Virus record (IMG/VR): IMGVR_UViG_3300046674_000362
Coordinates: 21,482 to 85,481 of that record
From: a virus
Length of the DNA: 64,000 nucleotides
Direction: 5' to 3' (one strand)
Shown: positions 1-64,000 of the stretch, in pieces
How positions within the stretch are numbered: position 1 is the stretch's first letter
Layout: each line of letters opens with the position of its first letter
Program-made: the position numbers and the translations under genes
Notes under the pieces: generated by a model
Seen by the model: the letters and a program-made list of their open reading frames with translations, nothing else
What the model was told of the DNA's origin: nothing
Database searches by the model: none

Positions 1-470
1 ATGCCGCTGAAAATCTGCGTGCTGTTCAGCTTCGTGATGCCGGTCTTGCCTTCGATCTTGCGGGATATGTCGGCCGACTGCTTCGCCAGATCGCCGAGCA
101 TATCGGGCATGATCCCGGCGCTGCCGATACCCTGGAGCATGGAGGTCAGCGAGCCGGACTGAAGCATCGCGGACAGTGCTGGGGCTTTCGACTCTGCCCC
201 GGCGTTCTCGAACGGGCTATTCCAGTTCAGGGTCAGCTCGCTTGTGCCGTCCGTCATTGGCGCATGCACCTCGATCCCGTCGTCCGCCACGTACTGATCG
301 GCCACCGTGCCGTCTTTCTTGCGGCCTTGTTCCCAGCCCGAGCCGTCCGCGAGCTTGCGGACAGGGTAGAAGCGCGCCAGCAGGTGCGGCGATAGGCCGG
401 TCCAGTCGGAGCTTAGGACTTTGGTTTTGTTGCCACGGACGACAACGGTAGGGATGTTGGAATCTGCCAT
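1..470 (-). CDS. P1-like tail tube-related/baseplate structural protein (3' end runs off window)
   Basis: Read manually: ATG at 470, MADSNIPTVVVRGNKTKVLSSDWTGLSPHLLARFYP...LNWNSPFE...TGITKLNSTQIFSG; open to the window edge; preceded by late-promoter motif. Confidence 0.6.
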   Translation of the reverse strand, partial: MADSNIPTVVVRGNKTKVLSSDWTGLSPHLLARFYPVRKLADGSGWEQGRKKDGTVADQYVADDGIEVHAPMTDGTSELTLNWNSPFENAGAESKAPALSAMLQSGSLTSMLQGIGSAGIMPDMLGDLAKQSADISRKIEGKTGITKLNSTQIFSG

Positions 471-476
471 GCGCAA

Positions 477-518
477 AGTATGTGCGCGGCCCTTGCGGGC
501 GGTCCCGGCGCTTTTCCT
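477..518 (-). promoter_or_regulatory. putative late promoter AGGAAAA-N29-CATACT
   Basis: Motif copy 1 of 9; ATG 6 nt after the -10 hexamer. Confidence 0.7.
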
Positions 519-525
519 ACAGGCG

Positions 526-553
526 AAAAAAAGGCGGGGATTCCCCCGCCCTT
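526..553 (-). terminator. intrinsic terminator
   Basis: GC hairpin GGCGGGGGAATCCCCGCC followed by T7 on minus strand, downstream of the gp7-like gene. Confidence 0.7.
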
Positions 554-575
554 GGCGCTTGGTGCGCGGCCCAGG

Positions 576-1271
576 TTACAGGCCAGCCGCCTTGCGAATG
601 CGATTCGACTTGATGCGGTGCATGGTAGCCGTCGCCGAGTGCGACTTGCGGAGCATCTTGCGGATCGAGATTTTCTGCTTGGCCGACAGGCGAACATGGC
701 CGGACACGCGCTTGTTGATGCGCACCTTACGGCCGCCGCGCACGACAACCTTTTTCTTGTACACGGCATCGAACACTGCGCTGTCCGAGTCGGCGTCGAA
801 AGCGAAGGAGTCCATATCCTCGGCCGATGCTTCCTCGCCTTCCGGCAGGGCAGTCACGATCAGGTCATAGGCGCGATCCGCAGCAGCCGCACCCCAGTTG
901 TTCAGCAGGGCGTCGCAGTCGTCGTCCGAAACGCCCTTCGACAGCAGGTAGTCCCACATATTTTCGAGGACGGTATCGCAAACGGCCTGCTCGTCGTCGG
1001 TGATTTCGCCGTCCTTGTCGGCATCGGCCACGCCGACGACCATCGACATCAGGCGGTCGGCCATCGACTCGCCATCGGCCAGATCGTCGGGCGAGGTTTC
1101 CGCCCACTGCTGGATGACCGCAGCGGCCTTCAGGCGCAGATCGGCGGTGGCATAGGCCGCCGCCCCTTGCGGGGCTCCTGCACCAGTGGCGCTATCCAGC
1201 ACCGTTTTCGACTGCGAGCCCTCGGCCGACAGGCTACGCATAGCCATCGCCAGGGGGGATTGATTCATCAT
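576..1271 (-). CDS. P1 gp7-like virion/head-core protein
   Basis: Acidic body plus very basic C-terminal tail (KVRINKRVSGHVRLSAKQKISIRK), same architecture as recalled P1 gp7. Confidence 0.65.
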   Translation of the reverse strand: MMNQSPLAMAMRSLSAEGSQSKTVLDSATGAGAPQGAAAYATADLRLKAAAVIQQWAETSPDDLADGESMADRLMSMVVGVADADKDGEITDDEQAVCDTVLENMWDYLLSKGVSDDDCDALLNNWGAAAADRAYDLIVTALPEGEEASAEDMDSFAFDADSDSAVFDAVYKKKVVVRGGRKVRINKRVSGHVRLSAKQKISIRKMLRKSHSATATMHRIKSNRIRKAAGL

Positions 1272-1282
1272 TCAAGTGCTCC

Positions 1283-2908
1283 TTATCGCGAAAGGGTTTG
1301 GGTAACGGTGATTGCGCGAACCACGCCGTCGTAATGCAGGCTGTAGGTCACGTCCATACGGTCGGCCGGGCGCACCGCGTTGCGCTTTACGTCGAAGGCA
1401 TAGCCGTTGTCGCCGAGTTCCGGCTCATCCGAGGCCACCAGCCAGCCGGACGAGCGCGCAGCGTCGAAAGTCGCCTTCAGGAACTTGCGCATCTTGGCGG
1501 TGGCCGGGTCCATCGGCAGTTGCACGACTTCCTTGCCGTACTTCGCCACCATGTCGTCCAGCGATGCGCTCATTTCGGCGACGGAAATCAGCTTGCGGTA
1601 GGACGTGGAAACCTTCGCGCAGGTGAGCGAGTCGGTGAACACGTAGCGGCCGCCGCCGTTGTAGCGCTCGTAAATGACCGGGTTGATCTTCGCCAGCGCC
1701 AGATCGTTCAGCTCGGGATCGCTCGGGGTATAGAGCTGCTTGACGCCGGTACGCGCCAGCGGCCATTCCTTGCCCGCGACCGGCGTGTTCTTCGGTGCCA
1801 GCCCGTAGGCGTTGGTCTGCGCGTTTCGGGCGCAGCGCAGGCCGACGTTGTAGGCCGAGGTGCCGATGACCGCCTTGCCACCATTTACCGGGTCGTCTGA
1901 CTGCAACGGTGCCCAGTATGCTTGGCAGTAGTGCGAGTCCAGGCCGAGCTGTGCGATGAAGGCTGCGGCAGCGGCCGGGGTCAGGTTGCCCGGAATGTCG
2001 AACACGAATTGGCGATTCGCGCGCACCGCGAGCTGCCCGAGCTTCGACAGCAGCGCAGCCGCTTGAGAGCCGCCGCCCACGATGTAGGCGAAGTCGTTCG
2101 GGCTGTTCTCCAGCAGGCTGATCGCCTTGTCGTAGTTCGCGACGGTGTAGCCGGTGCCGCCTTCGGTGAACAGCACCAGCGGCGACGCGCCACTCGTTGC
2201 GATCTTGGTGGTGCCGTCGGCATTGCGGCCGTAGCAGTCGGCAGTAATCGGGATCGACGCGCCAGCGGCGACGTTGATCGTGATTTCATCGGTTTGCTTC
2301 GCGATGACGGAGCCGATGAAATAGTCCTGCCCGAAGTCGTCCACGGCGGCTGGGTCCAGCGAGCCGGTGAACTCGAACATCAGGTTGCCGTTCGGCTCGC
2401 GCACGCGCAGGGTGATGACTTTGGCCGGGGCCGAGGTCACGCCGTCCGCGCCCAGCACCTTGTCGGCCTGGACTTCGAGCTGGATGCCGTCGTTGAAGCA
2501 GCCGAGGTGCTGGAGATAGAACAGGAACGGGGCAACCGGCACGGTCGGGCTGACCGTAAATGCCGATGCGCTGCCGGTGATGTTGAACACCGCGTAGCTG
2601 TTGACTGCCGCATCGGTGACGAGGCGCGTGAGCACCAGTTCCGATGCGCCGCCGTCGAGCGCTTCGACCGCATGGACATACGCCTCGTTCAGCGCAGAAA
2701 TGCGGATCGACTCGGGCGCACCCAGGACCGACAGCCGGTTGCCGCGATTGACCTTGAACGGCGCGTCGATGCGGCCGCGACGGAAGCGGCCGATGAGGGC
2801 CGCAACCTGATCGCTTGCATCGGCGGCGAAACCATCCGTGTTGTCACGGAGCGGGTTAAGCTGGACGCCGGGTTGCGCGCCAAGTTGGCGCGTATGAGAA
2901 TAGAACAT
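1283..2908 (-). CDS. contractile tail sheath protein (P1 gp22-like)
   Basis: 541 aa; FRRGRIDAPFKV N-terminus, sheath C-terminal LALAKINPV/DSLT motifs; near the capsid gene. Confidence 0.85.
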   Translation of the reverse strand: MFYSHTRQLGAQPGVQLNPLRDNTDGFAADASDQVAALIGRFRRGRIDAPFKVNRGNRLSVLGAPESIRISALNEAYVHAVEALDGGASELVLTRLVTDAAVNSYAVFNITGSASAFTVSPTVPVAPFLFYLQHLGCFNDGIQLEVQADKVLGADGVTSAPAKVITLRVREPNGNLMFEFTGSLDPAAVDDFGQDYFIGSVIAKQTDEITINVAAGASIPITADCYGRNADGTTKIATSGASPLVLFTEGGTGYTVANYDKAISLLENSPNDFAYIVGGGSQAAALLSKLGQLAVRANRQFVFDIPGNLTPAAAAAFIAQLGLDSHYCQAYWAPLQSDDPVNGGKAVIGTSAYNVGLRCARNAQTNAYGLAPKNTPVAGKEWPLARTGVKQLYTPSDPELNDLALAKINPVIYERYNGGGRYVFTDSLTCAKVSTSYRKLISVAEMSASLDDMVAKYGKEVVQLPMDPATAKMRKFLKATFDAARSSGWLVASDEPELGDNGYAFDVKRNAVRPADRMDVTYSLHYDGVVRAITVTQTLSR

Positions 2909-2926
2909 GGGTTGCGTTCCTTCGCG

Positions 2927-3298
2927 TTATTCGACTTCGGTGACGCGCAGGGCCGGTTCTTCAGCGTCCCGGTGCGTATCGTTCAGCGACATGATCTGCT
3001 GGCAGTCCGATTCCATGCGGGTGATCTCGTCCTGATCGTTGACGGCGACGCTCACGCGCTCATGGCCTGCAACGTACTGGCCCGCGACCACGTAGGGGAT
3101 CGGCGTGTCGTTGATGATCTGGACCAGTCGCGGGAACCACGGAGCGGCCTGCTCGATGATCGTTGCGGTGCCGCCCTGCGTGCCGTCGGCTACGCCCTGC
3201 TTCGCGTCGGCGCTGTTCAGTGCCGGGTCTGCTGCGCCCTTGTCTGCCGGTTCCGTGGAACCGGCAGCAGGCGCGGTGCCTGCTGCCTTCTTTACCAT
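2927..3298 (-). CDS. hypothetical virion-operon protein
   Basis: 123 aa ORF packed between capsid and sheath genes, same strand. Confidence 0.6.
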   Translation of the reverse strand: MVKKAAGTAPAAGSTEPADKGAADPALNSADAKQGVADGTQGGTATIIEQAAPWFPRLVQIINDTPIPYVVAGQYVAGHERVSVAVNDQDEITRMESDCQQIMSLNDTHRDAEEPALRVTEVE

Positions 3299-3347
3299 TT
3301 GTTGTTACCGCCTTTCGTATAGTTTCAGGGTGATGTACCAGCCTGGA

Positions 3348-4982
3348 TTACTTCAGGTTCAGAATGGTAATCAGCGCGCAGCCCTTGGACGAGTAGCTGT
3401 GCGGGTTGGTCGCGGTGAAGCTGCGGGCATGGAAGGCGTAGCCCGACTTCATGTTTTCCTGCACGCCCAGCGCCTCGAAGGTCGGGGCCGATGCGTCGCC
3501 GAAGATGATCGGGCAGCGCGCGGTCTGCGAGCTGCGGCCGACGGCGATGATTTCCGAGGCAGTGCCATCGGCCGACTCGTTGACCACTTTCGGGCTGTAG
3601 TACACCTCGTACATGCCGAACAGGCGGCCGACGCGGTAGATGCCAGGACGTGCGGTGATACCCGACGGCTCGAACAGCTCGCGCGGCATGCCGAGGAACT
3701 GGGCGGCCACGAACTTGCCCACGTACAGGTGGGTGATGCCGTGGTCGGCGGTATCTTCGGCCATCTTCTGCGAGGCCGAGCCCAGGACCGCAGCGAAGTC
3801 CTGCCAGATTTGCGAGCGGGTTTTCTGCTGGATTTGCGCCGCGTACTGGAAGTCGTAGGTCACGGCGTTCTGGTACTTGCCGATCATCTTGACCTTGCGC
3901 AGCGCGTCATAGTGGCGCTCCATCGCGAACTGGCCGCGAACTGCCAGCATCGCCTCGGCACCGGCATCGACGCCAACTTCATTGGCGAACTGCGAGCGGG
4001 CTTCCGGGGTGATCGAGTACAGGCCACGGAACGGGTTGGCGAACAGTTGGAACATCGACGCCTGCACGGACATGCGCGGGGTGATCGAGCTGTCGGCTTC
4101 GTAGTCCACAAAGGCTTCGCAGGTGACGACGGTGCCGTTCGGGAAGGCCGGGGTCGGGGTCACGACGATTTCGCCGCTGGCGGGCTTCGCGGTGCCGCTG
4201 ATCGCGTAGTCGGTGCCGCCCAGGTTGACGGTGCCGGTCAGCGGGACGGTCGCGGCGGTGCTCGGGCCATTGACGATTTCGGTTGCGGCGCGCTGGCCGT
4301 TGACGTACACGATGGCGCGGCCGCGCAGCAGGTTCACCGGGGTGCCGGTGCCGTCGGCGCTGCCGGTGAAGGTGAACTTGTAGTTTGCGGTATCGTTCGG
4401 GGCCGACAGCTCTTTCACGCGGGCCGACGACAGGTAGCCGCCGCCAGCGGCAACGCCGTCCATGATGTCGGACAGCTTGTAGTCGCCCCAGGCGCTACCG
4501 GCGAGGTGGTTGACGACGATCAGGCGCGCTTCGTTCGAGCCCTTGTCGGCGGGCAGGTAGCCAGCGAACGGGGTTGCTTCGGCCATCGCGCCCATGATCG
4601 CGACCAGCGGCGCGTTCGGGTTAATGCCGATCTGGTCGTGGTGGCCGTTCGTCACCGAGTCGAACACCGTCGATGCTTGGTGGATCGCCGACAGGATCAG
4701 GTCGCCGGTCGGGCGGAAGCCGTGCTCACGCTCGAAGGTGGCCGCGCCGTCGAAAATCGCCTTGATGGTCTTTTCTTCGTCGGTGGTCTTGCCCAGCAGT
4801 TCGGTCAGGACGAGCGGGGCATTGGAGCCCGATTCGTTCTTGATGGCGTCCATCGCCGAATGTGCCGCTGCTGCCGAATCCAGACGCATGCCCGGCTTCG
4901 ATTCTGCGCTCATCACGTCGCTGACGAACGATTGCAGCTTTACTTCGTCAAGCTTGGTGTACTTGGGGGTAGTTCCGCTCAT
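3348..4982 (-). CDS. major capsid protein (P1 gp23-like)
   Basis: Start re-set to MSGTTPK after GAAGGAAG RBS; 544 aa; GIYRVGRLFGMYEVYYSP motif; downstream of late promoter. Confidence 0.85.
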   Translation of the reverse strand: MSGTTPKYTKLDEVKLQSFVSDVMSAESKPGMRLDSAAAAHSAMDAIKNESGSNAPLVLTELLGKTTDEEKTIKAIFDGAATFEREHGFRPTGDLILSAIHQASTVFDSVTNGHHDQIGINPNAPLVAIMGAMAEATPFAGYLPADKGSNEARLIVVNHLAGSAWGDYKLSDIMDGVAAGGGYLSSARVKELSAPNDTANYKFTFTGSADGTGTPVNLLRGRAIVYVNGQRAATEIVNGPSTAATVPLTGTVNLGGTDYAISGTAKPASGEIVVTPTPAFPNGTVVTCEAFVDYEADSSITPRMSVQASMFQLFANPFRGLYSITPEARSQFANEVGVDAGAEAMLAVRGQFAMERHYDALRKVKMIGKYQNAVTYDFQYAAQIQQKTRSQIWQDFAAVLGSASQKMAEDTADHGITHLYVGKFVAAQFLGMPRELFEPSGITARPGIYRVGRLFGMYEVYYSPKVVNESADGTASEIIAVGRSSQTARCPIIFGDASAPTFEALGVQENMKSGYAFHARSFTATNPHSYSSKGCALITILNLK

Positions 4983-5058
4983 GCTTCTTCCTTCATAAAT
5001 GGGATGTAAATTCACTTTCAACAAATGCGCGGAACCCCGCACACGAAACTGAGCCTTC

Positions 5059-5100
5059 ATTGTCAAGGCGGCGGGAGGCGGCCCGCCGCCCAGTTTTCCT
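5059..5100 (-). promoter_or_regulatory. putative late promoter AGGAAAA-N29-GACAAT
   Basis: Motif copy 2; upstream of the capsid gene. Confidence 0.7.
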
Positions 5101-5587
5101 AAGCGGCTTGCGCCGTCAGGGATGCCAGCGTTTCCCGCGCCACGCCGATTGCCTCGTCCACGGCCGCGATCCGGTCACGCAATACCTTCTCCATCTTCGG
5201 CGCGGCGGTACGAATCGACTTGGGTAGCGTTACCTTGACCTTCGCGAGCGCCGCCTGGAACTTCGCGCGGCCCTTGTTCATGGCCGCCGCGATTTCGATG
5301 ACAGCCTGTGCATGGTCGTGCTGCTCCTTCAGCGGGAACAGCTTGCCGTTGATCTTGACCTGATACACGTCGCCAGTGCTCTTGATGCCGAAGCTGACCG
5401 TTTGTGAGTCTGCGAAGCCGAATTGCACCTCGCGGTAGGACTGGCCCGCCGTGCGGCGCACCTTGGCGTCCACGTCCACGCTCGTGACGGTGGCCCCGGC
5501 TTGCGCGAAGTAGCGCTTCGCCGCCTTGATGGAGCCGTCCTTGTGCGACAGCTCGAAGAAATCGAAAATGAGTGTGTTGTTTGCCAT
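5099..5587 (-). CDS. DarA N-terminal domain protein (Hdf-like)
   Basis: FGFADSQTVSFGIKSTGDVYQVKINGK resembles the DarA_N/Hdf domain. Confidence 0.7.
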   Translation of the reverse strand: MANNTLIFDFFELSHKDGSIKAAKRYFAQAGATVTSVDVDAKVRRTAGQSYREVQFGFADSQTVSFGIKSTGDVYQVKINGKLFPLKEQHDHAQAVIEIAAAMNKGRAKFQAALAKVKVTLPKSIRTAAPKMEKVLRDRIAAVDEAIGVARETLASLTAQAA

Positions 5588-5597
5588 GCTCCCGCCT

Positions 5598-6191
5598 TTA
5601 AGTTGGTGTACCAGTAGTGCCCGAGCCCGTCGCGACGCCGCTGTGCTTGTGATCGCTGCCGATGTTCTTGCCGTTGTTCGTGACGGTGCCGCCGATGCTC
5701 GCGCCTCCAGTGCCCGTCATGCCCGCCTTGTAGGTGAAAGCGCCCTGCACCTCGACCTTGCCGGTAAAGGTGGAGTCAGCCGAATCGACCAGCACCTTTG
5801 GCGATGTCACCGTGGCCTGCTTGCTCGCGTTCACAACCGCCTCGGGCGTGTTGATCGTCACTTTTGCGCCCGCGTCGATGATGAATTCACCATCTGCCGT
5901 GAACTGGAAGTTTGCATGCTCGAATCTGCGCCAGTCGATGCCGTTTTCCTCCTGCCTGGGGCGGTAGCCGACGATGACCGGGTAGCGCGGATCGCCGCCG
6001 ACGAAGGCCAGCCAAACCCGGTCGCCGGGCTTGACGCGGATTTCCGTATGCTCGCTCTTGTCGCCGACGGGGTTGCAGAACTGCGCCTCGGGCAAGTCAG
6101 TTGCGCCATCGGTCAGGCCGGGAATCCGCACCTTCGCAATACGCGCCTCCCGGTCGATGGAATCCACTTCAGCAGGCATCAGGCCAATCAC
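5598..6191 (-). CDS. baseplate spike (P1 gp5 / gpV-like)
   Basis: OB-fold GDRVWLAFVGGDPRYPVIVG, beta-helix repeats, C-terminal HKH metal-binding tip. Confidence 0.85.
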   Translation of the reverse strand: MIGLMPAEVDSIDREARIAKVRIPGLTDGATDLPEAQFCNPVGDKSEHTEIRVKPGDRVWLAFVGGDPRYPVIVGYRPRQEENGIDWRRFEHANFQFTADGEFIIDAGAKVTINTPEAVVNASKQATVTSPKVLVDSADSTFTGKVEVQGAFTYKAGMTGTGGASIGGTVTNNGKNIGSDHKHSGVATGSGTTGTPT

Positions 6192-7066
6192 GACAGTCCT
6201 CCCAGCCAGAGGCGCGAATACTGCTTTGCGCCGCCGCCATCCACGTTGTTTTGCAGGTAGTGCGCCGCCGTCATCACGACCAGCGGCACGTTTTGGACGT
6301 TCAGGACATCCCCGGCCCGGATGCCCAGGCTTGGCATGCAGGTGATGACCTTGCGGCGCACCAGCACGCGCCCCATCAGGCCCAGCTCGCGCGTGTTCTT
6401 GCGCGAGGTGTAGGCCATCGCCTGCCCCTCGGCGCGCTGCTCGCCCATCAGAAACTTGCCGTCCGGGCCGACGGAGAAATAGACCGGGATTTCGTCACTC
6501 TCCAGAAAGCTGCTACGGATGTCCTCGGAGGCAATCGCCGCCACGCTCTGCACCGGCTCTTGTGCCAGCACGTCGCGCAGGCGCATTAAGCCGATCTTCC
6601 CCGCGCGCCAGATCAGCACCGCCGATTCCTCCTGCAACACCTTGGCAAGCTGGAAGGTCGGAACATCGCCCTTGAAGCAAGCGAAGCGCCCGATGTTGAT
6701 GTCGCCGCTGACGGCCATCGTTGCGCCGCAGGAGCGATAGATGGACGCGAAGCTGGCATTGTTCGCGATGACGGCCGCGCGCCGCCTGCGGGCCACGTTG
6801 ACCACGGATTCAGGAAATGCCGTGATCGACACGGCCGACATCGGATAGGAGCCCTGGGTGAGCCCGCCCGCGTTCTTCATCGGCTCGCACTTGATGATGC
6901 GGAAGTCGATTTCGTTCACGCGGATCACGCTGCCGTCTTGGAAGTCGCTCGCGGTTTCCGGCGTCAGGCGTATTTGCGCCTCGAACGTCAGTGGGATCGG
7001 GGCCAAGTCGTAGCGCAGGCAGGCCGACAGGACCATATCGCCGCGCAGGCCGTTCACAGAAATCAT
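6188..7066 (-). CDS. baseplate hub protein (P1 gp6-like)
   Basis: 292 aa directly upstream of the spike; LRYDLAPIPLTFE motif. Confidence 0.65.
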   Translation of the reverse strand: MISVNGLRGDMVLSACLRYDLAPIPLTFEAQIRLTPETASDFQDGSVIRVNEIDFRIIKCEPMKNAGGLTQGSYPMSAVSITAFPESVVNVARRRRAAVIANNASFASIYRSCGATMAVSGDINIGRFACFKGDVPTFQLAKVLQEESAVLIWRAGKIGLMRLRDVLAQEPVQSVAAIASEDIRSSFLESDEIPVYFSVGPDGKFLMGEQRAEGQAMAYTSRKNTRELGLMGRVLVRRKVITCMPSLGIRAGDVLNVQNVPLVVMTAAHYLQNNVDGGGAKQYSRLWLGGLS

Positions 7067-7263
7067 GGGCGTCCCTGCTGGTGCTGGCGGTATGCGTCAT
7101 GCCCGATCACGCCCTTGCAGCGGCGGCAGGCGTAATGCGACGGAGAGCGGCTATTCAGCGCGGCGAAGTCATGCTCGGCGCAGGCAGCGAGCGCGGCCTC
7201 GTTCTCCGCTGCCATTTCGGCGGCAGTGGCCTTGATGTCGGCCATATCCAGATCGACGTGCAT
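7063..7263 (-). CDS. small hypothetical protein with CxxC
   Basis: 66 aa; overlapping start/stop with both neighbours. Confidence 0.5.
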   Translation of the reverse strand: MHVDLDMADIKATAAEMAAENEAALAACAEHDFAALNSRSPSHYACRRCKGVIGHDAYRQHQQGRP

Positions 7264-7643
7264 CAGATCGACTCGGGCACCGCCGAGAAAGCGAGGCGCG
7301 GCAAGTCCACCGTTTCATACTGCCGGATGTCGCCCTCAATCGAATTCACGTCGCGGCCGTACACGTCCACGCCCTGCATGCGCGAGGCTTCGAGGGCGCG
7401 GGCGTTCTCCCGCTCGACGTACAGCATGAACAGGGGCTTGATGACGCCCCATTCGGCCGGGGCAATCGGCAGGCTGTCGTTGATGGCGGCCAGCTCGTCG
7501 GCGCTATCCGGCGCGACGCCCGACAGGTCGCCCCAGGTCGCGAACTGGCGGGCCGCCGCGACGGCCAGCTCCAGCACCTTGTCATCTTCAATGACGAGGC
7601 CGAAAACCCAGTTGACCGATACGGCCAGATCATTGAGCGTCAC
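7263..7643 (-). CDS. hypothetical structural protein (possible head-tail adaptor)
   Basis: 126 aa in tail operon; EWGVIKPLFMLYVERENA motif. Confidence 0.55.
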   Translation of the reverse strand: MTLNDLAVSVNWVFGLVIEDDKVLELAVAAARQFATWGDLSGVAPDSADELAAINDSLPIAPAEWGVIKPLFMLYVERENARALEASRMQGVDVYGRDVNSIEGDIRQYETVDLPRLAFSAVPESI

Positions 7644-7652
7644 GCCGGTTCC

Positions 7653-8141
7653 TTAGATATTGCCGGAGATTTTTTCGCCGAAGTAGTGGAAGAACAGCGT
7701 GCCGGAAATGGTCGTCACCTGCGAACGGTTCTCCCAGTCGCGGTCAGGGTTCTCGAATTGCAGGAAGCAATCCACGATGCGGCAGCCGCGCGAATGGCGC
7801 TCCAGCGTGCCCTCGTACACGGCCGCCTGGAACTTGTTGCCCTGCGCTGCAATCTGCTCGATGAAGGTTTCGAGGTCGCCGCGCACGGTTTCGTAGAACG
7901 AGACTTGGCCTTGCATTGCCGGGTTGAGCTGCTGCTGTTGCCATTGCTTGCTGCCCATCGGGGAAGCGATTTCGATTTCGCCTGCGGTCGAGAGGATCGG
8001 CCAGGGGAATTGCTTGCACAGCAGGCGCAAATGCTCGAAGCCGTCGATGACGAACATCGCGTCCGAGGAAACGGACTTGTCGCCCAGGGCTTTAACGAGC
8101 CCGTAGGATTGCGCCAGGAATGCCGGGGTGGAAACAGTCAT
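7653..8141 (-). CDS. bplB: tail tube protein (P1 BplB-like)
   Basis: 162 aa; GQVSFYETVRG and final GTLFFHY strand resemble BplB/T4 gp19-type tube. Confidence 0.75.
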   Translation of the reverse strand: MTVSTPAFLAQSYGLVKALGDKSVSSDAMFVIDGFEHLRLLCKQFPWPILSTAGEIEIASPMGSKQWQQQQLNPAMQGQVSFYETVRGDLETFIEQIAAQGNKFQAAVYEGTLERHSRGCRIVDCFLQFENPDRDWENRSQVTTISGTLFFHYFGEKISGNI

Positions 8142-8174
8142 GTATCACCTGTAAAAGTGGAGGTTCGATAACCC

Positions 8175-8216
8175 ACTTTACGGCCTGCCAGGGTAGCCCT
8201 CGGCCCGACTTTTCCT
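8175..8216 (-). promoter_or_regulatory. putative late promoter AGGAAAA-N29-TAAAGT
   Basis: Motif copy 3; upstream of the tube gene. Confidence 0.7.
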
Positions 8217-8219
8217 ATC

Positions 8220-8245
8220 AAAAAAAAAGCCCGCCGAAGCGGGCC
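8220..8245 (-). terminator. intrinsic terminator
   Basis: GCCCGCTTCGGCGGGC plus T9 on minus strand. Confidence 0.75.
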
Positions 8246-8262
8246 AAATCCATGAGGGCGCG

Positions 8263-8700
8263 TCAGAAACGCCGGGGCATTTCTCCCGATATTTTCGACA
8301 GCCTCGGGGCGAGATACGGCTGGAATTCCTCGGGGCGGGTGACGATCCGCGCGCGCTCCAGCGCATACATCGCCTTCAGCAGCAATTCGCCGTTGGTGAA
8401 GTATTCATTTTGCGGCGCGTTGATCGCGCGGCTCGCCTCCTTGTCGATGACAGCCGAGGACACAACATAGGAAATGCAATACTCCACATCGCGCCCGACG
8501 TGCTTGTTTCGGCGGCTGGTATCGAGCCCGGCATAGCAGTTTTCCGCCTCCTGCACGAGCCCGGTGACGCCGGTTTTCCTGTACGTCGCGAGCGCAGCAT
8601 CCATCGCCCGCTCGATGTTCCTGTTGCTGTCCCACGAGTCGGCCAGCGCGGGGAGGCTGGCCGCCAGCAGCGCGCCAGCCAAGATGAGCTTTTTGAACAT
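8263..8700 (-). CDS. secreted/periplasmic protein (moron-like)
   Basis: Signal peptide MFKKLILAGALLAASLPALA; AGGAGG RBS; AT-richer upstream region; own terminator. Confidence 0.75.
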   Translation of the reverse strand: MFKKLILAGALLAASLPALADSWDSNRNIERAMDAALATYRKTGVTGLVQEAENCYAGLDTSRRNKHVGRDVEYCISYVVSSAVIDKEASRAINAPQNEYFTNGELLLKAMYALERARIVTRPEEFQPYLAPRLSKISGEMPRRF

Positions 8701-8756
8701 GGTTCCTCCTGAATGGTTTGTTGCTAGTGTGACATAGTTATGTGCCAGCCTGCAAA

Positions 8757-10877
8757 TTACCCGCTGATGCCTCCGGTTGCGATCTGCGCCAGCCTGCGGT
8801 CGCGCACGTCCTGATTCGCCATCTGGTCGTTCGCCAGCGTCACGACCGTAGGGCCATCGCTGTTCAGCTTTACCGGGACTTCCGCGCGGGGCGCAGCCGA
8901 CGGCACCGGCGGGGCGCTGACCGCCGCCGCTGGGATACTGGCCGGGGGAGGCAGGCGCGATAGGCCGGGGGCGGTCGTCGTCACGCTTGGAACGCTTGCG
9001 CCTGGGGCGGCCGTCGCTATCGGCACCGGCCCGCTCGCGGCCGGGGTGGCGGCTGTCTGCGACGACTTGCCGATGATCGGGCTGGCGCGAGCTTCCAGCG
9101 CCGCGCTGTTCTTGTCCATGTACTCCTTGGCCGTCTTGGAGCCCGCACCGTAGTTCTTCGCTACCGCGCCCTGCGTCGCTTCGGAGAGCTGGCTGATCGT
9201 CTTGCCGCTCGCAGCGCCCGCAATCAGCTCCTTGGCCGCATCCGGCCCCAGTTGGTGCATCATGTACAGGTTTTCGGCCGTCGCGGGCAATCGGGCTTTC
9301 CGCAGGATGTCCGCGTTCTGCTTTGCCAGGGCGATGCCGCCAGCGATGTTCTGGTCCTCGTTGAAGCGATCCCGCACGCCGATGCCGGACGCGGTTTTCC
9401 CGGTGAGCTGCATGACGCCGATAGCGCCAGTTGAAGAAACGGCGTTCGGATTGCCACCCGACTCCATCGCCGCGAACTTCAGCATCGTTTCCGGGTTCTC
9501 CCCGGCCGCCTTTGCCTGGGCGATGATCTTGTCCCGCACGCGATCAGACATGCCGCCCCTCGGGTTGGCGCTGGTGTCTGCGCCGCTGGCCTTGAGCTGG
9601 CGGATTCGCTCTGCCTCGGCATCGGTATAGCGCCCATTCTCGGCCAGGGATTCGCCGCCCTTGATGCCGCTGAAGTTGGCCTTGTGCCGGTAGCCGGGCA
9701 TGATTTTTTCGAGCCAAGAGCCGCCCTTTGTCTGGATCGCATCGGATGCGCCACCGATGCCGCCCTTGATGTCCACGCCGGTTGCGCTCTTGATCGCATC
9801 GTTCGCCGCGTTCCCCATGTTGCCGACGATGTTGAGCTTTTCCTTCAGGAAGTTCGCAATCGGCTCCCACAGGCCCATGAACTTTTGGAGAACGTTGTCC
9901 CATGCCTTGCCGATCCGGTCGCTCAGCGCCATCCATCCGGCCGTGAGCGCACCGATAATCGCGATCCCGACTGGGCTGAAAATCAGCTTGATCGCCTGCA
10001 TGATGATCCCGTCGCCGTCGCCGCCACTGCCGCCGCCGTTGCCTTTGATCGCGCGTACCTCGGCCTGACTAAATTCGCGGTCCTCCTTGCGCATCAGGCG
10101 CAGTTGCACGAGCATGCGGCGATACCACGGTACGGCCGAATCGCGCTCCTTCTGGCCTCCGCTGAAGCCCCGGCCGATCACTGCCTTGCCGACCGCACCA
10201 ATGCCCTTCAACGGGCCTGCAACCATGTTGCGCAGCTCGTTCGCCGCCTCAATCGCCGGGTCGATCTTTTCCAGCTCGCCGCTACTGCTCATGCCGCCCT
10301 TGATGACATCCTTCAGCCGCGAAAGCATGCCATCCTTGTCGCCCTTCGTGCTGCCGCCGCCATCGCGGCCTTCGCCATTGCCGCCGCCCGAGCCGAAGCG
10401 CCCGCGCGCATCACGCGGCTGGGCGCTGGCAGCGCTTGGCTCATTGCCCTGGTTGCGCTGGGATTCTTCCGCCCGGCGCGCGCTGGCGGCCTGCTGCGCC
10501 TGCTGGCGCGTAAGCTGGTTCACGGCTCGCTCGACCGTCGCCCCGGCCTCGGCCTGGGGGATGCTTGCCACGAATCGGCCGGTCTGCGGATCGCGCTGGC
10601 GCGTGCTGGCGCTTCCTGCGGCCAGGGGCGGGCTCGATGGGTCGCCACGCTGTCCGCTTGCCGCCGCTCGGGCGCTGCCGCCGCTGCCGCCGCTCGGGCG
10701 CTGGCGGCTGCTGGCGCTGGTCGTGCGCGCCCGCTGGAGCACGCTGGAGCGCGCACGCCCGCTCAGCAATCGAATCAGCGTGCTCGTGTCGCGCTTGATG
10801 CCCTTCAGGAGCGGCGTCGCCGCGTCGGCGCTCAGCCTGCGATCCGCGATGAGAAAGCCATTGTTGTCTGAATCCAC
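8757..10877 (-). CDS. tape measure / lytic transglycosylase (P1 Sit-like)
   Basis: SLT motifs AAMESGGNPNAVS and GAIGVMQL; predicted TM segment; Ala/Gly-rich. Confidence 0.8.
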   Translation of the reverse strand: MDSDNNGFLIADRRLSADAATPLLKGIKRDTSTLIRLLSGRARSSVLQRARTTSASSRQRPSGGSGGSARAAASGQRGDPSSPPLAAGSASTRQRDPQTGRFVASIPQAEAGATVERAVNQLTRQQAQQAASARRAEESQRNQGNEPSAASAQPRDARGRFGSGGGNGEGRDGGGSTKGDKDGMLSRLKDVIKGGMSSSGELEKIDPAIEAANELRNMVAGPLKGIGAVGKAVIGRGFSGGQKERDSAVPWYRRMLVQLRLMRKEDREFSQAEVRAIKGNGGGSGGDGDGIIMQAIKLIFSPVGIAIIGALTAGWMALSDRIGKAWDNVLQKFMGLWEPIANFLKEKLNIVGNMGNAANDAIKSATGVDIKGGIGGASDAIQTKGGSWLEKIMPGYRHKANFSGIKGGESLAENGRYTDAEAERIRQLKASGADTSANPRGGMSDRVRDKIIAQAKAAGENPETMLKFAAMESGGNPNAVSSTGAIGVMQLTGKTASGIGVRDRFNEDQNIAGGIALAKQNADILRKARLPATAENLYMMHQLGPDAAKELIAGAASGKTISQLSEATQGAVAKNYGAGSKTAKEYMDKNSAALEARASPIIGKSSQTAATPAASGPVPIATAAPGASVPSVTTTAPGLSRLPPPASIPAAAVSAPPVPSAAPRAEVPVKLNSDGPTVVTLANDQMANQDVRDRRLAQIATGGISG

Positions 10878-10892
10878 TTGTTGCCGCTCCTG

Positions 10893-11666
10893 TTACATGA
10901 AGGTGTCGAACTGGGTAAATACTAGTTGGAGCTGCTGGAGCGTGTCATCGCTGCGCGACAGCTCAATATCAATCGAGGATGGGCGCACCACGAAGGTTTC
11001 CTTGTAGCTGCCGAACAGCGAGCCGCCGATTTCGTCAATGGCCGACTGGGTGACGCGCATGGTGATGAGGTAATCGACCGGCAGGCCAATGGTCCCGTCC
11101 TGATGCTCGATCTTGGAACACTTGGCATCGAACCACTTCCTGATCGTGCCCTTCGTATCGTCGTAGGTCGTGATGCGCAGCTCGACCCGCTCGGACCCGG
11201 TTACGATGTCAAACTGCGCCATCCCGACGGCCTTGGCCTCACTGGTGATCGTCCACGGCCCGTAGGCCACGTCGGTGGCGAACAGGTTGAAGGCATGGCT
11301 GATGTCCTTGGAGCCACTCGGGGGCTTCCAGTCCTCGATTTCGAGGAACCACAGATTTTTCTTGGAATACTGCGTCGCCTGGACTTCGGCTGCGATCCGG
11401 CGCGCTTCGTCCAGCGTGATCCCGCCCAGCAGCGGGTTTTTCTTCAGCGCCTTGGCGATCTTGCCGGTGACAAACCCGGTGAGGCCATCGGCCACCGCAC
11501 CCGCGAGGTCGCCGCGCAGGGCGCGCGAGGCGGCCCCTTGCAGGCTTTTCGGCACGAACTTGCCGATCACGGAATTTCCGAGCGACTGGCCGATAGCGCC
11601 CAGCGAGGGAATCCGGCTCGATACGTTGGCCGTTATCTGACTTGCGATGGAGTCGAACAGGCTCAT
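10893..11666 (-). CDS. tail/baseplate tube-initiator-like protein
   Basis: 257 aa between portal and tape measure; tube-like C-terminus (IELSRSDDTLQQLQLVFTQFD). Confidence 0.55.
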   Translation of the reverse strand: MSLFDSIASQITANVSSRIPSLGAIGQSLGNSVIGKFVPKSLQGAASRALRGDLAGAVADGLTGFVTGKIAKALKKNPLLGGITLDEARRIAAEVQATQYSKKNLWFLEIEDWKPPSGSKDISHAFNLFATDVAYGPWTITSEAKAVGMAQFDIVTGSERVELRITTYDDTKGTIRKWFDAKCSKIEHQDGTIGLPVDYLITMRVTQSAIDEIGGSLFGSYKETFVVRPSSIDIELSRSDDTLQQLQLVFTQFDTFM

Positions 11667-13243
11667 CCTTCAGCGCCTCCACCGGCACCGCCGAATCCAC
11701 CGCCACCGCCACCGAATCCGCCGCCGCTGCCGTCATCTTCGGCCGGGGGCTTCGCCATGCCCTTGACGATCAGATCGGCCTGATCCTCGTCCAGCAGCAT
11801 GATCTTGGTCAGCACCTCCTTCAGCGCCGCATCATCCAGCCTCAAGTCGCGCAACTGGGCAAGTGTCTGCGCCATGATCGCGCCGGTATTCATTGCCTCG
11901 GACTTGGTTTTCTGGCGCTCAGTTTCGAGCGCGCTGATGGTGCCGTAGAAGTTGACTACCCAGGGGCGCTCATCGGCCGTGAACACATAGCCGTATTTGC
12001 TGTACGTGTGGATGTCGATGACATGGTTGAAGAACTCCGTCATGCCCACGCGCAGCAGGCGCGAGCGCTCTGCGGCCTGCGCCGAGGTGCGGAAGAACCC
12101 GCCGTCACCCAAACCTCCCGACAGCAGCTCGGCAAAGCCCAGCATGGACAGGTCGATCCCCAGCGCAGCGGCCAGCATCTTCGCGTGAAACAGCACGTCC
12201 TCGATACTGATGCTGCCACTCGTGCCGCGCCCACCGCCGCCCGTCAGCGTGCCATTCAGGGCGGTGAGCTGCTTGTCGCCGTAGACCGGCATCAGGTTGT
12301 AGACGCGGGACAGGACCGGCCTGCCCGATGCGATAGCTTCCTCGGCGCGCTTTTTCGATGCGGTCAGGATCGACTTCAGGTTCGTCATGTAGGACTTGCG
12401 CTGCTCCTTCGTCATGCTGTCCATGTTCACGGTCAGCATGGACTCGTCAATCGAGTCGAGCACCCGCTGGCCGACAAGACCGGCGAGGGCCGCCGACAGC
12501 GCATCGTATGGACCTTCGGCGCTGTCGAGGAACGAGCCGCCGATCAGCGACGGCAGCAGCGGCAATTCGTTGATGTCGTCCTCCTTGAGCGCCAGCCGGA
12601 TCGACTTCTCGACGGCGCGCACCTGGGGGATGTAGACCATGCGCGGCATCTTCATGCGCGCCATCTGGTCGAGGCCCAGGCGCTCGGTGAACTTCGGGCC
12701 AGATGCGACGACAAAGCCCACCGTCGTGTTACCCCGTTCGTAGGATGTCACCATCGCCGGATGCACGATTTCGTCCACGTAGACATCGACCACGCCGCGT
12801 TTGCCGTCGGTGTACACGCGGCCGTAGGCGTCGCCATAGGCTGCGCCGTGGAAGCCGACTGTATAGGCGATGCGGTTCAGGAGCGGGGCCAGATCGGCGC
12901 GGATTTCATCGACAATCTTCTGTTTGGCCTTGTCATCCTTGAAAGCGGCCGCAGCCTCCAGAAACACCACGTCACCGGATGTCTCATGCCCTCCCAGGGC
13001 GGCCGTGACGTGCAGGCGCAGGGCCGTGGAAATGATGGGATCGCCCACCATTTCAATCCACTTCTGGTAAATCTGCTGGCGGTTCCGCGCAAGCCGCTTC
13101 GTACTGCCCAGCAGCATCGAAACGGACAGGCCATCGGTCATTGCATCCGATTCCTCGGCCTGCCCGATCTGGTGGCTGGCGACGTGCTTGCGGCCGAAAA
13201 GGCTGGCGATAAACCCTTTGACGCGGCTATCTGATTGGGGCAT
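11663..13243 (-). CDS. prt: portal protein (P1 Prt-like)
   Basis: 526 aa; ALGIDLSMLGFAELLSGGLGDGGFFRTSAQAA matches recalled P1 Prt. Confidence 0.85.
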   Translation of the reverse strand: MPQSDSRVKGFIASLFGRKHVASHQIGQAEESDAMTDGLSVSMLLGSTKRLARNRQQIYQKWIEMVGDPIISTALRLHVTAALGGHETSGDVVFLEAAAAFKDDKAKQKIVDEIRADLAPLLNRIAYTVGFHGAAYGDAYGRVYTDGKRGVVDVYVDEIVHPAMVTSYERGNTTVGFVVASGPKFTERLGLDQMARMKMPRMVYIPQVRAVEKSIRLALKEDDINELPLLPSLIGGSFLDSAEGPYDALSAALAGLVGQRVLDSIDESMLTVNMDSMTKEQRKSYMTNLKSILTASKKRAEEAIASGRPVLSRVYNLMPVYGDKQLTALNGTLTGGGGRGTSGSISIEDVLFHAKMLAAALGIDLSMLGFAELLSGGLGDGGFFRTSAQAAERSRLLRVGMTEFFNHVIDIHTYSKYGYVFTADERPWVVNFYGTISALETERQKTKSEAMNTGAIMAQTLAQLRDLRLDDAALKEVLTKIMLLDEDQADLIVKGMAKPPAEDDGSGGGFGGGGGGFGGAGGGAEG

Positions 13244-13272
13244 GGCTGCTCATGGTAATGAATCCAACAGCC

Positions 13273-13314
13273 ATTGTTGCGCCTGCCGAGGGGAGGCCCG
13301 GCGCTGATTTTCCT
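13273..13314 (-). promoter_or_regulatory. putative late promoter AGGAAAA-N29-AACAAT
   Basis: Motif copy 4; upstream of portal. Confidence 0.7.
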
Positions 13315-13320
13315 GCAATG

Positions 13321-13346
13321 AAAAAAGCCCGCTCGGGGCGGGCTTC
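13321..13346 (-). terminator. intrinsic terminator
   Basis: AGCCCGCCCCGAGCGGGCT plus T-run on minus strand. Confidence 0.7.
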
Positions 13347-13366
13347 TGGCGGGCTGGTGCTGGGGA

Positions 13367-13723
13367 TCAGGGCATCCACTCGCCCGCTTCGTTGCGCATC
13401 GGGAGGTCGCGGCCGCGCTCCATCGACGCGGTATCCTCTTGGGTCCAGTGCCCACTGTCGAACGCATCGCGGTCGGATTCCGTGCTGTCCCAGCGGTGAG
13501 GCTGGCCGTCGTAGTGCCATTCCGCGCCCAGGGACTCGCCCGAGCAAGTGCGGGGCTTACCATCCGGGTCCGTATAGTGGACGCAGCCGCCAAAATCCGG
13601 CTCCGGGGTTTCCAGCTCGGTCACGGTGGCCGCGAACGGCCCGCCGAGGCCCAGCACGGTGATGGTGCTGCCTACGCCGATCACCTCGCCGCTGTCGGTG
13701 AGGATCAGTTCAAACTTGCTCAT
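13367..13723 (-). CDS. hypothetical protein
   Basis: 118 aa with GAAAGG RBS; second gene of a promoter-headed cassette. Confidence 0.65.
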   Translation of the reverse strand: MSKFELILTDSGEVIGVGSTITVLGLGGPFAATVTELETPEPDFGGCVHYTDPDGKPRTCSGESLGAEWHYDGQPHRWDSTESDRDAFDSGHWTQEDTASMERGRDLPMRNEAGEWMP

Positions 13724-13753
13724 GGTGAGTACCTTTCGTGTTGGTCGTTCGGG

Positions 13754-14347
13754 TCAGAATGGGATGTCGTCTGGAATTGCAGCAATGCGGGCACGCTCGG
13801 CGTCGCTCATCGGCGGCAGCGGCTTATACAGCTCCGGGCGCAGGGCGCGCATCCGTGCGCCGATCAACTCAGCCTCGGCCAGCAGCTTGCCCTTCTCATC
13901 ATCCGAGCGCTGAGCCCAGCAGGATGGATGCTGCCCCGGCCCGGCGTCGCCGAACATGGCGCACTCGGAACGGTATTGTGTCATGCGCTCGGCGGCGCTT
14001 TCGTCAATCTCGTTGATGATTTCGCCGATTTCGTTGTGCCGCGCTTCGAGGGCGTCATAGTCGTCCGACAGCAGCAGATCAGGGACGGCCGCCACCGGCT
14101 CGGCCTCGGGCTCGCAGTTGCGCAGGAACACCACGACGGTGCCGTAGTCGGACACGGCGCGGACGCTCTTGACCGCGCGCACGGTCGGCAGCTCGTCGGC
14201 CGGGGTGTCATGGAACTGCTCGCGGATCGCGGTTTCCAGGGAGTGCCCAGCCATTTCGGCGAAGCGGGCCATTGCCTTGTCGATGCTCTTGTAGCTGCGG
14301 CGGTCGCTGCCGTCAACGTCGCGGGTGTGTACGGTGTAGTTGCTCAT
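13754..14347 (-). CDS. hypothetical protein ending DDIPF (SSB-like acidic tail)
   Basis: Start re-set to MSNYTVH after GGAGAGGA; C-terminal IPDDIPF. Confidence 0.65.
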   Translation of the reverse strand: MSNYTVHTRDVDGSDRRSYKSIDKAMARFAEMAGHSLETAIREQFHDTPADELPTVRAVKSVRAVSDYGTVVVFLRNCEPEAEPVAAVPDLLLSDDYDALEARHNEIGEIINEIDESAAERMTQYRSECAMFGDAGPGQHPSCWAQRSDDEKGKLLAEAELIGARMRALRPELYKPLPPMSDAERARIAAIPDDIPF

Positions 14348-14390
14348 GGTCTGGTCCTCTCCGGTCGCTGCGCCGTGGCGCTGTCTCAAT

Positions 14391-14427
14391 GAATCGAATT
14401 GTACGCGCTCACAATTTGAATCGTCAA
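14391..14427 (-). promoter_or_regulatory. repeated sigma70 promoter with palindromic operator, copy 1
   Basis: TTGACG-ATTCAAATTGTGAGCGCG-TACAAT on minus strand. Confidence 0.85.
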
Positions 14428-14452
14428 GCGGTTCTTTTTTGTGACGCAAACG

Positions 14453-14477
14453 AAAAAGCCCGGACGTGCCGGGCTTC
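14453..14477 (-). terminator. intrinsic terminator
   Basis: GCCCGGCACGTCCGGGC plus T5; same hairpin as at 57170-57193. Confidence 0.7.
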
Positions 14478-14497
14478 GATGGGAGGGGAGGGAGGCG

Positions 14498-14905
14498 TCA
14501 GGCGCGCGCGGCCTGATCCGGGTCGTACAGCACCAGCGTGCCCGCAGGCAGCTCGTATTCAGAGGTCAGCACGCCCACGCCGCCAATGTTGTCGTCGCCG
14601 AACTCCCAGGCGGCCAGCAAAGTGAGTTCCGGGCTCACCGCGCCGTCCTCGCCCTTGATGGCGTATTCGTCCGCCCAGGTCGGCTCATCATAGGTGCCGA
14701 CGGCCAGCCCGCCCGCGCGCAGGATACGCTTCATGGCCCACCAGTACGGGCCGTAGCGCAGGTACGCCGTCAGGCTTTTCCCGAGCACCTTGCGGGTTTG
14801 CTCGATGAAGATGGGCAGCAGCGGCTTGCCGCCGACTTGCTTGGACAGGTCGGCCAGCTTTCCGCGCAGGTAGTTCGGGTCGATCTTGTAGTCTGGTTCG
14901 CTCAT
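14498..14905 (-). CDS. ulx: Ulx-like antirestriction accessory protein
   Basis: YLRYGPYWWAMKRIL resembles P1 Ulx YRSYGPYW; directly downstream of darB as in P1. Confidence 0.75.
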   Translation of the reverse strand: MSEPDYKIDPNYLRGKLADLSKQVGGKPLLPIFIEQTRKVLGKSLTAYLRYGPYWWAMKRILRAGGLAVGTYDEPTWADEYAIKGEDGAVSPELTLLAAWEFGDDNIGGVGVLTSEYELPAGTLVLYDPDQAARA

Positions 14906-14951
14906 ATCGTTCTATCGTTGGTGCCGCCCCGGAGTGGGGCGGCAGGTTATG

Positions 14952-17900
14952 TTACACGAGGTAGTCTTTGATGTTCAGCCCCAGGTGCGCAAACAGCGAT
15001 GCCACCGAAGCCACGTCCTTGCCATCGCTGAACTTCTCGCCGTCCTTGATGGTCAGGCGGAATGCCTTGCTCACGTTGTCGAACGTGCGGCCTTGCAATC
15101 CGGCTGCGCCTGCGGTGGCGATCTTTTCATGGGTCGGCGAACCGCGAGTCGTTTTAAGCAGAATGTATTCGTTGGCCTTGTAGAAGTAGCTCGCGGAATA
15201 GCGGTCTGCCGTTTTCATGTCGTCCAGGGTGCCCAGCTCGGCCGAGTTGACGCCCGGCACGCGGCGCAGCGCCTTGAGCATCCCGTCGAGGTCCACGCCT
15301 GCGGCATCAAGCGACTGCTTGGCGTTGTAGCCCTTGGCGTAGCTCCGCAGGCTCGACCAGATCGCGCCCACGTATTCCTGGGTGAGCTTTGCCGCCGTCG
15401 CCCAGTCCTTGACGTACATGCGCGCCGAGGCCGGGAGTTCTTGGCTGCTGCGGGCATTGTCCGCGCCCGCCACCAGCTCGACATACTCGCCGGTTTCCTT
15501 GAACAGCAGCTCGGCGAGCGCGCGGCCGTTCTTCTCGTAGAAAGCAAAGTCCGGTGAATAGCTGGGCGCGGCCATGATTTCGCTCGCCAGCGTCCCATCC
15601 TGCACGGCCTTGGAAATCGCAGCATACGCTGGGGAGGTGATGACGTACTTGCTCGACTCAGGGAACAGATGCCAGCGCTCCACACCATCATCAATCTTGT
15701 TGCGGGTCTTGGTGTAGGTGGAGTACAGGTAGCCCAGTGCGTCCTCCAGCGAGTCGATTTCCGCGACTTGCTGCTCGGTGCGGAACCAGTTCAGCGCCCA
15801 GGTGTCCAGCTCGTCCGGCGACTTCACGCTTGCCACGCCGCCCGGCAGCGCCAGCTTGAACGCCTCGTCAATGTCCAGCGCGGCGAGCGCCTTGCCGATG
15901 GTCAGGCCCGGCGTGATGGCGTCCAGATCGGCCTTCGTGACACGCAGCTTGTGCGCCACGACGTACACGGCCAGCTCCTTGAACTTGGCTTCGGGCGTCG
16001 CATAGCCGCCGTCACCGACGTTGCGCAGGTCGGTCAGGATGATCTGGCGATAGCCCTTGCCGTAGGACTGGATCAACGGCGCTTGCTCGGCCCTGATCTT
16101 GTCCGTCAGCTCGCCGCCCTTGGCATCCTGATCCAGCACGAACGGGAAGTAGGGCGCTTTGAAGCGGAAGCTGTCTGCGGTCATGGCGGCCGACGGAATC
16201 GGAACGTCCAGCGCCTCGCGCACGTCGGCCACCAGGGACGAATACAGCGACAGGTCGCTGGCCGTGAACGCGCCAACGGTTGCGATGGTCGCCTTGTCAG
16301 CCGCGACGGCGCGCGCTACCGTGGCCGCCCATTCCTCGGAGCCGCGTGCGATGAAGGTTGCGCCAGTCATGCGCAGCAGCTCGGTATCGGTCAGGTCGGC
16401 CGGGTTGAAGCCCACCAGACTGGTGCCGCGTCCGCGCGTCGGCTTGCGCACGACCAGCAGCTTGTTTTCAAAGTCCACGAAGCTGCCCACCACGGCCAGC
16501 GAGCCGGTCACGATTTCCGCCTCGCCCGCGTTGAAGGCGTCCAGATCGTCCTTGCTGTAGCCGTCGCCCGCGCGCATGTTGAAGCTCACGGCCGCCTCGT
16601 CCCTCATGCGGGTGGCGATGCCCAGGTCTTTCTGCCAGTTCGCATAGGCTGCCGTTTCCTTCATGGCGTCGGTAAGCCCGCCGAATTCGGACGGCGCAAC
16701 CGGCGTGCCGCGCGAATCGAGAGACAGGCCGCCCAGCAGCGAGAGCTGGTCCTTACGCTTGGATTCCAGTTCGGTGATCTGCCGGGACAGGCGAGCGGCC
16801 AGAATCGGGCCTTCGGTTTCGGACAGGCGCTCTTGCAACTTGTCGATGGCGCTGCGGGTCTGGTTCGCAGCCGCGAGCTTGGCCTTGACCCATTCCACGA
16901 AGCCGGTCAGCGGGCGATGCGCCGAGCCCTCGCCGTACTTGGCGAGCCACTTGGTCTGCGCGTCGATGATGCGCAGGCTTTGGAGCTGGGCCACGCGCAC
17001 GGCCGCGCGCTTCTGGCGCTTCTGGCGCTGCTCAATTTCCTCGCTGATGCGGTTCATCGCGCCAGCGTCGCCGACGGCGTTCGCCAGCAGCTCGTAGTCC
17101 TCCTTACTCATATCGCCCTCAATCTTGATCGAGGTCGAATCGCCATTCATCAGCGAGCCGATCCAATCGGCCTTGATGCCCACGAGCTTGCGCTTGTAGC
17201 CGTCGAACGTGCCGTCGGCGTCGTAGTGGTACACGCTCACTTTCGATACCGGGTTGCCCTGACGGACGCCGCGACCGTTGCGCTGATGGATCGAGTCAGG
17301 CGTCCAGCCGATAGTCATGTGGTGGATCGCTTGGCAGCCTTTTTGCAGGTTGATGCCCACCTCGGCCTTTTTGTTCGCAATAACGACGGTGTATTTATTG
17401 TCCTCGCCATCGGCGTTGAAACCGTCCTGCACGTCCTGCATACCGGCCGTGTCCACGGAAACCGCGTTGACGATCTTGATTTTCGATGCCGGGACGCCCA
17501 CCGCCTGCGTCAGCGCCAGCTTGATCTTGTGGTGCAAGCTCAGCTCATCGCAGAAAATGATCTGCTTGGCCTGCCCCATCCAGCGCGGCGTCGCGGCTTC
17601 GTTGCGGAAGTTCTCGATCATCGCGGCCAGCTTCGGGCTGATGCTTACCGACGGCTCGATGTCTTGCGCCGCCAGCAGCTTCAGCAGCACGTCCTGCGTC
17701 TCGAAGTCGGTAGACAGCAGCTCAACAGCCCGGCCATCGGCGGCCGCGCGGGTGCGCACGGTGATGAGGAACTTGGTGACGGACTCGCCGGTTTCCACGT
17801 CCTTGACCACGCGGGTTTTGATGTCGGCCGGGTCAGCGTTCGGGTCGCTGTAGTCGCGTTCTTCGACAACGTTTTTCTTGTTGAATGCCGCGATGGCCTT

Positions 17901-20900
17901 GGCCGCACCTTCAGCCTGGGCCGCCGTGTGCTTGAACTTGAAAATGCCGCCGTCCAGCTCGCGGTCGTTGATTACCCGAGTCATTTTGCGGATCAGGTTG
18001 AACGGGCTTGCGGCCAGCTTTTCCTCGGCCGTCGCACCGCCAGCCTTGACTGCCTCGACCGCATCCATGTACTCGTCCTTGTAGCCCAGGATGGTGCTCA
18101 TCGCGTCCGAGCCGATGTCCACCGAGACAGCCACCTCATCGGCATCCGGCACCGAGATATTCAGGCCGTCGGCCTTCACATCCTCGGCGGTCTTGATGAC
18201 GGCAGAGGTTTGCAGCAGGCGGCGCAGAAGGCCCGCATTGGACAGGCCGCCGAACACGCGCACCGGGCGCATGATGCCGACAATGTTTTCTTCCTCGCGC
18301 TCGTCAATGTCGCAGGCGGCCGCCATGAAGGAATCCGCGCCGGTCACGCCGTACATGGAGTTGACTTCACGCTCGCCCAGCGCCAGCGTCAGCATCGCAT
18401 AGACTTCCAGCGGGGAGTTCGTCACCGGGGTCGCGGTCAGCGACAGCACGCCATCGTTGCGCGGCGACAGGCCACGGATGAACCATGCTTTCGCCTGCAT
18501 GTCCATGCCGCGCTGTGACTTGGACGGGTCAGCCAGATACTTCGCGCCCTTGAACTGGGAGCTGGTCATCTTGCTGTTTTTGTAGTTGTGCGCCTCGTCC
18601 AGCACCAGCGAGTCCACGCCCATATCCTCGAAGTAGGGCAGCGCGCCGGACTTCTCGCCGGTATCCTTCACGGCCTTGGATTTGCTGTCGGCGGCGATGT
18701 TGGCCTTCTTCTTATTCGCATCTTCCTCGGCCAGCAGGTAGGCATCATCGTTCTCCGTCAGGTATTGGATGTACGCCTGCATGGTTTCGTCGCGCAGCGG
18801 GATCATCTTGAACGCCTCCAGCGTCATGAAGATTTTGCTGTGACGGTTCTCGCGGATCGCGTTCAGGTCGGCTTTCACCTGGGCGGCGTCGATCTTGTCC
18901 TTGCCGTTCTTGCCCTTGACCAGTCCCACGTACAGGCAATCGGACGTGTCCAGATACGCCTTGCCGCTTTCCTTCTTCCAGTTGGTCAGGGTGGCGTTCG
19001 GCACCACGAAGATGGTCTTGCGCTTGACGCCGATGCTCTGGCAATACTGGGCTGCCGCGAGCGCGGTCAGGGTCTTGCCGAGGCCCACGTCGAAGCCCAG
19101 GACGCCGCCGAAGTTGCGCGAGAACCGGCGCACGGCCGCATACTGGTAGGCGTGCGGGCGGAAGTCCAGCGAATTGAGGTTCGGGATTTCCAGCGGCGAG
19201 CCGTCCGGCTCCTGTACGAAGCGCAGCGCCTCGGGCGAGTTCAGGCGCGCATGGAGGCCCGCTTGCACTTCCTCGTTGGCGCGCGCCCAGGCGTCGAACT
19301 GGGCTTTCGCGCGGTCGGCGATTTCCTTGATGCGGCGGACCAATGCGGCTTCCTTGTCCGGGTCCGCCTCCACATCCACCTGCTTGTTCTGCGTCGTGAT
19401 GTTCTGGTTCTTGAGATAGCCCTTGACGAAGCGCTGCATGGCCTTGTGCGCGGCGGCTTCCTCCTCGGATGCCCACTTGCTCAGCGACGGCTGCTTAATG
19501 TCGAACACGTCGCGGCCCAGTGCGTCCTGGGTCATGAAAATGTCCGGGCTCACGTAGGCGCGCAGGAATTCCAGCTTTTGCAGCATCGTGACGTGCGGCG
19601 TGAACAGGCTGAACGTCATTTGCGACACATCGACCGGGTTCAAGCGGGCCTTGGCCGTCTCGTGCTGGCGCACCAGCTTGGTGCGGATCGCCGGATCGTC
19701 GCACGCTTCCAGCTCGGCGGCGGCCGCCTTCAGGAAGTCGGCATAGATGCCGGTGTAGTAGTCGTTGGCATGGATCACGGCCTTACCGTCGGCCGACACG
19801 CACCATTCCTCGTCGGTGAGCGGGTCGAAGCCCGAGAATGCCGCCTGCATCTTCTCGACCGGCACATAGCCCGATTCGTCCTCGGCTTCGTACTTGACCT
19901 TTTCGTATACCTGGGACGGGGTGAGGGCGATGGTCTGGAGGTCCGGGGCGATCTGGCCCAGCCAGAACGGGGTGAATTCGCCCTTGGTGCGGGCGGTGCG
20001 GATCGACAGCAAGCCATCCTTCACGACCTTGGCGGCGCGGCCGAGGGTCTTGTTGCCGTAGGACTGGACGCGCGCGAGCTGCGCCGACAGGACCGGGTAG
20101 CCGTCCTTGTAGTTGTACGGCTCAACGCTGCTGGCATCCTGCGACAGCCCCATGACGGCCAAGCCCGCGCTGATCGCTTCCCACCAGCTCTGGCGCTCGT
20201 TGTCGGCGAGCTGGTCGAGCGAATTGCGCACGGCCAGCAGCCAGTTCGGGGTGCTCATGTGGCGGCCCTTCAGGTTCTCGTAGGCGATCCAGCGCCCCAC
20301 CTGATCCCACTTGATGCCGTTGTTGACGCAATCCAGCGGGGTCTGCACCTTCTGCCCGATGGCCTGCATTTCCTTGTCCTCGCCCACGTTTGCGTCGAGC
20401 GCGACCCATGCGCCATCCTTCCATTCGAGGGTTTGGCCGTTCGAGTGGATCACGTCGCCGTCGGCGTACACGATAGGGGCGGTTTCGGTCGTGTTCAACA
20501 GCTCCCAGTCGATGTGCGACGCCGGGAAGCGCTTGATGAGCTTCGCGATGTTGCTGATGGTGTCGTTGTTGATGACGGCGGCGACTTCGCCATAGCGGCC
20601 GGTGGTCGTGCCTTCCTCGCCGAGAATGTACTTGCGGCCAGCGCCAACGAAGTATTTGCCGGACAAGAATTCATCCCACAGCACGCGCGCTTCGCCCAGG
20701 ATGGCCGGGTTCTGCTCTTGCAGCTCGGCGATCTTGGTCGCGGCTTCGCGGGAGAACTTGCGGAACACGATCAGGTCGGTGGTCACGTCGGCGGCGGCCG
20801 TCGTGAAAATCGAGTTGGGCAGGCGGTACGCGCCCAGGAATTCGGCCATGAGGCTGGCGCTGGTGCGCAGCTTCGATTCCTTGCTCGACAGGCCGGACAC

Positions 20901-21755
20901 GATGGACTTGGGCACGATGAACGCGGCCAGCCCGTTCGGCTTCAGCTTTTGCAGCGAGCGCAGGATGAAATACTCTTGCAGGTTCGACTTCTGGAACCGC
21001 TTGTCCTTGAGCGGATTGTCGCCGCGCATCGCCAGATCGCCGAACGGCACGTTGGTGACGACGGCATCGTAGATTTCGTCCGGCGTCGCGGCGGCGACTG
21101 CCTCGAACGGGGCCACGGTGGTGCTGACGGTCGGGCCGTCGTTGATCGCGCCATTGATCGCGCCCGAGGTCGCATCCAGCTCTACCTGCGTCATCACGGC
21201 GCTGGCTGGGCGGGTGGCGGTGAACACGCCGGAACCGGCCGACGGATCAAGCACGGTGCCGCCATTGAAGCCCAGCTCTCCCAGCAGGGACCACATGGCC
21301 GAGGCGATGGGCTTCGGGGTGTAATACTCGTAGGGCGAGCCGGTCAGGCCGTTTGCGTCCGTCAGGCCGCCACCGTTGCCGCTGTACTTCGCCAGGATGG
21401 CGCGCTCGTCATCCGTTACCGCGACTTCCCCAGTCTTGATCTTGGCGAGCAAGGCGATGGCGGCATTGTTGTCCTTCTGGCGCTGGCCCAGGGTGCGCTT
21501 TCCTTCCTCGGGGTAGAACCGCTGCGTATCGCTCGCGGGCGTGCCCTTGGTCGGTGCCGGGGTTTGGACGGAGGCCGGGCGCTTGCCCATCGCCTGCATG
21601 ATTTCACGGACGCGGACGCCGATCTTCAGCAGCCGCAGGCGCGACTTGGTATCGTCGCCGAGGGAATCGCGCTCTTTCTTGAGCTTGGCAAACTCGGCCG
21701 CGAGCTTGAAATTGGCAAGTGGATTGCCGGGGGATGTATCGTCAAAGATTCTCAT
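14952..21755 (-). CDS. darB: DarB: N6-adenine methyltransferase plus SNF2-like helicase, virion-packaged antirestriction protein
   Basis: 2267 aa; MTase VLDPSAGSG and TNVPF; helicase FDVGLGKT, VLDEAH, HQRNGRGVRQGN. Confidence 0.9.
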   Translation of the reverse strand: MRIFDDTSPGNPLANFKLAAEFAKLKKERDSLGDDTKSRLRLLKIGVRVREIMQAMGKRPASVQTPAPTKGTPASDTQRFYPEEGKRTLGQRQKDNNAAIALLAKIKTGEVAVTDDERAILAKYSGNGGGLTDANGLTGSPYEYYTPKPIASAMWSLLGELGFNGGTVLDPSAGSGVFTATRPASAVMTQVELDATSGAINGAINDGPTVSTTVAPFEAVAAATPDEIYDAVVTNVPFGDLAMRGDNPLKDKRFQKSNLQEYFILRSLQKLKPNGLAAFIVPKSIVSGLSSKESKLRTSASLMAEFLGAYRLPNSIFTTAAADVTTDLIVFRKFSREAATKIAELQEQNPAILGEARVLWDEFLSGKYFVGAGRKYILGEEGTTTGRYGEVAAVINNDTISNIAKLIKRFPASHIDWELLNTTETAPIVYADGDVIHSNGQTLEWKDGAWVALDANVGEDKEMQAIGQKVQTPLDCVNNGIKWDQVGRWIAYENLKGRHMSTPNWLLAVRNSLDQLADNERQSWWEAISAGLAVMGLSQDASSVEPYNYKDGYPVLSAQLARVQSYGNKTLGRAAKVVKDGLLSIRTARTKGEFTPFWLGQIAPDLQTIALTPSQVYEKVKYEAEDESGYVPVEKMQAAFSGFDPLTDEEWCVSADGKAVIHANDYYTGIYADFLKAAAAELEACDDPAIRTKLVRQHETAKARLNPVDVSQMTFSLFTPHVTMLQKLEFLRAYVSPDIFMTQDALGRDVFDIKQPSLSKWASEEEAAAHKAMQRFVKGYLKNQNITTQNKQVDVEADPDKEAALVRRIKEIADRAKAQFDAWARANEEVQAGLHARLNSPEALRFVQEPDGSPLEIPNLNSLDFRPHAYQYAAVRRFSRNFGGVLGFDVGLGKTLTALAAAQYCQSIGVKRKTIFVVPNATLTNWKKESGKAYLDTSDCLYVGLVKGKNGKDKIDAAQVKADLNAIRENRHSKIFMTLEAFKMIPLRDETMQAYIQYLTENDDAYLLAEEDANKKKANIAADSKSKAVKDTGEKSGALPYFEDMGVDSLVLDEAHNYKNSKMTSSQFKGAKYLADPSKSQRGMDMQAKAWFIRGLSPRNDGVLSLTATPVTNSPLEVYAMLTLALGEREVNSMYGVTGADSFMAAACDIDEREEENIVGIMRPVRVFGGLSNAGLLRRLLQTSAVIKTAEDVKADGLNISVPDADEVAVSVDIGSDAMSTILGYKDEYMDAVEAVKAGGATAEEKLAASPFNLIRKMTRVINDRELDGGIFKFKHTAAQAEGAAKAIAAFNKKNVVEERDYSDPNADPADIKTRVVKDVETGESVTKFLITVRTRAAADGRAVELLSTDFETQDVLLKLLAAQDIEPSVSISPKLAAMIENFRNEAATPRWMGQAKQIIFCDELSLHHKIKLALTQAVGVPASKIKIVNAVSVDTAGMQDVQDGFNADGEDNKYTVVIANKKAEVGINLQKGCQAIHHMTIGWTPDSIHQRNGRGVRQGNPVSKVSVYHYDADGTFDGYKRKLVGIKADWIGSLMNGDSTSIKIEGDMSKEDYELLANAVGDAGAMNRISEEIEQRQKRQKRAAVRVAQLQSLRIIDAQTKWLAKYGEGSAHRPLTGFVEWVKAKLAAANQTRSAIDKLQERLSETEGPILAARLSRQITELESKRKDQLSLLGGLSLDSRGTPVAPSEFGGLTDAMKETAAYANWQKDLGIATRMRDEAAVSFNMRAGDGYSKDDLDAFNAGEAEIVTGSLAVVGSFVDFENKLLVVRKPTRGRGTSLVGFNPADLTDTELLRMTGATFIARGSEEWAATVARAVAADKATIATVGAFTASDLSLYSSLVADVREALDVPIPSAAMTADSFRFKAPYFPFVLDQDAKGGELTDKIRAEQAPLIQSYGKGYRQIILTDLRNVGDGGYATPEAKFKELAVYVVAHKLRVTKADLDAITPGLTIGKALAALDIDEAFKLALPGGVASVKSPDELDTWALNWFRTEQQVAEIDSLEDALGYLYSTYTKTRNKIDDGVERWHLFPESSKYVITSPAYAAISKAVQDGTLASEIMAAPSYSPDFAFYEKNGRALAELLFKETGEYVELVAGADNARSSQELPASARMYVKDWATAAKLTQEYVGAIWSSLRSYAKGYNAKQSLDAAGVDLDGMLKALRRVPGVNSAELGTLDDMKTADRYSASYFYKANEYILLKTTRGSPTHEKIATAGAAGLQGRTFDNVSKAFRLTIKDGEKFSDGKDVASVASLFAHLGLNIKDYLV

Positions 21756-21800
21756 TGAGGGTCCGGTTTAGGGGATAAAAAAACGGGCAGCGCACTCGAA

Positions 21801-21842
21801 AGTATGCCGCCCGTCAACCACACCAAAACCGGGGCTTTTCCT
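21801..21842 (-). promoter_or_regulatory. putative late promoter AGGAAAA-N29-CATACT
   Basis: Motif copy 5; upstream of darB. Confidence 0.7.
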
Positions 21843-21857
21843 TGCGGATTTACCCTA

Positions 21858-24020
21858 TCAGCCCATCGCCTTGACCATGTAATCGGTGTACGCCTGAATC
21901 GCTTGGCCCCACAGCGCCAGCACCTCGGCGTCGCCATCGTAGGCCGTGCCCATCGCCTCGATCTTGTCCGCCAGATCATCGGCCCACATATCGGCGTTGC
22001 CGGAAATGACGCTGTTCAGGAACGCCATATCGTTGGCGCGCTGCGGGTTATTGACCGGCTCGGGATCGACGGCGGCAGGCGCGGGCTGGAATGCCTCGGC
22101 CTCAGCCCGCGCAGCAGCGATCGCCTCGGCGGCGGTGCCGTAGGTGCCCACCTCTTGCGAGGGTGAGCCGCTGATGCCGCCAGCAAACGACGCCGACTTT
22201 TTCAGCTTGAACTGCGCTGGGGTGCCAAACACGCGAATGTTGAGGTTGAGCTTACCGCTCTCGCCCTGCACACCCTTAGCCCATTCGTTGCCGCTCACGT
22301 TCTTGAATCCGGCCGCCGTCAGCTCGGCCGATCCAGCATCAGCCACGACAGGCTCAGGCTCGACGGCCGCAGGTATCTTCCAGTCCAGCTCGGGCCATTC
22401 CTCGGCCATCACGTCCGTGACTTCGCGCGCCAGATCGGGGCGGCCGGTGGCTATGTAGGTCGCCAGCTCGGCGCGCTGCTCGCCTGCGGAGTTGAGCACG
22501 CGGTACACGTCGATGCGGCGCAGTTGCGCCAGGGTGTCGGCAGCGATCTTGATGAGGGTGTCCATGCTGGGCTTCTCCTGCTGGGTTGGTTCCGGCACCG
22601 GGGCCGCCGCATTGGCGGCATGCCATGCCTTGCTATAGGCGTCGTATGCGGCTTTCCATGTGTCGCCGCCGATGGTCAGGTTGCGCACCAAGTTCATAAA
22701 TACCGGGTTTTGGCTCGGGGTCGAGGTCATGCCGATGGCGAATCCGGCAGCGCCCAGCTCGGCCGCCGACTTGATGATTTCGTCGGAGGTGATTTGCGCG
22801 GTCAGCTCCGCATCGCGGTTGGTCGCATATTCGATCTTCGCGGCGAGCTGGCGTGAGCGCGCGGACAGGGCAGGGGTCAGATAGCCCGCCTTGCGCTGCT
22901 CGGCCAGCAGCGTAAGCGCCTCCTGATGCCACAAGCCATTGCCGGTGCGAGCGGCGCGCATCGCCAGCACCTCGGCATGATGGTTGGCCGCTGTCAGGGC
23001 GTCGATGATGGCGCTGTAGTCCGCCTCAGTCATACCCTGAATCAGCGCCGTGGGCAGGGTCCATGCCTCATGCGTGAACGGGTCTTGCACGGCCTGCGCA
23101 ATCGCGGCGGCCACCGGGTCCACGGTTGGCTCGGGCAGTGTGGCCATTGCGTCGATTTCGGCGGCCAGCTCGTCCGGGGTCTTGGTCAGATCATCCCTGA
23201 TGCCGTTGATGGTCATGCCGACAACGTTCTTGCCTGCGCCCACCTGCCAGAAATCGAAGCGGGCGATGATGCCATTCTTCGACAGCACGCCGCGCTGCTG
23301 GCCGTCCCAGCCCAGGGCGCGCAGGGCATTGCGCACGTCCACGATGCGGCCGCCAAAGAAAGAGTCAAGGCGGTCTTGCCACTCGATTGCCAGCGCCTCG
23401 CTTTTCAGTACCTTGGCGTAGCCAGTCGGCGAGGTCGGGTCGAACTCGGGCACCGCCTCACCCTTGATCTTGCGGGTGAGCACGAGGACATCGCGCGCGA
23501 CGCCCAGGATGTACAGCGGGTCAGCGCCGATCCTGATGGCGCTTTCGAGCGATTCCTTGCGCTCGCCAAGCTCGCCCTGCAACTGGAAGCCCAGCAGCGG
23601 GTTTGCCGAGTCCATCACCGGCACCGGGGCGGGCACCACTTCAGCTACCGGCAGCAGCTTGGCCGCATCCTCGGTCAGCACCGCGTCATACACGCTTTCA
23701 TCCTCGGGCAGCTCGGCCAGGACGATGCTCGATTCGATGTTATCGACCACGGCGTACATGGTGACGCCCTCGCGCGGCTGCGGCGCGACCGGGAAGGCGA
23801 CGGAGTAGCGCACGGCGCTGGCCGTAAAGCTGACGCCCACCACGATACCGGCGACATACAGGGCGTCGCCCTCGGCGTCGTTCAGGGCTACCCACACGCG
23901 GCCAGCAAGCGAGTTTGCGGACGGCAGGACGGACGCGCTCATAGCGTCGGCGGCCGCCTGATTGATGAGCTTGAAGCCGAGCCAGGAGGTCGGCAGGGTG
24001 GTTTGATTCGTGTCGGTCAT
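21858..24020 (-). CDS. polyvalent head-cargo protein with DarA C-terminal-like domain
   Basis: Start re-set to MTDTNQ after AAGGAG; 720 aa; C-terminal DMAFLNSVISG...QAIQAY module. Confidence 0.7.
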   Translation of the reverse strand: MTDTNQTTLPTSWLGFKLINQAAADAMSASVLPSANSLAGRVWVALNDAEGDALYVAGIVVGVSFTASAVRYSVAFPVAPQPREGVTMYAVVDNIESSIVLAELPEDESVYDAVLTEDAAKLLPVAEVVPAPVPVMDSANPLLGFQLQGELGERKESLESAIRIGADPLYILGVARDVLVLTRKIKGEAVPEFDPTSPTGYAKVLKSEALAIEWQDRLDSFFGGRIVDVRNALRALGWDGQQRGVLSKNGIIARFDFWQVGAGKNVVGMTINGIRDDLTKTPDELAAEIDAMATLPEPTVDPVAAAIAQAVQDPFTHEAWTLPTALIQGMTEADYSAIIDALTAANHHAEVLAMRAARTGNGLWHQEALTLLAEQRKAGYLTPALSARSRQLAAKIEYATNRDAELTAQITSDEIIKSAAELGAAGFAIGMTSTPSQNPVFMNLVRNLTIGGDTWKAAYDAYSKAWHAANAAAPVPEPTQQEKPSMDTLIKIAADTLAQLRRIDVYRVLNSAGEQRAELATYIATGRPDLAREVTDVMAEEWPELDWKIPAAVEPEPVVADAGSAELTAAGFKNVSGNEWAKGVQGESGKLNLNIRVFGTPAQFKLKKSASFAGGISGSPSQEVGTYGTAAEAIAAARAEAEAFQPAPAAVDPEPVNNPQRANDMAFLNSVISGNADMWADDLADKIEAMGTAYDGDAEVLALWGQAIQAYTDYMVKAMG

Positions 24021-24021
24021 G

Positions 24022-25122
24022 TTACTCCTTGAGCGCCGCGTCGGCCTGGGCAATGGCATAGGCCGCATACGCCTCTACGGCGGATTTGAACAGCGCGAGC
24101 ATATCGGCATTGTCGGCGCTGGCCGCATGGATTTTCCCAAGCTCATCGGCCACGGCCAGATCGGACAGGTCCAGGGTGCCGCCGATCACGGCATTCAGGT
24201 AGGTGCGCGCCTCGGCGTGCTGGTCGGCGACCGGCTCAACCTTGACTTTCTTGGCGATGCCGTAGCCCTTGGACATTTCCGCGAATTGCTTGAGCTTTTC
24301 GGCGACCATGTGCGGGTGCGCCGCCAGCTCGCCGCCCGGCGTGAAGAAATCAAACAGCTTCGCCGCCCACGGCCCGCGAATCTTGTCCATGATCCCGTCT
24401 TTCGCGCCAATGTCGTGCTTCATGTTATTGATGGCGCTGCGCAGGTTCGTGTACTCGTTCGCATACTTGTTGCTGGCCGGGTCAAGGCGCAGCTCGCTCA
24501 TGCGGTCACTGGTGATCGACGCGACCATCTGGCGCAGGGACATTTGCTGACTATCGAACGTCCGGCCCATGCCTGCATACACCATCGCAGCGCGGCCAGT
24601 GTCGCCCATCGCCTCATAGTCCTTCTCGAAGTCCTCGGTAGTCTCGTAAGCGCCCCATTCCAGCTTGCGCTTTTCCGGCTCAGGGGCGTCGTCGCCCAGC
24701 TCGGTCACGATATGGCGCAGGCGGTCCAGATCGCCAAAAAACGTGTCGGCGTTCTCATCCAAGCGGCCGAGAATCTGCGCGCCCTCGCCGATCAGCTCGA
24801 AGGCTTCGGCCGGGCTTACTGCGTCGAGCACCGTTGTCGTCATGTCGTTGTTTTCCAGTTCGTCCATTAAATCGTCCTCGGTCGGGAGAACGGTAATTCC
24901 GTATTTCTCGGACTGGCAAAATCCGTAAAGGTCAGCCGGTTCCAGGCTATCGAATTCGATCAGCGCGCCGCCGCGCCCGGAAATAGAATTCAGCCCGAGA
25001 AAAGCCTTGAAATACTCGATTGCATCGGCGCTGCCGGTATATTCGACGCGGCTTTCCTCGTCATCGCCCCATGTGGCCTGAAACGCCCCGTAGGGCGTGA
25101 CTGCTTTGTAAATCGTGGTCAT
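24022..25122 (-). CDS. Dar-cluster protein with DarA C-terminal-like domain
   Basis: Start MTTIYK overlaps upstream stop (ATGA); C-terminal ARTYLNAVIGG...SAVEAY module; occupies the P1 hxr position. Confidence 0.65.
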   Translation of the reverse strand: MTTIYKAVTPYGAFQATWGDDEESRVEYTGSADAIEYFKAFLGLNSISGRGGALIEFDSLEPADLYGFCQSEKYGITVLPTEDDLMDELENNDMTTTVLDAVSPAEAFELIGEGAQILGRLDENADTFFGDLDRLRHIVTELGDDAPEPEKRKLEWGAYETTEDFEKDYEAMGDTGRAAMVYAGMGRTFDSQQMSLRQMVASITSDRMSELRLDPASNKYANEYTNLRSAINNMKHDIGAKDGIMDKIRGPWAAKLFDFFTPGGELAAHPHMVAEKLKQFAEMSKGYGIAKKVKVEPVADQHAEARTYLNAVIGGTLDLSDLAVADELGKIHAASADNADMLALFKSAVEAYAAYAIAQADAALKE

Positions 25123-27002
25123 TGTAGGTTCTCCACTCCAACTGTCTCGATCAGCTTTTTCTTGGGATCGCCAGAAAAGCCGTCGATGAAATAGCGCCAT
25201 GCGTTTGTGAGGCCCGCGTTGTCGCGGTGTGCGATGGCAAGCAGGGCTCGCACCATGTCGAGGTCGCCGTGGAAGCTGATCGAATCGGGAATCGTCCGCG
25301 CGCCGGTTTCGCTGCGCGTCCCGCCCGTCGAGGCATCCACAAGCAGGAATCCTTTGGCGTTGCGGTTGGTGTCGTACTTACGCAGGACGCCCGAGAACAC
25401 CTTGTACTCGCCGCTGCTGCCGACGTACTGCGCTTTGCCGGTGCGGACCTTCCGAAGCGGGTAGGCGTACAGCATTTCCGCAAACAGCGAATCCTGGTCG
25501 AGCGTGTCGAACCAGTCATCTTTCGTCAGCGGTGCCTTGCCCGCGAGGTAGTCGATGGCACGCCGGTACAGCTCGCCCTCGGTGCGCGCCTGCTCCTGCT
25601 TTTCGCCAATCGCGCCCTTGTGCATGTTCAGCTTCGCATGCATCGCGGGAGTCAGCGGCATGGTGAGATAGCCGGTAATCAGCGCGAACATTTCCGGGTC
25701 TTTCGCCGCGAAAATGGCGGCATCCTTCGGGTTCGCGAGGTACTGGACGCCCATCGACCACACTTCGGTGATGCCATCGCGGTACACCTTGCCGACATAG
25801 GCATCCATGAAGTGATCCTTGTAGGCCACTTCGCGGGTGTCATAGCCCTTGTTGCCGGTCAGGTCGCGCAGGCGGTAGGCTCCCTCGCCCTCGCGGCGCT
25901 TCAGCAGGAAGCCGTTCGAGGCGGCCTTCGCAATCGGATCGTTCTCAAGATGGTGCGCCAGCTCGTGAAACAGCACGGTCTTGTTGAAGCGCGAGCCCAG
26001 GTTAATGACCTTCTCGCCCAGGCGCTCGGTGATGCCGACGGCATTGGCGCGCTTGCCGCCGTCGATGCCGATGCGGATAGCCGATGCCTTGCCGCCTGTC
26101 AGGCGGTAGAACTCGGCCATATCGCGCACCACGTCATCGGGCTTGTAGCCCAGGCGCTTGAGCTTGGCCTTGGCGTTGTCGTCAATGACTTGCTCGCGCG
26201 CCCAGGCGTCCGCCTGCTCGGCCGTGATCGGCGATGCCTCGGCGATCTTGGTGAGGATCGCGCCCCCGGTTTCGTTGAAAATCGCGGCGTGCTTGGCCGC
26301 CCGGTCGGCGTAGAACTTCTGGTGCAGATCGTTCATGCGGGTCCACGCAGCCGTCTGCTCGTCGTCGTACTTCTGCCAGATCGCATCGCGCTGGCGCACC
26401 AACTCGTCAATGTTGGCGCTGTCCGATTCCATCAGCGCCTTGAGCGCAGCTAGGGCGTCCTTGCGCTGGGCGATGACACGCGCGTAGTCGTCGCGCGCCT
26501 TGGCGTATTCCGGGTCGTCTGCCGGGTGCTTCGTCAGCAGCTCATCGGCATCTGCCACCGTCTTGTTCAGTGCCTCCTGCGTGATGCCGTGCTTGACGCC
26601 ACGCCCTGCCAGGGTCGTGAACGCAGCGAGCTTCGCCTCGGGGTCGGCCGGTTTGCGGTTGAGCACGTTCTGGTAGTCCCAAATCTGCTCGGGCAGCATG
26701 GTGCCGCCGCTGCCGATGAGCTGGCCCAGGTCGCTTACCGTCACCAGCTCGAACAGCGCCAGCTCGTCCGGCAGCGCCTTGATGCCAGTTTCGAGGTAGC
26801 TTTTCAGCGCCTTGATCGACGCATCCTTATCCGCCAGGGAGAATTGCAGCGGCTTCACGGCCGACTCATACCCCAGCATGGCGAGGATTTCGCGCAGCCG
26901 GTTGAGGTCGTCAAAGAACCCGGACGATTCCTCGTCCAGATTCTTCAGCAGGGCCGCGCCTTCGCCGACGATGGCGAAGAATTCTTCGTGCCCTGCATCC
27001 AT
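25119..27002 (-). CDS. DdrB-like protein with HExxH zincin motif
   Basis: VLFHELAHHLE and YVGKVY...TEVWSMG; follows the DarA-like gene as ddrB does in P1. Confidence 0.7.
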   Translation of the reverse strand: MDAGHEEFFAIVGEGAALLKNLDEESSGFFDDLNRLREILAMLGYESAVKPLQFSLADKDASIKALKSYLETGIKALPDELALFELVTVSDLGQLIGSGGTMLPEQIWDYQNVLNRKPADPEAKLAAFTTLAGRGVKHGITQEALNKTVADADELLTKHPADDPEYAKARDDYARVIAQRKDALAALKALMESDSANIDELVRQRDAIWQKYDDEQTAAWTRMNDLHQKFYADRAAKHAAIFNETGGAILTKIAEASPITAEQADAWAREQVIDDNAKAKLKRLGYKPDDVVRDMAEFYRLTGGKASAIRIGIDGGKRANAVGITERLGEKVINLGSRFNKTVLFHELAHHLENDPIAKAASNGFLLKRREGEGAYRLRDLTGNKGYDTREVAYKDHFMDAYVGKVYRDGITEVWSMGVQYLANPKDAAIFAAKDPEMFALITGYLTMPLTPAMHAKLNMHKGAIGEKQEQARTEGELYRRAIDYLAGKAPLTKDDWFDTLDQDSLFAEMLYAYPLRKVRTGKAQYVGSSGEYKVFSGVLRKYDTNRNAKGFLLVDASTGGTRSETGARTIPDSISFHGDLDMVRALLAIAHRDNAGLTNAWRYFIDGFSGDPKKKLIETVGVENLQ

Positions 27003-29773
27003 TACGCCACCTTCTTCTTGAATTCAGCCACGAAGAAATTCTTGGCGGCCGTTTTCGCCTGCATGACCAGATCGAGGAAAGCGCCGCTCGGGTCGGTGTA
27101 GGTACGCGCCAGAGCCGCGAGGCGATCCGTCACGCCCTTGTCGTAGAAATCCACGTTACCGGCTGCTGCGGCGGCCAGGAAGTCGCCATCGGCCGATTCC
27201 TGGGCTTCCTGCGCCTCTTTCGCGGCCTTCGCTGCGGCCTCGGCGGTGGCGGCCTCCTGGGCGGCCTTCTCGGCTGCCGGGTCCACGGTCGTGATCGGGA
27301 CTGCGCCCTCGATCATGGCGTAAGCCTCGGCCGGGGTCGCGGCCCAGGCGCTACCCGCGCTGCGGCCATCAGCGTACAGCGCCTTGATCGCGCGGAATGG
27401 CTTTTCCTTGCTCGGGTTGATCTGGAACGCATAGCCATAGCCCACCAACTTCACCAGCTCGCCCAGCTCATTCGCAACGTAGCTGCCCACTTCCGGCAGG
27501 TAGTCGTCGGGCAAATCATCGGTGCGGCCGACGATGCCATACCAGCCGGGCTTGCCATCGTAGAACGCCTTGGCATCGCTGTAGAGCTTGTCCTTGTGCT
27601 CGGTTTTCGGCGGCGCACTGTTGGCGGTGTCCCAGCCATCGAGCCATTGCGCTTGCTGCCACGGAGCCATATCGGCCGGGGCGATGCGGTCCTGATCGTC
27701 AAAGAATGCGCTGCGGCCTGCCGCGAATGCCGCTTCTTCCATCCTTGCGCGGTCGGCCAGCTCGCCCGCGTTCGGATCGGGGAATTCGCCGGTTGCGAAA
27801 TACACGCTGGCGGCGTTCTCGGCGTCGCCTTCGCTCAGGTAGGCCGGGCTGATCGGGTTATCATTCTTGACGCTGGCGACGCGCCACGTACCTTGCGCCT
27901 CGTTTTTCTGCACATAGAACTTGTCGCGCCACGTCGGCTCAGGCTCTTGCTCTTGCTCTTGCTCTTGCTCCGCAACGAATTTGCCCTTGAACGCCTTGAG
28001 CTTGTTCGCGTTGCCCGGCCCCAAGTCCGGCCGGAATGCTTCGACAATGGCCTTGCCTTCCGGCGTGATGGCGCTGCGCTTGAGGTACTTGCTCGCCGCA
28101 TTCAGGCCCGCCGCCGCTTCGGTGTACTCTGCCTCTCCGATCCCGGCGTCGCTCATGGCGTTTTGCAGACGGGCGAACGACTTGAACGAAGCCGTTGCGA
28201 TCAGTACGACCATTTCCGCATCGGTCAACGCGGCCGCTTTCGGACGGTCCTCGCGCTCCAGAACTGCCACCACGTCAGCGATGTTTTCGAGTGAGTACCG
28301 TACCGCCGTCTGCATCCTTTCTTCCGGCCTCGGGACGCTGCCCGCATCCTCCGTCTTGCTGCCATCGCTGACGTTCGCATACAGGCGCGTGAAGTCCGCG
28401 CCCTCATGCGGCTTCCTGATTTCGAGCGTAGCGGTATAGCCGCCGTCAATGGCAATCATTGCGCTCGTATCGTCGCCCGAGGTCAGCGCATAGCCTTCCG
28501 GTAGTTGGCGCTCAATTTCAGCGCGCAGGGACAGGGCAGGGTCCGGCTGCGGCAGCGGGTCCGAGTCGGTCAGTCCTGCGGCGTCGCGCGAAGCCTGGGC
28601 GGCGGCCACCTGCTGCTCCAGATCGGCCAGCGTCGCCTCCTTCGTTTCCAGCTCGGTTTTCAGGCTGGCGATGGTTTCCATGCGCTCGGCGCGCTTGCCG
28701 TTGGCGGCGATGAAGCGGGCGCTGTTCTTCTCGGCCAGCATCATCAGGCGCGCGGCCACGGTGCGCACGTTCAGGTCGCGGCCCTTTTCCGGCGCGACGG
28801 CCACGGTGATGTCTTTCTTGTTGAGCATCCACTTCCACGAAATGACATCATCGCCGGGCGCGATCTTCCGGGGCGTCACGTCCGGGTTGTGGAAGAACAC
28901 CGACACGGTTTGGCCGTCGGTCAGCTCGTAGATCACGGCGACGTTGGTCGAGCCGCGCTGGGTGAACGGCTCGCTGACCTGCATCGAGGCCACCTTTACG
29001 GCGTCGCCCGCGCGGTCCAGCACCTTCTGCAACAGCGTCATGCGCTGCTCCAGGCGCGCGAGCGGGATCACCAGCGCATCCAGCGCCAGCACGCCGTCGG
29101 CATCGCCGAGGATGTCCGCCATGCTTACGGCGTCGAACAGCAGCCCGTCGTCGCCGTCATGTGCGCGCAGGCGGTAAAGCACCTGCTCCAGTGTCGAGTG
29201 CAGCGGCAAGTTAGCGCTGTCCCAAAGTACCTTTTCCATTTCGTCCGTTCCTTCGTTGGGGAGTTGATCTTGGGTGAGGGGGCGCGTCTTGTTGCCGTGC
29301 GCGATCCACCATTTGAGTTGCGTGATCGAGCACGCGGCGCAGCTTCCCAGGCCGGTCCAGCCGGGATCGTAGTTGCTCAGGTATCCAGCGACGGCGGTGC
29401 GCTTGTCGGGGAACCCCAGCATGATTTTGTGCTCATCGAACTTGCCGCCGATGAACTGGTTCACCACGTAGACGCGCGGCGACTCGGGCATCGGCCCGAT
29501 GCTGCAATCCAGCTCGTCACCATCGTTGCCCAGGGTGCCCATGATGTAGCCATAGTGGAACTTCATCAGGTTGCTGCCGCTGGTGCCGTCGGCCGCCTTC
29601 CAGTGGCGCAGCGTGCCGCGCGGCGATTCGATGGCGATGCGCAGGCCATGCAGGGACTCCCGCCCCTTGGCGTAGTTGCCCGCTTCGTTCTGTGCAGCCG
29701 TCGAGGCGCGCTTGTGGTTGTGTCCGTTCGCACCAGAGTGCGCGGCAATGTCGAGGTTGGCGAATTTATCCAT
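27002..29773 (-). CDS. DarA-like polyvalent protein with N-terminal inorganic pyrophosphatase-like domain
   Basis: Start re-set to MDKFANL; HYGYIMGTLGNDGDELD (InPase-like), ELTDGQTVSVFFHNPD (DarA_N-like), coiled coil, DarA_C-like end. Confidence 0.75.
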   Translation of the reverse strand: MDKFANLDIAAHSGANGHNHKRASTAAQNEAGNYAKGRESLHGLRIAIESPRGTLRHWKAADGTSGSNLMKFHYGYIMGTLGNDGDELDCSIGPMPESPRVYVVNQFIGGKFDEHKIMLGFPDKRTAVAGYLSNYDPGWTGLGSCAACSITQLKWWIAHGNKTRPLTQDQLPNEGTDEMEKVLWDSANLPLHSTLEQVLYRLRAHDGDDGLLFDAVSMADILGDADGVLALDALVIPLARLEQRMTLLQKVLDRAGDAVKVASMQVSEPFTQRGSTNVAVIYELTDGQTVSVFFHNPDVTPRKIAPGDDVISWKWMLNKKDITVAVAPEKGRDLNVRTVAARLMMLAEKNSARFIAANGKRAERMETIASLKTELETKEATLADLEQQVAAAQASRDAAGLTDSDPLPQPDPALSLRAEIERQLPEGYALTSGDDTSAMIAIDGGYTATLEIRKPHEGADFTRLYANVSDGSKTEDAGSVPRPEERMQTAVRYSLENIADVVAVLEREDRPKAAALTDAEMVVLIATASFKSFARLQNAMSDAGIGEAEYTEAAAGLNAASKYLKRSAITPEGKAIVEAFRPDLGPGNANKLKAFKGKFVAEQEQEQEQEPEPTWRDKFYVQKNEAQGTWRVASVKNDNPISPAYLSEGDAENAASVYFATGEFPDPNAGELADRARMEEAAFAAGRSAFFDDQDRIAPADMAPWQQAQWLDGWDTANSAPPKTEHKDKLYSDAKAFYDGKPGWYGIVGRTDDLPDDYLPEVGSYVANELGELVKLVGYGYAFQINPSKEKPFRAIKALYADGRSAGSAWAATPAEAYAMIEGAVPITTVDPAAEKAAQEAATAEAAAKAAKEAQEAQESADGDFLAAAAAGNVDFYDKGVTDRLAALARTYTDPSGAFLDLVMQAKTAAKNFFVAEFKKKVA
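27943..27970. repeat. hexamer tandem repeat (GCTCTT)x4.7 encoding EQEQEQEQ linker
   Basis: Seen directly; in-frame. Confidence 0.85.
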
Positions 29774-29779
29774 CCCCCC

Positions 29780-29821
29780 ATTGTCAGGGCCGGGGTGAGG
29801 CCGGGTGCGGCGGGTTTTCCT
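29780..29821 (-). promoter_or_regulatory. putative late promoter AGGAAAA-N29-GACAAT
   Basis: Motif copy 6; ATG 6 nt downstream of the -10. Confidence 0.7.
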
Positions 29822-29837
29822 GATGATACGAAACCGC

Positions 29838-29867
29838 TTGACGGCTCTTATTGTGAGCGCATACAAT
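29838..29867 (+). promoter_or_regulatory. repeated sigma70 promoter/operator, copy 2
   Basis: TTGACG-GCTCTTATTGTGAGCGCA-TACAAT. Confidence 0.85.
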
Positions 29868-29896
29868 GTGAATCATACGAACACACGGAGGGTTTC

Positions 29897-30823
29897 ATGG
29901 CTGCTGAATTCTTTGGAAATTGCCAGATTTGCGGGCGCGAACAGAAAGCCCACCCGCACAAGATCGCCAAGCATGGCTACACCGTGCAATACGGCTGGCA
30001 GTCAGGCGAGTGCTACGGATCGAACGGTGCGCCGATCCAAACGAGCTGCGACCTGATCGCTCGCGCTGTCGAGAGGGCGAAAGAGTACATCAAGCGCTCG
30101 CAGGAGGAAATCACTCGCCTGAACAGTGCAAACCCGCTGGGCGATAACGGCACCATCCTCGTCGTGATGAAGGTCCAGGGCATTGGTGGCAGCACGTATA
30201 ACGACTGGTGCCCGGCAACCGTTGTCCAGAATGATGCAGGCGATTACGAGGTACGCAACCACAACAGTAAGACCGTCGCTACTCTCCGCAGCTACAACTA
30301 CGACACCCTGAGCGATGCAATCAAGATGCTGGCCGGTCGCCGCGCCCGCTATCTGGTCGAAACAATCGGAGTGGCCGAGCAAAGCATCAAGGAAATGACG
30401 GCCCGCCTAACGAACTGGAAGCCTACCGAGCTGCGCCCAGTGACGGCCACCGACCGCGCCGCGACCGCGATCAAGGTTCACATGGTCGCCACCAAGTTCG
30501 GCCGCAAGACCGGCGTGTGCGTCGCCTCGGCATCTGGCGCGCAGGCTTACAAGCAGACCACCGACGACCGCTCGAAAGTCACTTGCGCGGCCTGCCTGAA
30601 GGAGCTGGCCCGTCTGGACGATCTGCCGCGCCTGAGGGCCGAGAAAGCCGAGAAAGAACGCCTTGCTGACATCAAGCGAGCCGAGCGCGAAATCAAGGAC
30701 TACACCAAGTACCTGAAGAACGCGACGACCGAGGCCGACAAGCTGTACTACGCTCGCGAACTGACCGAGGCCACCAACCGCCTGAACGAACTCAAGGCCG
30801 CCGCCCCAGCCGCCGCCCAGTAA
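29897..30823 (+). CDS. hypothetical protein with Zn-binding CxxC motifs
   Basis: Start MAAEFFGNCQICG after GGAGG; HGY motif, CAAC, C-terminal coiled coil. Confidence 0.75.
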   Translation: MAAEFFGNCQICGREQKAHPHKIAKHGYTVQYGWQSGECYGSNGAPIQTSCDLIARAVERAKEYIKRSQEEITRLNSANPLGDNGTILVVMKVQGIGGSTYNDWCPATVVQNDAGDYEVRNHNSKTVATLRSYNYDTLSDAIKMLAGRRARYLVETIGVAEQSIKEMTARLTNWKPTELRPVTATDRAATAIKVHMVATKFGRKTGVCVASASGAQAYKQTTDDRSKVTCAACLKELARLDDLPRLRAEKAEKERLADIKRAEREIKDYTKYLKNATTEADKLYYARELTEATNRLNELKAAAPAAAQ

Positions 30824-30857
30824 TGCAACACGGCCGGGAATCCCCGGCCAAAACTGC

Positions 30858-30887
30858 TTGACGCTCGCATATGTGAGCGCGTACAAT
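30858..30887 (+). promoter_or_regulatory. repeated sigma70 promoter/operator, copy 3
   Basis: TTGACG-CTCGCATATGTGAGCGCG-TACAAT. Confidence 0.85.
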
Positions 30888-30916
30888 CCGATTCATCAAC
30901 AACAGGGAGGGTCGCC

Positions 30917-31483
30917 ATGCTGGAAATCAAGTCGAACGCACCGGAAATCAAATGGATCATCGGCAACGCCGGAACCAATGACTTCGCCCGCTCGCTGGAC
31001 CAGCAATTGCAGCGCAGCGGCAACCTCACCGAAAACCAAGTCGCGGCCGTCACCCGCATCCTCGCGCGCCAGTCGGCCGCCCCGGTTGCTACTGCCGCTG
31101 TCGCCGCCGTCGGCGCTGGCGTCGAGGCGATGCAAACCGCATTCGCCACGGCCACCGGCAACGGCTTGAAGCGCCCGAAAATGCGCCTTGGTGACTTCGT
31201 GCTCAAGCTGGCCCCGGCCACCGGCCGCAACGCTGGCGCGATCTACGTCACCGCCGCCGACGAATACCTGGGCAAGATCGCCGACGGCCAATTCACCGCC
31301 TCGCGCGACTGCGACGCCACCAAGCAGGCCGAAATCATCGCCCTGTGCGCCAACCCGGTCGAGTCGGCCATTGCCTACGGCAAGCGTACCGGCATCTGCG
31401 CCTGCTGCGGCCGCGAGCTGACCGACCCGGAATCCATCGAGCGCGGCATCGGCCCGATCTGCGCTGCGAAATACGGCTTCTAA
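30917..31483 (+). CDS. DUF6011-domain zinc-finger protein
   Basis: CACCGRELTDPESIERGIGPICA signature; GGAGG RBS. Confidence 0.8.
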   Translation: MLEIKSNAPEIKWIIGNAGTNDFARSLDQQLQRSGNLTENQVAAVTRILARQSAAPVATAAVAAVGAGVEAMQTAFATATGNGLKRPKMRLGDFVLKLAPATGRNAGAIYVTAADEYLGKIADGQFTASRDCDATKQAEIIALCANPVESAIAYGKRTGICACCGRELTDPESIERGIGPICAAKYGF

Positions 31484-31504
31484 CCACAAACTCATAGGGA
31501 AAAC

Positions 31505-31738
31505 ATGGCATCCATGACTTTTAGACCGCGCTTCACTGTTGAACTCGATAGCCCCGAAATGCGCCTCGTCATCCTCGCCCTTACCGGCCGGATCGACTTC
31601 AAGCACGAAAATGGGAAGGATCAGGCCGCCGCAATCGAGCTGGGCAACCAGTTGTTCGCTGCACGCGCCCAGCAGACCAGCGACTACGGCAAGGCCCACC
31701 AGCCGAAGCCGGATCAGCCCGCCCAGGAGGGTGCATGA
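31505..31738 (+). CDS. hypothetical protein
   Basis: 77 aa, RBS, coupled to the next gene. Confidence 0.6.
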   Translation: MASMTFRPRFTVELDSPEMRLVILALTGRIDFKHENGKDQAAAIELGNQLFAARAQQTSDYGKAHQPKPDQPAQEGA

Positions 31739-32040
31739 GCTACATCGAAACCCCAGGCGTCACGGCCACCATTCCGCGCGAGCTGGCCCCCGTCATCGAA
31801 TACCTGCAATACGTGCCTCACGGTACGCCGACGACGGCCTACAACGAAACCCGCCGCGTGATGATCGCCTATACGATCATGCTGGCCGTGGCCCACGCCC
31901 GCGAGCGCATCGTGCTCGACTCCGACCTGAAAACGCTGGTGCCGAAGCACCTGCGCGATGAGGCGATGGTGCGCGCTGTAGAGCATGGCCTGTTGCGGCG
32001 CACGGAATGGCGCGGCAAGCCCGCTTGGCAATCCGTCTGA
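31735..32040 (+). CDS. hypothetical protein
   Basis: 101 aa, AGGAGG RBS, ATGA overlap. Confidence 0.65.
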   Translation: MSYIETPGVTATIPRELAPVIEYLQYVPHGTPTTAYNETRRVMIAYTIMLAVAHARERIVLDSDLKTLVPKHLRDEAMVRAVEHGLLRRTEWRGKPAWQSV

Positions 32041-32059
32041 ATCTCACAAGGAAACCAAC

Positions 32060-32560
32060 GTGCAAAAACCTCCCAATCTGGACGGCCTGCCGCACCTCTC
32101 GGCCGCGATGAGCTACCGCAGCACCACCGGGCAAAATACCTGCGTCCAGCGCGCGGCGGCCCTGATGCTGGACCTGACCGGCGCGGTGCTGGTATTCGGC
32201 GTAGTGCGCGCGGCCACGCCCGAGGAACGGGCCAAGATCGGCCCGACAGCCTCGCCGGTCCCGTTCATCCACGCCTGGGTAGAATACCGGGACGAGGTGT
32301 ACGCCCCGACGCTGATCGAGAGATTCGGCGATCTGCGCCCGCTGCCGCTGGACTTGTACTATTCGGAGAACGGCGTTGAGCGGACGTGGCGACTCGAACA
32401 CAAGGCATTCATGCTGGTTGCGCGCCGCTACCGCCTGTCGTCCGCCTTCCGGCATAACAGCGACCGCGCAGGCCACGCCGACGTTGCCGACGCCCTGCTG
32501 CGCGCGGCAGGCGTCAAGTACGTGCTGAGCGAGCGCCGCACGCTCCTTCCTGCATCATAA
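32060..32560 (+). CDS. hypothetical protein, possible papain/transglutaminase-like fold
   Basis: GTG start after AAGGA; NTCVQ...IHAWVE pattern. Confidence 0.55.
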   Translation: MQKPPNLDGLPHLSAAMSYRSTTGQNTCVQRAAALMLDLTGAVLVFGVVRAATPEERAKIGPTASPVPFIHAWVEYRDEVYAPTLIERFGDLRPLPLDLYYSENGVERTWRLEHKAFMLVARRYRLSSAFRHNSDRAGHADVADALLRAAGVKYVLSERRTLLPAS

Positions 32561-32579
32561 TCACCACCGGAGAACCGCA

Positions 32580-32858
32580 ATGGCGAAATACGACCGCTAC
32601 ACCTATGAGAAGAAGCGCCCCATGAGCGCCAACCCGATCTGTGTCTATGGCTGGGGCACCTACCCGGCAAGCTCCGTCCTGGCCGGGCAGGCGATGAAGT
32701 GCTTCATCGACAGCTTCCCCGATGTCGAGGCGGCACTCAAGGAATACCCGACTGCCACCGCCAGCAGCAAATACACCGAGCCGCAAGTGAGCCTCAACCA
32801 CCTGCCGGGCGAGGATGACCCGGTGCCGGGCGGCATGTACCCGGATGACATCGACTGA
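32580..32858 (+). CDS. hypothetical protein
   Basis: 92 aa, GGAGA RBS. Confidence 0.65.
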   Translation: MAKYDRYTYEKKRPMSANPICVYGWGTYPASSVLAGQAMKCFIDSFPDVEAALKEYPTATASSKYTEPQVSLNHLPGEDDPVPGGMYPDDID

Positions 32859-32874
32859 CCAAGGAGAACCACCC

Positions 32875-33069
32875 ATGCTTGTACGACTCACCAATGGCGC
32901 GAACAGCTACGCGCATATCTCGAAGAACGGCAAGGAGCTGGACGTGCTGCTGACGCCGGGCCGGACCCCGGCCGAATCGCTGCGCGCCAGTGCCCAGGAA
33001 ATGCGCGATCAGGCCGCGCGCCTCACTGAGCGCGCCGAGCTGGTCGAGCTGGCCGCCGAGCGAATCTGA
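32875..33069 (+). CDS. hypothetical protein
   Basis: 64 aa, AAGGAG RBS. Confidence 0.6.
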   Translation: MLVRLTNGANSYAHISKNGKELDVLLTPGRTPAESLRASAQEMRDQAARLTERAELVELAAERI

Positions 33070-33446
33070 TGAGCACACCCGATTTCGAGGCCATCAAGGC
33101 GATACTGGACGCGGCGTGCTACCGCCCGGACCAGTCGCCGGATGAGTACCTGACCCTGCTCGGCCGCGTCCTGGCGGAAACTCGCGACCGCGAGCGCGCC
33201 GCGCGGCTGGCAAAATTCGGCGCACAGTTCAAGCCCGCAGGCCAGCCGGTCGAGGAATCGGCCGCACAGCACCAGTTTCAGCCCTGCCAGCAGGTTTTTA
33301 CCGCCGAGGGGTATCTCGGCTACATCGCCGGGCACGATGCGAGCGGGAAGGCCATCGTCAACGTCGTATGGGAGGCGGCCGAGTACGATGAATCGAAGCT
33401 GACCGCGATCCCCGGCCCGGCCGTGCTGGACACGATGCGGACGTAA
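33069..33446 (+). CDS. hypothetical protein
   Basis: 125 aa, coupled start. Confidence 0.6.
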   Translation: MSTPDFEAIKAILDAACYRPDQSPDEYLTLLGRVLAETRDRERAARLAKFGAQFKPAGQPVEESAAQHQFQPCQQVFTAEGYLGYIAGHDASGKAIVNVVWEAAEYDESKLTAIPGPAVLDTMRT

Positions 33447-33470
33447 CACCAGATTTTGAAAGAATAGAAG

Positions 33471-33998
33471 ATGCGAAACATGGAAATGAAGGTATTCAAT
33501 GGCTGGACGATGAAGAACGGCAAGCAGGTGGCCGTCATCGTGGCGGCGTCATCGCAGCGCAAGGCTTCCGCCGCCCTGGCGGAATTCGGCATCGACGCGA
33601 GCGTGCGGGCCATCCAATCGTACTGGGCCATCACCGGCAACAAGAAACACTGCGAGGTGGCGCTGGCCGTGCCTGGGCAGGCATTCGCCGCCAGCTCGCT
33701 CGACAGCGATGACTACAAGCCGCTGCCGCGCAAGCCGCTGGCGAAGGTGCCGCAATTGCCGAAAACCCCGACGGACCCGGAGGGCAAGCGCCTGTATGAC
33801 AAAAACCGCCGCGAGGCATCGGACAAGAACAAGCGCGAGCGCGGCGAGAGGCGCATTAGCTCGTGGCTTCCGCCCGAGGCCGCCGCAGCGCTCGACCGGC
33901 TGACGGGCGGGGATGAGTCGCGCGGCGCGGTGCGCGCGGCGCTGGTGCTGGCGCTGACCACCTGCGCGGCCACCCAGGAAGCACAGAAGGCCGCATAG
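33471..33998 (+). CDS. hypothetical protein, possible C-terminal ribbon-helix-helix DNA-binding region
   Basis: RRISSWLPPEAAAALDRL...VRAALVLAL pattern. Confidence 0.55.
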   Translation: MRNMEMKVFNGWTMKNGKQVAVIVAASSQRKASAALAEFGIDASVRAIQSYWAITGNKKHCEVALAVPGQAFAASSLDSDDYKPLPRKPLAKVPQLPKTPTDPEGKRLYDKNRREASDKNKRERGERRISSWLPPEAAAALDRLTGGDESRGAVRAALVLALTTCAATQEAQKAA

Positions 33999-34000
33999 CC

Positions 34001-34309
34001 ATGAGCCGCGATCTGTTCCAGGGCACCACGACAGCGGCGGCAGGGACCGTCGCGCCCCAGCAGCTCGATCTGATCGGGCTCGCAGAGGCGATTGAGGCCG
34101 TGAACCGGCAATGTGAGCGGCAGGCGAGGGCGCTGCGCGAACTGTTCGCCGAGCACGGCTATGACCTTGCGAACGGGGATGTGCTGTACCACGCGCCGGA
34201 CGTGGCGCTCGACGTGCCGCCGCGCTACCGCGCCCAGGTCCAGCCGAGCCCGCTGGTGCCATCCGGGCAGATCGTCTTTACCAAAAACCCCCGTTTTTCG
34301 CTGTTCTAG
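34001..34309 (+). CDS. hypothetical protein
   Basis: 102 aa; last gene before the convergent late operon. Confidence 0.55.
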   Translation: MSRDLFQGTTTAAAGTVAPQQLDLIGLAEAIEAVNRQCERQARALRELFAEHGYDLANGDVLYHAPDVALDVPPRYRAQVQPSPLVPSGQIVFTKNPRFSLF

Positions 34310-34824
34310 TCGGGCGTCCACGGCGCGAGGTCGTGCAGCTCGTCGCGCGGCGCGATCACGAACTTGGTCGTGTAGGGGTAGATCGCGACGCTGCCGGTGA
34401 CGCCGACGATTTCAAACCCGATCAGCACCCCGCCGCCCGGCATCACGCCCACCAGATCACCCTTCTGCGGGTCCGGGCCGGGCTGCTTCACCCCATCCAC
34501 CTCCACGTCCAGGCACACGATCTGCGCCTCCTGCATCGGCTCGCTGGGCACGATGGCGTCGCCCCGGTCGGTCATATCCGCGCCGCCATCGTAGCGGCTG
34601 GTGATGAGGATGCGACCCATCCCGAGCTGGGTGTACTCGAACTCGGGCTCGTCCTCGTTCTTCAGCACGCCCAGGCCGCCGAGGGTCGGCAGGCCGCCCA
34701 TAGTCTCGTCGGCCGTGCGCTTGAGCACCTTCCGGTACACCACGCAATCCATTGAGTTCGGGTGCTTCAGCGTCACTGTGCGCGCCGCCTGCATGATCCT
34801 GATAGGTACTTGGGTGATCGTCAT
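34306..34824 (-). CDS. putative head-closure/structural protein
   Basis: 172 aa, coupled to the gp25-like gene in a late operon. Confidence 0.55.
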   Translation of the reverse strand: MTITQVPIRIMQAARTVTLKHPNSMDCVVYRKVLKRTADETMGGLPTLGGLGVLKNEDEPEFEYTQLGMGRILITSRYDGGADMTDRGDAIVPSEPMQEAQIVCLDVEVDGVKQPGPDPQKGDLVGVMPGGGVLIGFEIVGVTGSVAIYPYTTKFVIAPRDELHDLAPWTPD

Positions 34825-35855
34825 TTCTTGCTCGCTGCCTTTACGATTTGGTCAAACTGCGCCTGTGTGATCGCGCCCAGCTCCAGCAGGGAACGCGCAT
34901 GCCGCTCCACCTGCCGCATTGCCGCCGTGGGCTTTGCCGCGTCCGTAGCGGCCTTCTTCATATCACGCTTGGCCTTGGCGCGCGCCGCGATTTCCTTCTT
35001 CTCGGCGCTGCTTTTCAGGTTGGTGCTGGAGGTCCGCTTGCTCGACTGCGCCTCGGCCATCTGGCGCAGCTCCGCGACCTTCGTTTTCTCGGCCTTGATC
35101 TGCGAGCGGTCCAGCGTGTCGCGCGCCTTCAGCACCGCCTGGGCGATCTTGAGCTGCACCGCCGAGTCTTTCAGGACGACGTGCATGGTGCGCAGGACGT
35201 GCTTGCACGCGACGCCTACCAGATTCGGGTTCCTGATCTTCGGGAAGCCGGTTTCGTTGCGCCCGGCGTTGTACTTGCCGATGGTCGCCATGTAGCGATA
35301 CCAGAACGTGTGGCGGCCGCAGTCGCAGTCGAACGCCAGCCGCCCGCCCGCCACCAGCTTGCCCAGCTTCTTCGGATCGTTCGGCGATGCGCCCACGGCC
35401 GCGTCGAAGTCCAGAAACAAGACTTGGACGTGGTGCCGCGCCACGTCCGAATGCGGCCCGGCGTTGGTGATGAAGTGGACCTTGCCGCCCCGGATCGACG
35501 CGGGCACCGCCATGCGGATTTCGCTGTTCGCGCGCTGACGGTCGGACGGTAGCGACAGGTCAATCACGCCCTGGGCCGTGATCCCGCCCTTGAACTTGGT
35601 CTTGAGGCGCGTGACGTTCTGCTGGAATGCCCGGATGTCGTCAATGGTGATGGCGCGCAGCTCGCCGCGTAGCGACGTGCTCAGCAGCCGCCCGGCGTCA
35701 TACTCGCCCGATACCTCGTTCGGGTTGAGGATCGTGGTGGCGGCCTGCCGCCGCGCCAGATCGAACGCTGCCGCTTCCGCCGCCTCGCGCTTGGTCGAGC
35801 CCAGGCGCGCGGTAGCCGCGCCGATGGTGGCCTTAATTGAGGGCTTCAAAGGCAC
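34821..35855 (-). CDS. P1 gp25-like protein (SWIM-like Zn finger)
   Basis: FDCDCGRHTFWYRYMAT...FPKIRNPNLVGVACKH matches recalled P1 gp25. Confidence 0.8.
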   Translation of the reverse strand: MPLKPSIKATIGAATARLGSTKREAAEAAAFDLARRQAATTILNPNEVSGEYDAGRLLSTSLRGELRAITIDDIRAFQQNVTRLKTKFKGGITAQGVIDLSLPSDRQRANSEIRMAVPASIRGGKVHFITNAGPHSDVARHHVQVLFLDFDAAVGASPNDPKKLGKLVAGGRLAFDCDCGRHTFWYRYMATIGKYNAGRNETGFPKIRNPNLVGVACKHVLRTMHVVLKDSAVQLKIAQAVLKARDTLDRSQIKAEKTKVAELRQMAEAQSSKRTSSTNLKSSAEKKEIAARAKAKRDMKKAATDAAKPTAAMRQVERHARSLLELGAITQAQFDQIVKAASKK

Positions 35856-36153
35856 GTCGTTCCTCGTCCGTCAGATAGCCGGTTTGGCGCTTGATGAGCA
35901 TGAGCTGGCCGGACGTGGGCAGCACGAGCTGCTGTTCAGGAATGACCTGTTCCAGCGTGTCGAGCCCGGCCGCCGCGAAGATCGCCATGTACTCGCTGCG
36001 GCTGCCGTAGACCCGCTCCGCGATCAGGGTGATGTCCGTCCGCTCGTCCGGCTTCGTGTAGTAGCGCAGCGCCTCAGCCCAGCCGGGCGTCCTCAACGAG
36101 AACGCCCGCACGGCCTTGACGAATTCTGCCGTAGCAGTAGGGCTATAAGGCAT
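35833..36153 (-). CDS. P1 gp26-like baseplate wedge protein (LysM-like)
   Basis: PDERTDITLIAERVYG...AAAGL...LVLPT; upstream of gp25 as in P1. Confidence 0.75.
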   Translation of the reverse strand: MPYSPTATAEFVKAVRAFSLRTPGWAEALRYYTKPDERTDITLIAERVYGSRSEYMAIFAAAGLDTLEQVIPEQQLVLPTSGQLMLIKRQTGYLTDEERRAFEALN

Positions 36154-36159
36154 TCCAGC

Positions 36160-36591
36160 TTACCCGTAGGTTCGGATGTACAGGTCGCGCGGCATGATGC
36201 GCCATGCCTCGACACGGAACAGCGGGAATTCAGCCTCGCTGAAAGCCGCCGCAATCAGCTTCGAGCAGAAGTCATAGAATGGCCGCTGCATTTCGATGCG
36301 CAGAATGAACGCAACGAGGCCGAGCCAGTCATACTCCCTGCCGATGTGCTTGCGCGCTGCCGCAAGGACTGCATCGGGGTCCGGGCAGGGCACGTCGATG
36401 ATTTCCCACTTGCTCGCTGCACCCTTGAACTCCGCGAGCGTCCGCTTGCCGACCTTTTTGAACATCAGCGCCTCGATCACCTCGTCGCCGTCGATGATGC
36501 CGCAGTGGGACCACGGCGACCACATCCACGTCCGCAGCAGGACGCTGCCAGGATTGTGTCGGCGGCTGAAAATCAGTTGTACCTTCTTCAT
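36160..36591 (-). CDS. permuted papain-like NlpC/P60 (YiiX/YebB-like) amidase
   Basis: WSHCGII...GREYDW...FCSKLIA: His precedes catalytic Cys. Confidence 0.8.
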   Translation of the reverse strand: MKKVQLIFSRRHNPGSVLLRTWMWSPWSHCGIIDGDEVIEALMFKKVGKRTLAEFKGAASKWEIIDVPCPDPDAVLAAARKHIGREYDWLGLVAFILRIEMQRPFYDFCSKLIAAAFSEAEFPLFRVEAWRIMPRDLYIRTYG

Positions 36592-36608
36592 TCACTCTCC
36601 ACGATGGA

Positions 36609-37106
36609 TTAAGCAGTAGCAGCAGGATCGCCCGCGCCTTCAGGGGCCGGTGCCGCAGGCTGCGGCAAGCCCTTGATGTGGCGCTCGTATTCCTCGGTCT
36701 GGAGGACAAGCGCTGCGTCGTACTCGGCCGCAGTGATGAGTGCCTTCGCCACCAGCAGCCCCATCATCCTGGGAAGATCGGGGCGCTTGAGGTCCACGTA
36801 CTTGCGCGGCAGGAGCAACGTCACGAGCCCCTTTACTTCCGGGTCTTCCGAGCTGGTGATGACCAGCGCCTTCTCCCCGAAGCGGTCGAAGAACGGGCCA
36901 ACATCGACCCAAAAATACTCTGCTGGCGCGTCATCCCATGTCGCGGGCGGCCCCGATGGGGCAGTGGACCATGCACCATCCACGAAGCGCAGCGGCAGCG
37001 CAGCGTTTTCAGGCGGCGGCACTTGCGTGCTTCCGACTGGCTGCCCCGGACCATCGAACATTCCGGTGACGAACCCGGCTGCGTCAAGAATCCATGCTGG
37101 CATCAT
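36609..37106 (-). CDS. tail-fibre associated/assembly protein
   Basis: 165 aa directly downstream of the fibre gene; GPFFDRF motif. Confidence 0.55.
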   Translation of the reverse strand: MMPAWILDAAGFVTGMFDGPGQPVGSTQVPPPENAALPLRFVDGAWSTAPSGPPATWDDAPAEYFWVDVGPFFDRFGEKALVITSSEDPEVKGLVTLLLPRKYVDLKRPDLPRMMGLLVAKALITAAEYDAALVLQTEEYERHIKGLPQPAAPAPEGAGDPAATA

Positions 37107-38239
37107 TTCACCCTTACAAATTGGCCAGCCGATCCGGGCAGATACATATAGTCGCTTGGCGTCGGGCTGTTGTCGTAGTTTTCAACTGAAGCTGCCACCG
37201 AATTGCTAGCGCCCAAGGTGACAAACAGCCCGGCCCCATATGTGGTTCCGTACCCCGAGATCATATTAAGCCCCCCGTTTTTTCTCATTTTGAAAGTGAC
37301 GCCATCATTGGAAACGATCGAATATCCCGAGTATGTACTGTCATTTATGAAAATGATAAGGGTGCCGTCGCCATATATGCAGCCGTTGAACCCGCCAGTG
37401 CTTCCGCCGACGTTCTTACCTGCCCAGTTGATTCCGTCCGGCGATGTGTAAAACGTAAAGTTTGTAGTGCTCTTGGCACCGACGATGAACTGGCCGAAGG
37501 CATATCCAACGAGATTGTTGGCGGTCATCGTTGCGCCGGGCAACACGCGGGCGGTCCAATTGATGCCGTCGGGCGAAGTTGCTGCACTGGTGCTATCCGA
37601 GGCAACGGCAACCCATGTGCCACCACCATATGCCAAGCCGTTCCAGCTCCCCGTTGCTGGCAGGGTGCGCGGGGTCCAGTTGATGCCGTCCGGCGACGAG
37701 TAGCACTGGTTTGTCGTTGCGGCGTTATTAAAAGCGATGAATTTGCCCCCGCCAAAAGCCAGTGCGCTGGCCGTGGCGACGCCGATGGTTCCGCGCGACA
37801 CCCAATTAAGGCCATCTGTGGAAGTGGCAACACCGCCAACACTATTCAAGGCAACGAATACACCATTGCCCCATTTGACGCCGACCCATGTTCCCGAGGC
37901 TGGCAGGGCCGCTACATCCCAGTTCTTGCCGTCGGTGGAGATGAGCGCCTTGCCTTGCCCGCTGGAAGATGACCCGCCTACCACGACAAACATGCCGTTG
38001 CCATACTCTGCGGAATTCCAACCGCCGGTCGCAGAAACTGCGGTGGTGATGGAAAGGCTGACGGCGTTCATGCTGCCGTTGCGCGGGAATGCGGCCGACA
38101 GGTCCGGGTAGTCGGAACGCCTCACGAGTTCGCCAGCGGCTTTGTAAGCATCCCCGGATCGAAAAACCGAGGCCACGGCACCAATTGGCACCTGATTGAC
38201 CACCACCGAAGCCTGTGTCTGGCTAAGCGTCCGGCCCAT
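37103..38239 (-). CDS. tail fibre / receptor-binding protein with BNR (Asp-box) beta-propeller repeats
   Basis: Start re-set to MGRTLSQ; repeats STDGKNW, STDGLNW, SPDGINW x3, SNDGVTF; lower GC than flanks. Confidence 0.7.
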   Translation of the reverse strand: MGRTLSQTQASVVVNQVPIGAVASVFRSGDAYKAAGELVRRSDYPDLSAAFPRNGSMNAVSLSITTAVSATGGWNSAEYGNGMFVVVGGSSSSGQGKALISTDGKNWDVAALPASGTWVGVKWGNGVFVALNSVGGVATSTDGLNWVSRGTIGVATASALAFGGGKFIAFNNAATTNQCYSSPDGINWTPRTLPATGSWNGLAYGGGTWVAVASDSTSAATSPDGINWTARVLPGATMTANNLVGYAFGQFIVGAKSTTNFTFYTSPDGINWAGKNVGGSTGGFNGCIYGDGTLIIFINDSTYSGYSIVSNDGVTFKMRKNGGLNMISGYGTTYGAGLFVTLGASNSVAASVENYDNSPTPSDYMYLPGSAGQFVRVK

Positions 38240-38565
38240 TATGCGGCCTCCTCGAAGCCATGAGCGCGAACGGACACATTGCCCGTACTGCTGCGCACGA
38301 TGATCTTCTCGCCCGGCGAGCAAACTACGCCGGTACGCTCCAGCACACCACCAGCTTGCAGCGTAGCGTCATATTCGATGTAGTCATCGACTATCGGCGC
38401 GGCCCCGACAGAGACAGCCAGCCGCACCAAGGCATCGCCGGGACCGCGATTACAAAAGCTAATGGTTGCAGTTGCGACCGTTGCGACCGGGGCGGCCGGG
38501 GCGGTATAGATCGCGGTATCTTGACTGGCCGCGAGCGCGGCCTTTCCGAGTCTGCCTGATGGCAT
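38239..38565 (-). CDS. tail-fibre module protein
   Basis: 108 aa, AAGGAG RBS; YIEYD...GGVLERTG motif. Confidence 0.6.
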   Translation of the reverse strand: MPSGRLGKAALAASQDTAIYTAPAAPVATVATATISFCNRGPGDALVRLAVSVGAAPIVDDYIEYDATLQAGGVLERTGVVCSPGEKIIVRSSTGNVSVRAHGFEEAA

Positions 38566-38576
38566 AGTGGCTCTCC

Positions 38577-39206
38577 TTAAAGGCTAGTATGGAAAAAGCG
38601 CTTGGCGCGGCGGCCCATGATTAGGGCGTCTACCTCGGCTTGCGTCATGTATTGGGGGTGAGGGTCGTTCCTCGCCTCATGATCCGTAACCGCAGCGCCG
38701 AGTTCGTCGGCGGTAACGTACTGCGGGTGAGGGTCTAGATCGGCCTCGTGGGCGAAGATCATGGACTGCATGGCCGCGTCGCCCAGCTCCACCTGCACCG
38801 TTACCGAGTCAGCGGGAAGGGCCGACACGTCGAGCGTGTACGCGATAGGCACGTCATATTCCGCCGACTTGTAGAACAGGTACTTATCGCTGCGGCTCCA
38901 GATCGCAACGAGCGTCGCCCCGGCGTAGAAGCCGATTTCGCCTATCCACTGGTCATTGAGGGGGCGTCCGTCCGGGTCTTGATCCTTGAGGGTGATGCCG
39001 ACGCGGATCGAGGTCGGGGACGCCTTGCCCCCAGCGACAACCGGGAAGCGCGCCAGCTCGTTCGCAAGCGCCGTTTCGTCGCCGGTCGGATCGTACTTTC
39101 CCGAGCCGATGGCGATGTCCGTCAGCGTGAGCTGAAAACCCGGCGTCGGAGACTGCGGGAACAGCGCTAGGCCAGCATGGGTGAACGTTGGGTTAATGGG
39201 GACCAT
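38577..39206 (-). CDS. tail-collar fibre protein (DUF3751-like)
   Basis: THAGLA...IAIGSG...IGEIGFY plus two DPHPQY repeats; start moved downstream of the promoter. Confidence 0.75.
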   Translation of the reverse strand: MVPINPTFTHAGLALFPQSPTPGFQLTLTDIAIGSGKYDPTGDETALANELARFPVVAGGKASPTSIRVGITLKDQDPDGRPLNDQWIGEIGFYAGATLVAIWSRSDKYLFYKSAEYDVPIAYTLDVSALPADSVTVQVELGDAAMQSMIFAHEADLDPHPQYVTADELGAAVTDHEARNDPHPQYMTQAEVDALIMGRRAKRFFHTSL

Positions 39207-39233
39207 GTTTTGCCCTGAATGACTTGGTAGGTC

Positions 39234-39275
39234 ATTCTGCGGCACCGCCCCCGCCGCGCCCGCGCTGGTTTTCCT
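39234..39275 (-). promoter_or_regulatory. putative late promoter AGGAAAA-N29-CAGAAT
   Basis: Motif copy 7; upstream of the fibre operon. Confidence 0.7.
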
Positions 39276-39735
39276 AGATGGTCAGGAAGAACTCGGCCAG
39301 CTCGTCCGAAAAGTCAGTTGCCGCCTGCGCCTTATACGCGCGGTCGGCAGCGTCCACCAGCGCCAGCACCGCCATGTTGCCGTTCGAGACATCGGGCGAC
39401 AGGCGATACTTCGAGCCGTTCTCGTCCAGGCCATTCGCCTCGATCTTGTGTGACGGGTCGAACTTGGTCACGCTGGGCAGCATTTCGATCATGGCGGTCG
39501 CCTTCGCGCGGAAGAACAGCCGGATCGCGCCCTGCAACTTGTCCTCATCGAACAGGCTGTCGCGCTGCTCCGAGCGCGGGTCGTTGGACACGGCAATCGC
39601 GCCCTCGACACGCTCGCCGTAGGCCAGCTCCTTCGCCACGATGAACAGGCCGCTGCCCATATCGAGCGCGCCGAGCACATTTGCGGAGCTGCCGCCGTAG
39701 CCGGTTATCTCAGCCTGAATGCGCACGGTAATCAT
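39274..39735 (-). CDS. hypothetical late-operon protein
   Basis: Start MITVRIQ overlaps upstream stop. Confidence 0.6.
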   Translation of the reverse strand: MITVRIQAEITGYGGSSANVLGALDMGSGLFIVAKELAYGERVEGAIAVSNDPRSEQRDSLFDEDKLQGAIRLFFRAKATAMIEMLPSVTKFDPSHKIEANGLDENGSKYRLSPDVSNGNMAVLALVDAADRAYKAQAATDFSDELAEFFLTI

Positions 39736-40484
39736 GTGACGGTCCACTCCGCTCCATCGGCATTCAAGCCGTCCACCTGCACCACCACCGGATAGCCTGC
39801 TGGCGCTGGGTTGCCGTCGTTCGCCTCGTCCGCCTTGGGCGACATAAACATGGGGATGGATGCCCGGATGCTCATGTCCACCAGCAGGATCGTGAGGTTC
39901 TTCTGATCGGCCTTGCCGTCCACCGCGCCCAGGTCGATTTCCTCCAGCACGGCCGGGAAGTCGTGGCGCTGCCCGGCATACTCATGCCAGTGCTTGAATC
40001 GGCGGCCGCCCGGCCCGTTCGCCCACAGGTGGAACTGCATCGCGAGGCTGTGCGCCGTGTGCGCCTCGGGCGCGATGATGACCACCTGCGCGCGGTATTC
40101 ATTAACGGACAGACGCACCTTGAACGTGCGGCCGTAGGGGTCGTCCGGGCTCGCCACGTCGATGGGCGTACCGATGGCCGCGCCGAAGTCGATCATGGCC
40201 GGGCTGAAGTCCTTCGCCATCCCCACCAGCATCACCGGCAGGAACGAGGACAGGCCCGCCCCGCCGCCTGGGGTGCCGTTCGCCTTCTCGTTGTCATTCT
40301 TGCGCCACTCGTCCAGCATCGCCTGCACGTCGTCCACCATGCGACCGGGAACCCACACGATTGACTTGGCGAGTCCGCGCTTGACGAATTCCTCCATCGC
40401 GGGCGTGTCGGCCGCCAACTGGGCGTAGAACTCGCCCAGGTAGGTGCCGAGGGCGATTTCCAGCGGCGTGCGCATGCTGCTCAT
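39732..40484 (-). CDS. P1 gp24-like tail completion/terminator protein
   Basis: LPVMLVG...YRAQVVIIA...SLAMQFHLW pattern resembles recalled gp24. Confidence 0.6.
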   Translation of the reverse strand: MSSMRTPLEIALGTYLGEFYAQLAADTPAMEEFVKRGLAKSIVWVPGRMVDDVQAMLDEWRKNDNEKANGTPGGGAGLSSFLPVMLVGMAKDFSPAMIDFGAAIGTPIDVASPDDPYGRTFKVRLSVNEYRAQVVIIAPEAHTAHSLAMQFHLWANGPGGRRFKHWHEYAGQRHDFPAVLEEIDLGAVDGKADQKNLTILLVDMSIRASIPMFMSPKADEANDGNPAPAGYPVVVQVDGLNADGAEWTVT

Positions 40485-41326
40485 CGCGGAATTCCCCACT
40501 GCTGCATGGCGCGATCCAGCATCGTGTCGCTGCTGCCCTCATCCGGCAGTGCGCCGAAGCGCGCCAGCGATGCGCCCCTGAACCCGGACGCCGTGGCTGC
40601 AAATGCCTGCGTCGCCTGCTTCGACAGCAGGGCAGGGCGCTGGCCGCCGACGCCATCGAGCACGGTATTGCCGCCGCGCGCGAGCGCCGACATCAGTTCC
40701 TCGTTTTCCTCCATGAGCTTTTGCATGGTCGCCAGCGCCAGCGCGTGATCCGCTTGCAGGCTGTCGTACAGGGTCAGCATCGCCTCATTCCCCTGGGTGA
40801 AGTCGTGCATCACGAAATCGAAGATCGCGCCGTCCTCGCCGCTCTCGCCCGCCACACTGTCGAAGGTATAGCCGCGATTCGTCGTGAAATTCGGCTCCAG
40901 CACGTAATCGAAGCCTGCGAACACGGTAGGGACATCGAGCCCGCCGCGCGGTGCCGCATGAATGGCGCTGGAGAACCCGCCCGCCTTGCTGCGGTGCAGA
41001 CGCGCGGCAACCTTGCCCGCCGCAGTGTCGAGGAATTCGGTCTGGTGCTCGATGGTGCCGTCCGGCTCGGCATGCAGGTAGGTCGTGACAATCGCGGGCT
41101 CGATCTTGACCACCTTGCCGCCCACGATGGCCGTTTCGGGCGGGATCAGGCCGAACTTCATGCGCAGCCAGTGCCCGTAGTAGCCGAGCATATCGCGGTT
41201 CTTCACGCGCTCCTGAGTCTCGGGCGAGTTCACGAGTGCCGCCAGGGCGCGCGTGTCGAAATTGCGATCCTTGCCGCGATGCGTGCGCCCGCGCTGGCCG
41301 ACGTTAAAACGAATAGTTTCCGGCAT
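40481..41326 (-). CDS. pro: prohead protease (P1 Pro-like)
   Basis: Start re-set to MPETIRF after AGGAAAG; ETQERV..MLGYYGH, AGGFSSA, GFDYVLEPNF match P1 Pro. Confidence 0.85.
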   Translation of the reverse strand: MPETIRFNVGQRGRTHRGKDRNFDTRALAALVNSPETQERVKNRDMLGYYGHWLRMKFGLIPPETAIVGGKVVKIEPAIVTTYLHAEPDGTIEHQTEFLDTAAGKVAARLHRSKAGGFSSAIHAAPRGGLDVPTVFAGFDYVLEPNFTTNRGYTFDSVAGESGEDGAIFDFVMHDFTQGNEAMLTLYDSLQADHALALATMQKLMEENEELMSALARGGNTVLDGVGGQRPALLSKQATQAFAATASGFRGASLARFGALPDEGSSDTMLDRAMQQWGIPR

Positions 41327-41361
41327 ATCTTTCCTAGTTCGGTTATTGGTCAAAAACCTTG

Positions 41362-42003
41362 TTATGCGCCTGCTGGCATGCGCATTGTTCCCCTCAAATA
41401 CATCGGCATGACTGCACCGGCACCGCCCGCCAAGCGCAGACCGTTCGCCATTTCCACGTACAGCACCATTTCCAGCACGAGCCTCGCAGCGAGCGCCGAG
41501 CGCAGCGCCTTTTGCATCGCTACCAGCCCGGTCCCGTCGTCCACTGCGACCGTGACACCAGCCCGGATTCGGCTTGTCAGGAAGTGCGTCGCAGGGTCGC
41601 CGTCGGCCGTCTTGTCGTTCGGGTAGTTGAGCATTGTGGCAATCGGGTGCCAGAGCTGGTCTACGCGCCATTCATTCGGCCATACGGTCTGTAGATACTT
41701 CCGCAGGAACAGCATGCCCCGCTCCGGGTTCCGCGCGCGCCACGCCTTCAGCAGAAAGCGCATTTGCACCGCGTCGCGCCGGATCAGGGCGAGGCCATCG
41801 TTCAACAGGCTTCGCTGGACCAGCTCATCGCCGCCCAGGTGCGCCATGCCGTACAGATTCAGCGCGCGCTCGCGCTCGCGCACGAGATTGCCGAACACGT
41901 TGATGAAAACCTGCTTCAACTCGCTTTCAAGCTGGTTTTCCTCGAAGCTCGCGACCAATGGCGCGAGGCTTGGAGGATCGACCGGGATCAGGTTGTTCGA
42001 CAT
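41362..42003 (-). CDS. baseplate wedge protein (P1 gp16-like position)
   Basis: 213 aa after bplA; RGMLFLRKYL motif. Confidence 0.6.
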   Translation of the reverse strand: MSNNLIPVDPPSLAPLVASFEENQLESELKQVFINVFGNLVRERERALNLYGMAHLGGDELVQRSLLNDGLALIRRDAVQMRFLLKAWRARNPERGMLFLRKYLQTVWPNEWRVDQLWHPIATMLNYPNDKTADGDPATHFLTSRIRAGVTVAVDDGTGLVAMQKALRSALAARLVLEMVLYVEMANGLRLAGGAGAVMPMYLRGTMRMPAGA

Positions 42004-42006
42004 CGC

Positions 42007-43437
42007 TTAGTGACTCCACAGGCCGTCGTTGTAGGTCGCTTGCGTGACGTTCACGGTGATGGAAGCGGCCGAGACATAGCGGTATTCTTCCGGCATCGGG
42101 GCCGCCTGCGCACCAAGAACCACTTCCAAGTCACTGCCGTCATCCTGAAGCGCAGGCACCAGCCGCTTGATTTCCTCGTAGATGCGCTTGCGGTTCAGCG
42201 ACAGCATGCCGCGCGCTGCTGCCACCGAATCCGCGCCGTACAGGCCCAGCAGCGCCCCGGTGATCTTGTTCTTCGTGTCGGCGATGTCATGCACCACCGA
42301 CACCTGCGCATTGATGGTGACGGGCAGCTCGACCGGGACCGGCGCGACGAACTCGATTCTGTAGGAGTCGTCGGCCGCCGCGATGTACTTGGTAATCTCG
42401 GACTGAAGCCAGTCCGTCGTCACGTTGTCCATCAGCGCCGCGACGAACAGCTTGTTGTTGTGGGTGATGGACGGGCCGCGCACCTTTTCCTCGATCTGCT
42501 CATTCCAGACCGAGAGGAAGCGCAGCGAGCCCAGGTTACTGCGCACGAGGAAATCGAAGTTCCCCAGGTAGACGGCGGACCTGTCATAGATGCTCGGGTA
42601 GCGGGTCAGCTCGCGCAGCATCGCCACGTCCACCGGGTTCGCGCCGGGGAACGAGACAGCGGCAAGGATGATCTTGGCGGACTGGTCTGCCGTGCTCGTG
42701 TTTGTCTCGAACACGAAAGGGGCGTTTGCGGACAGCTCCGCGAGGCCGCCCGTTTCCTCGATCACGAAATCAATCACGGTGCCGTTCGAGGGCTGCACGC
42801 CGAAGGTGCCCGCCCAGCCGAATTTCGCATACAGGGCGCGGTATTCGTCAGTCTCCAGCGCGAAGCCCGGCTCATCCGGCCCGAGGTTGGAGAATTCCGG
42901 GGTGTATGGGAATGCCACGCCCGCGACCGATACGGACACGCCGCTGATGTACAGGTCCGGGTCGCTCGACGGCGGCACCTGCACCGAGTAGAACGGCGTC
43001 GAGTTCGCGACCGTGTGCGAGTAGGCGCGCGTCGTGAGCTGCTTGGCGCTGATCGTACTGGTTCCCCCAGGCGCGACGACGGCGGCAGTATCCGCGACGT
43101 AGACGCGGCTCTGCGGGCCGATCAGGCGGCGGCCAATGTTGATGGACAGTGGCGTATCGGCCCCATTCGTGACGGTCATGGTGACACGCGCCGGGCGCGC
43201 AAACGGCAGAATCCCCTTCAGGGTTGCGTCGGCAAGCACGGTCGTGTCTCGCGCCTTGGTGAAGGGCTCCATGCTCTCCACGTCGATCTGCGACGAAATC
43301 ATTGCGAGCATCGTCGCCATCGCATTCATGTGCGCGATCACGCGCGGATCACCGGCTTGATACAACTGCGCCACGAGCGGCTGATTGGAGACTTCAGCGG
43401 TTATCGCCGCCAGAAAGTCGTCGCGCGTAAAGGCCAT
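42007..43437 (-). CDS. bplA: baseplate J-like protein (P1 BplA)
   Basis: 476 aa; EPFTKARDTTVLADA, YDRSAVYLGNF, SVWNEQ motifs. Confidence 0.8.
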   Translation of the reverse strand: MAFTRDDFLAAITAEVSNQPLVAQLYQAGDPRVIAHMNAMATMLAMISSQIDVESMEPFTKARDTTVLADATLKGILPFARPARVTMTVTNGADTPLSINIGRRLIGPQSRVYVADTAAVVAPGGTSTISAKQLTTRAYSHTVANSTPFYSVQVPPSSDPDLYISGVSVSVAGVAFPYTPEFSNLGPDEPGFALETDEYRALYAKFGWAGTFGVQPSNGTVIDFVIEETGGLAELSANAPFVFETNTSTADQSAKIILAAVSFPGANPVDVAMLRELTRYPSIYDRSAVYLGNFDFLVRSNLGSLRFLSVWNEQIEEKVRGPSITHNNKLFVAALMDNVTTDWLQSEITKYIAAADDSYRIEFVAPVPVELPVTINAQVSVVHDIADTKNKITGALLGLYGADSVAAARGMLSLNRKRIYEEIKRLVPALQDDGSDLEVVLGAQAAPMPEEYRYVSAASITVNVTQATYNDGLWSH

Positions 43438-43439
43438 TA

Positions 43440-43730
43440 TTAGGAACTCCCGAGCGGGATCATTTCACCCGCCACGTCAATGTAAATCGTGCGTTTGTCC
43501 GGGCCATCGTCCACCGCGTAAATGTTCAGCGAGGACGAGGGGAGGGCGGCCACCAGGGGAATGTCTACGCGCATTTTCGCCAGCAGCGAATCGGCGATCC
43601 CAGTGGTCATAGGGCTCTGCAAGAGCGCCTTGAGGTCGGCACCGTAGCCGCTGCCGAGGTAGCCGTTAGGCGGCGTCGCCAGCCAGTGCTGGATCATGCC
43701 TACAAGGTCGTTTTTGCTGATCGTATCCAT
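43440..43730 (-). CDS. pmgA: PmgA-like (gp25/W family) baseplate sheath initiator
   Basis: HWLATPPNGYLGSGYG; upstream of bplA as in P1. Confidence 0.75.
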   Translation of the reverse strand: MDTISKNDLVGMIQHWLATPPNGYLGSGYGADLKALLQSPMTTGIADSLLAKMRVDIPLVAALPSSSLNIYAVDDGPDKRTIYIDVAGEMIPLGSS

Positions 43731-43735
43731 GCCTC

Positions 43736-43777
43736 ATGGTAAGGGTTGGCGAAAAACTGACTTCCGGGCCTTTTCCT
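43736..43777 (-). promoter_or_regulatory. putative late promoter AGGAAAA-N29-TACCAT
   Basis: Motif copy 8; ATG 5 nt downstream of the -10. Confidence 0.7.
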
Positions 43778-43865
43778 ACCGTTGAATATAGGCATAACTA
43801 TTGCCACCCCCACCCGATTGCATTAGCATACCTATTTTTCTAACAAGAAATATAGGGATCGCAAT

Positions 43866-44060
43866 ATGGACTATCTGGCCGAGCACTACACCATCAAGGC
43901 GCGGACGGCCCCGCTGCCTGACGTTGAGCCCGAACCGCCTCACGACGAACCCGCAGCACCGGCCGCCCCGGTGCTGACGCTGTACGACTACCAGCTTGCG
44001 GCGAACGCGCGCGTCGCTGAAGTCGCCCGCGAACTGACCTTGATGGGATGGGCGGTATGA
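43866..44060 (+). CDS. hypothetical protein
   Basis: 64 aa after an AT-rich divergent intergenic region. Confidence 0.55.
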   Translation: MDYLAEHYTIKARTAPLPDVEPEPPHDEPAAPAAPVLTLYDYQLAANARVAEVARELTLMGWAV

Positions 44061-44563
44061 CTTGGGTAGTGGGTATGAGCCGCCCCGATCCGGTCGCGGA
44101 CACGATAGATGCGGCGCAGCTCACCGCGCTCGATGACCAGCACCAGGGCCGCGCCACGACCGCGCCCGCGCCGAACGTCCGCGACATGGCGCTGCTGATC
44201 GCGCGCCTGTCCTACGCCCTCAAGTGCGCCGCGCCGAATCACGAACTCCCGGCCAAGGCGACCGCGTTCCTGAAGAAGCATGACCTGATCGGAAGCCCGC
44301 TGCGCGCGACGGTAGAGGAACAGGCCACGGTGGCGCAGCAACAGCGTTGGATGGCGCTGGGCGAGGCCGTCGAGCGCGGCGCACGCGATCTGCCGAAGGG
44401 GCACGAGTTGCACGTCGAAGTCGAGCGCGACGCGGGCACGGTGGCGCTGTATGACGGCGACTGCGACCGGCTCACGGAATTCGAGGGCGACACGCTCGCG
44501 GACCAGATCAACAAGGCCATCGACTACGCCGTGGCGCTCACCGGCCAGGACGCAGCAGCATGA
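44057..44563 (+). CDS. hypothetical protein
   Basis: Coupled start; phage accessory-like. Confidence 0.6.
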   Translation: MTWVVGMSRPDPVADTIDAAQLTALDDQHQGRATTAPAPNVRDMALLIARLSYALKCAAPNHELPAKATAFLKKHDLIGSPLRATVEEQATVAQQQRWMALGEAVERGARDLPKGHELHVEVERDAGTVALYDGDCDRLTEFEGDTLADQINKAIDYAVALTGQDAAA

Positions 44564-44943
44564 ACGCGCACCAGCGACGCATCCACCGCCGTGCGCTGCC
44601 GCCTGTAACCGGCTGCGGCCGACAGGGCCACAGTGGCACCACCATCTACCCCGACCTGATGTGTACCGATGGCTACATGAGCGATATGGACGCCGACGGC
44701 GACGACCCGAGCGCCGCGCGCCCGCCGTGCCAGCACTGCAACCCGGTCGAGCACGCCGAATGGGCGCGCGAGCAGCAGGATGAGGATGACGAACTTCCCT
44801 ATGGCCTGCGGCCTGACTCCAAAGGTCGTCTCATGTACGAATGCCGCCACTGCGGCGGCGACCGGGAATGGTGCGGCGAACCGCACGAATTTTGCAACGA
44901 CACTCACATGAACTGCGGCGGCTCGCCGTACTGCTTACCGTAA
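44560..44943 (+). CDS. Cys-rich hypothetical protein
   Basis: Multiple CxxC; ends CGGSPYCLP. Confidence 0.6.
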   Translation: MNAHQRRIHRRALPPVTGCGRQGHSGTTIYPDLMCTDGYMSDMDADGDDPSAARPPCQHCNPVEHAEWAREQQDEDDELPYGLRPDSKGRLMYECRHCGGDREWCGEPHEFCNDTHMNCGGSPYCLP

Positions 44944-44954
44944 AGGACGCATCA

Positions 44955-46262
44955 ATGAAACGCCATGAATTGAAAACCGACCCGGACGCCTTTAACGCGG
45001 TCCTGCTGGGGACAAAGACCCATGAAATCCGCAAGAATGATCGCGGCTTTGCCGTAGGCGACGAGCTGCTGCTGCACGAAACCGAGTTGGCCGAAGCTGA
45101 CCGCCCGACGGACCACGCGCACACTTACACCGGCCGCGAACTGCTGCGCCGCGTGACGCATATTCAGGAGGGCTACGGGCTCGCGCCGGGCTGGGCCATC
45201 CTGTCCATCGAGCGAGTGCCGCAAGAGGGCGACTGGATCGTGCGCGAGCGCCGCGACCCGGATGGGGCTCTGATGAGCTGCTTTGTTCAAGCGCCGCGCG
45301 AGGGCGACATGGCCTATGGCCTCGAAGTCCTCGGCGACGACTACGAGGGCTACGGCGACGTGGAACGCAAGCTAGAGCACTGCAAGATGATCGTGGCGCT
45401 GGTGAATGCCGCGCGCGGGCAGGTATCGCCTGCGGACTACGAGGAAGTGCTGGCCGACCATCGCCGCTTGGCGCGCGAGCTGGACGTGCTGCTGAACGGC
45501 GAGGAAGGCGCAGCCAAGCAAGCGAGCCTCGCCGACATCGTGGCCCAGGTGCGCCGCGAGCGCCAGCAGCCGCGCGATGAAACCTACCTGTTCGAGCACT
45601 GGGCGAAAGACCCGATCCGCGCCGCGAAAATCCCGCTGGCGAAGCACCCGAACGGCGCGTATACGGACACCCGCAGCTACCTCATCAACTACGGTTGGAA
45701 GTCGCGCGCAAAGCAGTTCGACGGCCTGTTCGCGAAGCCCGAGAACATCGACCCGTTCACCGACACTGGCGAGGGCCACAAGGACGCATCCTACGAACGC
45801 CTGCGCCTCGCCTGCGCCATCCAGCAGCCCGCTCCGATCCCCGATCAGATGGCGCTGGTATGGCGCGCGGACATTATGCGCATGCGCCATGACCTGACCC
45901 ACAAGCAGGCATTTTTCGACTACTACCGCCCGCTGTCACAGGCCATGCGCGACGTGATCGCCGAGCGCAAGGATCAGGTGACGCGCGAGGGCTACACCAC
46001 CGAGGACGACGATGCGCATGTGCAGGGCGAGCTGGGCGCGTATGCCGCCTACTACGCCATGCCGCCCGGTGCACGCGAATGGCCCGCGACGGAAACCGGC
46101 TACGGCGCTACCTGGGGCGAGGCAATCATTCCGGCCGACTGGACGCCGCCGAAGCCGGGCGACCGCCGCCGCGAGCTGGTGAAAGCTGGCGCACTGATAC
46201 TGGCCGACATCGAGCGTATCGACCGCGCTGACGCCCCCGCCACCACTGGAGAACAAGTATGA
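44955..46262 (+). CDS. DUF3850 (ASCH/PUA-like) multidomain protein
   Basis: MKRHELK...F.AV..G.KTHEIRKNDRGFAVGD.L.L.E N-terminus; C-terminal RRRELVKAGALILADIERIDR module. Confidence 0.75.
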   Translation: MKRHELKTDPDAFNAVLLGTKTHEIRKNDRGFAVGDELLLHETELAEADRPTDHAHTYTGRELLRRVTHIQEGYGLAPGWAILSIERVPQEGDWIVRERRDPDGALMSCFVQAPREGDMAYGLEVLGDDYEGYGDVERKLEHCKMIVALVNAARGQVSPADYEEVLADHRRLARELDVLLNGEEGAAKQASLADIVAQVRRERQQPRDETYLFEHWAKDPIRAAKIPLAKHPNGAYTDTRSYLINYGWKSRAKQFDGLFAKPENIDPFTDTGEGHKDASYERLRLACAIQQPAPIPDQMALVWRADIMRMRHDLTHKQAFFDYYRPLSQAMRDVIAERKDQVTREGYTTEDDDAHVQGELGAYAAYYAMPPGAREWPATETGYGATWGEAIIPADWTPPKPGDRRRELVKAGALILADIERIDRADAPATTGEQV

Positions 46263-46342
46263 CGGGCGCTGAAATCATCGAGCTGGCGAAGGTCATCGCC
46301 CCGTTCGTGGTCCTCATCGTGATCTTCTGGCGCGAGCGGTAA
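46259..46342 (+). CDS. 27-aa single-pass membrane peptide
   Basis: MTGAEIIELAKVIAPFVVLIVIFWRER; GGAG RBS; exactly fills the gap between flanking genes. Confidence 0.55.
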   Translation: MTGAEIIELAKVIAPFVVLIVIFWRER

Positions 46343-46753
46343 ATGTCGCAGTTCTACCCGTCGATGACGACCGGCGAGCGCATCCTTAAGCTGGTGCCTG
46401 CCACGTCGGCCGAGCTTCTGGCGCAGCTCGACATCACCTCGACCGCGACGCTGCACAAATGGATCACGCGGCTGCGCAAGGACGGGAAAATCCATACCGG
46501 CCGGTGGCGGCGCGGCGAGAACAATTTCGTCGCCGTGCATGTGCTGGGCAAGGGAAAGGATGCGAAGCGCCCGAAGCCCTGGACCCCAGCCCAGCTACAG
46601 GCCCGGTATCGGAAGTCCCTGAAGGAATCCGGGCGTTACGTGGACTTCCTGATCGCCGCACGCAAGCGCGGCTATCGCTACCGCCAGCGGCGAGGACAGA
46701 AGCTCAAGATCAAGCCGGACCCGCTGCTGCAAATGTTTTACCGGCAGATATAA
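46343..46753 (+). CDS. basic winged-HTH DNA-binding protein
   Basis: TSAELLAQLDITSTATLHKWITRLRKDGKIH. Confidence 0.6.
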   Translation: MSQFYPSMTTGERILKLVPATSAELLAQLDITSTATLHKWITRLRKDGKIHTGRWRRGENNFVAVHVLGKGKDAKRPKPWTPAQLQARYRKSLKESGRYVDFLIAARKRGYRYRQRRGQKLKIKPDPLLQMFYRQI

Positions 46754-46861
46754 GAAAACTGTATCAACCGCAACACTGGCCGGAATCGAACGATTGTGGA
46801 CAGGTAGAAACAACGGGAAGCCGCGCCCCGATCCGCGCGGCATTCACATAAGGGCAACACC

Positions 46862-47449
46862 ATGATTTTTCTCATCCTCCTGCTGAACCTCGCGATTAGC
46901 TGGGCGAACTGCTGGGCCGTCGGGCGCATCTGGAACGATACGCGCGCGCTGGGCGGCTGGCCGCGACTGCTGGCATGGTCCGGCGCGATCCAGGCGGCCA
47001 TCGGCTTTTCCAGCGTGATCGGCTTCGCCGTCGGCTACATCGCCTATGCGACCGGCCACCTGCCGCCGCACGCCGCCAAGGCCGCACTGTCGCTCTGGTA
47101 TCTGCTCATCATCGTGCCCGCGCTCGGGACCGGGCTGATTATCACGATCCAATCGTGGATCGCCGCGCTCCGCGAGCGCAGCCTGTTGAACATGGGCGTT
47201 GCCGCCTACAACACGTATGCCCAGGCGAGCAACATGATCGGGGCCATCGGCGGCATTGGCGATGCATGGAAGGCCGTCGGCGACCTGTTCGACTCCAGGG
47301 ACAACGAGGGCGCGGCCCCGGCTATGATCCTAACCGTGCTGGCGCTCGTCGCCCTGGCGCTGCTGGGCGGTATCGTGCTCACCTATGCGCTGATCCGCAA
47401 GTACGCGGCCACGTCGGCACTGCCCGAGCCTGATTTCGCCAAGGCGTAA
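46862..47449 (+). CDS. integral membrane protein (4-5 TM)
   Basis: Long hydrophobic segments throughout 195 aa. Confidence 0.7.
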   Translation: MIFLILLLNLAISWANCWAVGRIWNDTRALGGWPRLLAWSGAIQAAIGFSSVIGFAVGYIAYATGHLPPHAAKAALSLWYLLIIVPALGTGLIITIQSWIAALRERSLLNMGVAAYNTYAQASNMIGAIGGIGDAWKAVGDLFDSRDNEGAAPAMILTVLALVALALLGGIVLTYALIRKYAATSALPEPDFAKA

Positions 47450-47456
47450 CTTCCTG

Positions 47457-47497
47457 TTGACGGATCGAATTGTGAGCGCGTACAATTCGATCCGTCA
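47457..47497 (+). promoter_or_regulatory. repeated sigma70 promoter/operator, copy 4 (perfect 16-8-16 palindrome)
   Basis: TGACGGATCGAATTGT-GAGCGCGT-ACAATTCGATCCGTCA. Confidence 0.9.
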
Positions 47498-47534
47498 GCA
47501 GCGCATAGGGCGCGGCGGCCACAAGGAGAATGTG

Positions 47535-47702
47535 ATGCAAGAAATGATTATCAAGCCCGAGGGCTCCACGCCCGTTGCCGTGTACTACCGCATCGTGCGC
47601 AAGGATGAAATCGGCGAATACGTCCTCCTGAATGGCCGCCGCGCCTACATCGTCCGCAAGGACGGCCGCGCCTACGTCGATTACTACATGGACAAGAAAT
47701 AA
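47535..47702 (+). CDS. hypothetical protein
   Basis: 55 aa, AAGGAG RBS after promoter copy 4. Confidence 0.6.
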   Translation: MQEMIIKPEGSTPVAVYYRIVRKDEIGEYVLLNGRRAYIVRKDGRAYVDYYMDKK

Positions 47703-47704
47703 AC

Positions 47705-48043
47705 ATGGCAACCCACAAAATCACAAGCGAAATCGAAATCAAGCCCGGCCAATGGGTTTGCAGACTCCCGTTCTCCATGTTCTCCAGCCATCTGTGCGAT
47801 CGACCGCAACTGGTCATGGGAGCATCCGGGCAGCGTATCTATCTGGCCGAGACTAGCGGTGCGAACCAGGGCAACTACATTTCGCGCAGCACCGCCGCAT
47901 ACCTGTGCGACACCGAAGCGGAAGCGCTCGCCGTGTACGCGGTCAGCGAATCGCAGGCGCGCGCGCTCCAAGCGAGCCGGGATGCGATCAAGGCTGAACA
48001 CGAGGCCAAGATCGCTGCCCTGATCGCCGGGAGCGCAGCATGA
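47705..48043 (+). CDS. hypothetical protein
   Basis: 112 aa in operon. Confidence 0.6.
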   Translation: MATHKITSEIEIKPGQWVCRLPFSMFSSHLCDRPQLVMGASGQRIYLAETSGANQGNYISRSTAAYLCDTEAEALAVYAVSESQARALQASRDAIKAEHEAKIAALIAGSAA

Positions 48044-48600
48044 GCCAGCGCCCATTCGAGGTAGCGGCCCACAAGGCACCATCCCGCGAAGCGCTGCAAG
48101 CCCAGTGCGACGCCTTCAATTTCGAGTGCGCCGTCGGCGGCCCGGTCGCGGTTAAGCTCGACGGCCGCGACAAGCCCCTCATCACCACCACGCGCAGCGA
48201 GGCGCAAGTCCTGTCCGGGCACTCGGCCGTCGTGTGGCTGGACGGCGTGAGCGGGTGCTACCTGCTGGAGCGTGTCGCGCCGATCCCGCGCCCCGCGCCG
48301 CAGCATCTTGCCCCGGTTATCACTGAGGCCGGTGCCCGGATGCTTCGCCAGCACCTCGAAAGTGCCCTTGCGAACTCCCCCGGCTACCACATGGCACTGG
48401 TTCCGGGCGACGATGTACTTGCGCTGCTGGACAACATGCGCGCCGTGCCCCGCCTGCCCACGCCGAAGCAGCTCCGCGCAGCACTGCGCCACACCAGCGA
48501 TGCCGAGCTGGCGAAGTCGATCTATCTGGCGATGACCAGCGCCGAGGCGATCACACCCGAGGGACCGACCACCCGCATCCAGAAAGGACCGGCCCAATGA
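48040..48600 (+). CDS. hypothetical protein
   Basis: TTTRSEAQVLSGHSAVVWLDGVSGCY phage-type motif; ATGA overlap. Confidence 0.65.
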   Translation: MSQRPFEVAAHKAPSREALQAQCDAFNFECAVGGPVAVKLDGRDKPLITTTRSEAQVLSGHSAVVWLDGVSGCYLLERVAPIPRPAPQHLAPVITEAGARMLRQHLESALANSPGYHMALVPGDDVLALLDNMRAVPRLPTPKQLRAALRHTSDAELAKSIYLAMTSAEAITPEGPTTRIQKGPAQ

Positions 48601-48860
48601 GCATCCACACCGCCACGCGCCCGGTGCGCGTCTACCACCGCCCGTCGCGCCCGAAAGAGGGCGGCGGCATCCATTACCCGCTCGAAGTGCAGCACGCGCG
48701 CGGCCTGTTCCACCAGTTCAGCATCCAGAGCGAGGAACTGGACACTGGCGCGGCGCATTGCCCCGTCGCCGTGGTCGAGCTGGCCGACGGCTCTGTTATC
48801 ACCCCGGCCGCGCACATGATCCAGTTCCTCGACATCGCGCAGGAGCCTAGCCATGCGTAA
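48597..48860 (+). CDS. hypothetical protein
   Basis: 87 aa; GLFHQF...AVVELADG. Confidence 0.6.
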   Translation: MSIHTATRPVRVYHRPSRPKEGGGIHYPLEVQHARGLFHQFSIQSEELDTGAAHCPVAVVELADGSVITPAAHMIQFLDIAQEPSHA

Positions 48861-49272
48861 GCCGACCACCATCACCGCCGTGCGCCCGGTGGACGAGGAT
48901 CACCAAGTCGTCACCGTCGAAGGCGGGGGAGGGCAGTACCGCCGCGAGCCGTGCGGCGGCTGTCCGTGGCGCGTAGACCAGACCGGCCAGTTTCCGGCCG
49001 GGGCGTTCCTTGTGTCGGCGAGCACGGCCTACGACATGGCGCGGAACAAATTTTCATGCCACGAATCGGGCTCGAAGAAACCCGCGACGTGCGCCGGGTT
49101 CCTGATGCGCGGCGCGGATCATAACCTTGCCGTGCGCCGCGCCTACAGCAGCGGCATGTACGATTTCAACGCGATCAGCGACGGCGGCCACGAGCTGCAC
49201 GCCAGCTACCGCGCGATGGCCGAGGCGAACGGCTGCGACCCGGACGCCCCTGAACTCGCCCCATGCCGATAA
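48853..49272 (+). CDS. DUF6283-like Cys-rich protein
   Basis: PCGGCPWRVD...FSCHES...TCAGFL. Confidence 0.7.
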   Translation: MRKPTTITAVRPVDEDHQVVTVEGGGGQYRREPCGGCPWRVDQTGQFPAGAFLVSASTAYDMARNKFSCHESGSKKPATCAGFLMRGADHNLAVRRAYSSGMYDFNAISDGGHELHASYRAMAEANGCDPDAPELAPCR

Positions 49273-49280
49273 GGACCACC

Positions 49281-49478
49281 ATGACCACACTCTACGCGAT
49301 ACGCAGCGCCCTGCCGCGCCGCCTGTGCGACGCTGCGAGCCCGATGCCGATGGCCGACAAGGACCGCTTTCAATGGAGCCACCCGGACGCAGAATTCATC
49401 GAGCCGTTCTTCAACCTCGGCCTGTACAAGTGCCCGCACTGCAAGCTGACCTTTCACGCACCGAGGCGGACGCAATGA
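49281..49478 (+). CDS. small Zn-ribbon hypothetical protein
   Basis: WSHPDA...YKCPHC; AAGGA RBS. Confidence 0.6.
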   Translation: MTTLYAIRSALPRRLCDAASPMPMADKDRFQWSHPDAEFIEPFFNLGLYKCPHCKLTFHAPRRTQ

Positions 49479-49912
49479 AGCTGCTGCTGATCGCCTGTTC
49501 CGAGCGCAAGCTGGGCGGCACGCACCGCGCGCTGGACCTGTACCGAGGAACCATGTACAACGTGCTGCGCAAATGGATGCCAGCAGCACCGCCCGACATT
49601 TGCATCCTGTCGGCGAAGCATGGCCTGCTGCACGCGGACACCATGACCGAGAACTACGAACAGCCGATGACGCCCGCGCGCTCGCGCGAGCTGCTGGCGC
49701 AACCGCTGGCGCTGGCCGGGTTCGAGGGCAAGCGCTACAGCGCGGTATTCATCGCCGCGCCGTCCGCCTATCGCGAGCTGGGCCGCGCCTACGTTGACCA
49801 GCTCCGCGCGACCGGGATCATCGCCCAGGACGCGCCGGTAAGCGGGACCGAGGGAGGTATCGGCACGCAGCGCGGCCAGCTCGGCGCATACCTGCGGGGA
49901 CTCGGCCAATGA
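49475..49912 (+). CDS. DUF6884 (YaaA-related) protein
   Basis: LIACSERK...ALDLYRG...ILSAKHGL...YEQPM signature. Confidence 0.75.
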   Translation: MKLLLIACSERKLGGTHRALDLYRGTMYNVLRKWMPAAPPDICILSAKHGLLHADTMTENYEQPMTPARSRELLAQPLALAGFEGKRYSAVFIAAPSAYRELGRAYVDQLRATGIIAQDAPVSGTEGGIGTQRGQLGAYLRGLGQ

Positions 49913-50289
49913 TGCCAAGCTTCACCCCGGCCGAAATCATCCGGCAGCGCCGCCAGCAAATGCTGATCCACTCGCACCTGTACTACCGCATGGACGCGCC
50001 GATCATCAGCGACGACCAGTGGCAGCGCTGGGCCGACGAGCTGGCGCAGCTCCAGCGCCAGCACCCTGAGCCGATCAATTTCTACGACCGCGAATTCGCA
50101 GACTGGGACGGCTCGACCGGCATGCACTTGCCGAATGATGGCTGGGTCATCGAGAAGGCCGATCTGGTGCGCCGCCTGCACGCGGGCGACCACCAGCGCC
50201 CGGATGCCGAGAAAACGCCGCCAGCGCCCGCTATGCAAGCGCCAGCAACGCCGCCGCCCATGCCGCCCGCGCAGTTCTCGCTGCTCTAG
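49909..50289 (+). CDS. stand-alone NAD+-dependent DNA ligase domain Ia-like protein
   Basis: IHSHLYYRMDAPIISDDQW...ELAQLQRQHPE resembles the LigA N-terminus; no ligase catalytic core. Confidence 0.75.
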   Translation: MMPSFTPAEIIRQRRQQMLIHSHLYYRMDAPIISDDQWQRWADELAQLQRQHPEPINFYDREFADWDGSTGMHLPNDGWVIEKADLVRRLHAGDHQRPDAEKTPPAPAMQAPATPPPMPPAQFSLL

Positions 50290-50379
50290 CGCAATGAGCG
50301 CGCATACATTGCGCGCCTGCATAGCGGGCTCGGCCGTGGAGGGCACACTGTAGGAACCGCCACCACCGGAGAGCCGCCG

Positions 50380-50532
50380 ATGTACCTCGACCTTCAGCGC
50401 CCACCGGGCCAGCCGTGCCCGGCCTGCTACGTCCCGCGCAACAAGCCCTGCAAGCCCAATTGCTCAAGCATCTACCGACCGCCGCGCATCAGCTTCCTTG
50501 ATCGCCTGCTGTCCCGCCTGCCGATCCCGTAA
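50380..50532 (+). CDS. 50-aa Cys-rich peptide
   Basis: MYLDLQRPPGQPCPACYVPRNKPCKPNC...; GGAGA RBS; terminator follows. Confidence 0.5.
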   Translation: MYLDLQRPPGQPCPACYVPRNKPCKPNCSSIYRPPRISFLDRLLSRLPIP

Positions 50533-50534
50533 CG

Positions 50535-50569
50535 AAAAAGCCCCGGACGTGTGCCGGGGCTTTTCTTTT
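50535..50569. terminator. bidirectional intrinsic terminator
   Basis: AAAAAGCCCCGGACGTGTGCCGGGGCTTTT between convergent genes. Confidence 0.8.
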
Positions 50570-50602
50570 GGCGAGCACCGCAGTGCCCAGGCCGGGAAGG
50601 GA

Positions 50603-51034
50603 TCAGGCGCGCAGCAGCACGGCGCTATGGCCCTCGGCCTCCTGTTCCGCATGGGTGCCGATCAGGGAATGGGTCGAGGTCTTGGCGGTGCTGATGGGCG
50701 AGCAACACAATCGCTCATGCGCGCTGGCGCTGGGCGTGTGCAGCGCCGCCACCACGGCCACGCCTGCCGATACCGCGAGCGGCCCCACCAGCGCCATTTC
50801 CAGGCCGGGGCGATCTTGCGCGCGGGCGTCCAGGCTGGCCGGGCTCGCGACGAGCTGGGCGCGCTCGACGGCGACAGCCGGGGCGGCGATGGCGACGACA
50901 TCCTTGGTGGCGCGGGTTTGCTCGACGCGCTGCACGCCGGGGTCCGGCTGATGCGGCATGGCCTGCGCACTCACGCTGAAGGCCAGCGCGCACACCGCCA
51001 TCATCGCAAGGGTTCGCATTCGGGATTTGGACAT
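50603..51034 (-). CDS. exported hypothetical protein
   Basis: Signal peptide MSKSRMRTLAMMAVCALAFSVSAQA; AAGGAG RBS. Confidence 0.6.
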   Translation of the reverse strand: MSKSRMRTLAMMAVCALAFSVSAQAMPHQPDPGVQRVEQTRATKDVVAIAAPAVAVERAQLVASPASLDARAQDRPGLEMALVGPLAVSAGVAVVAALHTPSASAHERLCCSPISTAKTSTHSLIGTHAEQEAEGHSAVLLRA

Positions 51035-51266
51035 AAAGCTCCTTCTATGGTTGAGGTTGAACTACGGGGAAATGCTTATTCTTCGCGGCCAGTCACGGCC
51101 ACAGCAGGCAGGCGCAGATCACCCGCGCCAGCTCGGCGGCACATGCCCCGAGCGCCATGAACGCCACCGCGAAGCAACACGCGCCGAGCGGGCTTACGTC
51201 CGGTTCTCCCTGGCGGTGAATCCTTTTCTTTGCGGCTGGCATGACTGTTAAATCCCGATGATTACG

Positions 51267-51294
51267 ATTTTACATAATGCTAATTATGCGCGGT
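51267..51294 (-). other. XerCD dif-like recombination site
   Basis: ACCGCGCATAA-TTAGCA-TTATGTAAAAT versus E. coli dif GGTGCGCATAA-TGTATA-TTATGTTAAAT; lies in an AT-rich intergenic island. Confidence 0.8.
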
Positions 51295-51465
51295 AAGCCT
51301 TTGATTATTAAGGCTTTTTACTCGGCATTACTTATTCTATTGTCGAGTTCGGTTGTAGCGCGAATCCGGCCCGGAAACGTCCCGACAAACGGCCCCGGCG
51401 TACCGGGCGATGAGCTGCCCGGCTTCGCGCCCGGTGGCAACGGAGTACCGCCCCCGTTGAGGACC

Positions 51466-51507
51466 AATGTACGGCGCGGCCGGTGGCGGCCTGGGCGTAG
51501 TTTTCCT
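51466..51507 (-). promoter_or_regulatory. putative late promoter AGGAAAA-N29-TACATT
   Basis: Motif copy 9; faces a long non-coding stretch. Confidence 0.6.
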
Positions 51508-51544
51508 AACCGTGCGAAATGTATGCTTACGAACACATTTCCTA

Positions 51545-51574
51545 TTGACGCATCGAATTGTGAGCGCGTACAAT
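51545..51574 (+). promoter_or_regulatory. repeated sigma70 promoter/operator, copy 5
   Basis: TTGACG-CATCGAATTGTGAGCGCG-TACAAT. Confidence 0.85.
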
Positions 51575-51607
51575 TCGTTTCATCGACAACGAACCGAGTA
51601 CCCCGCC

Positions 51608-52417
51608 ATGAACAAAGCCGCCTGCATCGCCTACGCTTCCCGCTGCCGCCTCGCTTTCGCCGAGTCCAGCGAGCGCGCCGCAAAGTACGCCGTCGCATTC
51701 GGCTCCGAGTCCGACGCATTCATCGCCGAGACACGCGAAATGGCGCGCGCCAACGACGCCGCCCAAGAGTGGGACAAGCTGGCCGCCATGCACCCGCAGA
51801 CCCGCTCCAAGCTGTTCCGTGACCAGTCGCTGCCGTCGGAAATCTTCGGCTTCGGCGCGGCACCAGTCGCCAAGGAGCAGGAGCTGGCCGCCGCCACGAG
51901 CGCAGCCTGGGCCGCCGAGGCGAAGGCGCAACGTGCGTTCGAGCGCGCCGACAACACCTACGCGGTGGACGATCCCCGCCTTGCCAAAGCCCGCGCGAAG
52001 CTGGACGCCGCACGCGCCGCTTCGCGCGCAGCAATCAAGGCCGAGTCCGACCATCTGCGCCAGCGCGAGGCGCGCGCCATCCTGGCCGACGAAGGCCCGC
52101 GACTGGTTTCGCGCCTGATGGAATGCCTGATGGGCGAGGACGCCCCGGCCGAGGGCACCGACATTTACGCCGACGACTTCCCGCTCGAAACGAATGACCC
52201 CTGGCTGCTGCGCGCCATCGCGATCCTCAAGAGCAAAGTCCCGCTTGACCCGGCCGAGGTGCCGAAGCTGTGCGAATTCCTGATCGGCATGTGCAACGGC
52301 GCGACGCCCGAGCCGCGCGACGCCGACATTTACGCCCGGACCACGCTCGACGGCGACGCCTACGTGCTGCGCGCCGCCCAGGTGCTCACCGAGGCCGCCG
52401 CCGCCCTGACCAAATGA
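51608..52417 (+). CDS. hypothetical protein
   Basis: Start re-set to MNKAACI downstream of the promoter; internal duplicated DIYA motif. Confidence 0.65.
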   Translation: MNKAACIAYASRCRLAFAESSERAAKYAVAFGSESDAFIAETREMARANDAAQEWDKLAAMHPQTRSKLFRDQSLPSEIFGFGAAPVAKEQELAAATSAAWAAEAKAQRAFERADNTYAVDDPRLAKARAKLDAARAASRAAIKAESDHLRQREARAILADEGPRLVSRLMECLMGEDAPAEGTDIYADDFPLETNDPWLLRAIAILKSKVPLDPAEVPKLCEFLIGMCNGATPEPRDADIYARTTLDGDAYVLRAAQVLTEAAAALTK

Positions 52418-52458
52418 CCACCCACCCGGTACGCCGGGCACCATTGGAGAATCACCCC

Positions 52459-52596
52459 ATGAGCATGACCGCCCTGATCCTGTCCCTGAGCATGGAGCGC
52501 CACACTGAGCTGACGGCCAAGTACGGCCGCCGCGCCGCCGACCGCGCCCTGTTCGCCACCGCCGCTCGCCTGATCGCGGGCGAGTACCGGAACTGA
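52459..52596 (+). CDS. small hypothetical protein
   Basis: 45 aa, GGAGA RBS. Confidence 0.5.
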   Translation: MSMTALILSLSMERHTELTAKYGRRAADRALFATAARLIAGEYRN

Positions 52597-52601
52597 TCCC
52601 A

Positions 52602-52790
52602 ATGCCGGGAGCAGAACTGAACGGCACCGAGGCCGCAAACCGAGCCGTTATCGAGTCGAACGCGAAGGGCGCAGGCATCATCTTCCTGACCCGGAGCGAG
52701 TATCAGGACTTGTGCTACCGCGCAAACCTGTCCGAGCTGTCCCGCTACAAGGGCAAGACCATCTTCATCGTAAGCGACCCTATCGAATGA
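52602..52790 (+). CDS. small hypothetical protein
   Basis: 62 aa in operon. Confidence 0.5.
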   Translation: MPGAELNGTEAANRAVIESNAKGAGIIFLTRSEYQDLCYRANLSELSRYKGKTIFIVSDPIE

Positions 52791-52833
52791 CAACCCGCCC
52801 GGTGCGCCGGGCATCAACTTGGAGAACTGTCCC

Positions 52834-53148
52834 ATGAGCACCACCATCACCCTGAAGATCAGCAAGAAAATGGCCGCGCTGCTGACCGGCATCATCCCCG
52901 AGGGCGGCACTGTCGCCGCAATCGCCGCCGAGGTCGCAGCCGGGCGCGTTGCCGCCGACGGGTCCGTGACGGTCGAAACCGAGCGCGAGAACGGCATGGC
53001 GCTACTCGGCATCGCCAAGGGCCGCATGAGCATGCTGGACGCGGCGCTGCTGTCGGCCGAAGGCCCGGACAAGCACAAGCTGCTGGGCGAGCACAGCGCA
53101 TGGCGCGCGCTGGCCAAGCAGCTCCCCGAGTTCACGCCTGCCGCGTAA
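52834..53148 (+). CDS. hypothetical protein
   Basis: 104 aa, GGAGA RBS. Confidence 0.6.
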   Translation: MSTTITLKISKKMAALLTGIIPEGGTVAAIAAEVAAGRVAADGSVTVETERENGMALLGIAKGRMSMLDAALLSAEGPDKHKLLGEHSAWRALAKQLPEFTPAA

Positions 53149-53149
53149 C

Positions 53150-53338
53150 ATGGCCGCCACCAGCTCCCCGCCCCGCCCCGACATCCACCCGTACAAGGTC
53201 GAGCAGCAGCCGGGCGGGCAATGGGCGGTCGTCAGCCCGAACCTCGGCCCGCTCCCCGAATACACCCGCGCGACCGAGGGCGAGGCCATCACCGCAGCGC
53301 TGTACTGCCGCCGCGTAGACAACCACGAAATCGACTAG
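53150..53338 (+). CDS. small hypothetical protein
   Basis: 62 aa, tightly packed. Confidence 0.5.
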   Translation: MAATSSPPRPDIHPYKVEQQPGGQWAVVSPNLGPLPEYTRATEGEAITAALYCRRVDNHEID

Positions 53339-53368
53339 CCTGCATCCGGCCAACACGAGGAACCACCC

Positions 53369-53740
53369 ATGAACAAACCCGACGACTTCATGACCCGCCT
53401 GACCGAATGGATGGGCCGCGATCTGACCGAGGCCGAACAGCAGCGCGCGCAGGCTATGCGCGACGACGGGCGGCCGCTCACCATCATCGGCCGCGCGCTG
53501 AAGGCCGCCGCTGTCGCTGCCGCTGCGATCACCACGCCCGAGCACATCATGCGCAAGCTGCGCCAGCGTCACGAGCTGGACGCGGACGACACCTCGCGCG
53601 ACGCCGAGCTGAACGCCCTTCTGCCGCTGCAAAAGCTGCGCCACATCGCCGCCTGGGAGATTGGCAGCCCGGACTGGGCCGACCACTTCATAACCTGGGC
53701 GAAGCAATGCGGCATCACCATCGTGGACCCGCGCGACTGA
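53369..53740 (+). CDS. hypothetical protein
   Basis: 123 aa, GAGGA RBS, terminator follows. Confidence 0.65.
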   Translation: MNKPDDFMTRLTEWMGRDLTEAEQQRAQAMRDDGRPLTIIGRALKAAAVAAAAITTPEHIMRKLRQRHELDADDTSRDAELNALLPLQKLRHIAAWEIGSPDWADHFITWAKQCGITIVDPRD

Positions 53741-53759
53741 CCCGCACCACCCCAGCCAC

Positions 53760-53788
53760 AAGGCCCGCCGCGAGCGGGCTTTTTTTTC
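53760..53788 (+). terminator. intrinsic terminator
   Basis: GCCCGCCGCGAGCGGGC plus T8. Confidence 0.8.
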
Positions 53789-53791
53789 CTC

Positions 53792-53821
53792 TTGACGAAT
53801 CAAATTGTGAGCGCGTACAAT
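53792..53821 (+). promoter_or_regulatory. repeated sigma70 promoter/operator, copy 6
   Basis: TTGACG-AATCAAATTGTGAGCGCG-TACAAT. Confidence 0.85.
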
Positions 53822-53871
53822 CCGATTCATCAGCGGCGCACGGTGCGCAGCGCATAACCCGGAGAATGACT

Positions 53872-54147
53872 ATGAAGCTCGAAACCTACCTCGCCAAACA
53901 GGGCTACATCACCTACGTCAGCGAAGGCGACGACGTGTTCGAGGGCGAGGACGGCCAGCGCAACATCGAAATCTACGAGAGCCGCGATGACATCGAGCCT
54001 ATCGGCTGGTTCGTGTCGCTGCCGGGGCGCGCTGAGCTGGAGTGGCGCAACATTTTCGGCAAGGTCACCACCGGCACCATGTTCACCGAGGCCGAGGCCA
54101 AAGCCGCCGCCAAGGCCCACAAGTTCTACCCGATCACCTCGAAGTAA
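53872..54147 (+). CDS. hypothetical protein
   Basis: Start MKLETY after GGAGA. Confidence 0.65.
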   Translation: MKLETYLAKQGYITYVSEGDDVFEGEDGQRNIEIYESRDDIEPIGWFVSLPGRAELEWRNIFGKVTTGTMFTEAEAKAAAKAHKFYPITSK

Positions 54148-54149
54148 CC

Positions 54150-54362
54150 ATGCGCGCCACTCCGCACCGCTTCACGCCTGGGGCGTACAGCGCCACCGAC
54201 CCGGCGAACGGCCGCATGTACACCGTACAGGGCGACAGGATTGAGCGGCACCACTACCGGCACGGCCGCGTCACGCTGGTGCTGGTTGACCCGGCCGCAA
54301 GCCCGGAGCTGGCCGCCCGTATCATGGCGGCCATCGAAACCACCACCACGAAAGAAGCATGA
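54150..54362 (+). CDS. hypothetical protein
   Basis: 70 aa in operon. Confidence 0.5.
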   Translation: MRATPHRFTPGAYSATDPANGRMYTVQGDRIERHHYRHGRVTLVLVDPAASPELAARIMAAIETTTTKEA

Positions 54363-54559
54363 TCATGAGCAGAGGCATCAATCGCAAGTATTCCGCAGGC
54401 GTGAAATGCAACGCTTCGGGCTCTGACTTCTATAGCTACGCAGCGGGCTCGCCTGATGCCGACGGCCGAGCGGCCTGCCCGATGTGCGGCAAGCGCGTGA
54501 AGCTGCGCGAGGTGCGGACATACATCAAGAGCTGGCTCATACCGGCGCATAACACCTAA
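54359..54559 (+). CDS. Zn-ribbon small protein
   Basis: CNASG...CPMCGKRVKL...IPAH. Confidence 0.55.
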   Translation: MIMSRGINRKYSAGVKCNASGSDFYSYAAGSPDADGRAACPMCGKRVKLREVRTYIKSWLIPAHNT

Positions 54560-54663
54560 AACGACCGCTTTTGTACACGGCTTGCAACACCGAACAGAAC
54601 CTAGCCTATTTCTTTCTGGACACCCGCTATAATTCGCACACCCATTTAGGACACAAGGACCAA

Positions 54664-55056
54664 ATGAACACCGCCACCCACCAACAAGAGGCCACCGAAA
54701 CGCGCCTCGACAATGCCCTCTGGCTGCTGATGCAGTTCCCAATCCATCGCTACCTGATGAGCTGCGCGCACGGCCGCTGGGATGGCGCGGAAAAGGCTAC
54801 CCGCCACATCGAGCTGTGCAGCATCGTGGTAGCGGTCGAGCACGGCTGCATCAACCTTGACGAAGCCCGCCTCGAACACTTGGACGACTACCGCGCCGTG
54901 CATGAGAGCACCCAAAGGCTGACCGACAACATGGACGAGGTAATCGGGTTCCCGCTCGAATCGGACCCGGATTACGACGTGCTCGCCCCGATGTTCTTCG
55001 ACTGGTTCATGCGCTATGCGCGCGAGGCCATCGCCGCTACTGGGAGCGCAGCATGA
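54664..55056 (+). CDS. hypothetical protein
   Basis: Start MNTATH after AAGGA; TATAAT at 54628-54633. Confidence 0.6.
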   Translation: MNTATHQQEATETRLDNALWLLMQFPIHRYLMSCAHGRWDGAEKATRHIELCSIVVAVEHGCINLDEARLEHLDDYRAVHESTQRLTDNMDEVIGFPLESDPDYDVLAPMFFDWFMRYAREAIAATGSAA

Positions 55057-55601
55057 GCGCCGTCAGCGAAGCGCTGATGCGCCGCATTGGCAAGATCAAG
55101 GAGCTGGCCGAGCGCGGCGTCGATGGCGAGAAGGCCGCCGCCCAGTCGATGCTGGAAAAAATTCTGGTGAAGCACGGCCTGACGCTGGCCGATATTGAGG
55201 GCAAGCCCAAGCGCGAGTGGGTCGAGCTGACATTCTCTGGCGAGTATGAAAAGCTGCTGCTGACCCAAATTGTCCGCAAGGCGGCAGGGGTGAGCGGCGA
55301 TCTGGTGTACCGCTGGAAGAAGGGCACCCGGACGCGCATCAAGTTCGAGCTGTCCCCGGTCGAGCACGTCGAGGTCGAATTTATGTTCGAGCTGATGAAA
55401 AAGGCGCTGGCCGATGAATTCAGCAAGGTGCTGTCCGCCTTCATCCACACGAATAGGCTGTTTGGCCCGAGCGTCGAGGATGACGAGGACGACAAGGACG
55501 AGCCCGAGAAAACCCCTGAGGAGCGCGCCCGCCTGCGCCAGATTGCGGCGATGATGAGCGTGATGAGCCCGGTCAAGGTGCATAAGGCCATCGAGCAATG
55601 A
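55053..55601 (+). CDS. DUF2786-like protein
   Basis: RIGKIKELAERGVDGEKAAAQSMLEKILVKHGL. Confidence 0.7.
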   Translation: MSAVSEALMRRIGKIKELAERGVDGEKAAAQSMLEKILVKHGLTLADIEGKPKREWVELTFSGEYEKLLLTQIVRKAAGVSGDLVYRWKKGTRTRIKFELSPVEHVEVEFMFELMKKALADEFSKVLSAFIHTNRLFGPSVEDDEDDKDEPEKTPEERARLRQIAAMMSVMSPVKVHKAIEQ

Positions 55602-55813
55602 GACTTTGCGCGATCCTGCACGGCGAAGGCATGGGCAGCCCGCCTGACGAAAACGGCTGCCATCTGCCAGCCAACCACGGCGGCCAGCCGCATGAGTACG
55701 TCGCCACCGATGGCCGCACCTATCAATGGGAAACCGACCTCGCCTGCGACTGCGACCACTGTATGCGTTGCGAGGGCGACTACTGCACTACCTACTGGGA
55801 AAAGGAACTATGA
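55598..55813 (+). CDS. Cys/His-rich small protein
   Basis: 71 aa, ATGA-coupled. Confidence 0.55.
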   Translation: MRLCAILHGEGMGSPPDENGCHLPANHGGQPHEYVATDGRTYQWETDLACDCDHCMRCEGDYCTTYWEKEL

Positions 55814-56553
55814 GCGACAACACAAATTGCAAGGGCGCTTTCCGCGCATTCTATGATGGCGAAATCGAAATCCCTACGCGCCCCGCCCGCGTATGCGTCA
55901 GCCCCTTGGCTACCCGCCCGGTCCTGTACACGGACACCGTGGGCGGCGTGCAAACCTGCCGCGATGACCTGTGGGCCATCACCACCGACGAGCTGAACGC
56001 GCTGGCCGCCCCGGACGCGCTGGCCGCCGTCGAGCACCACACCTACGGCAGCATCGCCGAGCGCATGACTGGCAAGCACCGCGATGACAGCGGCACCGTG
56101 TACGTCACCCTGGCCGATGCCGAGGCGGCCGTGCGCGCCGTGGCGAGCACCAGCACGGCATGGCGGCAGACCGCCGAAACCAAGGACCGGCAGGCCGCCG
56201 AGGTGCGCGCGCACCTCCAGCAGACCCGCATGGCGCTGCGCTGGGCGCTGGAATGGATTGACGCCGTGCCGGGCGATACCCCGCTGCCGACCATGCCCGG
56301 CTTCGACCGCGACTACGTGAACGTCCTGCTTGATACCCCGACCACCTCCGCACGCCCGGCCATCGGCACCGAAGAACAGGCCGATGCAATGCTGGCGGAC
56401 CTGACCCGCGAGTACCACCAGCGCGCTGCCCCGATCCTCAAGATTCTGACGACCTTTGCAGCGTTGCGTCCGCCCCCACCCATGCTCATATCGCGCGAGC
56501 ATGCCGAGCGCTTGGGCTTCACGCCGTCCAACCTGCCGGGAGAGCCAGAGTGA
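55810..56553 (+). CDS. hypothetical protein
   Basis: Start MSDNTN after AAGGA; contains the [16 protein letters not shown] phage module. Confidence 0.65.
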
Positions 56554-57164
56554 GCCGCGTATTCGCCTACTGCCGGGTATCGACCGGCGACCAGACCACC
56601 GAGAACCAGATTGCCGAGATTGCGGGGGCAGGGTTCGCCATCGACGCCAAGCGCGCCATTGCCGAGACTATCAGCGGCTCCGTGGCCGCGACCGAGCGCC
56701 CCGGCTTCACGAAACTGCTGGACCGCCTGGAGCCCGGCGACGTGCTCGTGGTAACGAAGCTGGACCGCCTGGGCCGCAACGCGATGGACTTGCGCGCCAC
56801 CGTGTCCAACCTTGAGCGCGCGGGAATTCGCGTGCATTGCCTCGCGCTGGGCGGCATGGACCTCACCAGCCCGGCCGGGAAGATGACGATGGGCGTTATC
56901 GCGGCCGTTGCCGAGTTCGAGCGGGACTTGCTCATCGAGCGCACGAACGCGGGCCTTGCGCGGGCCAAGAAAGACGGCAAGCGCTTCGGCCGCCCGCCTG
57001 CACTGGACGAGGATGCACGCGGCATGGCGCGGGCTATGCTGGCCGCTGGCGTGCCTGTCTCCGAAGTCGCCCGCGACCTGAACACCTCCCGCGCCACCAT
57101 CATCCGGGCGCGCGATTCCGTACCGCTGCCGCCCGCTCCCGAGCCCGGCCAGCTCGCCGCCTGA
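56550..57164 (+). CDS. serine recombinase (resolvase/invertase, Pin-like)
   Basis: [10 protein letters not shown] catalytic Ser, [24 protein letters not shown] and C-terminal HTH. Confidence 0.92.
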
Positions 57165-57169
57165 CCACC

Positions 57170-57193
57170 GCCCGGCACGTCCGGGCTTTTTTT
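57170..57193 (+). terminator. intrinsic terminator
   Basis: GCCCGGCACGTCCGGGC plus T7. Confidence 0.8.
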
Positions 57194-57219
57194 CGTGTCG
57201 CGTCACGATTAAATCACGC

Positions 57220-57249
57220 TTGACGAATCGAATTGTGAGCGCGTACACT
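57220..57249 (+). promoter_or_regulatory. repeated sigma70 promoter/operator, copy 7
   Basis: TTGACG-AATCGAATTGTGAGCGCG-TACACT. Confidence 0.85.
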
Positions 57250-57297
57250 GCGAAGCATCAGCGGCGCACTGGGCGCGGCGACACCGGACGAAAGATC

Positions 57298-57438
57298 ATG
57301 AGCGCATCGAGCATCAAGGAAATGATGGACAACTGGGCCAAGACCGAGGCGGACGCCCGCGCTGCCAACCCTGACGCCAGCGACGAACAGATTTACCAGA
57401 TGACCGCCGACGCGATGAGCAAATCGCTGGGCCTGTAA
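57298..57438 (+). CDS. small hypothetical protein
   Basis: 46 aa, first ORF after promoter copy 7. Confidence 0.55.
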   Translation: MSASSIKEMMDNWAKTEADARAANPDASDEQIYQMTADAMSKSLGL

Positions 57439-57454
57439 CGACAACAACGGAGAA

Positions 57455-58159
57455 ATGACCATGCTGAAAAATGAAATCCTGAACGTAGATGGCACGAACT
57501 GGCTGATCCGCGAGGCCACCAATTACGACGAGGTTCACAACGCTATCGCAGCGGCGCGAGTCACCGGCAGCATCGGCGGCAGGCATGCCGAGCGACTCGG
57601 CGACGGCCCGGTAACGGTGCTTGCCGACGTGGTGCGCCTGAACGACGATGGCACCGAATGCCTGCCCTACGGCGAGAAGGGCGGCACCGACCATAGCGCC
57701 CTCGTCGCCCTCGCCAAGCTCCGCGCCGACTACGACCAGCTCGGCCGCGCCCTGAATCAAGCGAACCTGCGCAACCGCGTGTATGCCGGTGCGCTCGCGC
57801 AGATCGACGCATGGGTTACGGCCGCCGATCCGTGCTACCACGAAGCCGAATTCCTGCGCACCATCATCACCAAGGAAATCACCGAGGCGCACGCCACCAT
57901 CGCCGAGGCGCGAGCCGCCGCGAAGCAAGGGCAGCAGCTCGCGCCTACCGATCTGCTGGTGCTCGCCCCCGAGGCGCGCGGCCTGGACCTGAACGATTCC
58001 GCCGACCGCGAGCACTTCCGCGTCCGTGTCGCCCTCCGACTGCAAGGCTATGCCATCGAAGTGATCCGCCGCTGGGTGAGTAACCCGGCGCGCGACCGCG
58101 ACACCATCGTGCGCGCCATCGCTGACGCCTATATCGCGCACGCCTGCGCCGCCAAATAA
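57455..58159 (+). CDS. hypothetical protein
   Basis: 234 aa, GGAGA RBS. Confidence 0.65.
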   Translation: MTMLKNEILNVDGTNWLIREATNYDEVHNAIAAARVTGSIGGRHAERLGDGPVTVLADVVRLNDDGTECLPYGEKGGTDHSALVALAKLRADYDQLGRALNQANLRNRVYAGALAQIDAWVTAADPCYHEAEFLRTIITKEITEAHATIAEARAAAKQGQQLAPTDLLVLAPEARGLDLNDSADREHFRVRVALRLQGYAIEVIRRWVSNPARDRDTIVRAIADAYIAHACAAK

Positions 58160-58186
58160 CCGCCATACCCACTACGGAGAACTACC

Positions 58187-58486
58187 ATGAGCCAATCTTG
58201 CCCCCGCTGCTACAAGATCGTAGCCCGCGCCTGCCAGTCCGAAACCGAATCGGCCGAGTGCCGCGAGCTACGCAATCAGCGCCCCCTGGAAAAGTCCAAT
58301 GAGTACAGCGTCACCATCGGCGAACGCCTGTTCACTGCGAAACGCAGCGGCCCGGACGCCGCATGGCAGGTGGACTATCCCGAGGGCGGTTTCCAGCGCC
58401 ACGGCACCAAGAGCGAAGTCGCCAACCTGATCCGCGCCAAAGCGCGCGAGCTGGCCGCCGCTGACGCCGAGGCCGACGCCTCCTGA
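58187..58486 (+). CDS. hypothetical protein
   Basis: 99 aa, GGAGA RBS, N-terminal CxxC. Confidence 0.6.
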   Translation: MSQSCPRCYKIVARACQSETESAECRELRNQRPLEKSNEYSVTIGERLFTAKRSGPDAAWQVDYPEGGFQRHGTKSEVANLIRAKARELAAADAEADAS

Positions 58487-58498
58487 CCAGGGGAACTC

Positions 58499-58711
58499 AT
58501 GAAAACAGAAGATACCTACATCGTCCACCAGTCGCCTAAACAGAGCTGCCGCGCGGCGCTGGCCCACATCATCGTGATTGTTGACGCCAGCTCAAAGAAG
58601 GAGGCCATCGAAAAGGCCAGCACCCCGGAAGGAGGTATCAACGCCTCCGACAAGGACTACAAGAAACCCATAGCTGACAAGGTGCATAAGGGCGGCGTCT
58701 ACCACCTGTAG
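58499..58711 (+). CDS. hypothetical protein
   Basis: 70 aa; VDASSKKEAIEKA motif. Confidence 0.55.
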   Translation: MKTEDTYIVHQSPKQSCRAALAHIIVIVDASSKKEAIEKASTPEGGINASDKDYKKPIADKVHKGGVYHL

Positions 58712-58807
58712 ACCAGCCCGCCCCGCGTCACCCATGCCCGCCCCGAGCGGGCTTTTCCCGTAGAAGGCGGCGCACTTAGGCGCGGCCACCACTCAAGGAA
58801 ATGACCG

Positions 58808-59599
58808 ATGGCTGAATTCATCAATCAACACGTCGAGCCGCCGCTGGATGGCTTCAACGCAATGGGGAAGCCGATCCCGGCCGATCAGCGCCAGCACGGC
58901 TATGACACTTGCAAGGAAATGGGCCTCGACTCGGCGCGCGCCTGGGAGTGCGTCAATGCGACTGCCGAACAGCTCGAACGCGACAAGCCGCACGAGGCCC
59001 AGGGCGCGGCCATGAAGTTCCTCGACCTGACCGGCGCGTATCGCCTCATGGCGGTGCTGCTGACCAAGGCAGGTGAACAGATCAAGCCTGTCGGCCGCAA
59101 TGCCGATCTGCGCGACGGTACGACCATTCGCGACGGCGAGGGCAAGCAGTACCGCGTGCATTACATGCGCAACAGCCTGATCGTCGCGCATCCTATTGTG
59201 GACGGCAAGGCGCAGGTAAGCCGCGATACCACGGTTCGGTTCTGGACCGACCCCGATATGCCGACAGCGGGAGAGAACGACCGCACCGATCCAGTGTACG
59301 TCGTCAGCCCGCCCACTGCCCCGGCGACGAAGCCCCGCCGCGAGGCTACCGCGCGCATGCTCCGCGACTACCCGAAGGTGCAAACTGTCTGGCTGGTCGA
59401 AGTTCCGCACACGAACGGCCGCACCAAGCAATACAAGGCCACCACCTACCCGGATAGCGAGCTGATCTTCCTCGAATCGTCGCCGCGCGGCCGGGCCATC
59501 GCCGCAGGCAACACGAAGAACCTGCTGCCCGCCGTCCGCGAGGCCATCGCCAAGGCGCGCACCGCCACCACCCAGGAACCCACCGGAGAACCGCAATGA
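58808..59599 (+). CDS. hypothetical multidomain protein
   Basis: 263 aa, AAGGA RBS. Confidence 0.65.
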   Translation: MAEFINQHVEPPLDGFNAMGKPIPADQRQHGYDTCKEMGLDSARAWECVNATAEQLERDKPHEAQGAAMKFLDLTGAYRLMAVLLTKAGEQIKPVGRNADLRDGTTIRDGEGKQYRVHYMRNSLIVAHPIVDGKAQVSRDTTVRFWTDPDMPTAGENDRTDPVYVVSPPTAPATKPRREATARMLRDYPKVQTVWLVEVPHTNGRTKQYKATTYPDSELIFLESSPRGRAIAAGNTKNLLPAVREAIAKARTATTQEPTGEPQ

Positions 59600-60204
59600 C
59601 CACCGACCGAGAGCGCGACGACCAGCACACCGCCCTTGTGCTGGCTGCTGAGACAGCCCTGACCAGCGCCGAGCGCGCAACATTCCTTTCCCGCTTCGAC
59701 CGCTCGCAAGCAGGCGCGAGCGTCGCCGATGTTCTCGACACGCTGCACAGCAATGATTCCAACATCGAACTGGTGGAGCAGCTTGCCGAGCGCCACGGCA
59801 ACCAAGTGCCCGAGCCGGGCCTACTCGCCGTCGCTATCCAGATCGCGAACCAACTGGACTATCAAGGCTTGTTCATGCGGCCGTGGGAAACCCTAGAACC
59901 GCTCATCGAGCGCATCCGGCCGCTGCTGGGCCTGCCCTCCTGGGAGCTGCGCATTGAAAGGGAAAAGCGCGACAAGCTGGAGCTGCTGGCCCCGCTGGGC
60001 TTCGAGGACTATGACGACGGCGAGCAACCCGGTGCGATCTGGCACCCGCTGATCGGCAACATCAACTACGGCAGCGTCCGACTGGACAACGTGATCGACC
60101 TCGCGTTCAAGGCCGGGCAGCAGCAGGGCATGAGCGAGCTGCGCGCCAAGTTCCGCGCCCTGCTCGATGTCGCCCCGGCACCGCGCCCCGAGGACGGCCA
60201 ATGA
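59596..60204 (+). CDS. hypothetical protein
   Basis: 202 aa, ATGA-coupled. Confidence 0.6.
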   Translation: MTTDRERDDQHTALVLAAETALTSAERATFLSRFDRSQAGASVADVLDTLHSNDSNIELVEQLAERHGNQVPEPGLLAVAIQIANQLDYQGLFMRPWETLEPLIERIRPLLGLPSWELRIEREKRDKLELLAPLGFEDYDDGEQPGAIWHPLIGNINYGSVRLDNVIDLAFKAGQQQGMSELRAKFRALLDVAPAPRPEDGQ

Positions 60205-60449
60205 GGATCGACGCGCGATTCAACAAGCGGACGGCCGATCAGGTCGAAGTCGCCACGCCAGCGGTGCAGGCCGGGCCGCAGTACGAGCTGGGCATGCGCG
60301 TGATGTTCTTCGCGACGAACGGCAGCGACAAGGGCCAGCTCGCCGCGAACATGAGCCCGATGGAGGCGCTGGCGTTCGCCGCCGAGCTGGTGACGACTGC
60401 CACCCGGCAACTGAAATACGAACAGGAGCGGGCCGCAAAAGCGAAATAG
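60201..60449 (+). CDS. hypothetical protein
   Basis: 82 aa, coupled, terminator follows. Confidence 0.6.
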   Translation: MRIDARFNKRTADQVEVATPAVQAGPQYELGMRVMFFATNGSDKGQLAANMSPMEALAFAAELVTTATRQLKYEQERAAKAK

Positions 60450-60465
60450 CCCCGCAGACCCCGCC

Positions 60466-60490
60466 AGCCCGCGCCCAGCGGGCTTTTTTT
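60466..60490 (+). terminator. intrinsic terminator
   Basis: AGCCCGCGCCCAGCGGGCT plus T-run. Confidence 0.75.
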
Positions 60491-60555
60491 CGTCCGTCCG
60501 ATACTTTCCTCGTCCAGACCGGCGCGCGGCTTATAGAGCCTCTAATCGCGCCGCC

Positions 60556-61044
60556 CTACTCCAGCGGCCAGAACCACGCCTCTTTGCTGGTCCAGTAGCA
60601 GTCATTCCCGCAGGCCAGCTCCCCAGCCCCGCCGAGCTGCGGCGAAATTATGTCGATGTGGCCGCCCTCATAGAGCCCCGGAATCAGGTGGAAGAACGAC
60701 ACGATGCCGCTGCGCCGCCCTATCAGCTCCGCAATTGCCGGGCCACTCCCGGCCTTCTCAGGATTGCCGAGCATTAAGGGGCGCGCAAGGATATGGGACA
60801 GCTTGATCTGCCCAGGCTCGATCATCTTGCCCTTGTGCGTCCCGGCCCTCACCTGTAGCCGTCCGTCAGGAATGTGGACGCCGGAACGCAGCAGTGCGAG
60901 GCTGGCTCGGATCGCGCAGGTATCGTGATAGGCCGGGTTTGGAATCAGGTCATCCCATCCGAGCTGGTGGAACAGCACCTCTCGGCTAATGTCGCGCCTG
61001 CGCGGGTACGCCTGCATCAGAACGGGGAACGGAATGGATCGCAT
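60556..61044 (-). CDS. T6SS peptidoglycan amidase effector, Tae4 family
   Basis: Start re-set to MRSIPF after GGAGG; DTCAIRASLAL (catalytic Cys), GIVSF, GHIDI (His), terminal WFWPL. Confidence 0.85.
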   Translation of the reverse strand: MRSIPFPVLMQAYPRRRDISREVLFHQLGWDDLIPNPAYHDTCAIRASLALLRSGVHIPDGRLQVRAGTHKGKMIEPGQIKLSHILARPLMLGNPEKAGSGPAIAELIGRRSGIVSFFHLIPGLYEGGHIDIISPQLGGAGELACGNDCYWTSKEAWFWPLE

Positions 61045-61046
61045 CG

Positions 61047-61454
61047 CTACCTCCGCGCAGGACAGGGGAATCGGGCGATATAGAGGCGCACCAGCTCGGC
61101 GGCGGCGCTTCTCGGCATGGTGCCCGCCCGCTGACGCAGCTCGTCCCAAATCCGGTCATCTACCTCGCCGGGCTTCATTCCAGGCGGCGCGCACCAGAGC
61201 CGCCCTTGCGTCGCATCGACCACGCCCGCCTGATAGCCTTCGGCGTAGCGCTGCGCATAGGCTGCGTCCGGGCGCTGATGCCACTTGTCCACGCCCGGCT
61301 GACCAGATACCTGCGCCACGAAATCATTACCGGAGAGGTGCCAGGGGAATACAACCAGCGGGCTCGCGGCAGCGTAGGCGGCAGCCACAACGATGCTCAG
61401 CACCACGACACCCCGCACGGACCTCCTGCGGCGCAATGTGCCGGGCCGCATCAT
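61047..61454 (-). CDS. Rap1a/Tai-family periplasmic immunity protein
   Basis: Signal peptide, SGNDF, GYQAGVVD, WCAP, terminal FPC; ATGA-coupled to hcp. Confidence 0.8.
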   Translation of the reverse strand: MMRPGTLRRRRSVRGVVVLSIVVAAAYAAASPLVVFPWHLSGNDFVAQVSGQPGVDKWHQRPDAAYAQRYAEGYQAGVVDATQGRLWCAPPGMKPGEVDDRIWDELRQRAGTMPRSAAAELVRLYIARFPCPARR

Positions 61455-61942
61455 GCCACCCTGTTCGCTGACAAGTCCCAGCCGCCCGCCGTATTGCCGC
61501 CCGCGCCGCCCGTAATCTTCTGCATGCAATACTTCCACTTGACCTTGCCGAACTTGAGGCCGATATGCTCCTGCATCACGTCGCCACCGTTGACGCCCTG
61601 CGCCACCGATGCGATCAGCACGTTCTCCAGCTCGACCTCGTAGTATTTGACCCGCGTTCCGCTGCCGTCCGCGCGCATGAATTCGAGCTTGGCCTTCGGG
61701 ATCGTCTTGCCCATCGCGCAATGCTGGGCCAGTATCGGCGATGCGAGGTCCGCCGCCTTGTTGATGCTTACCTCTGTGAATTCGACTCGCTCGGCCGTGT
61801 GGCCGCCCGCCGTCGAGCTGGTCGCGCTCTTGGGCTGGGATAGCGCCCAGTTCACCGAACTACACTCGATCCAGCCCTTATGCGCATCGTCGCTCGACTC
61901 GCCCTTGATGCCCTCGACCTGCAAATACACGTCTATCGCCAT
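61451..61942 (-). CDS. hcp: Hcp (TssD) type VI secretion tube protein
   Basis: YLQVEGIKGESSDDAHKGWIEC, DLASPIL, KYYEVELENVLI, GWDLSAN; AGGAGG RBS. Confidence 0.95.
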   Translation of the reverse strand: MAIDVYLQVEGIKGESSDDAHKGWIECSSVNWALSQPKSATSSTAGGHTAERVEFTEVSINKAADLASPILAQHCAMGKTIPKAKLEFMRADGSGTRVKYYEVELENVLIASVAQGVNGGDVMQEHIGLKFGKVKWKYCMQKITGGAGGNTAGGWDLSANRVA

Positions 61943-62028
61943 GATTTTCCTCCTAGCCATGCAAGGAAGTCATCATGAGTTATGTGCGCACAGCCCGCAT
62001 TGCGCCCCAGCATGGATTCCGGGCTACC

Positions 62029-62066
62029 AAAAGCAAAGGCCCGACTGTCTCTCAACAATCGGGCCT
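62029..62066 (-). terminator. putative intrinsic terminator upstream of hcp
   Basis: AGGCCCGATTG...CAGTCGGGCCT followed by TTGCTTTT on minus strand. Confidence 0.5.
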
Positions 62067-62255
62067 CGGCCCGGCCGCCACCCGACGACCTCATGGGCTA
62101 TGCCCGAGGCGGATCATACCGCCTTATCGCCGGGCAGGCAAAGCGACTTTTTCGCCATCGCCCGCCCGGAATCCATGTCCGTATGTCCCGCCCTGTCCAC
62201 AATTCGTTTGCCTAGCTTTTGGGCAGTCTTAAACCGGGTGCCCGGAAGCGCTCGA

Positions 62256-62498
62256 TTACGGCGCGGGCGCGGCCTCGTGGGTCACCGGCACGACTTCGGA
62301 CTGAGTCTCGATCCAGACCCTCGCGCCGCAGGAAAGCGGCTTTTCCGGGCTATGCACTACCTTGCTCGGGCCGTTGATGATGGCCTCATGGGCATACGTG
62401 TTGCTCTTGTGCGTCTTGATGGTCAGCGCCGGATCGTTCGCCCCGTTCTTGAGGTTCGCCCGGATTACGTGTTGGTTCACATGGATGATGGTTTTCAT
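62256..62498 (-). CDS. conserved small phage protein
   Basis: MKTIIHVNQHVIRAN...KPLSCGARVWIET, recalled as widespread in phages. Confidence 0.7.
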   Translation of the reverse strand: MKTIIHVNQHVIRANLKNGANDPALTIKTHKSNTYAHEAIINGPSKVVHSPEKPLSCGARVWIETQSEVVPVTHEAAPAP

Positions 62499-62526
62499 GC
62501 TGCTTTCGGTTGAGTGTTGCGGGATG

Positions 62527-62811
62527 TCACTTGTTTCGTTTCGTCCGCTGCTCGCGGTGGCGCTTGCCGGTGCGGGGTGGCGGCAGGATCGGCCCGGCCC
62601 AGCGCTTCGGGGCGGCCTTGACCGGGTAAGGCTGCGGCGGCAGCTCGGGCAGCAGGTGCGCATCGCGCAGCAGGGCCGCGCCCAGGTCGGACGCCTCGAC
62701 CGCCTGGGGAACGTGACGCGACGCCACCAGCACCGCGCCAGAACCGCGTAGGGCCGCTTCCAGCGCCGCGCCGAGGGATGGGCCTGCCCCGATCACCAGA
62801 ACCGTGCTCAA
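62527..62811 (-). CDS. hypothetical protein
   Basis: TTG start overlapping upstream TGA, GGAGG RBS. Confidence 0.5.
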   Translation of the reverse strand: MSTVLVIGAGPSLGAALEAALRGSGAVLVASRHVPQAVEASDLGAALLRDAHLLPELPPQPYPVKAAPKRWAGPILPPPRTGKRHREQRTKRNK

Positions 62812-63197
62812 GCGGCCTCCAGCGGTAGCGGGAGCTGGTCGCCGGGCTGCTGCCGGGCTTCGATGGCCGCCAGGAAGTGCGCGGAGTCGGCCCGCCTGTA
62901 TTCCCACAAGCGCGCGTGCTGCGGGTAGCGCACGGCGAACGCGCGCGCCAGATCGGGAGCCATGTGGTCATTGATCTTGAAGCTGCACGCCCCGGCCTCG
63001 CGCAACCGGGTGTAGTGCCTGATTTCCTCCACGATGGTGCGGGCTGAGAAATGCGTCCACCCGGCCGCGATGAGGTCGAGCGTTTGGCGCTCGAACTGCT
63101 GCCAGATCGGGTCATTGATGCCCAGCCAGTCCAGAAATTCGGGACGGAAGTAGGCCGCGAACGGCAGCAGATCATCATTGCGGTTCGGGTCCGTCAT
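62808..63197 (-). CDS. hypothetical protein
   Basis: Start MTDPNR after AGGAGG; FSARTIVEEIRH...FKIND motif. Confidence 0.65.
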   Translation of the reverse strand: MTDPNRNDDLLPFAAYFRPEFLDWLGINDPIWQQFERQTLDLIAAGWTHFSARTIVEEIRHYTRLREAGACSFKINDHMAPDLARAFAVRYPQHARLWEYRRADSAHFLAAIEARQQPGDQLPLPLEAA

Positions 63198-64000
63198 GCG
63201 GCCTCCTGATCGAGCGGGGTGCCGTCCGGCTTCATCCCCATAGATGCCATGAGCTTTGCGCGGGCCTCGTCCTTGGCGCTGCCGTCGTTGGCCGCTTCCT
63301 CGCCCGCGAGGTTGTAGTAGGCGTCCTCCAGATAGGCGAACGACAGCGAATCCCATATGTCCGGCGACGGGATGCCCTCTTTGCGCATATCCTCTTTCTT
63401 GGCGATGTAGCGGCGGGCCTTCTCGTCGTAGTGGTACGGGATGCGCGAGCCTTCGCGCACGATCTGCTTGACGATGGCCGGGTCAATCCCCTCATCAATG
63501 CCGAATCGGCCCTCCTGCACGGCGCGGGACAGGCCGCAGATCGCTTGCGCGCGCTGGTTCGCATAGCGGTCCTTGTATTCCTTCTTGAAGTTCGGGATGC
63601 CCCAGTTCACTTTCTTGAAGTTGTGGAAGTCGGCCTTTTCGAGCTGCTTGCAAACGCCCAGGCCGATACCGCCCGCGTCCACCAGCGCCATGCTGTTGTT
63701 GAGCTGGCCCGCCTCGGTGATGATCCGGCCTGGGAGGTCGGACACATCCTGATCGTTCGAGCACACCGGCACCTTGACGAGCTGGACGCGGCGCGCGTTG
63801 TCGCCATACTCGCCGTCACCCGTCACCTTCAGCGCCAGCACCACGCTCTTGTCGCGGTAGCCGCCACCGCCCACGTCCACCGGCAGCAGCCACCCGAACG
63901 GCTCATCCGGGCGCACGGCGATGAGGCCGACGCATGCCTGAATGGCCTTTGGACCCAGCAGGTACTTGCTCGACTGCTCACTGAAGCGGCCCAGCACCTT
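63194..64000 (-). CDS. pacB: terminase large subunit PacB, C-terminal nuclease part (5' end outside window)
   Basis: VDVGGG..RDKSV, VDAGGIG, YANQRA, SPDIWD match P1 PacB-type RNase H-like domain. Confidence 0.85.
   Translation of the reverse strand, partial: KVLGRFSEQSSKYLLGPKAIQACVGLIAVRPDEPFGWLLPVDVGGGGYRDKSVVLALKVTGDGEYGDNARRVQLVKVPVCSNDQDVSDLPGRIITEAGQLNNSMALVDAGGIGLGVCKQLEKADFHNFKKVNWGIPNFKKEYKDRYANQRAQAICGLSRAVQEGRFGIDEGIDPAIVKQIVREGSRIPYHYDEKARRYIAKKEDMRKEGIPSPDIWDSLSFAYLEDAYYNLAGEEAANDGSAKDEARAKLMASMGMKPDGTPLDQEAA

Follow-up and report, generated by a model that had tools for sequence, protein, structure and literature searches.

Repeated sigma-70-type promoter units ahead of accessory-gene cassettes in a temperate P1-like soil phage, comparable to the promoter-early stem-loops of T4-type phages

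Seven near-identical host-type promoters are dispersed over the genome of a circularly permuted, temperate P1-like soil phage, and such repeated promoters at cassettes represent a familiar phage design rather than a lac-operator or lox-like system. What is observed directly is the sequence of the seven repeats, their restriction to these seven sites in the genome, their conservation and their location in front of genes. We consider it reasonably likely that they are early sigma-70 promoter units that also carry a probable regulator site and serve as homologous-recombination joints, resembling the PeSL (promoter-early stem-loop) elements.

Promoter units and the gene blocks behind them

The window, that is, the whole stretch of DNA analysed, comprises the last 64 kb of the 85,481-bp genome. 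All seven copies follow the pattern TTGACG-N18-TACA(A/C)T and contain TGTGAGCGC(G/A)TACA. The repeats listed in the initial annotation are real: the 14-mer with at most one mismatch gave 7 matches against 0.06 expected and the full promoter pattern 7 against 0.14 expected, with none of 100 shuffles reaching 7 in either search, and no further copies were found in the whole 85,481-bp genome with up to two mismatches to the 14-mer. Only nine genome sites fit TTGACN-N16-19-TANNNT, all seven copies being among them, and a weight matrix derived from 32 promoters scored the copies at 28–36 bits against 12 bits for the next-best genome site. The copies match the sigma-70 consensus at 9–10 of 12 positions, with a ribosome-binding site and ATG 40–75 nt downstream, and they recur in relatives, which upholds the proposal that they are sigma-70-type promoters heading separate blocks of small, mostly unknown genes. 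The estimate of about 40 such genes agrees with the approximately 42 ORFs (composition-based calls) behind the seven promoters, and the presence of one repeated sigma-70-type promoter per block makes a co-regulated set plausible.

The copy 1 unit (14366–14474, minus strand) includes a terminator hairpin (14458–14474), a promoter (14398–14427) with its -35 TTGACG at 14422–14427 and its invariant block plus -10 at 14398–14411, and a GC-rich leader hairpin at about 14366–14383. Behind it lies a two-gene cassette (13367–14347, minus; 197 and 118 aa, no family), which ends in a terminator and is followed by an AGGAAAA-type promoter, unlike the seven repeats, ahead of the portal gene. The promoters of copy 2 (29838–29867, plus; A at -13) and copy 3 (30858–30887, plus) are without the leader hairpin; the former heads a single-gene cassette (29897–30823, plus) encoding a 308-aa protein with a zinc-ribbon-like N-terminus, and the latter heads an operon (30917–34309, plus) of a DUF6011 protein gene (30917–31483) and eight small ORFs. 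Copy 4 (47457–47517, plus) was read directly from the sequence as having the annotated perfect 16-bp inverted arms around the 8-bp spacer GAGCGCGT, together with its promoter and a leader hairpin at about 47499–47517, and its operon (47535–50289, plus) encodes a DUF6283 protein (48853–49272) and an Nlig-Ia domain protein (49909–50289); just past the stop codon of the latter, a degenerate look-alike of the invariant block lies inside a palindrome (50291–50310, plus) and lacks a -35. The copy 5 promoter (51545–51574, plus) is followed by a block (51608–53740, plus) encoding a 269-aa protein and small ORFs, no family. The copy 6 unit (53760–53851, plus; terminator 53760–53782, promoter 53792–53821, leader hairpin about 53833–53851) precedes a block (53866–57164, plus) whose last gene encodes a Cin-like small serine recombinase (56550–57164; Resolvase and HTH_7). 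The copy 7 unit (57170–57279, plus) includes a terminator (57170–57186), a promoter (57220–57249) with -10 TACACT and a leader hairpin (about 57261–57279), followed by seven ORFs, no family (57298–60449, plus). As had been annotated, copies 1 and 7 have the same upstream hairpin GCCCGGCACGTCCGGGC with a T-run, and copies 1, 4, 6 and 7 share the leader element GCnGCGC-N4-5-GCGCnGC, while a canonical terminator lies directly upstream in only three of the seven units.

A total of 478 phage records, 296 bearing Pseudomonas phage names, contain homologues of the DUF6011 gene behind copy 3, and the best matches listed belong to Pseudomonas phage genomes of about 63–66 kb; many of the DUF6011-carrying Pseudomonas phages we take to be virulent PB1-type phages. 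These homologues, and the distinct signal at the portal gene, favour early timing for the repeated promoters.

The conserved block next to the -10 hexamer

The phage under study (G000; seven promoters) was compared with four related IMG/VR phages of 87–93 kb, which were fully analysed and carry 6–7 copies each (G001, 6; G002, 7; G005, 6; G006, 6), giving 32 promoters in total. TGAGCGC-R-TAnAnT is almost invariant among them and the remaining spacer is variable: TGAGCGC occupies positions -20 to -14 in 30 of the 32 promoters, the other two having TGATCGC, an invariance partly imposed by the collection models, which allowed at most one mismatch in the 7-mer, and all 32 carry T-12, A-11, A-9 and T-7. 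The register between block and -10 is fixed in every promoter, positions -31 to -24 are of mixed sequence, and in 10 of the 32 the -35 is displaced by 1 bp. Orthologous promoters, for example those of copy 3 upstream of the same DUF6011 gene in G001, G002 and G005, retain the block with a diverged distal spacer, and G007 and G008 contain 4–5 block copies against 0–1 for the reversed control pattern.

Because these 7 bp are held constant as the remaining spacer changes, they probably, at about even chances on this sequence comparison, form an overlapping site for a putative lineage-specific DNA-binding protein other than CI. The phage encodes a lambda-type CI/Cro region, a RecT-like protein, an exonuclease, ParA/ParB, NinB and a Holliday-junction resolvase; no phage sigma factor was detected in the genome, the CI/Cro intergenic region contained no copy of the promoter motif, and the CI/Cro operators look different from it. 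Two lineage-restricted candidate regulators were noted. The first (33471–33998, plus; 175 aa), located in the copy 3 operon and present in all five promoter-rich genomes, has a C-terminal strand-helix-helix that looks ribbon-helix-helix-like, with a weak fold match not above noise and a non-significant profile match to a 'KORA domain' chain (E = 0.34). The second (46343–46753, plus; 136 aa) is very basic, a winged helix is predicted by modelling for its first 60 residues, and the putative recognition helix is unchanged across all seven homologues, none of which was found in G002. The fold evidence for both candidate DNA-binding proteins is weak.

A plainer reading, possible but distinctly less probable to us, is that the TGAGCGC block is read by RNA polymerase/sigma-70 itself, for example by offsetting the long 18-bp spacer, or has been maintained by inheritance and gene conversion; on either view the units would be constitutive 'moron'-type promoters that also fire from the plasmid prophage. 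An element read by RNA polymerase is equally compatible with the exact register held in 32 of 32 promoters and with the absence of the block away from promoters, the immunity region has no operator copy, no binder has been identified, and the cassettes are moron-like promoter-gene-terminator units. The units of G000 are also homogenised (identity at variable positions 0.63, against 0.42 for orthologues), which shows copying between units. However, the block is fixed in the other four genomes although homogenisation there is weak (0.39–0.46 against a background of 0.35), which favours selection rather than copying. Moreover, we know of no sigma-70 contact that reads a G+C-rich block at -20 to -14 (cf. 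extended -10 elements), none of the 401 Burkholderiales genomes searched has the full promoter pattern, which is thus not a host promoter type there, and constitutive activity of seven near-consensus promoters in a prophage would be unusual where the genes are also found in presumably virulent phages.

The proposal that the repeats are operators of a host or phage LacI/GalR-family repressor, forming a lac-operator-like, metabolite-controlled switch, appears very improbable. Copies 1, 4 and 5 do match in their core the symmetric lac operator string quoted in the annotation, which occurs in the accessible text of LacI-promoter papers, at 18 of 20 positions (2 of 20 differ), and the centre of the dyad, GAGC|GCGT, falls on that of the operator. 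However, the match is limited to these three copies in G000 and its right half is no more than the -10 hexamer; the left arm AATTGTG is peculiar to G000, relatives having TTTATG, AAACGTG or TTTTGTG (reading TTTATGAGC, AAACGTGAGC and TTTTGTGAGC); dyad symmetry falls from 67% in G000 to 49% in G001 and 39% in G002, so the long palindrome is peculiar to G000 as well; and no LacI-type helix-turn-helix was found in the phage by a search whose control was positive in 9 of 14 genomes.

Cassette changes at promoter copies

Relatives gain, lose and relocate cassettes with end points at promoter copies. Among 28 flank comparisons (seven promoters by four relatives), 13 have one flank homologous up to the promoter copy and the other unrelated, in two further comparisons the flanks sit behind different promoter copies, and collinearity across the promoter is seen in only two. 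A 1,020-bp unit of promoter and gene spans exactly from copy 2 to copy 3; its 308-aa zinc-ribbon gene is present in G002 and G006 and absent in G001 and G005, and in G005, where the unit is missing, a single promoter has an upstream flank similar to that of copy 2 and a downstream flank similar to that of copy 3. The 197-aa gene of the copy 1 cassette lies in G002 behind a different promoter copy, the one after the recombinase gene, and the first sizeable gene of copy 7 (234 aa) has a homologue of 63% identity in G005, about 250 bp behind a different slot (promoter 9267). The upstream flank of copy 5 has homologues adjoining promoter copies in G005 and G006, and its downstream cassette showed no nucleotide homology within 500 bp in G001, G002, G005 or G006. 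Breakpoints occurred in 13 of 35 cases at promoters and in 48 of 185 at other gene ends in the same regions, an enrichment that is not significant (Fisher p = 0.22).

The suggestion that the repeats are crossover points for cassette exchange therefore holds in part: insertions, deletions and relocations end at the copies, but an integron- or lox-type site-specific exchange does not fit and the enrichment at promoters is not significant. From these comparative breakpoints, the units are likely to act also as homologous-recombination joints, because they are direct repeats of 45–110 bp and ordinary homologous recombination between repeats suits a phage with RecT and an exonuclease; since the region is mosaic throughout, some of the coincidences may reflect no more than cassettes that carry their own promoters. 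Least probable of all is that the repeats are site-specific recombination sites (lox/FRT-like, integron-like or for the Cin-like serine recombinase): in copy 4, 16-bp arms flank an asymmetric 8-bp spacer, and the recombinase gene (73–81% amino-acid identity in four relatives) always lies just upstream of a promoter copy with a genome-variable downstream cassette (5/5 genomes), but no tyrosine recombinase was found in the phage (control search positive in 14 of 14 genomes), the arms with their G000-specific long dyad are not conserved whereas the recombinase is, an 8-bp spacer would not match the 2-bp crossover core of Hin/Gin/Cin sites, no inversion is seen because the sole inverted copy keeps its orientation and neighbours throughout the five genomes, and cassettes also change at slots distant from the recombinase gene.

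Comparison with known systems and proposed mode of action

In T4-type phages, PeSLs are small repeats that pair a strong sigma-70-like promoter with a terminator stem-loop; they occupy plastic regions, where they separate non-essential ORFan genes, and indels or replacements between related phages end at them, implying homologous recombination (Arbiol et al. 2010, PMC2839356; Comeau et al. 2014, PMC4122927). The present units are likewise repeated promoters between accessory genes at which cassette changes in relatives end. They differ in belonging to a temperate P1-like rather than a T4-type phage, in numbering only 6–7 per genome with a canonical terminator in the minority noted above, in having an almost invariant 7-bp block by the -10 and a conserved leader hairpin in about half, and in lacking a significant breakpoint enrichment over other gene ends. 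With P1 (AF234172 annotation) the phage has in common a P1-like virion and Dar gene set, and, as with the P1 C1 operators, dispersed early operons have their own sigma-70 promoters overlapped by a short asymmetric conserved site; P1 operators, however, vary in position and orientation relative to the promoter (AF234172), whereas the register here is fixed. No P1 C1 homologue was found by tblastx, and immunity here is of the lambda CI/Cro type. IncP KorA/KorB and IncN CUP repeats are global operator networks of broad-host-range plasmids, and the present arrangement is similar in that one short site is repeated at a number of promoters scattered over a plasmid-like replicon, suited to coordinate control; unlike in IncP, no KorA/KorB-type regulator was identified, and the ParB-like protein of the phage has no link to the motif.

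The preferred reading is that the repeats would be early promoters of the temperate P1-like phage, used by host RNA polymerase with sigma-70. Each unit would consist of an optional terminator hairpin, the -35 TTGACG, a spacer of 17–18 bp and TGAGCGC-R-TAnAnT including the -10, followed by a short GC-rich leader hairpin or by a short leader carrying a strong ribosome-binding site, and each would drive its own block of small accessory genes, with 6–7 units per analysed relative. The putative binder of the 7-bp block would shut off the dispersed early operons, in the prophage or later in infection, and cassettes may be deleted, inserted and moved between promoter slots by recombination at the units. 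A cassette arriving at such a slot would come pre-wired to the common control signal.

Seven dispersed promoter units and the phage that carries them

Seven promoters of the form TTGACG-N18-TACA(A/C)T, here copies 1 to 7, are dispersed over the window at 14398-14427 (minus strand) and at 29838, 30858, 47457, 51545, 53792 and 57220 (plus strand), where the initial annotation had placed them. A search with TGTGAGCGCRTACA at no more than one mismatch recovered these seven against 0.06 expected, the full pattern TTGACG-N18-TACAMT recovered the identical seven against 0.14 expected, and none of 100 shuffles reached seven in either search, while the first 21.5 kb of the genome held no extra copy at up to two mismatches. 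The looser pattern TTGACN-N16-19-TANNNT occurs at only nine sites in the genome and all seven copies conform to it, and with a weight matrix derived from 32 members of the family the seven copies score 28-36 bits and the next-best site 12 bits. The four copies within the scanned stretch match the sigma-70 consensus at 9-10 of 12 positions, and each unit is predicted to be a strong sigma-70-like early promoter, a property shared with the promoter-early stem-loop (PeSL) units of T4-type phages; no sigma-70 region 2 is encoded by the phage.

All copies are intergenic, with a ribosome-binding site and an ATG 40-75 nt downstream. The upstream hairpin and T-run reported as common to copies 1 and 7 were found again, and the canonical arrangement, directly upstream of the promoter, is restricted to copies 1, 6 and 7; copy 3 has a hairpin with no T-run, and copies 2, 4 and 5 have no hairpin. 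The GC-rich leader element is indeed common to copies 1, 4, 6 and 7, and in the form GCnGCGC-loop-GCGCnGC it is carried by 17 of the 32 family promoters, for example at window 53833-53851 and 57261-57279. This leader follows the slot, being present always at the DarB/portal junction, usually in the slot behind the recombinase gene and never in the zinc-ribbon and DUF6011 slots, so that the family comprises two promoter classes. Its hairpin shows no compensatory change over six predicted pairs, so that RNA structure and DNA site are not distinguishable for it. For excised mini-circles between neighbouring units, the assembled contigs of four DNA runs, all rhizosphere metagenomes and three of them a possible source of the genome, yielded just repeat cross-mapping (the locus of copy 1 mapped to copy 7, and the downstream part of copy 3 to copy 6). 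At window 50280-50320, just 3' of the stop of the Nlig-Ia gene, a palindrome GCGCAATG...CATTGCGC encloses a degenerate block that lacks a -35 and scores 12 bits against the 28-36 of real copies; this may represent a terminator or else a promoter unit in decay.

The genome (G000) is a single 85,481-bp contig, the window being its final 64 kb, and tblastx with phage P1 matched PacB, DarB, DarA, Prt (portal), Pro, Tub, gp25, Hdf, HrdC and Cin, with the PacB match divided between the contig ends, which indicates a circularly permuted genome. The closest named relative by portal protein is Xanthomonas phage Rb1 (53% identity), followed by P1-group phages (28%). Outside the window lies a lambda-type module, in which a CI-like repressor (HTH_3 and Peptidase_S24) stands opposite a small winged-helix Cro-like gene, together with O-like and P-like replication genes, NinB and a Holliday-junction resolvase; also encoded there are RecT-like, exonuclease, RdgC-like, ParB-like, ParA-like and endolysin genes and, adjoining the small terminase, a 232-aa HTH protein. 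From the P1-type gene matches and the lambda-type module, G000 is read as a temperate P1-like phage, and it has its own homologous-recombination system; the presence of ParA and ParB and the lack of an integrase suggest that its prophage is probably maintained as a plasmid. No near-identical relative emerged when 12 kb were compared by megablast with 50,697 phage records.

Conservation of the block and the operator readings

The exact G000 promoter pattern had no match in the viral and genome contig collections. A portal-protein search of IMG/VR led to the syntenic genomes G001 (91 kb) and G002 (87 kb), with 70-80% nucleotide identity over the shared parts, and the relaxed promoter pattern led to G005 (88 kb), G006 (93 kb) and others, five identical matches on low-GC contigs being set aside as chance and two others as probably chance. 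Promoters were collected with a model that allowed one mismatch per element, two evident false positives in coding sequence were removed, and 32 remained in total: seven each in G000 and G002, and six each in G001, G005 and G006.

These promoters share a near-invariant block, TGAGCGC-R-TAnAnT, whose invariance is partly a product of the collecting model. Positions -20 to -14 read TGAGCGC in 30 of the 32 and TGATCGC in two, the latter being the only departures from the block and both in G006 (L076:19690-19715 and L077:3850-3877); at position -13, 26 promoters have A and six have G, every G being in G000; all 32 have T-12, A-11, A-9 and T-7, and the stretch from -31 to -24 is mixed. The -35 to -10 distance is 17 bp in 10 promoters and 18 bp in 22, and this variation places the block in register with the -10 and not with the -35. 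Where orthologous promoters precede the same gene, the distal spacer has freely diverged and the block is retained, and each of the five genomes has one opposite-strand copy, at the DarB/portal junction. The proposal of a promoter regulon, with sigma-70-like units heading blocks of small genes, is supported by this conservation of the family in relatives.

No copy of the family occurs in the more distant G003 and Xanthomonas phage Rb1, and the four candidate sites of G003 include no clustered sigma-70-like promoters. An operator shared with the host was considered and found no support within the samples searched: the full promoter pattern occurred in none of 401 sampled Burkholderiales genomes, and the 14-bp block TGAGCGCRTAMANT had no occurrence in the one sampled Pusillimonas genome, which holds a distant provirus. 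In the searched literature, the motif 12-mers appeared only as unrelated primers and the motif was not found in print; the search returned nothing on Xanthomonas phage Rb1, nor on P1-like or phage-plasmid early promoters in Burkholderiales.

All copies retain a 12-bp quasi-palindrome, GTnnGCGCnnAC, whose outer G/C is replaced by A/T in some and whose right half is constrained by the -10; it would be compatible with a dimer site in which one half (GTGAGC) is good and the other compromised. The longer symmetry, and the lac operator likeness for which the initial annotation had suggested a host LacI/GalR-family sensor as one possible controller, behave differently in the relatives. Around the centre between GAGC and GCGT, symmetry amounts to 84/126 (67%) in G000, 53/108 (49%) in G001 and 49/126 (39%) in G002, and the left arm AATTGTG is found only in G000, with TTTATG, AAACGTG or TTTTGTG elsewhere. 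Identity over the variable positions is 0.63 among the G000 copies, 0.42 for orthologues, 0.35 for unrelated pairs and 0.39-0.46 among copies within the other genomes. This high identity among the G000 copies, together with the non-conserved arm, marks the long dyad and the 18/20 lac operator match as a recently spread G000 variant, and neither is a feature of the promoter family. The lac reading is abandoned for the same loss of dyad and left arm in relatives and for the lack of a LacI-type HTH in the phage, where a PF00356 search gave no match (controls positive in 9 of 14); the resemblance is a coincidence of one genome, and misleading experiments are spared by treating it as such.

The comparison with loxP/FRT sites had drawn on copy 4, in which perfect 16-bp arms do flank the asymmetric spacer GAGCGCGT. 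Such arms are largely present in the other G000 copies and are absent from the relatives, no tyrosine recombinase (Cre/Flp/IntI) was detected by a PF00589 search of the phage genome (controls positive in 14 of 14), and no inversion between oppositely oriented copies was seen among the five genomes. Site-specific recombination at the units, the integron type included, has no support and the lox/FRT reading is rejected, as the arms are unconserved while the serine recombinase is conserved. This Cin-like small serine recombinase (56550-57164, plus strand) shows 73-81% identity in four relatives and is among the best-conserved genes of the accessory region; for its possible invertible segment, no inverted repeat of at least 18 nt was found in the variable tail-fibre-like region 35800-39400. 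The outer TTGT-N8-ACAA of G000 has the 4-8-4 layout of a LexA box, but the relatives have ACGT or TTAT on the left side, and this reading was set aside.

Cassette content and exchange

Behind the seven promoters lie about 42 ORFs called by composition, in agreement with the earlier estimate of about 40 small genes. Most of the downstream cassette proteins belong to no family of Pfam, PHROG or PADLOC and are patchily present in the relatives, the family-bearing exceptions being DUF6011, DUF6283, an Nlig-Ia domain and the Cin-like recombinase, and PADLOC on 10 cassette proteins revealed no defence gene above noise. By this gene content the promoter units are located among predicted non-essential ORFan genes of hyperplastic regions, as PeSL units are. 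A DUF3850 protein (44841-46262) is encoded upstream of copy 4 and behind none of the seven promoters. Homologues of the DUF6011 gene, which lies behind copy 3, occur in 478 phage records; 296 of these records are named as Pseudomonas phages, and the best matches listed are genomes of ~63-66 kb. Many of these phages are virulent PB1-type phages, which would hint weakly at an early lytic role.

The cassette of copy 1 is ended by another terminator, after which a different, AGGAAAA-containing signal stands ahead of the portal gene. At window 13290-13345 (minus strand) the terminator is followed by GCAGGAAAATCAG before the portal gene, and this short sequence recurs near 58736-58756. Outside the promoter family, a block on the minus strand at 60556-61960 encodes Hcp (PF05638, E = 2e-39) and a Tae4-like amidase (PF14113, E = 9e-10) and has no nucleotide homology in G001, G002, G005, G006 or the further relative G007.

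To assess cassette exchange, the 500 bp on either side of each of the seven G000 promoters were compared with G001, G002, G005 and G006, which gave 28 comparisons. Homology runs collinear through the promoter in two; one flank reaches a promoter copy (within 250 bp) and the other is unrelated in 13; the flanks lie behind two different promoter copies in two; neither side is homologous in seven; and homology is present, not adjoining a detected copy, in four. Breaks fall at a promoter copy in 15 of the 28 flank comparisons, so that indels and replacements end at the units, as is the case for PeSL. In a coverage-based test, breaks were not significantly commoner at promoters (13 of 35) than at other gene ends in the same regions (48 of 185; Fisher p = 0.22), with random points broken 18% of the time; the whole accessory region is mosaic.

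The clearest case is G005, in which a single promoter combines the upstream flank of copy 2 with the downstream flank of copy 3, and the 1,020-bp segment exactly between these copies (promoter, 308-aa gene and hairpin) is absent; the 308-aa zinc-ribbon gene (29897..30823) is found nowhere in G001 or G005. The copy 1 cassette occurs in G002 behind the post-recombinase promoter (66% amino-acid identity), and the 234-aa gene of copy 7 has a homologue in G005 (63%) that follows a different promoter slot at a distance of ~250 bp; two cassettes have been relocated between promoter slots. Of the suggestion that the repeats are crossover points, cassette exchange by homologous recombination at the repeated units is supported, and the site-specific type is not retained.

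Candidate regulators and relation to known systems

The CI and Cro proteins of the phage were rejected as binders of the block, since the cI-cro intergenic region (genome 9990-10198, L038; AT-rich) has repeats of its own, none of which occur near the seven promoters, and holds no block copy. These are ATTATAAGCAT-type repeats and an ATAAAG-N17-CTTTAT dyad, and as they are shared by G000, G001 and G002 these three phages may be homoimmune. An 11-mer of the region, CGAATTATAAG, resembles CGAATTGTGAG at 9 of 11 positions, a likeness judged coincidental because the promoter flanks of the relatives do not track their own immunity regions. In Xanthomonas phage Rb1 (L001/L085), six ATACCTGCnGGTA palindromes lie at 4719, 15859, 82774, 84380, 84927 and 89198, two flanking the cI gene region and four dispersed, and could be a dispersed CI-operator network. 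In the window, a 143-aa ORF (50603-51034, minus strand) and a 49-aa ORF are the sole minus-strand genes within the plus-strand accessory block, and neither has a homologue in the relatives; the divergent genes 50603-51034 and 51093-51242 were rejected as a repressor pair, as the 143-aa product lacks such a homologue and has a signal-peptide-like N-terminus.

Two lineage-restricted proteins look like DNA binders and are regarded as leads, not findings. The first, of 136 aa and pI 11 (46343-46753), has no homologue in G002; a winged helix is modelled for residues 1-60 (AlphaFold pLDDT 70.7), the putative recognition helix is invariant in 7/7 homologues, and VIA-align with residues 5-65 returned winged-helix DNA-binding domains in most of the top-50 rows (Z 4.8-5.6), with 45-59 residues aligned in all but one. 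The second, of 175 aa (33471-33998), belongs to the conserved copy 3 operon, and each of the five promoter-rich genomes encodes it; its C-terminal strand-helix-helix is conserved and looks ribbon-helix-helix-like (AlphaFold pLDDT 85.5 for the protein), and in VIA-align the ribbon-helix-helix proteins TraM, Rv0298 and MazE6 appeared only among tied rows at noise level (Z 3.9-4.3). Foldseek with both models gave nothing at E <= 0.001, and profile searches with both proteins against PDB sequences gave nothing significant, the best being a 'KORA domain' chain at E = 0.34. It is conceivable, though rather doubtful, that the 14-bp block is the operator of an unrecognised lineage-restricted master regulator in a C1-like role, with the 175-aa and 136-aa proteins as candidates, and that cassettes are enrolled through it. 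Such a regulator would silence or shut off every dispersed early operon, as C1 does in P1, alongside the lambda-type CI on which primary immunity depends.

The likeness to the P1 C1 regulon is one of architecture, in that a dispersed short putative operator overlaps the sigma-70 promoters of early operons, but G000 has no C1 and the register of its block is fixed. For the C1 gene, tblastx of the whole of P1 against G000 gave only pieces of 13-35 aa in the final 1.5 kb of the P1 record, the part in which c1 lies. The closest description of the G000 units, which appear to work alike, is that of PeSL, outlined for T4-type phages as a strong sigma-70-like promoter fused to a stem-loop terminator that lies in hyperplastic regions and mediates modular shuffling (PMC2839356, PMC4122927). 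In contrast to PeSL, the units belong to a temperate phage that is P1-like in its structural and Dar genes, not T4-type, and they are not members of that set; only three of the seven units have a canonical terminator, and the family adds the invariant block and, in just over half of its promoters, the conserved leader hairpin.

With this family, an uncultured lineage of P1-like soil phages of 85-93 kb gains a promoter grammar that can be tested: it marks the ~40 ORFan genes predicted to be turned on as a set and those that are swappable cargo, and it extends the PeSL idea of promoter and terminator repeats that double as recombination joints from virulent T4-type to temperate P1-like phages. 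The invariant 7 bp next to the -10 offer a defined handle for fishing out a putative regulator. As the unit is also a recombination joint, a captured cassette would be enrolled in the regulon at once if the operator reading is true, and the phage-plasmid family would then possess a plug-and-play system for its accessory genes.

Follow-up and report, generated by a model that had tools for sequence, protein, structure and literature searches.

The phage record IMGVR_UViG_3300046674_000362 carries on its minus strand three genes whose products belong to the Hcp, Rap1a/Tai4 and Tae4 families, and we consider it likely that they are accessory (“moron”-type) lysogenic-conversion cargo of a P1-like temperate phage, feeding the T6SS of its host. 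The T6SS already present in a lysogen would gain one weapon from the cassette. The phage Hcp would bind the 18-kDa Tae4 and join the host Hcp tube, and firing of the T6SS would place Tae4 in the periplasm of a neighbor, where it would cut peptidoglycan. An exported Rap1a/Tai4 protein would shield the lysogen and its lysogenic kin, and any cell lacking the immunity gene, a cured one included, would be sensitive. We infer which host the phage has, that the lysogen expresses the cassette, that Tae4 is loaded on the phage Hcp, that this Hcp co-assembles with the host tube, and any effect on fitness. Coordinates below refer to the window, the 64,000-nucleotide stretch of the record (positions 21,482 to 85,481) that was analyzed, unless the record is named.

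The three genes and their products

In minus-strand order the cassette consists of hcp (61451-61942), the Rap1a/Tai4-family immunity gene (61047-61454) and tae4 (60556-61044). The TGA of hcp and the ATG of the immunity gene overlap as ATGA at 61451-61454, as read directly from the sequence, and the ATG of tae4 lies 2 nt past the TAG of the immunity gene, with GGAGG upstream. The cassette terminates a minus-strand run of TerS, the PacB-like TerL, g129 and g80, and is convergent with plus-strand genes that end at 60449. The first-pass annotation, made from the letters of the window, had described a tightly coupled hcp–immunity–amidase operon with an ATGA overlap, inserted between the terminase region and the early cassettes, and the open reading frames bear this out. 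Its assignment of the products to the Hcp, Rap1a and Tae4 families also held when HMM searches were run, all three proteins scoring above the Pfam cut-offs. Its statement that tssB/C, vgrG and tssM are missing from the window can be extended to the whole 85,481-base record, in which HMMs for VgrG/Phage_GPD, PAAR, TssC, TssB and TssM/IcmF had no match. The GC and GC3 values of the cassette are at most 1.3 SD from the phage mean, with no compositional anomaly, and a search for insertion scars in the flanks found only short repeats at chance level.

Initiating at 61942 with an ATG that AGGAGG precedes by 6 nt, the hcp gene (tssD) encodes a canonical single-domain Hcp1-family tube protein of 163 aa (17.3 kDa). 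The protein matched Pfam T6SS_HCP (PF05638) over profile positions 1-129 of 129 (E 1.5e-39, 135.7 bits with a cut-off of 23.5), NCBIfam TIGR03344 (E 9.2e-23, 81 bits with a cut-off of 58.9) and Hcp1-family chains in the PDB (best E 6e-38). NCBIfam gave no match for the immunity protein or Tae4, and PHROGs had no family for either, the Hcp itself falling into phrog_27303 (unknown function). By homology, the phage protein is a member of the T6SS Hcp/TssD family, for which hexamer formation and T6SS export are predicted. It is 68-83% identical to 15 other Tae4-linked Hcps and 65-74% identical to 48 core-cluster Hcps, which lie in tssC-hcp-tssE-clpV clusters, flanked by tssC, tssE and clpV; co-assembly with a host tube at this level of identity to core-cluster proteins is putative. 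In a tree of 96 rows, the phage Hcp and the orphan Hcp encoded by Massilia norwichensis formed a sister pair (support 100/93). The enclosing clade (98/95) contains all 16 Tae4-linked Hcps, namely this phage, 9 viral and 6 chromosomal proteins, plus those of loci L007 and L023, and is separate from the 48 core-cluster Hcps; 14 Hcp residues are clade-specific. A comparison with chromosomal copies had been suggested in the first-pass annotation, and in this tree the phage Hcp nests among the T6SS Hcps of Massilia/Oxalobacteraceae. As part of our preferred explanation, the phage Hcp would be a variant dedicated to Tae4-type cargo.

The immunity gene encodes a protein of 135 aa that matched Pfam Rap1a (PF18602; E 1.9e-15, 57.6 bits with a cut-off of 27.7) and the PDB chains of Tai4 (6ije, E 4e-6) and Rap1a (3zfi, E 1e-3). 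Its N-terminus resembles a signal peptide, with RRRR, a hydrophobic segment at residues 14-30 and AYA/A, and hydropathy peaks at 2.5 at residues 16-30 (judged by eye and from hydropathy), suggesting that the protein is exported. All 16 cassette immunity proteins matched PF18602, and Cys88 and Cys131 are invariant among them. Identity to the phage copy is 21-29% in 14 of the 15 other cassettes and 60% in the remaining one. The protein is, on these matches, a member of the Rap1a/Tai4 family; its gene is adjacent to tae4 and translationally coupled, and binding and neutralization of Tae4 are predicted.

The tae4 product, a putative peptidoglycan amidase effector of 162 aa (17.9 kDa), appears to lack a signal peptide, its N-terminus being without a hydrophobic segment (maximum hydropathy 0.1). 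It matched Pfam Tae4 (PF14113; E 5.5e-10, 39.8 bits with a cut-off of 27) and the PDB chains of Tae4 (6ijf, E 2e-30) and Ssp1 (4bi3, E 8e-26); entry 6ijf, with chains named Tae4/Tai4, presumably comes from Agrobacterium tumefaciens. Cys43 aligns with the Cys that is altered in chain C50A of Ssp1, and a GGHID motif contains His129. Across 16 Tae4 proteins from cassettes, neither residue varies, and at least 90% retain Asp131. The first Tae4 copy of locus L019, whose start is uncertain, was omitted from this alignment (A2) and included in another residue comparison. The protein is, from its profile matches, a Tae4-family amidase with catalytic Cys and His intact, and its activity and toxicity are predicted. 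Its size and its linkage to the dedicated Hcp clade are compatible with loading on Hcp.

Carrier genome, relatives and probable host

The record represents a soil phage of the P1 type, its genome complete, circular and 85.5 kb long, with a terminal repeat of 127 nt and a CheckV completeness of 100. P1-like traits include the PacB-like TerL, DarA_N, a DarB-like methylase-helicase of 2267 aa, and ParA and ParB; no tyrosine integrase was found in the record. Known here from the genes of a metagenomic circular contig, the phage probably persists as a plasmid prophage. The window holds the C-terminal 267 aa of the large terminase (63194-64000, minus strand; identified by tblastn), whose reading frame runs across the terminal repeat to a total of 519 aa and which is 42% identical to that of Xanthomonas phage Rb1 and 28-34% identical to PacB of D6/P1/P7. 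It is followed by g129 (62808-63197, minus strand; phrog_13625, E 4e-5), a conserved backbone gene found directly 3' of TerL in all eight related loci (identity 70-77%), and by g80 (62256-62498, minus strand; phrog_8676, E 5e-26), a small phage gene of no assigned function. The latter shares its cargo spot with the cassette and is, like it, variable: neither the eight loci from related phages nor any of the hcp loci has a homologue of g80. No tRNAs were found within the window.

Contiguity was examined in three rhizosphere metagenome runs, possible source samples of the record, from which contigs were built separately. In contigs from all three, the cassette is joined to phage DNA at either end, and a 25-kb contig of the third run covers 59800-63600. 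The contigs of two runs break within hcp, at 61686-61716, with a 30-nt overlap. The halves extend into phage DNA for 28 kb on one side and for 8 kb, with TerL, on the other, and depth across the breaks is near-equal (64.2 vs 59.6; 60.1 vs 57.6). Run X4 yielded fragments only, at 2-5x, and left 60562-61450 without cover, a gap that carries no weight either way. A chimeric assembly was rejected on the grounds of phage continuity on both sides, matched depth and the spanning contig, in runs that may themselves be the source samples. The earlier claim that the module is phage-borne stands, given a complete phage genome and contigs that join the cassette to flanking phage DNA.

In eight related phage loci (TerL identity 73-88%), the order TerS-TerL-g129 is kept and the downstream content differs, and none of them has hcp, rap1a or tae4 at this spot. 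Likewise, none of five related whole records, four of them at least 90% complete, had a PF05638 match. Because it is absent from these loci and records, the cassette is optional, and it is accessory cargo in this phage lineage. Elsewhere, 26 IMG/VR contigs encode a Tae4 relative, and 19 of these have the arrangement hcp-immunity-tae4, mostly adjoining integrases; the immunity gene is present in all 26 viral Tae4 loci, and hcp was not seen in the other 7 within the flank covered. Five of these viral records are phage genomes of 92-100% completeness that lack TssC, and integrase, endolysin and tail-fiber genes lie in their flanks. Among deposited phages, a tblastn search with Hcp returned seven records: two of 328-379 kb, labeled Acinetobacter phage MD-2021a, at 43% identity, a 501-kb Salmonella contig and four fragments measuring 1.4-4.8 kb. 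No close relative and no complete phage genome of the ordinary kind is among them. The corresponding search with Tae4 gave nothing at E ≤ 1e-3, nor did a megablast search of 58000-64000. In its first 13.7 kb, the nearest named phage, Rb1, has nothing in common with this phage beyond TerL and an HTH protein, and it therefore offers no comparison of the insertion site.

Chromosomal hcp-rap1a-tae4 islets occur in Massilia (loci L018, L019, L022, L029 and L035), and those of L018 and L019 lie among ordinary Massilia genes. Phylogenetically, the cassette originates among such orphan hcp-tai-tae islets. Identity to the closest homologues reaches no more than 83% for Hcp, 67% for Rap1a (by tblastn) and 60% for Tae4, and hence the capture was not recent. 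TerL relatives are present in an Oxalobacteraceae MAG, and the host is probably Massilia or a close Oxalobacteraceae relative. A complete host T6SS, which the first-pass annotation had wanted confirmed, is made plausible by TssC matches in 90 of 101 sampled Massilia genomes and in all five Massilia genomes that carry the cassette; the remaining 11 of the 101 genomes of this likely host genus had no TssC match, and in a host without a T6SS the cassette would be inert. Tae4 was matched in only 45 of the 101 genomes, so many neighbors would lack a matching cassette.

Expression signals and alternative roles

The leader of hcp is predicted to fold, in minimum-free-energy models, into a minus-strand hairpin at 61949-61969 in which the Shine-Dalgarno sequence AGGAGG (61949-61954) pairs with CUUCCU (61964-61969). 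In an alignment of 23 cassette leaders (A3, from which L019b, L111 and L134 were omitted as identical or near-identical to retained rows), 79.3% of the cells of the equivalent hairpin were paired, compared with 37-52% in slid controls, and its covariation score was reached by none of 500 shuffles. These results suggest that the ribosome-binding site is sequestered and that the hairpin may have a regulatory function. Farther upstream, between g80 and hcp, lies a structured element of 181 nt (62005-62185, minus strand; fold energy -110.7 kcal/mol, z -8.54), closed by a perfect inverted repeat of 14 nt (62011-62024 and 62164-62177). Within it, a weak sigma-70-like promoter-like site (62141-62113, minus strand) is the only such site upstream of hcp and itself precedes a terminator-like hairpin (62067-62036, minus strand). 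Rfam gave no match for the element, with nothing near any gathering score, and 45 nt of it reappear after the terminase operon in the related phage L103. It was not found in 110 Massilia genomes, in a weak search that had no positive control. On the far side, a hairpin with a T-run (60466-60484, plus strand), between the end of the plus-strand genes and the end of tae4 at 60556, is a canonical terminator for the plus strand only, so terminator-like hairpins flank the cassette on both sides. Neither the recurring lacO-like early-promoter palindrome of the phage nor its AGGAAAA-N29 late-promoter motif precedes hcp, and this phage also lacks a promoter-like motif that many of the other cassettes share. 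The weak upstream site behind a hairpin, the predicted sequestration of the Shine-Dalgarno sequence and the missing shared motif count against our preferred explanation, as do the 11 Massilia genomes with no TssC match, the 65-74% identity between the phage Hcp and the core-cluster Hcps it would have to join, and the contig breaks within hcp in two of three runs.

The first-pass annotation had also considered that Hcp or the amidase might be reused by the virion or in lysis. On this view, Hcp would form a tail tube or a similar tube in the particle, and Tae4 would work either as an endolysin or as a wall hydrolase associated with the virion. Hcp is structurally homologous to phage tail tubes, the cassette lies on the strand of the terminase operon and downstream of it, and the tube gene of the phage could not be positively identified, the gene after the sheath matching only phrog_1053, a family without assigned function, and an Rb1 protein annotated as hypothetical. 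However, the phage Hcp is nested in the tree of bacterial T6SS Hcps, to which it is 65-83% identical, and since no Hcp occurs in any of the five related phages of the same architecture, it cannot be an essential virion part. The phage moreover has its own sheath gene (phrog_1036), an SLT-domain protein and a GH19 endolysin homologue (record 18991-19635), a terminator-like hairpin separates the cassette from the terminase operon, and a putatively exported immunity protein coupled to the amidase would defeat a lytic role. In other prophages, the same cassette adjoins integrases, far from tail genes. The sheath and endolysin genes, the exported type of the immunity protein and the integrase-adjacent copies lead us to regard such reuse as extremely improbable. 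We also think it quite improbable that the cassette is an inert passenger, consisting of host DNA captured recently and functionless in the phage, or a chimeric join through the conserved hcp segment. The chromosomal copies among ordinary Massilia genes, the contig breaks within hcp in two runs and the missing promoter motif would fit, but both halves of hcp run on into phage DNA at near-equal depth and one contig spans the stretch. In addition, the reading frames are intact and tightly coupled with catalytic residues retained, the divergence from the nearest homologues argues against recent capture, and at least 19 other viral contigs carry the cassette independently, which argues for selection.

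Another reading keeps the T6SS connection and shifts the benefit: the cassette would serve mainly defense, as immunity to the Tae4 of neighbors, or addiction, in which segregants are killed by lysogenic siblings, with offense against unrelated competitors secondary. Tae4 is common but not universal in the sampled Massilia genomes, so that incoming attack is plausible; ParA/ParB without an integrase make loss by mis-segregation a real risk; the immunity gene precedes tae4 and is translationally coupled to it; and all 26 viral Tae4 loci have the immunity gene, 7 of them without hcp in the flank covered. Immunity alone, however, needs neither hcp nor tae4, whereas here the three genes are intact, the catalytic residues are conserved and hcp accompanies 19 of the 26 loci. 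Plasmid addiction has no relevance to the majority of the other carriers, which are integrating prophages, and the low identity of the Rap1a proteins in all but one of the other cassettes makes cross-protection doubtful. On balance, we judge this reading unlikely. A bolder version can be entertained only tentatively, as possible though rather doubtful: the cassette on a plasmid prophage would act as contact-dependent addiction at the population level, with phage-free siblings killed through the T6SS, the hairpin at the hcp ribosome-binding site would gate the weapon to an active host T6SS, and Hcp cassettes would be a common currency of Oxalobacteraceae chromosomes and several unrelated phage lineages. 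Killing of siblings would in that case replace or supplement a classical toxin-antitoxin stabilizer.

We return to the reading that we prefer, namely cargo that arms the host T6SS. We infer secretion by the host T6SS and killing of non-lysogens or cured siblings, the “contact-dependent addiction” of the first-pass annotation, as consequences of that reading. If it is true, lysogeny alters who kills whom in the rhizosphere community, and phages, even plasmid-like ones, spread a T6SS weapon with its immunity among Massilia, 56 of whose 101 sampled genomes had no Tae4 match. It would also extend phage T6SS cargo from spike-linked (VgrG/PAAR) to tube-linked (Hcp) clusters. The three genes offer a compact test system for the acceptance of a foreign Hcp into a resident tube and for cargo selection, as well as for the stabilization of mobile elements by kin killing through toxin-immunity cargo. 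The practical consequence is modest, and the biology extends a known pattern and is not a surprise.

Relation to known T6SS cargo

Phages carrying T6SS auxiliary clusters have already been described (PMC11481896, PMC5694545, PMC13366799). In Ralstonia, phiRSY1-like and other prophages have aux clusters linked to vgrG (PMC5694545, PMC11481896), and the Burkholderia gladioli phages AB4/Mana have PAAR-TseV-TsiV (PMC13366799); in each case the authors propose that the phage arms the host T6SS (PMC5694545, PMC11481896, PMC13366799). Like this phage, the Ralstonia and Burkholderia phage clusters combine a loading component, a toxin and immunity, with no apparatus. The loading component is Hcp (tube) in this phage and VgrG (spike) or PAAR (tip) in those clusters, and this phage further differs in its Tae4 cargo, its P1-like carrier with partition genes and without an integrase, and its probable Oxalobacteraceae host. 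Aux3 of Vibrio cholerae is reportedly a prophage-like T6SS auxiliary cluster as well. Our literature search found no paper on an Hcp-type or Tae4 cassette on a phage, with the proviso that prophage clusters linked to hcp may be among those in Tables S1-S3 of the Ralstonia atlas (PMC11481896). PMC11699363 concerns MuF toxins, with Hcp2 as a test substrate only, and has no bearing here, nor has 10.1101/2021.12.26.474169.

The effector and immunity families of the phage are those of the Agrobacterium Tae-Tai pair and of Ssp1-Rap1a of Serratia marcescens (PDB 4bi3, 4bi8, 3zfi). For the A. tumefaciens pair (Atu4347/Atu4346), the closest solved relative, which is located in the hcp operon, cleavage of the D-Glu-mDAP bond, protection by Tai and an advantage over siblings lacking tae-tai are reported (PMC7811202). 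The phage Tae4 is about 35-45% identical to its Agrobacterium and Serratia homologues, as judged by inspecting the alignments; set beside C47, C144 and C148 of AtTae (PMC7811202), its residues C43, H129, C145 and C149 indicate that the catalytic Cys/His and the two C-terminal Cys are kept. The immunity proteins of both species are exported, as that of the phage putatively is. In contrast, the Agrobacterium and Serratia pairs lie within the main chromosomal T6SS cluster, whereas the phage pair comes with its own hcp in a genome without any other T6SS gene, and its gene order, hcp-immunity-effector, is unlike theirs.

A parallel in layout is given by orphan hcp-effector-immunity islets, or “hcp islands”, such as those of Pantoea/Erwinia (PMC3235180). 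These islands, including the Massilia islets, have the three-gene architecture and the one-cargo Hcp clade in common with the phage. They are chromosomal, whereas the phage cassette is carried on a complete P1-like genome and has a different upstream region.

Structure and gene families of the cassette

The first-pass annotation had described an operon of hcp, a Rap1a-type immunity gene and a Tae4 amidase gene, and the sequence bears this out: three minus-strand ORFs lie head to tail at 60556-61942. The hcp gene (61451-61942, minus strand) starts with an ATG 6 nt after AGGAGG, the ATG of the immunity gene (61047-61454, minus strand) overlaps the hcp stop codon as ATGA, and the ATG of tae4 (60556-61044, minus strand) lies 2 nt past the immunity-gene stop, with GGAGG upstream. 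The proposed families were confirmed by HMM search, in which each of the three proteins scored above its curated Pfam cut-off (E-values of 1.5e-39 for T6SS_HCP, 1.9e-15 for Rap1a and 5.5e-10 for Tae4); NCBIfam gave confirmation for Hcp only. When compared by sequence with solved structures, the amidase matched the 6ijf chains named Tae4 (E 2e-30) and Ssp1 4bi3 (E 8e-26), the immunity protein matched Tai4 6ije (E 4e-6) and Rap1a 3zfi (E 1e-3), and Hcp matched many Hcp1-family chains. Cys43 of Tae4 aligns with the position mutated in the Ssp1 C50A chain, His129 lies within a conserved GGHID motif, and both are invariant across the phage, viral and chromosomal cassettes. In a hydropathy profile read by eye, the N-terminus of the immunity protein resembles a signal peptide (a basic stretch, a hydrophobic segment and then AYA-A); no N-terminal hydrophobic segment of this type was seen in the amidase. 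The base composition of the three genes (GC 0.62-0.68, GC3 0.77-0.84) is within 1.3 SD of that of the phage's 108 called genes.

HMMs for VgrG, PAAR, TssC, TssB and TssM gave no match anywhere in the record. The cassette is thus an orphan, and the earlier observation that no other T6SS genes accompany it holds for the whole record.

The phage genome and the insertion site

The window covers bases 21482-85481 of an IMG/VR virus record of 85,481 bases. CheckV puts the completeness of this record at 100, and its ends share a direct repeat of 127 nt; a repeat of exactly this length suggests that the assembly is circular and was closed at the word length of the assembler. The TerL ORF passes the window end and crosses the terminal repeat, giving a total of 519 aa; its nearest named relatives are those of Xanthomonas phage Rb1 (42%) and the PacB terminases of D6, P1, P7, SJ46 and RCS47 (28-34%). 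The phage also encodes a DarB-like 2267-aa methylase and SNF2-helicase protein, a protein with DarA_N and InPase domains, and ParB- and ParA-like partition proteins (these genes at window 14952-29866 and record 15566-17725), together with an SLT-domain protein, tail sheath, portal and RecT/exonuclease. No tyrosine integrase was found in the genome. The gene at 56550-57164 has homologues in related phages whose N-terminus resembles that of a serine recombinase. Judged by its genes, this would be a P1-like phage that lysogenises as a plasmid, the plasmid state being a prediction.

An alternative explanation, that assembly had joined a foreign module to phage DNA, was examined in rhizosphere metagenomes, where six runs contain part or all of 59800-63600 and contigs were compared in four. 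One run has the whole stretch on a single contig of 25 kb, with 1 base difference. In two others the stretch is divided between a 30-kb contig, which extends from the plus-strand phage genes through tae4 and the immunity gene into the 3' part of hcp, and an 8-kb contig, which carries the 5' part of hcp, g80 (a small phage gene), g129 (a conserved backbone gene) and TerL; the two contigs overlap by 30 nt and have nearly equal depths (64.2 versus 59.6 and 60.1 versus 57.6). The break falls at 61686-61716, in a conserved part of hcp, and is probably a branch of the assembly graph caused by words shared with other hcp genes in the community. Because both hcp halves extend into phage DNA, a chimera is unlikely. 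The three runs with the full stretch are not independent of the record, since they are possibly its own source.

The cassette forms the end of a minus-strand run, TerS-TerL-g129-g80, and converges on plus-strand genes ending at 60449, with a terminator hairpin in between. TerL is 73-88% identical in eight related IMG/VR loci (L100-L107), in which replication genes, nin-like genes, TerS, TerL and g129 keep their order, and the convergent genes on the far side are conserved too, where the flanks reach. The interval after the g129 homologue holds 0.5-2.2 kb of unrelated small genes that differ from phage to phage, and hcp, rap1a, tae4 and g80 are absent from it in all eight; likewise, PF05638 had no match in five parent records of these phages, of which four reach a completeness of 90% or more. 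Because the contents of the interval differ and the relatives lack the cassette, we conclude that this phage lineage carries variable cargo after the terminase operon, and that the T6SS cassette is one example of such cargo. The interval of L104 contains a 386-aa ORF to which no function was assigned.

Between g80 and hcp lies a structured element of 181 nt (62005-62185, minus strand), with a fold of -110.7 kcal/mol and a z-score of -8.54 against shuffles. Within it are a weak promoter-like site and a hairpin that resembles a terminator, and a perfect inverted repeat of 14 nt closes it. It is at least partly backbone, because a 45-nt stretch of it is found again where the terminase operon of the related phage L103 ends (9163-9206). 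The element had no Rfam match, and none in 110 genomes of the genus, a weak search run without a positive control. It could be the terminator region of the terminase operon, a small RNA or a recombination site.

Relatives of the cassette and the probable host

An Hcp scan of IMG/VR returned 15 contigs (59-82% identity), with tae4 about 400 nt downstream in nine. The gene between hcp and tae4 is of the Rap1a family in all 16 phage, viral and chromosomal cassettes. A profile built from the Tae4 alignment found 26 viral contigs, every one with an immunity gene immediately upstream; 19 have the full hcp-immunity-tae4 order, and seven have no hcp in the available flank, two of these with a contig end close by. 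In L115, L119, L126, L128 and L130 a Rap1a-Tae4 pair has no hcp within 0.9-3 kb upstream. The loci from the Hcp scan are flanked by integrases, a GH19-type endolysin, tail and tail-fibre proteins and a Dam-type methylase, and five of their parent records are 92-100% complete, one with terminal repeats; no TssC was found in these five. Other viral hcp genes are followed by different cargo: a Peptidase_M74-like protein (murein endopeptidase) with an exported partner in L013 (8502-9349) and L015 (3773-4659), a homologue, identified by eye, in L017 (2679-3565), and pairs of unassigned function in L014 (2022-2450) and L016 (7447-8414). In L016 a 323-aa gene directly precedes the hcp set, and the Hcp is on a very long branch. 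A gene of about 65 aa (N-terminus MTPRTD...) is found near hcp in nine integrase-type viral loci, namely L004 (1497-1697), L005, L006, L008, L009, L010, L013, L014 and L017; it is absent from 79 genome loci and from this phage and has no PHROG match.

Those 79 loci come from an Hcp pattern scan of species-representative genomes and, where the genus is named, all belong to Oxalobacteraceae, mostly Massilia; the best match to the phage Hcp is in M. norwichensis (83%). Judged by marker genes of the main cluster in M. norwichensis, 48 loci lie inside a tssC-hcp-tssE-clpV cluster (core) and the other 31 are orphan. Five of the orphan loci have tae4 downstream, giving six cassettes with one tandem pair, and the two closest chromosomal cassette loci are embedded among ordinary chromosomal genes. 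The tandem pair is in a Massilia MAG (L019, 3268-6759), among ordinary chromosomal genes, and the second of its copies is the full cassette most similar to that of the phage (Rap1a 67%, Tae4 60% by tblastn).

The first-pass annotation had called for a phylogeny against chromosomal copies. In a maximum-likelihood tree of 96 Hcps, the phage Hcp nests in a Tae4-linked clade (support 98/95) that also contains all nine viral and all six chromosomal Tae4-linked Hcps, L007 (a viral contig ending directly after hcp) and L023 (a genome locus without a tae4 match), and that excludes the 48 core Hcps. Within it, the phage Hcp is sister to an orphan Hcp of M. norwichensis (100/93). Fourteen alignment positions distinguish Tae4-linked from core Hcps. 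Viral and chromosomal rows are interleaved, and the viral Tae4-linked label requires six changes on the tree, a pattern that suggests that phages and chromosomes have made such exchanges repeatedly.

Apart from the hcp evidence, TerL relatives were found in a Noviherbaspirillum MAG (72%) and an unclassified Pseudomonadota MAG. On the basis of these and of the Hcp kinship, we infer that the host is Massilia or a near relative. Among 101 sampled genomes of the M. norwichensis genus, 90 have TssC and 45 have Tae4, and each of the five cassette-bearing genomes has one to three TssC matches.

Expression, proposed function and comparison with known systems

The Shine-Dalgarno sequence of hcp, AGGAGG, is predicted by folding to pair with CUUCCU 10 nt upstream (61949-61969). 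An equivalent stem is kept in 23 cassette leaders, drawn from L003-L012, L018, L019, L022, L029 and L110-L125, with 79.3% of cells paired compared with 37-52% when the partner was slid. Four of its eight pairs change on both sides and the covariation score was reached by none of 500 shuffles, support that is moderate only, because the structure was derived from the same sequences and the rows are related. Eight core hcp leaders were folded, and inspection by eye showed no conserved stem comparable to this one. In many of the cassettes, viral as well as chromosomal (L003-L012, L019, L110-L125), a promoter-like motif, TTGAC..GTTAACAAGTTGCCGTAAAC, lies about 45-70 nt upstream of hcp; its 15-nt core has no match in this phage when up to 3 mismatches are allowed. 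Two promoter motifs of the phage itself, a recurring lacO-like early-promoter palindrome and an AGGAAAA-N29 late-promoter motif, are missing upstream of hcp. Expression of the phage copy is the weakest link of the proposal, because the Shine-Dalgarno sequence is predicted to be sequestered and the common promoter-like motif is missing from the phage.

Small T6SS effectors travel in the lumen of the Hcp ring, and Hcp is their chaperone and receptor. A lysogen would produce the phage Hcp, which would bind the 17.9-kDa Tae4 and be incorporated into, or alternate with, the resident T6SS tube; firing would then carry Tae4 into neighbours, while Rap1a would shield the producer. The dedicated Tae4-linked clade fits a cargo-specific role of this Hcp. 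Within the reach of computational analysis, the reading advanced in the first annotation, that the phage arms its host's T6SS with Hcp, toxin and antidote, is supported. The boldest and a less probable reading is that kin of the lysogen enforce addiction to the phage-plasmid, and that the weapon is gated at translation. In Agrobacterium tumefaciens, Tae is reported to cleave the D-Glu-mDAP bond, Tai to neutralise it, and tae-tai to give an advantage over siblings without the pair (PMC7811202).

Our literature search found no phage described with an Hcp-type cassette or with a Tae4 cassette, and supplementary tables may hold cases; none of the deposited phage genomes matched Tae4 or was a convincing carrier of Hcp. 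Orphan hcp-effector islets have long been known (PMC3235180), Tae4/Tai4 and Ssp1/Rap1a are well characterised (PMC4832377, PMC7811202), phiRSY1 carries a vgrG (PMC5694545), and Burkholderia gladioli phage AB4 carries PAAR-TseV-TsiV (PMC13366799). In the Ralstonia atlas, prophages of Myo-, Sipho- and Inoviridae are reported to carry aux clusters linked to vgrG, and a mutualist role is proposed for phages of this kind (PMC11481896). Phage-borne T6SS auxiliary clusters are already known. The cassette of this phage lies after the terminase operon, whereas most of the other viral cassettes are next to integrases, in unrelated prophages. Unlike the vgrG clusters of phiRSY1 and Ralstonia and the PAAR set of AB4, it is linked to the tube through Hcp, and this tube-linked form on a plasmid-type phage is the new part.
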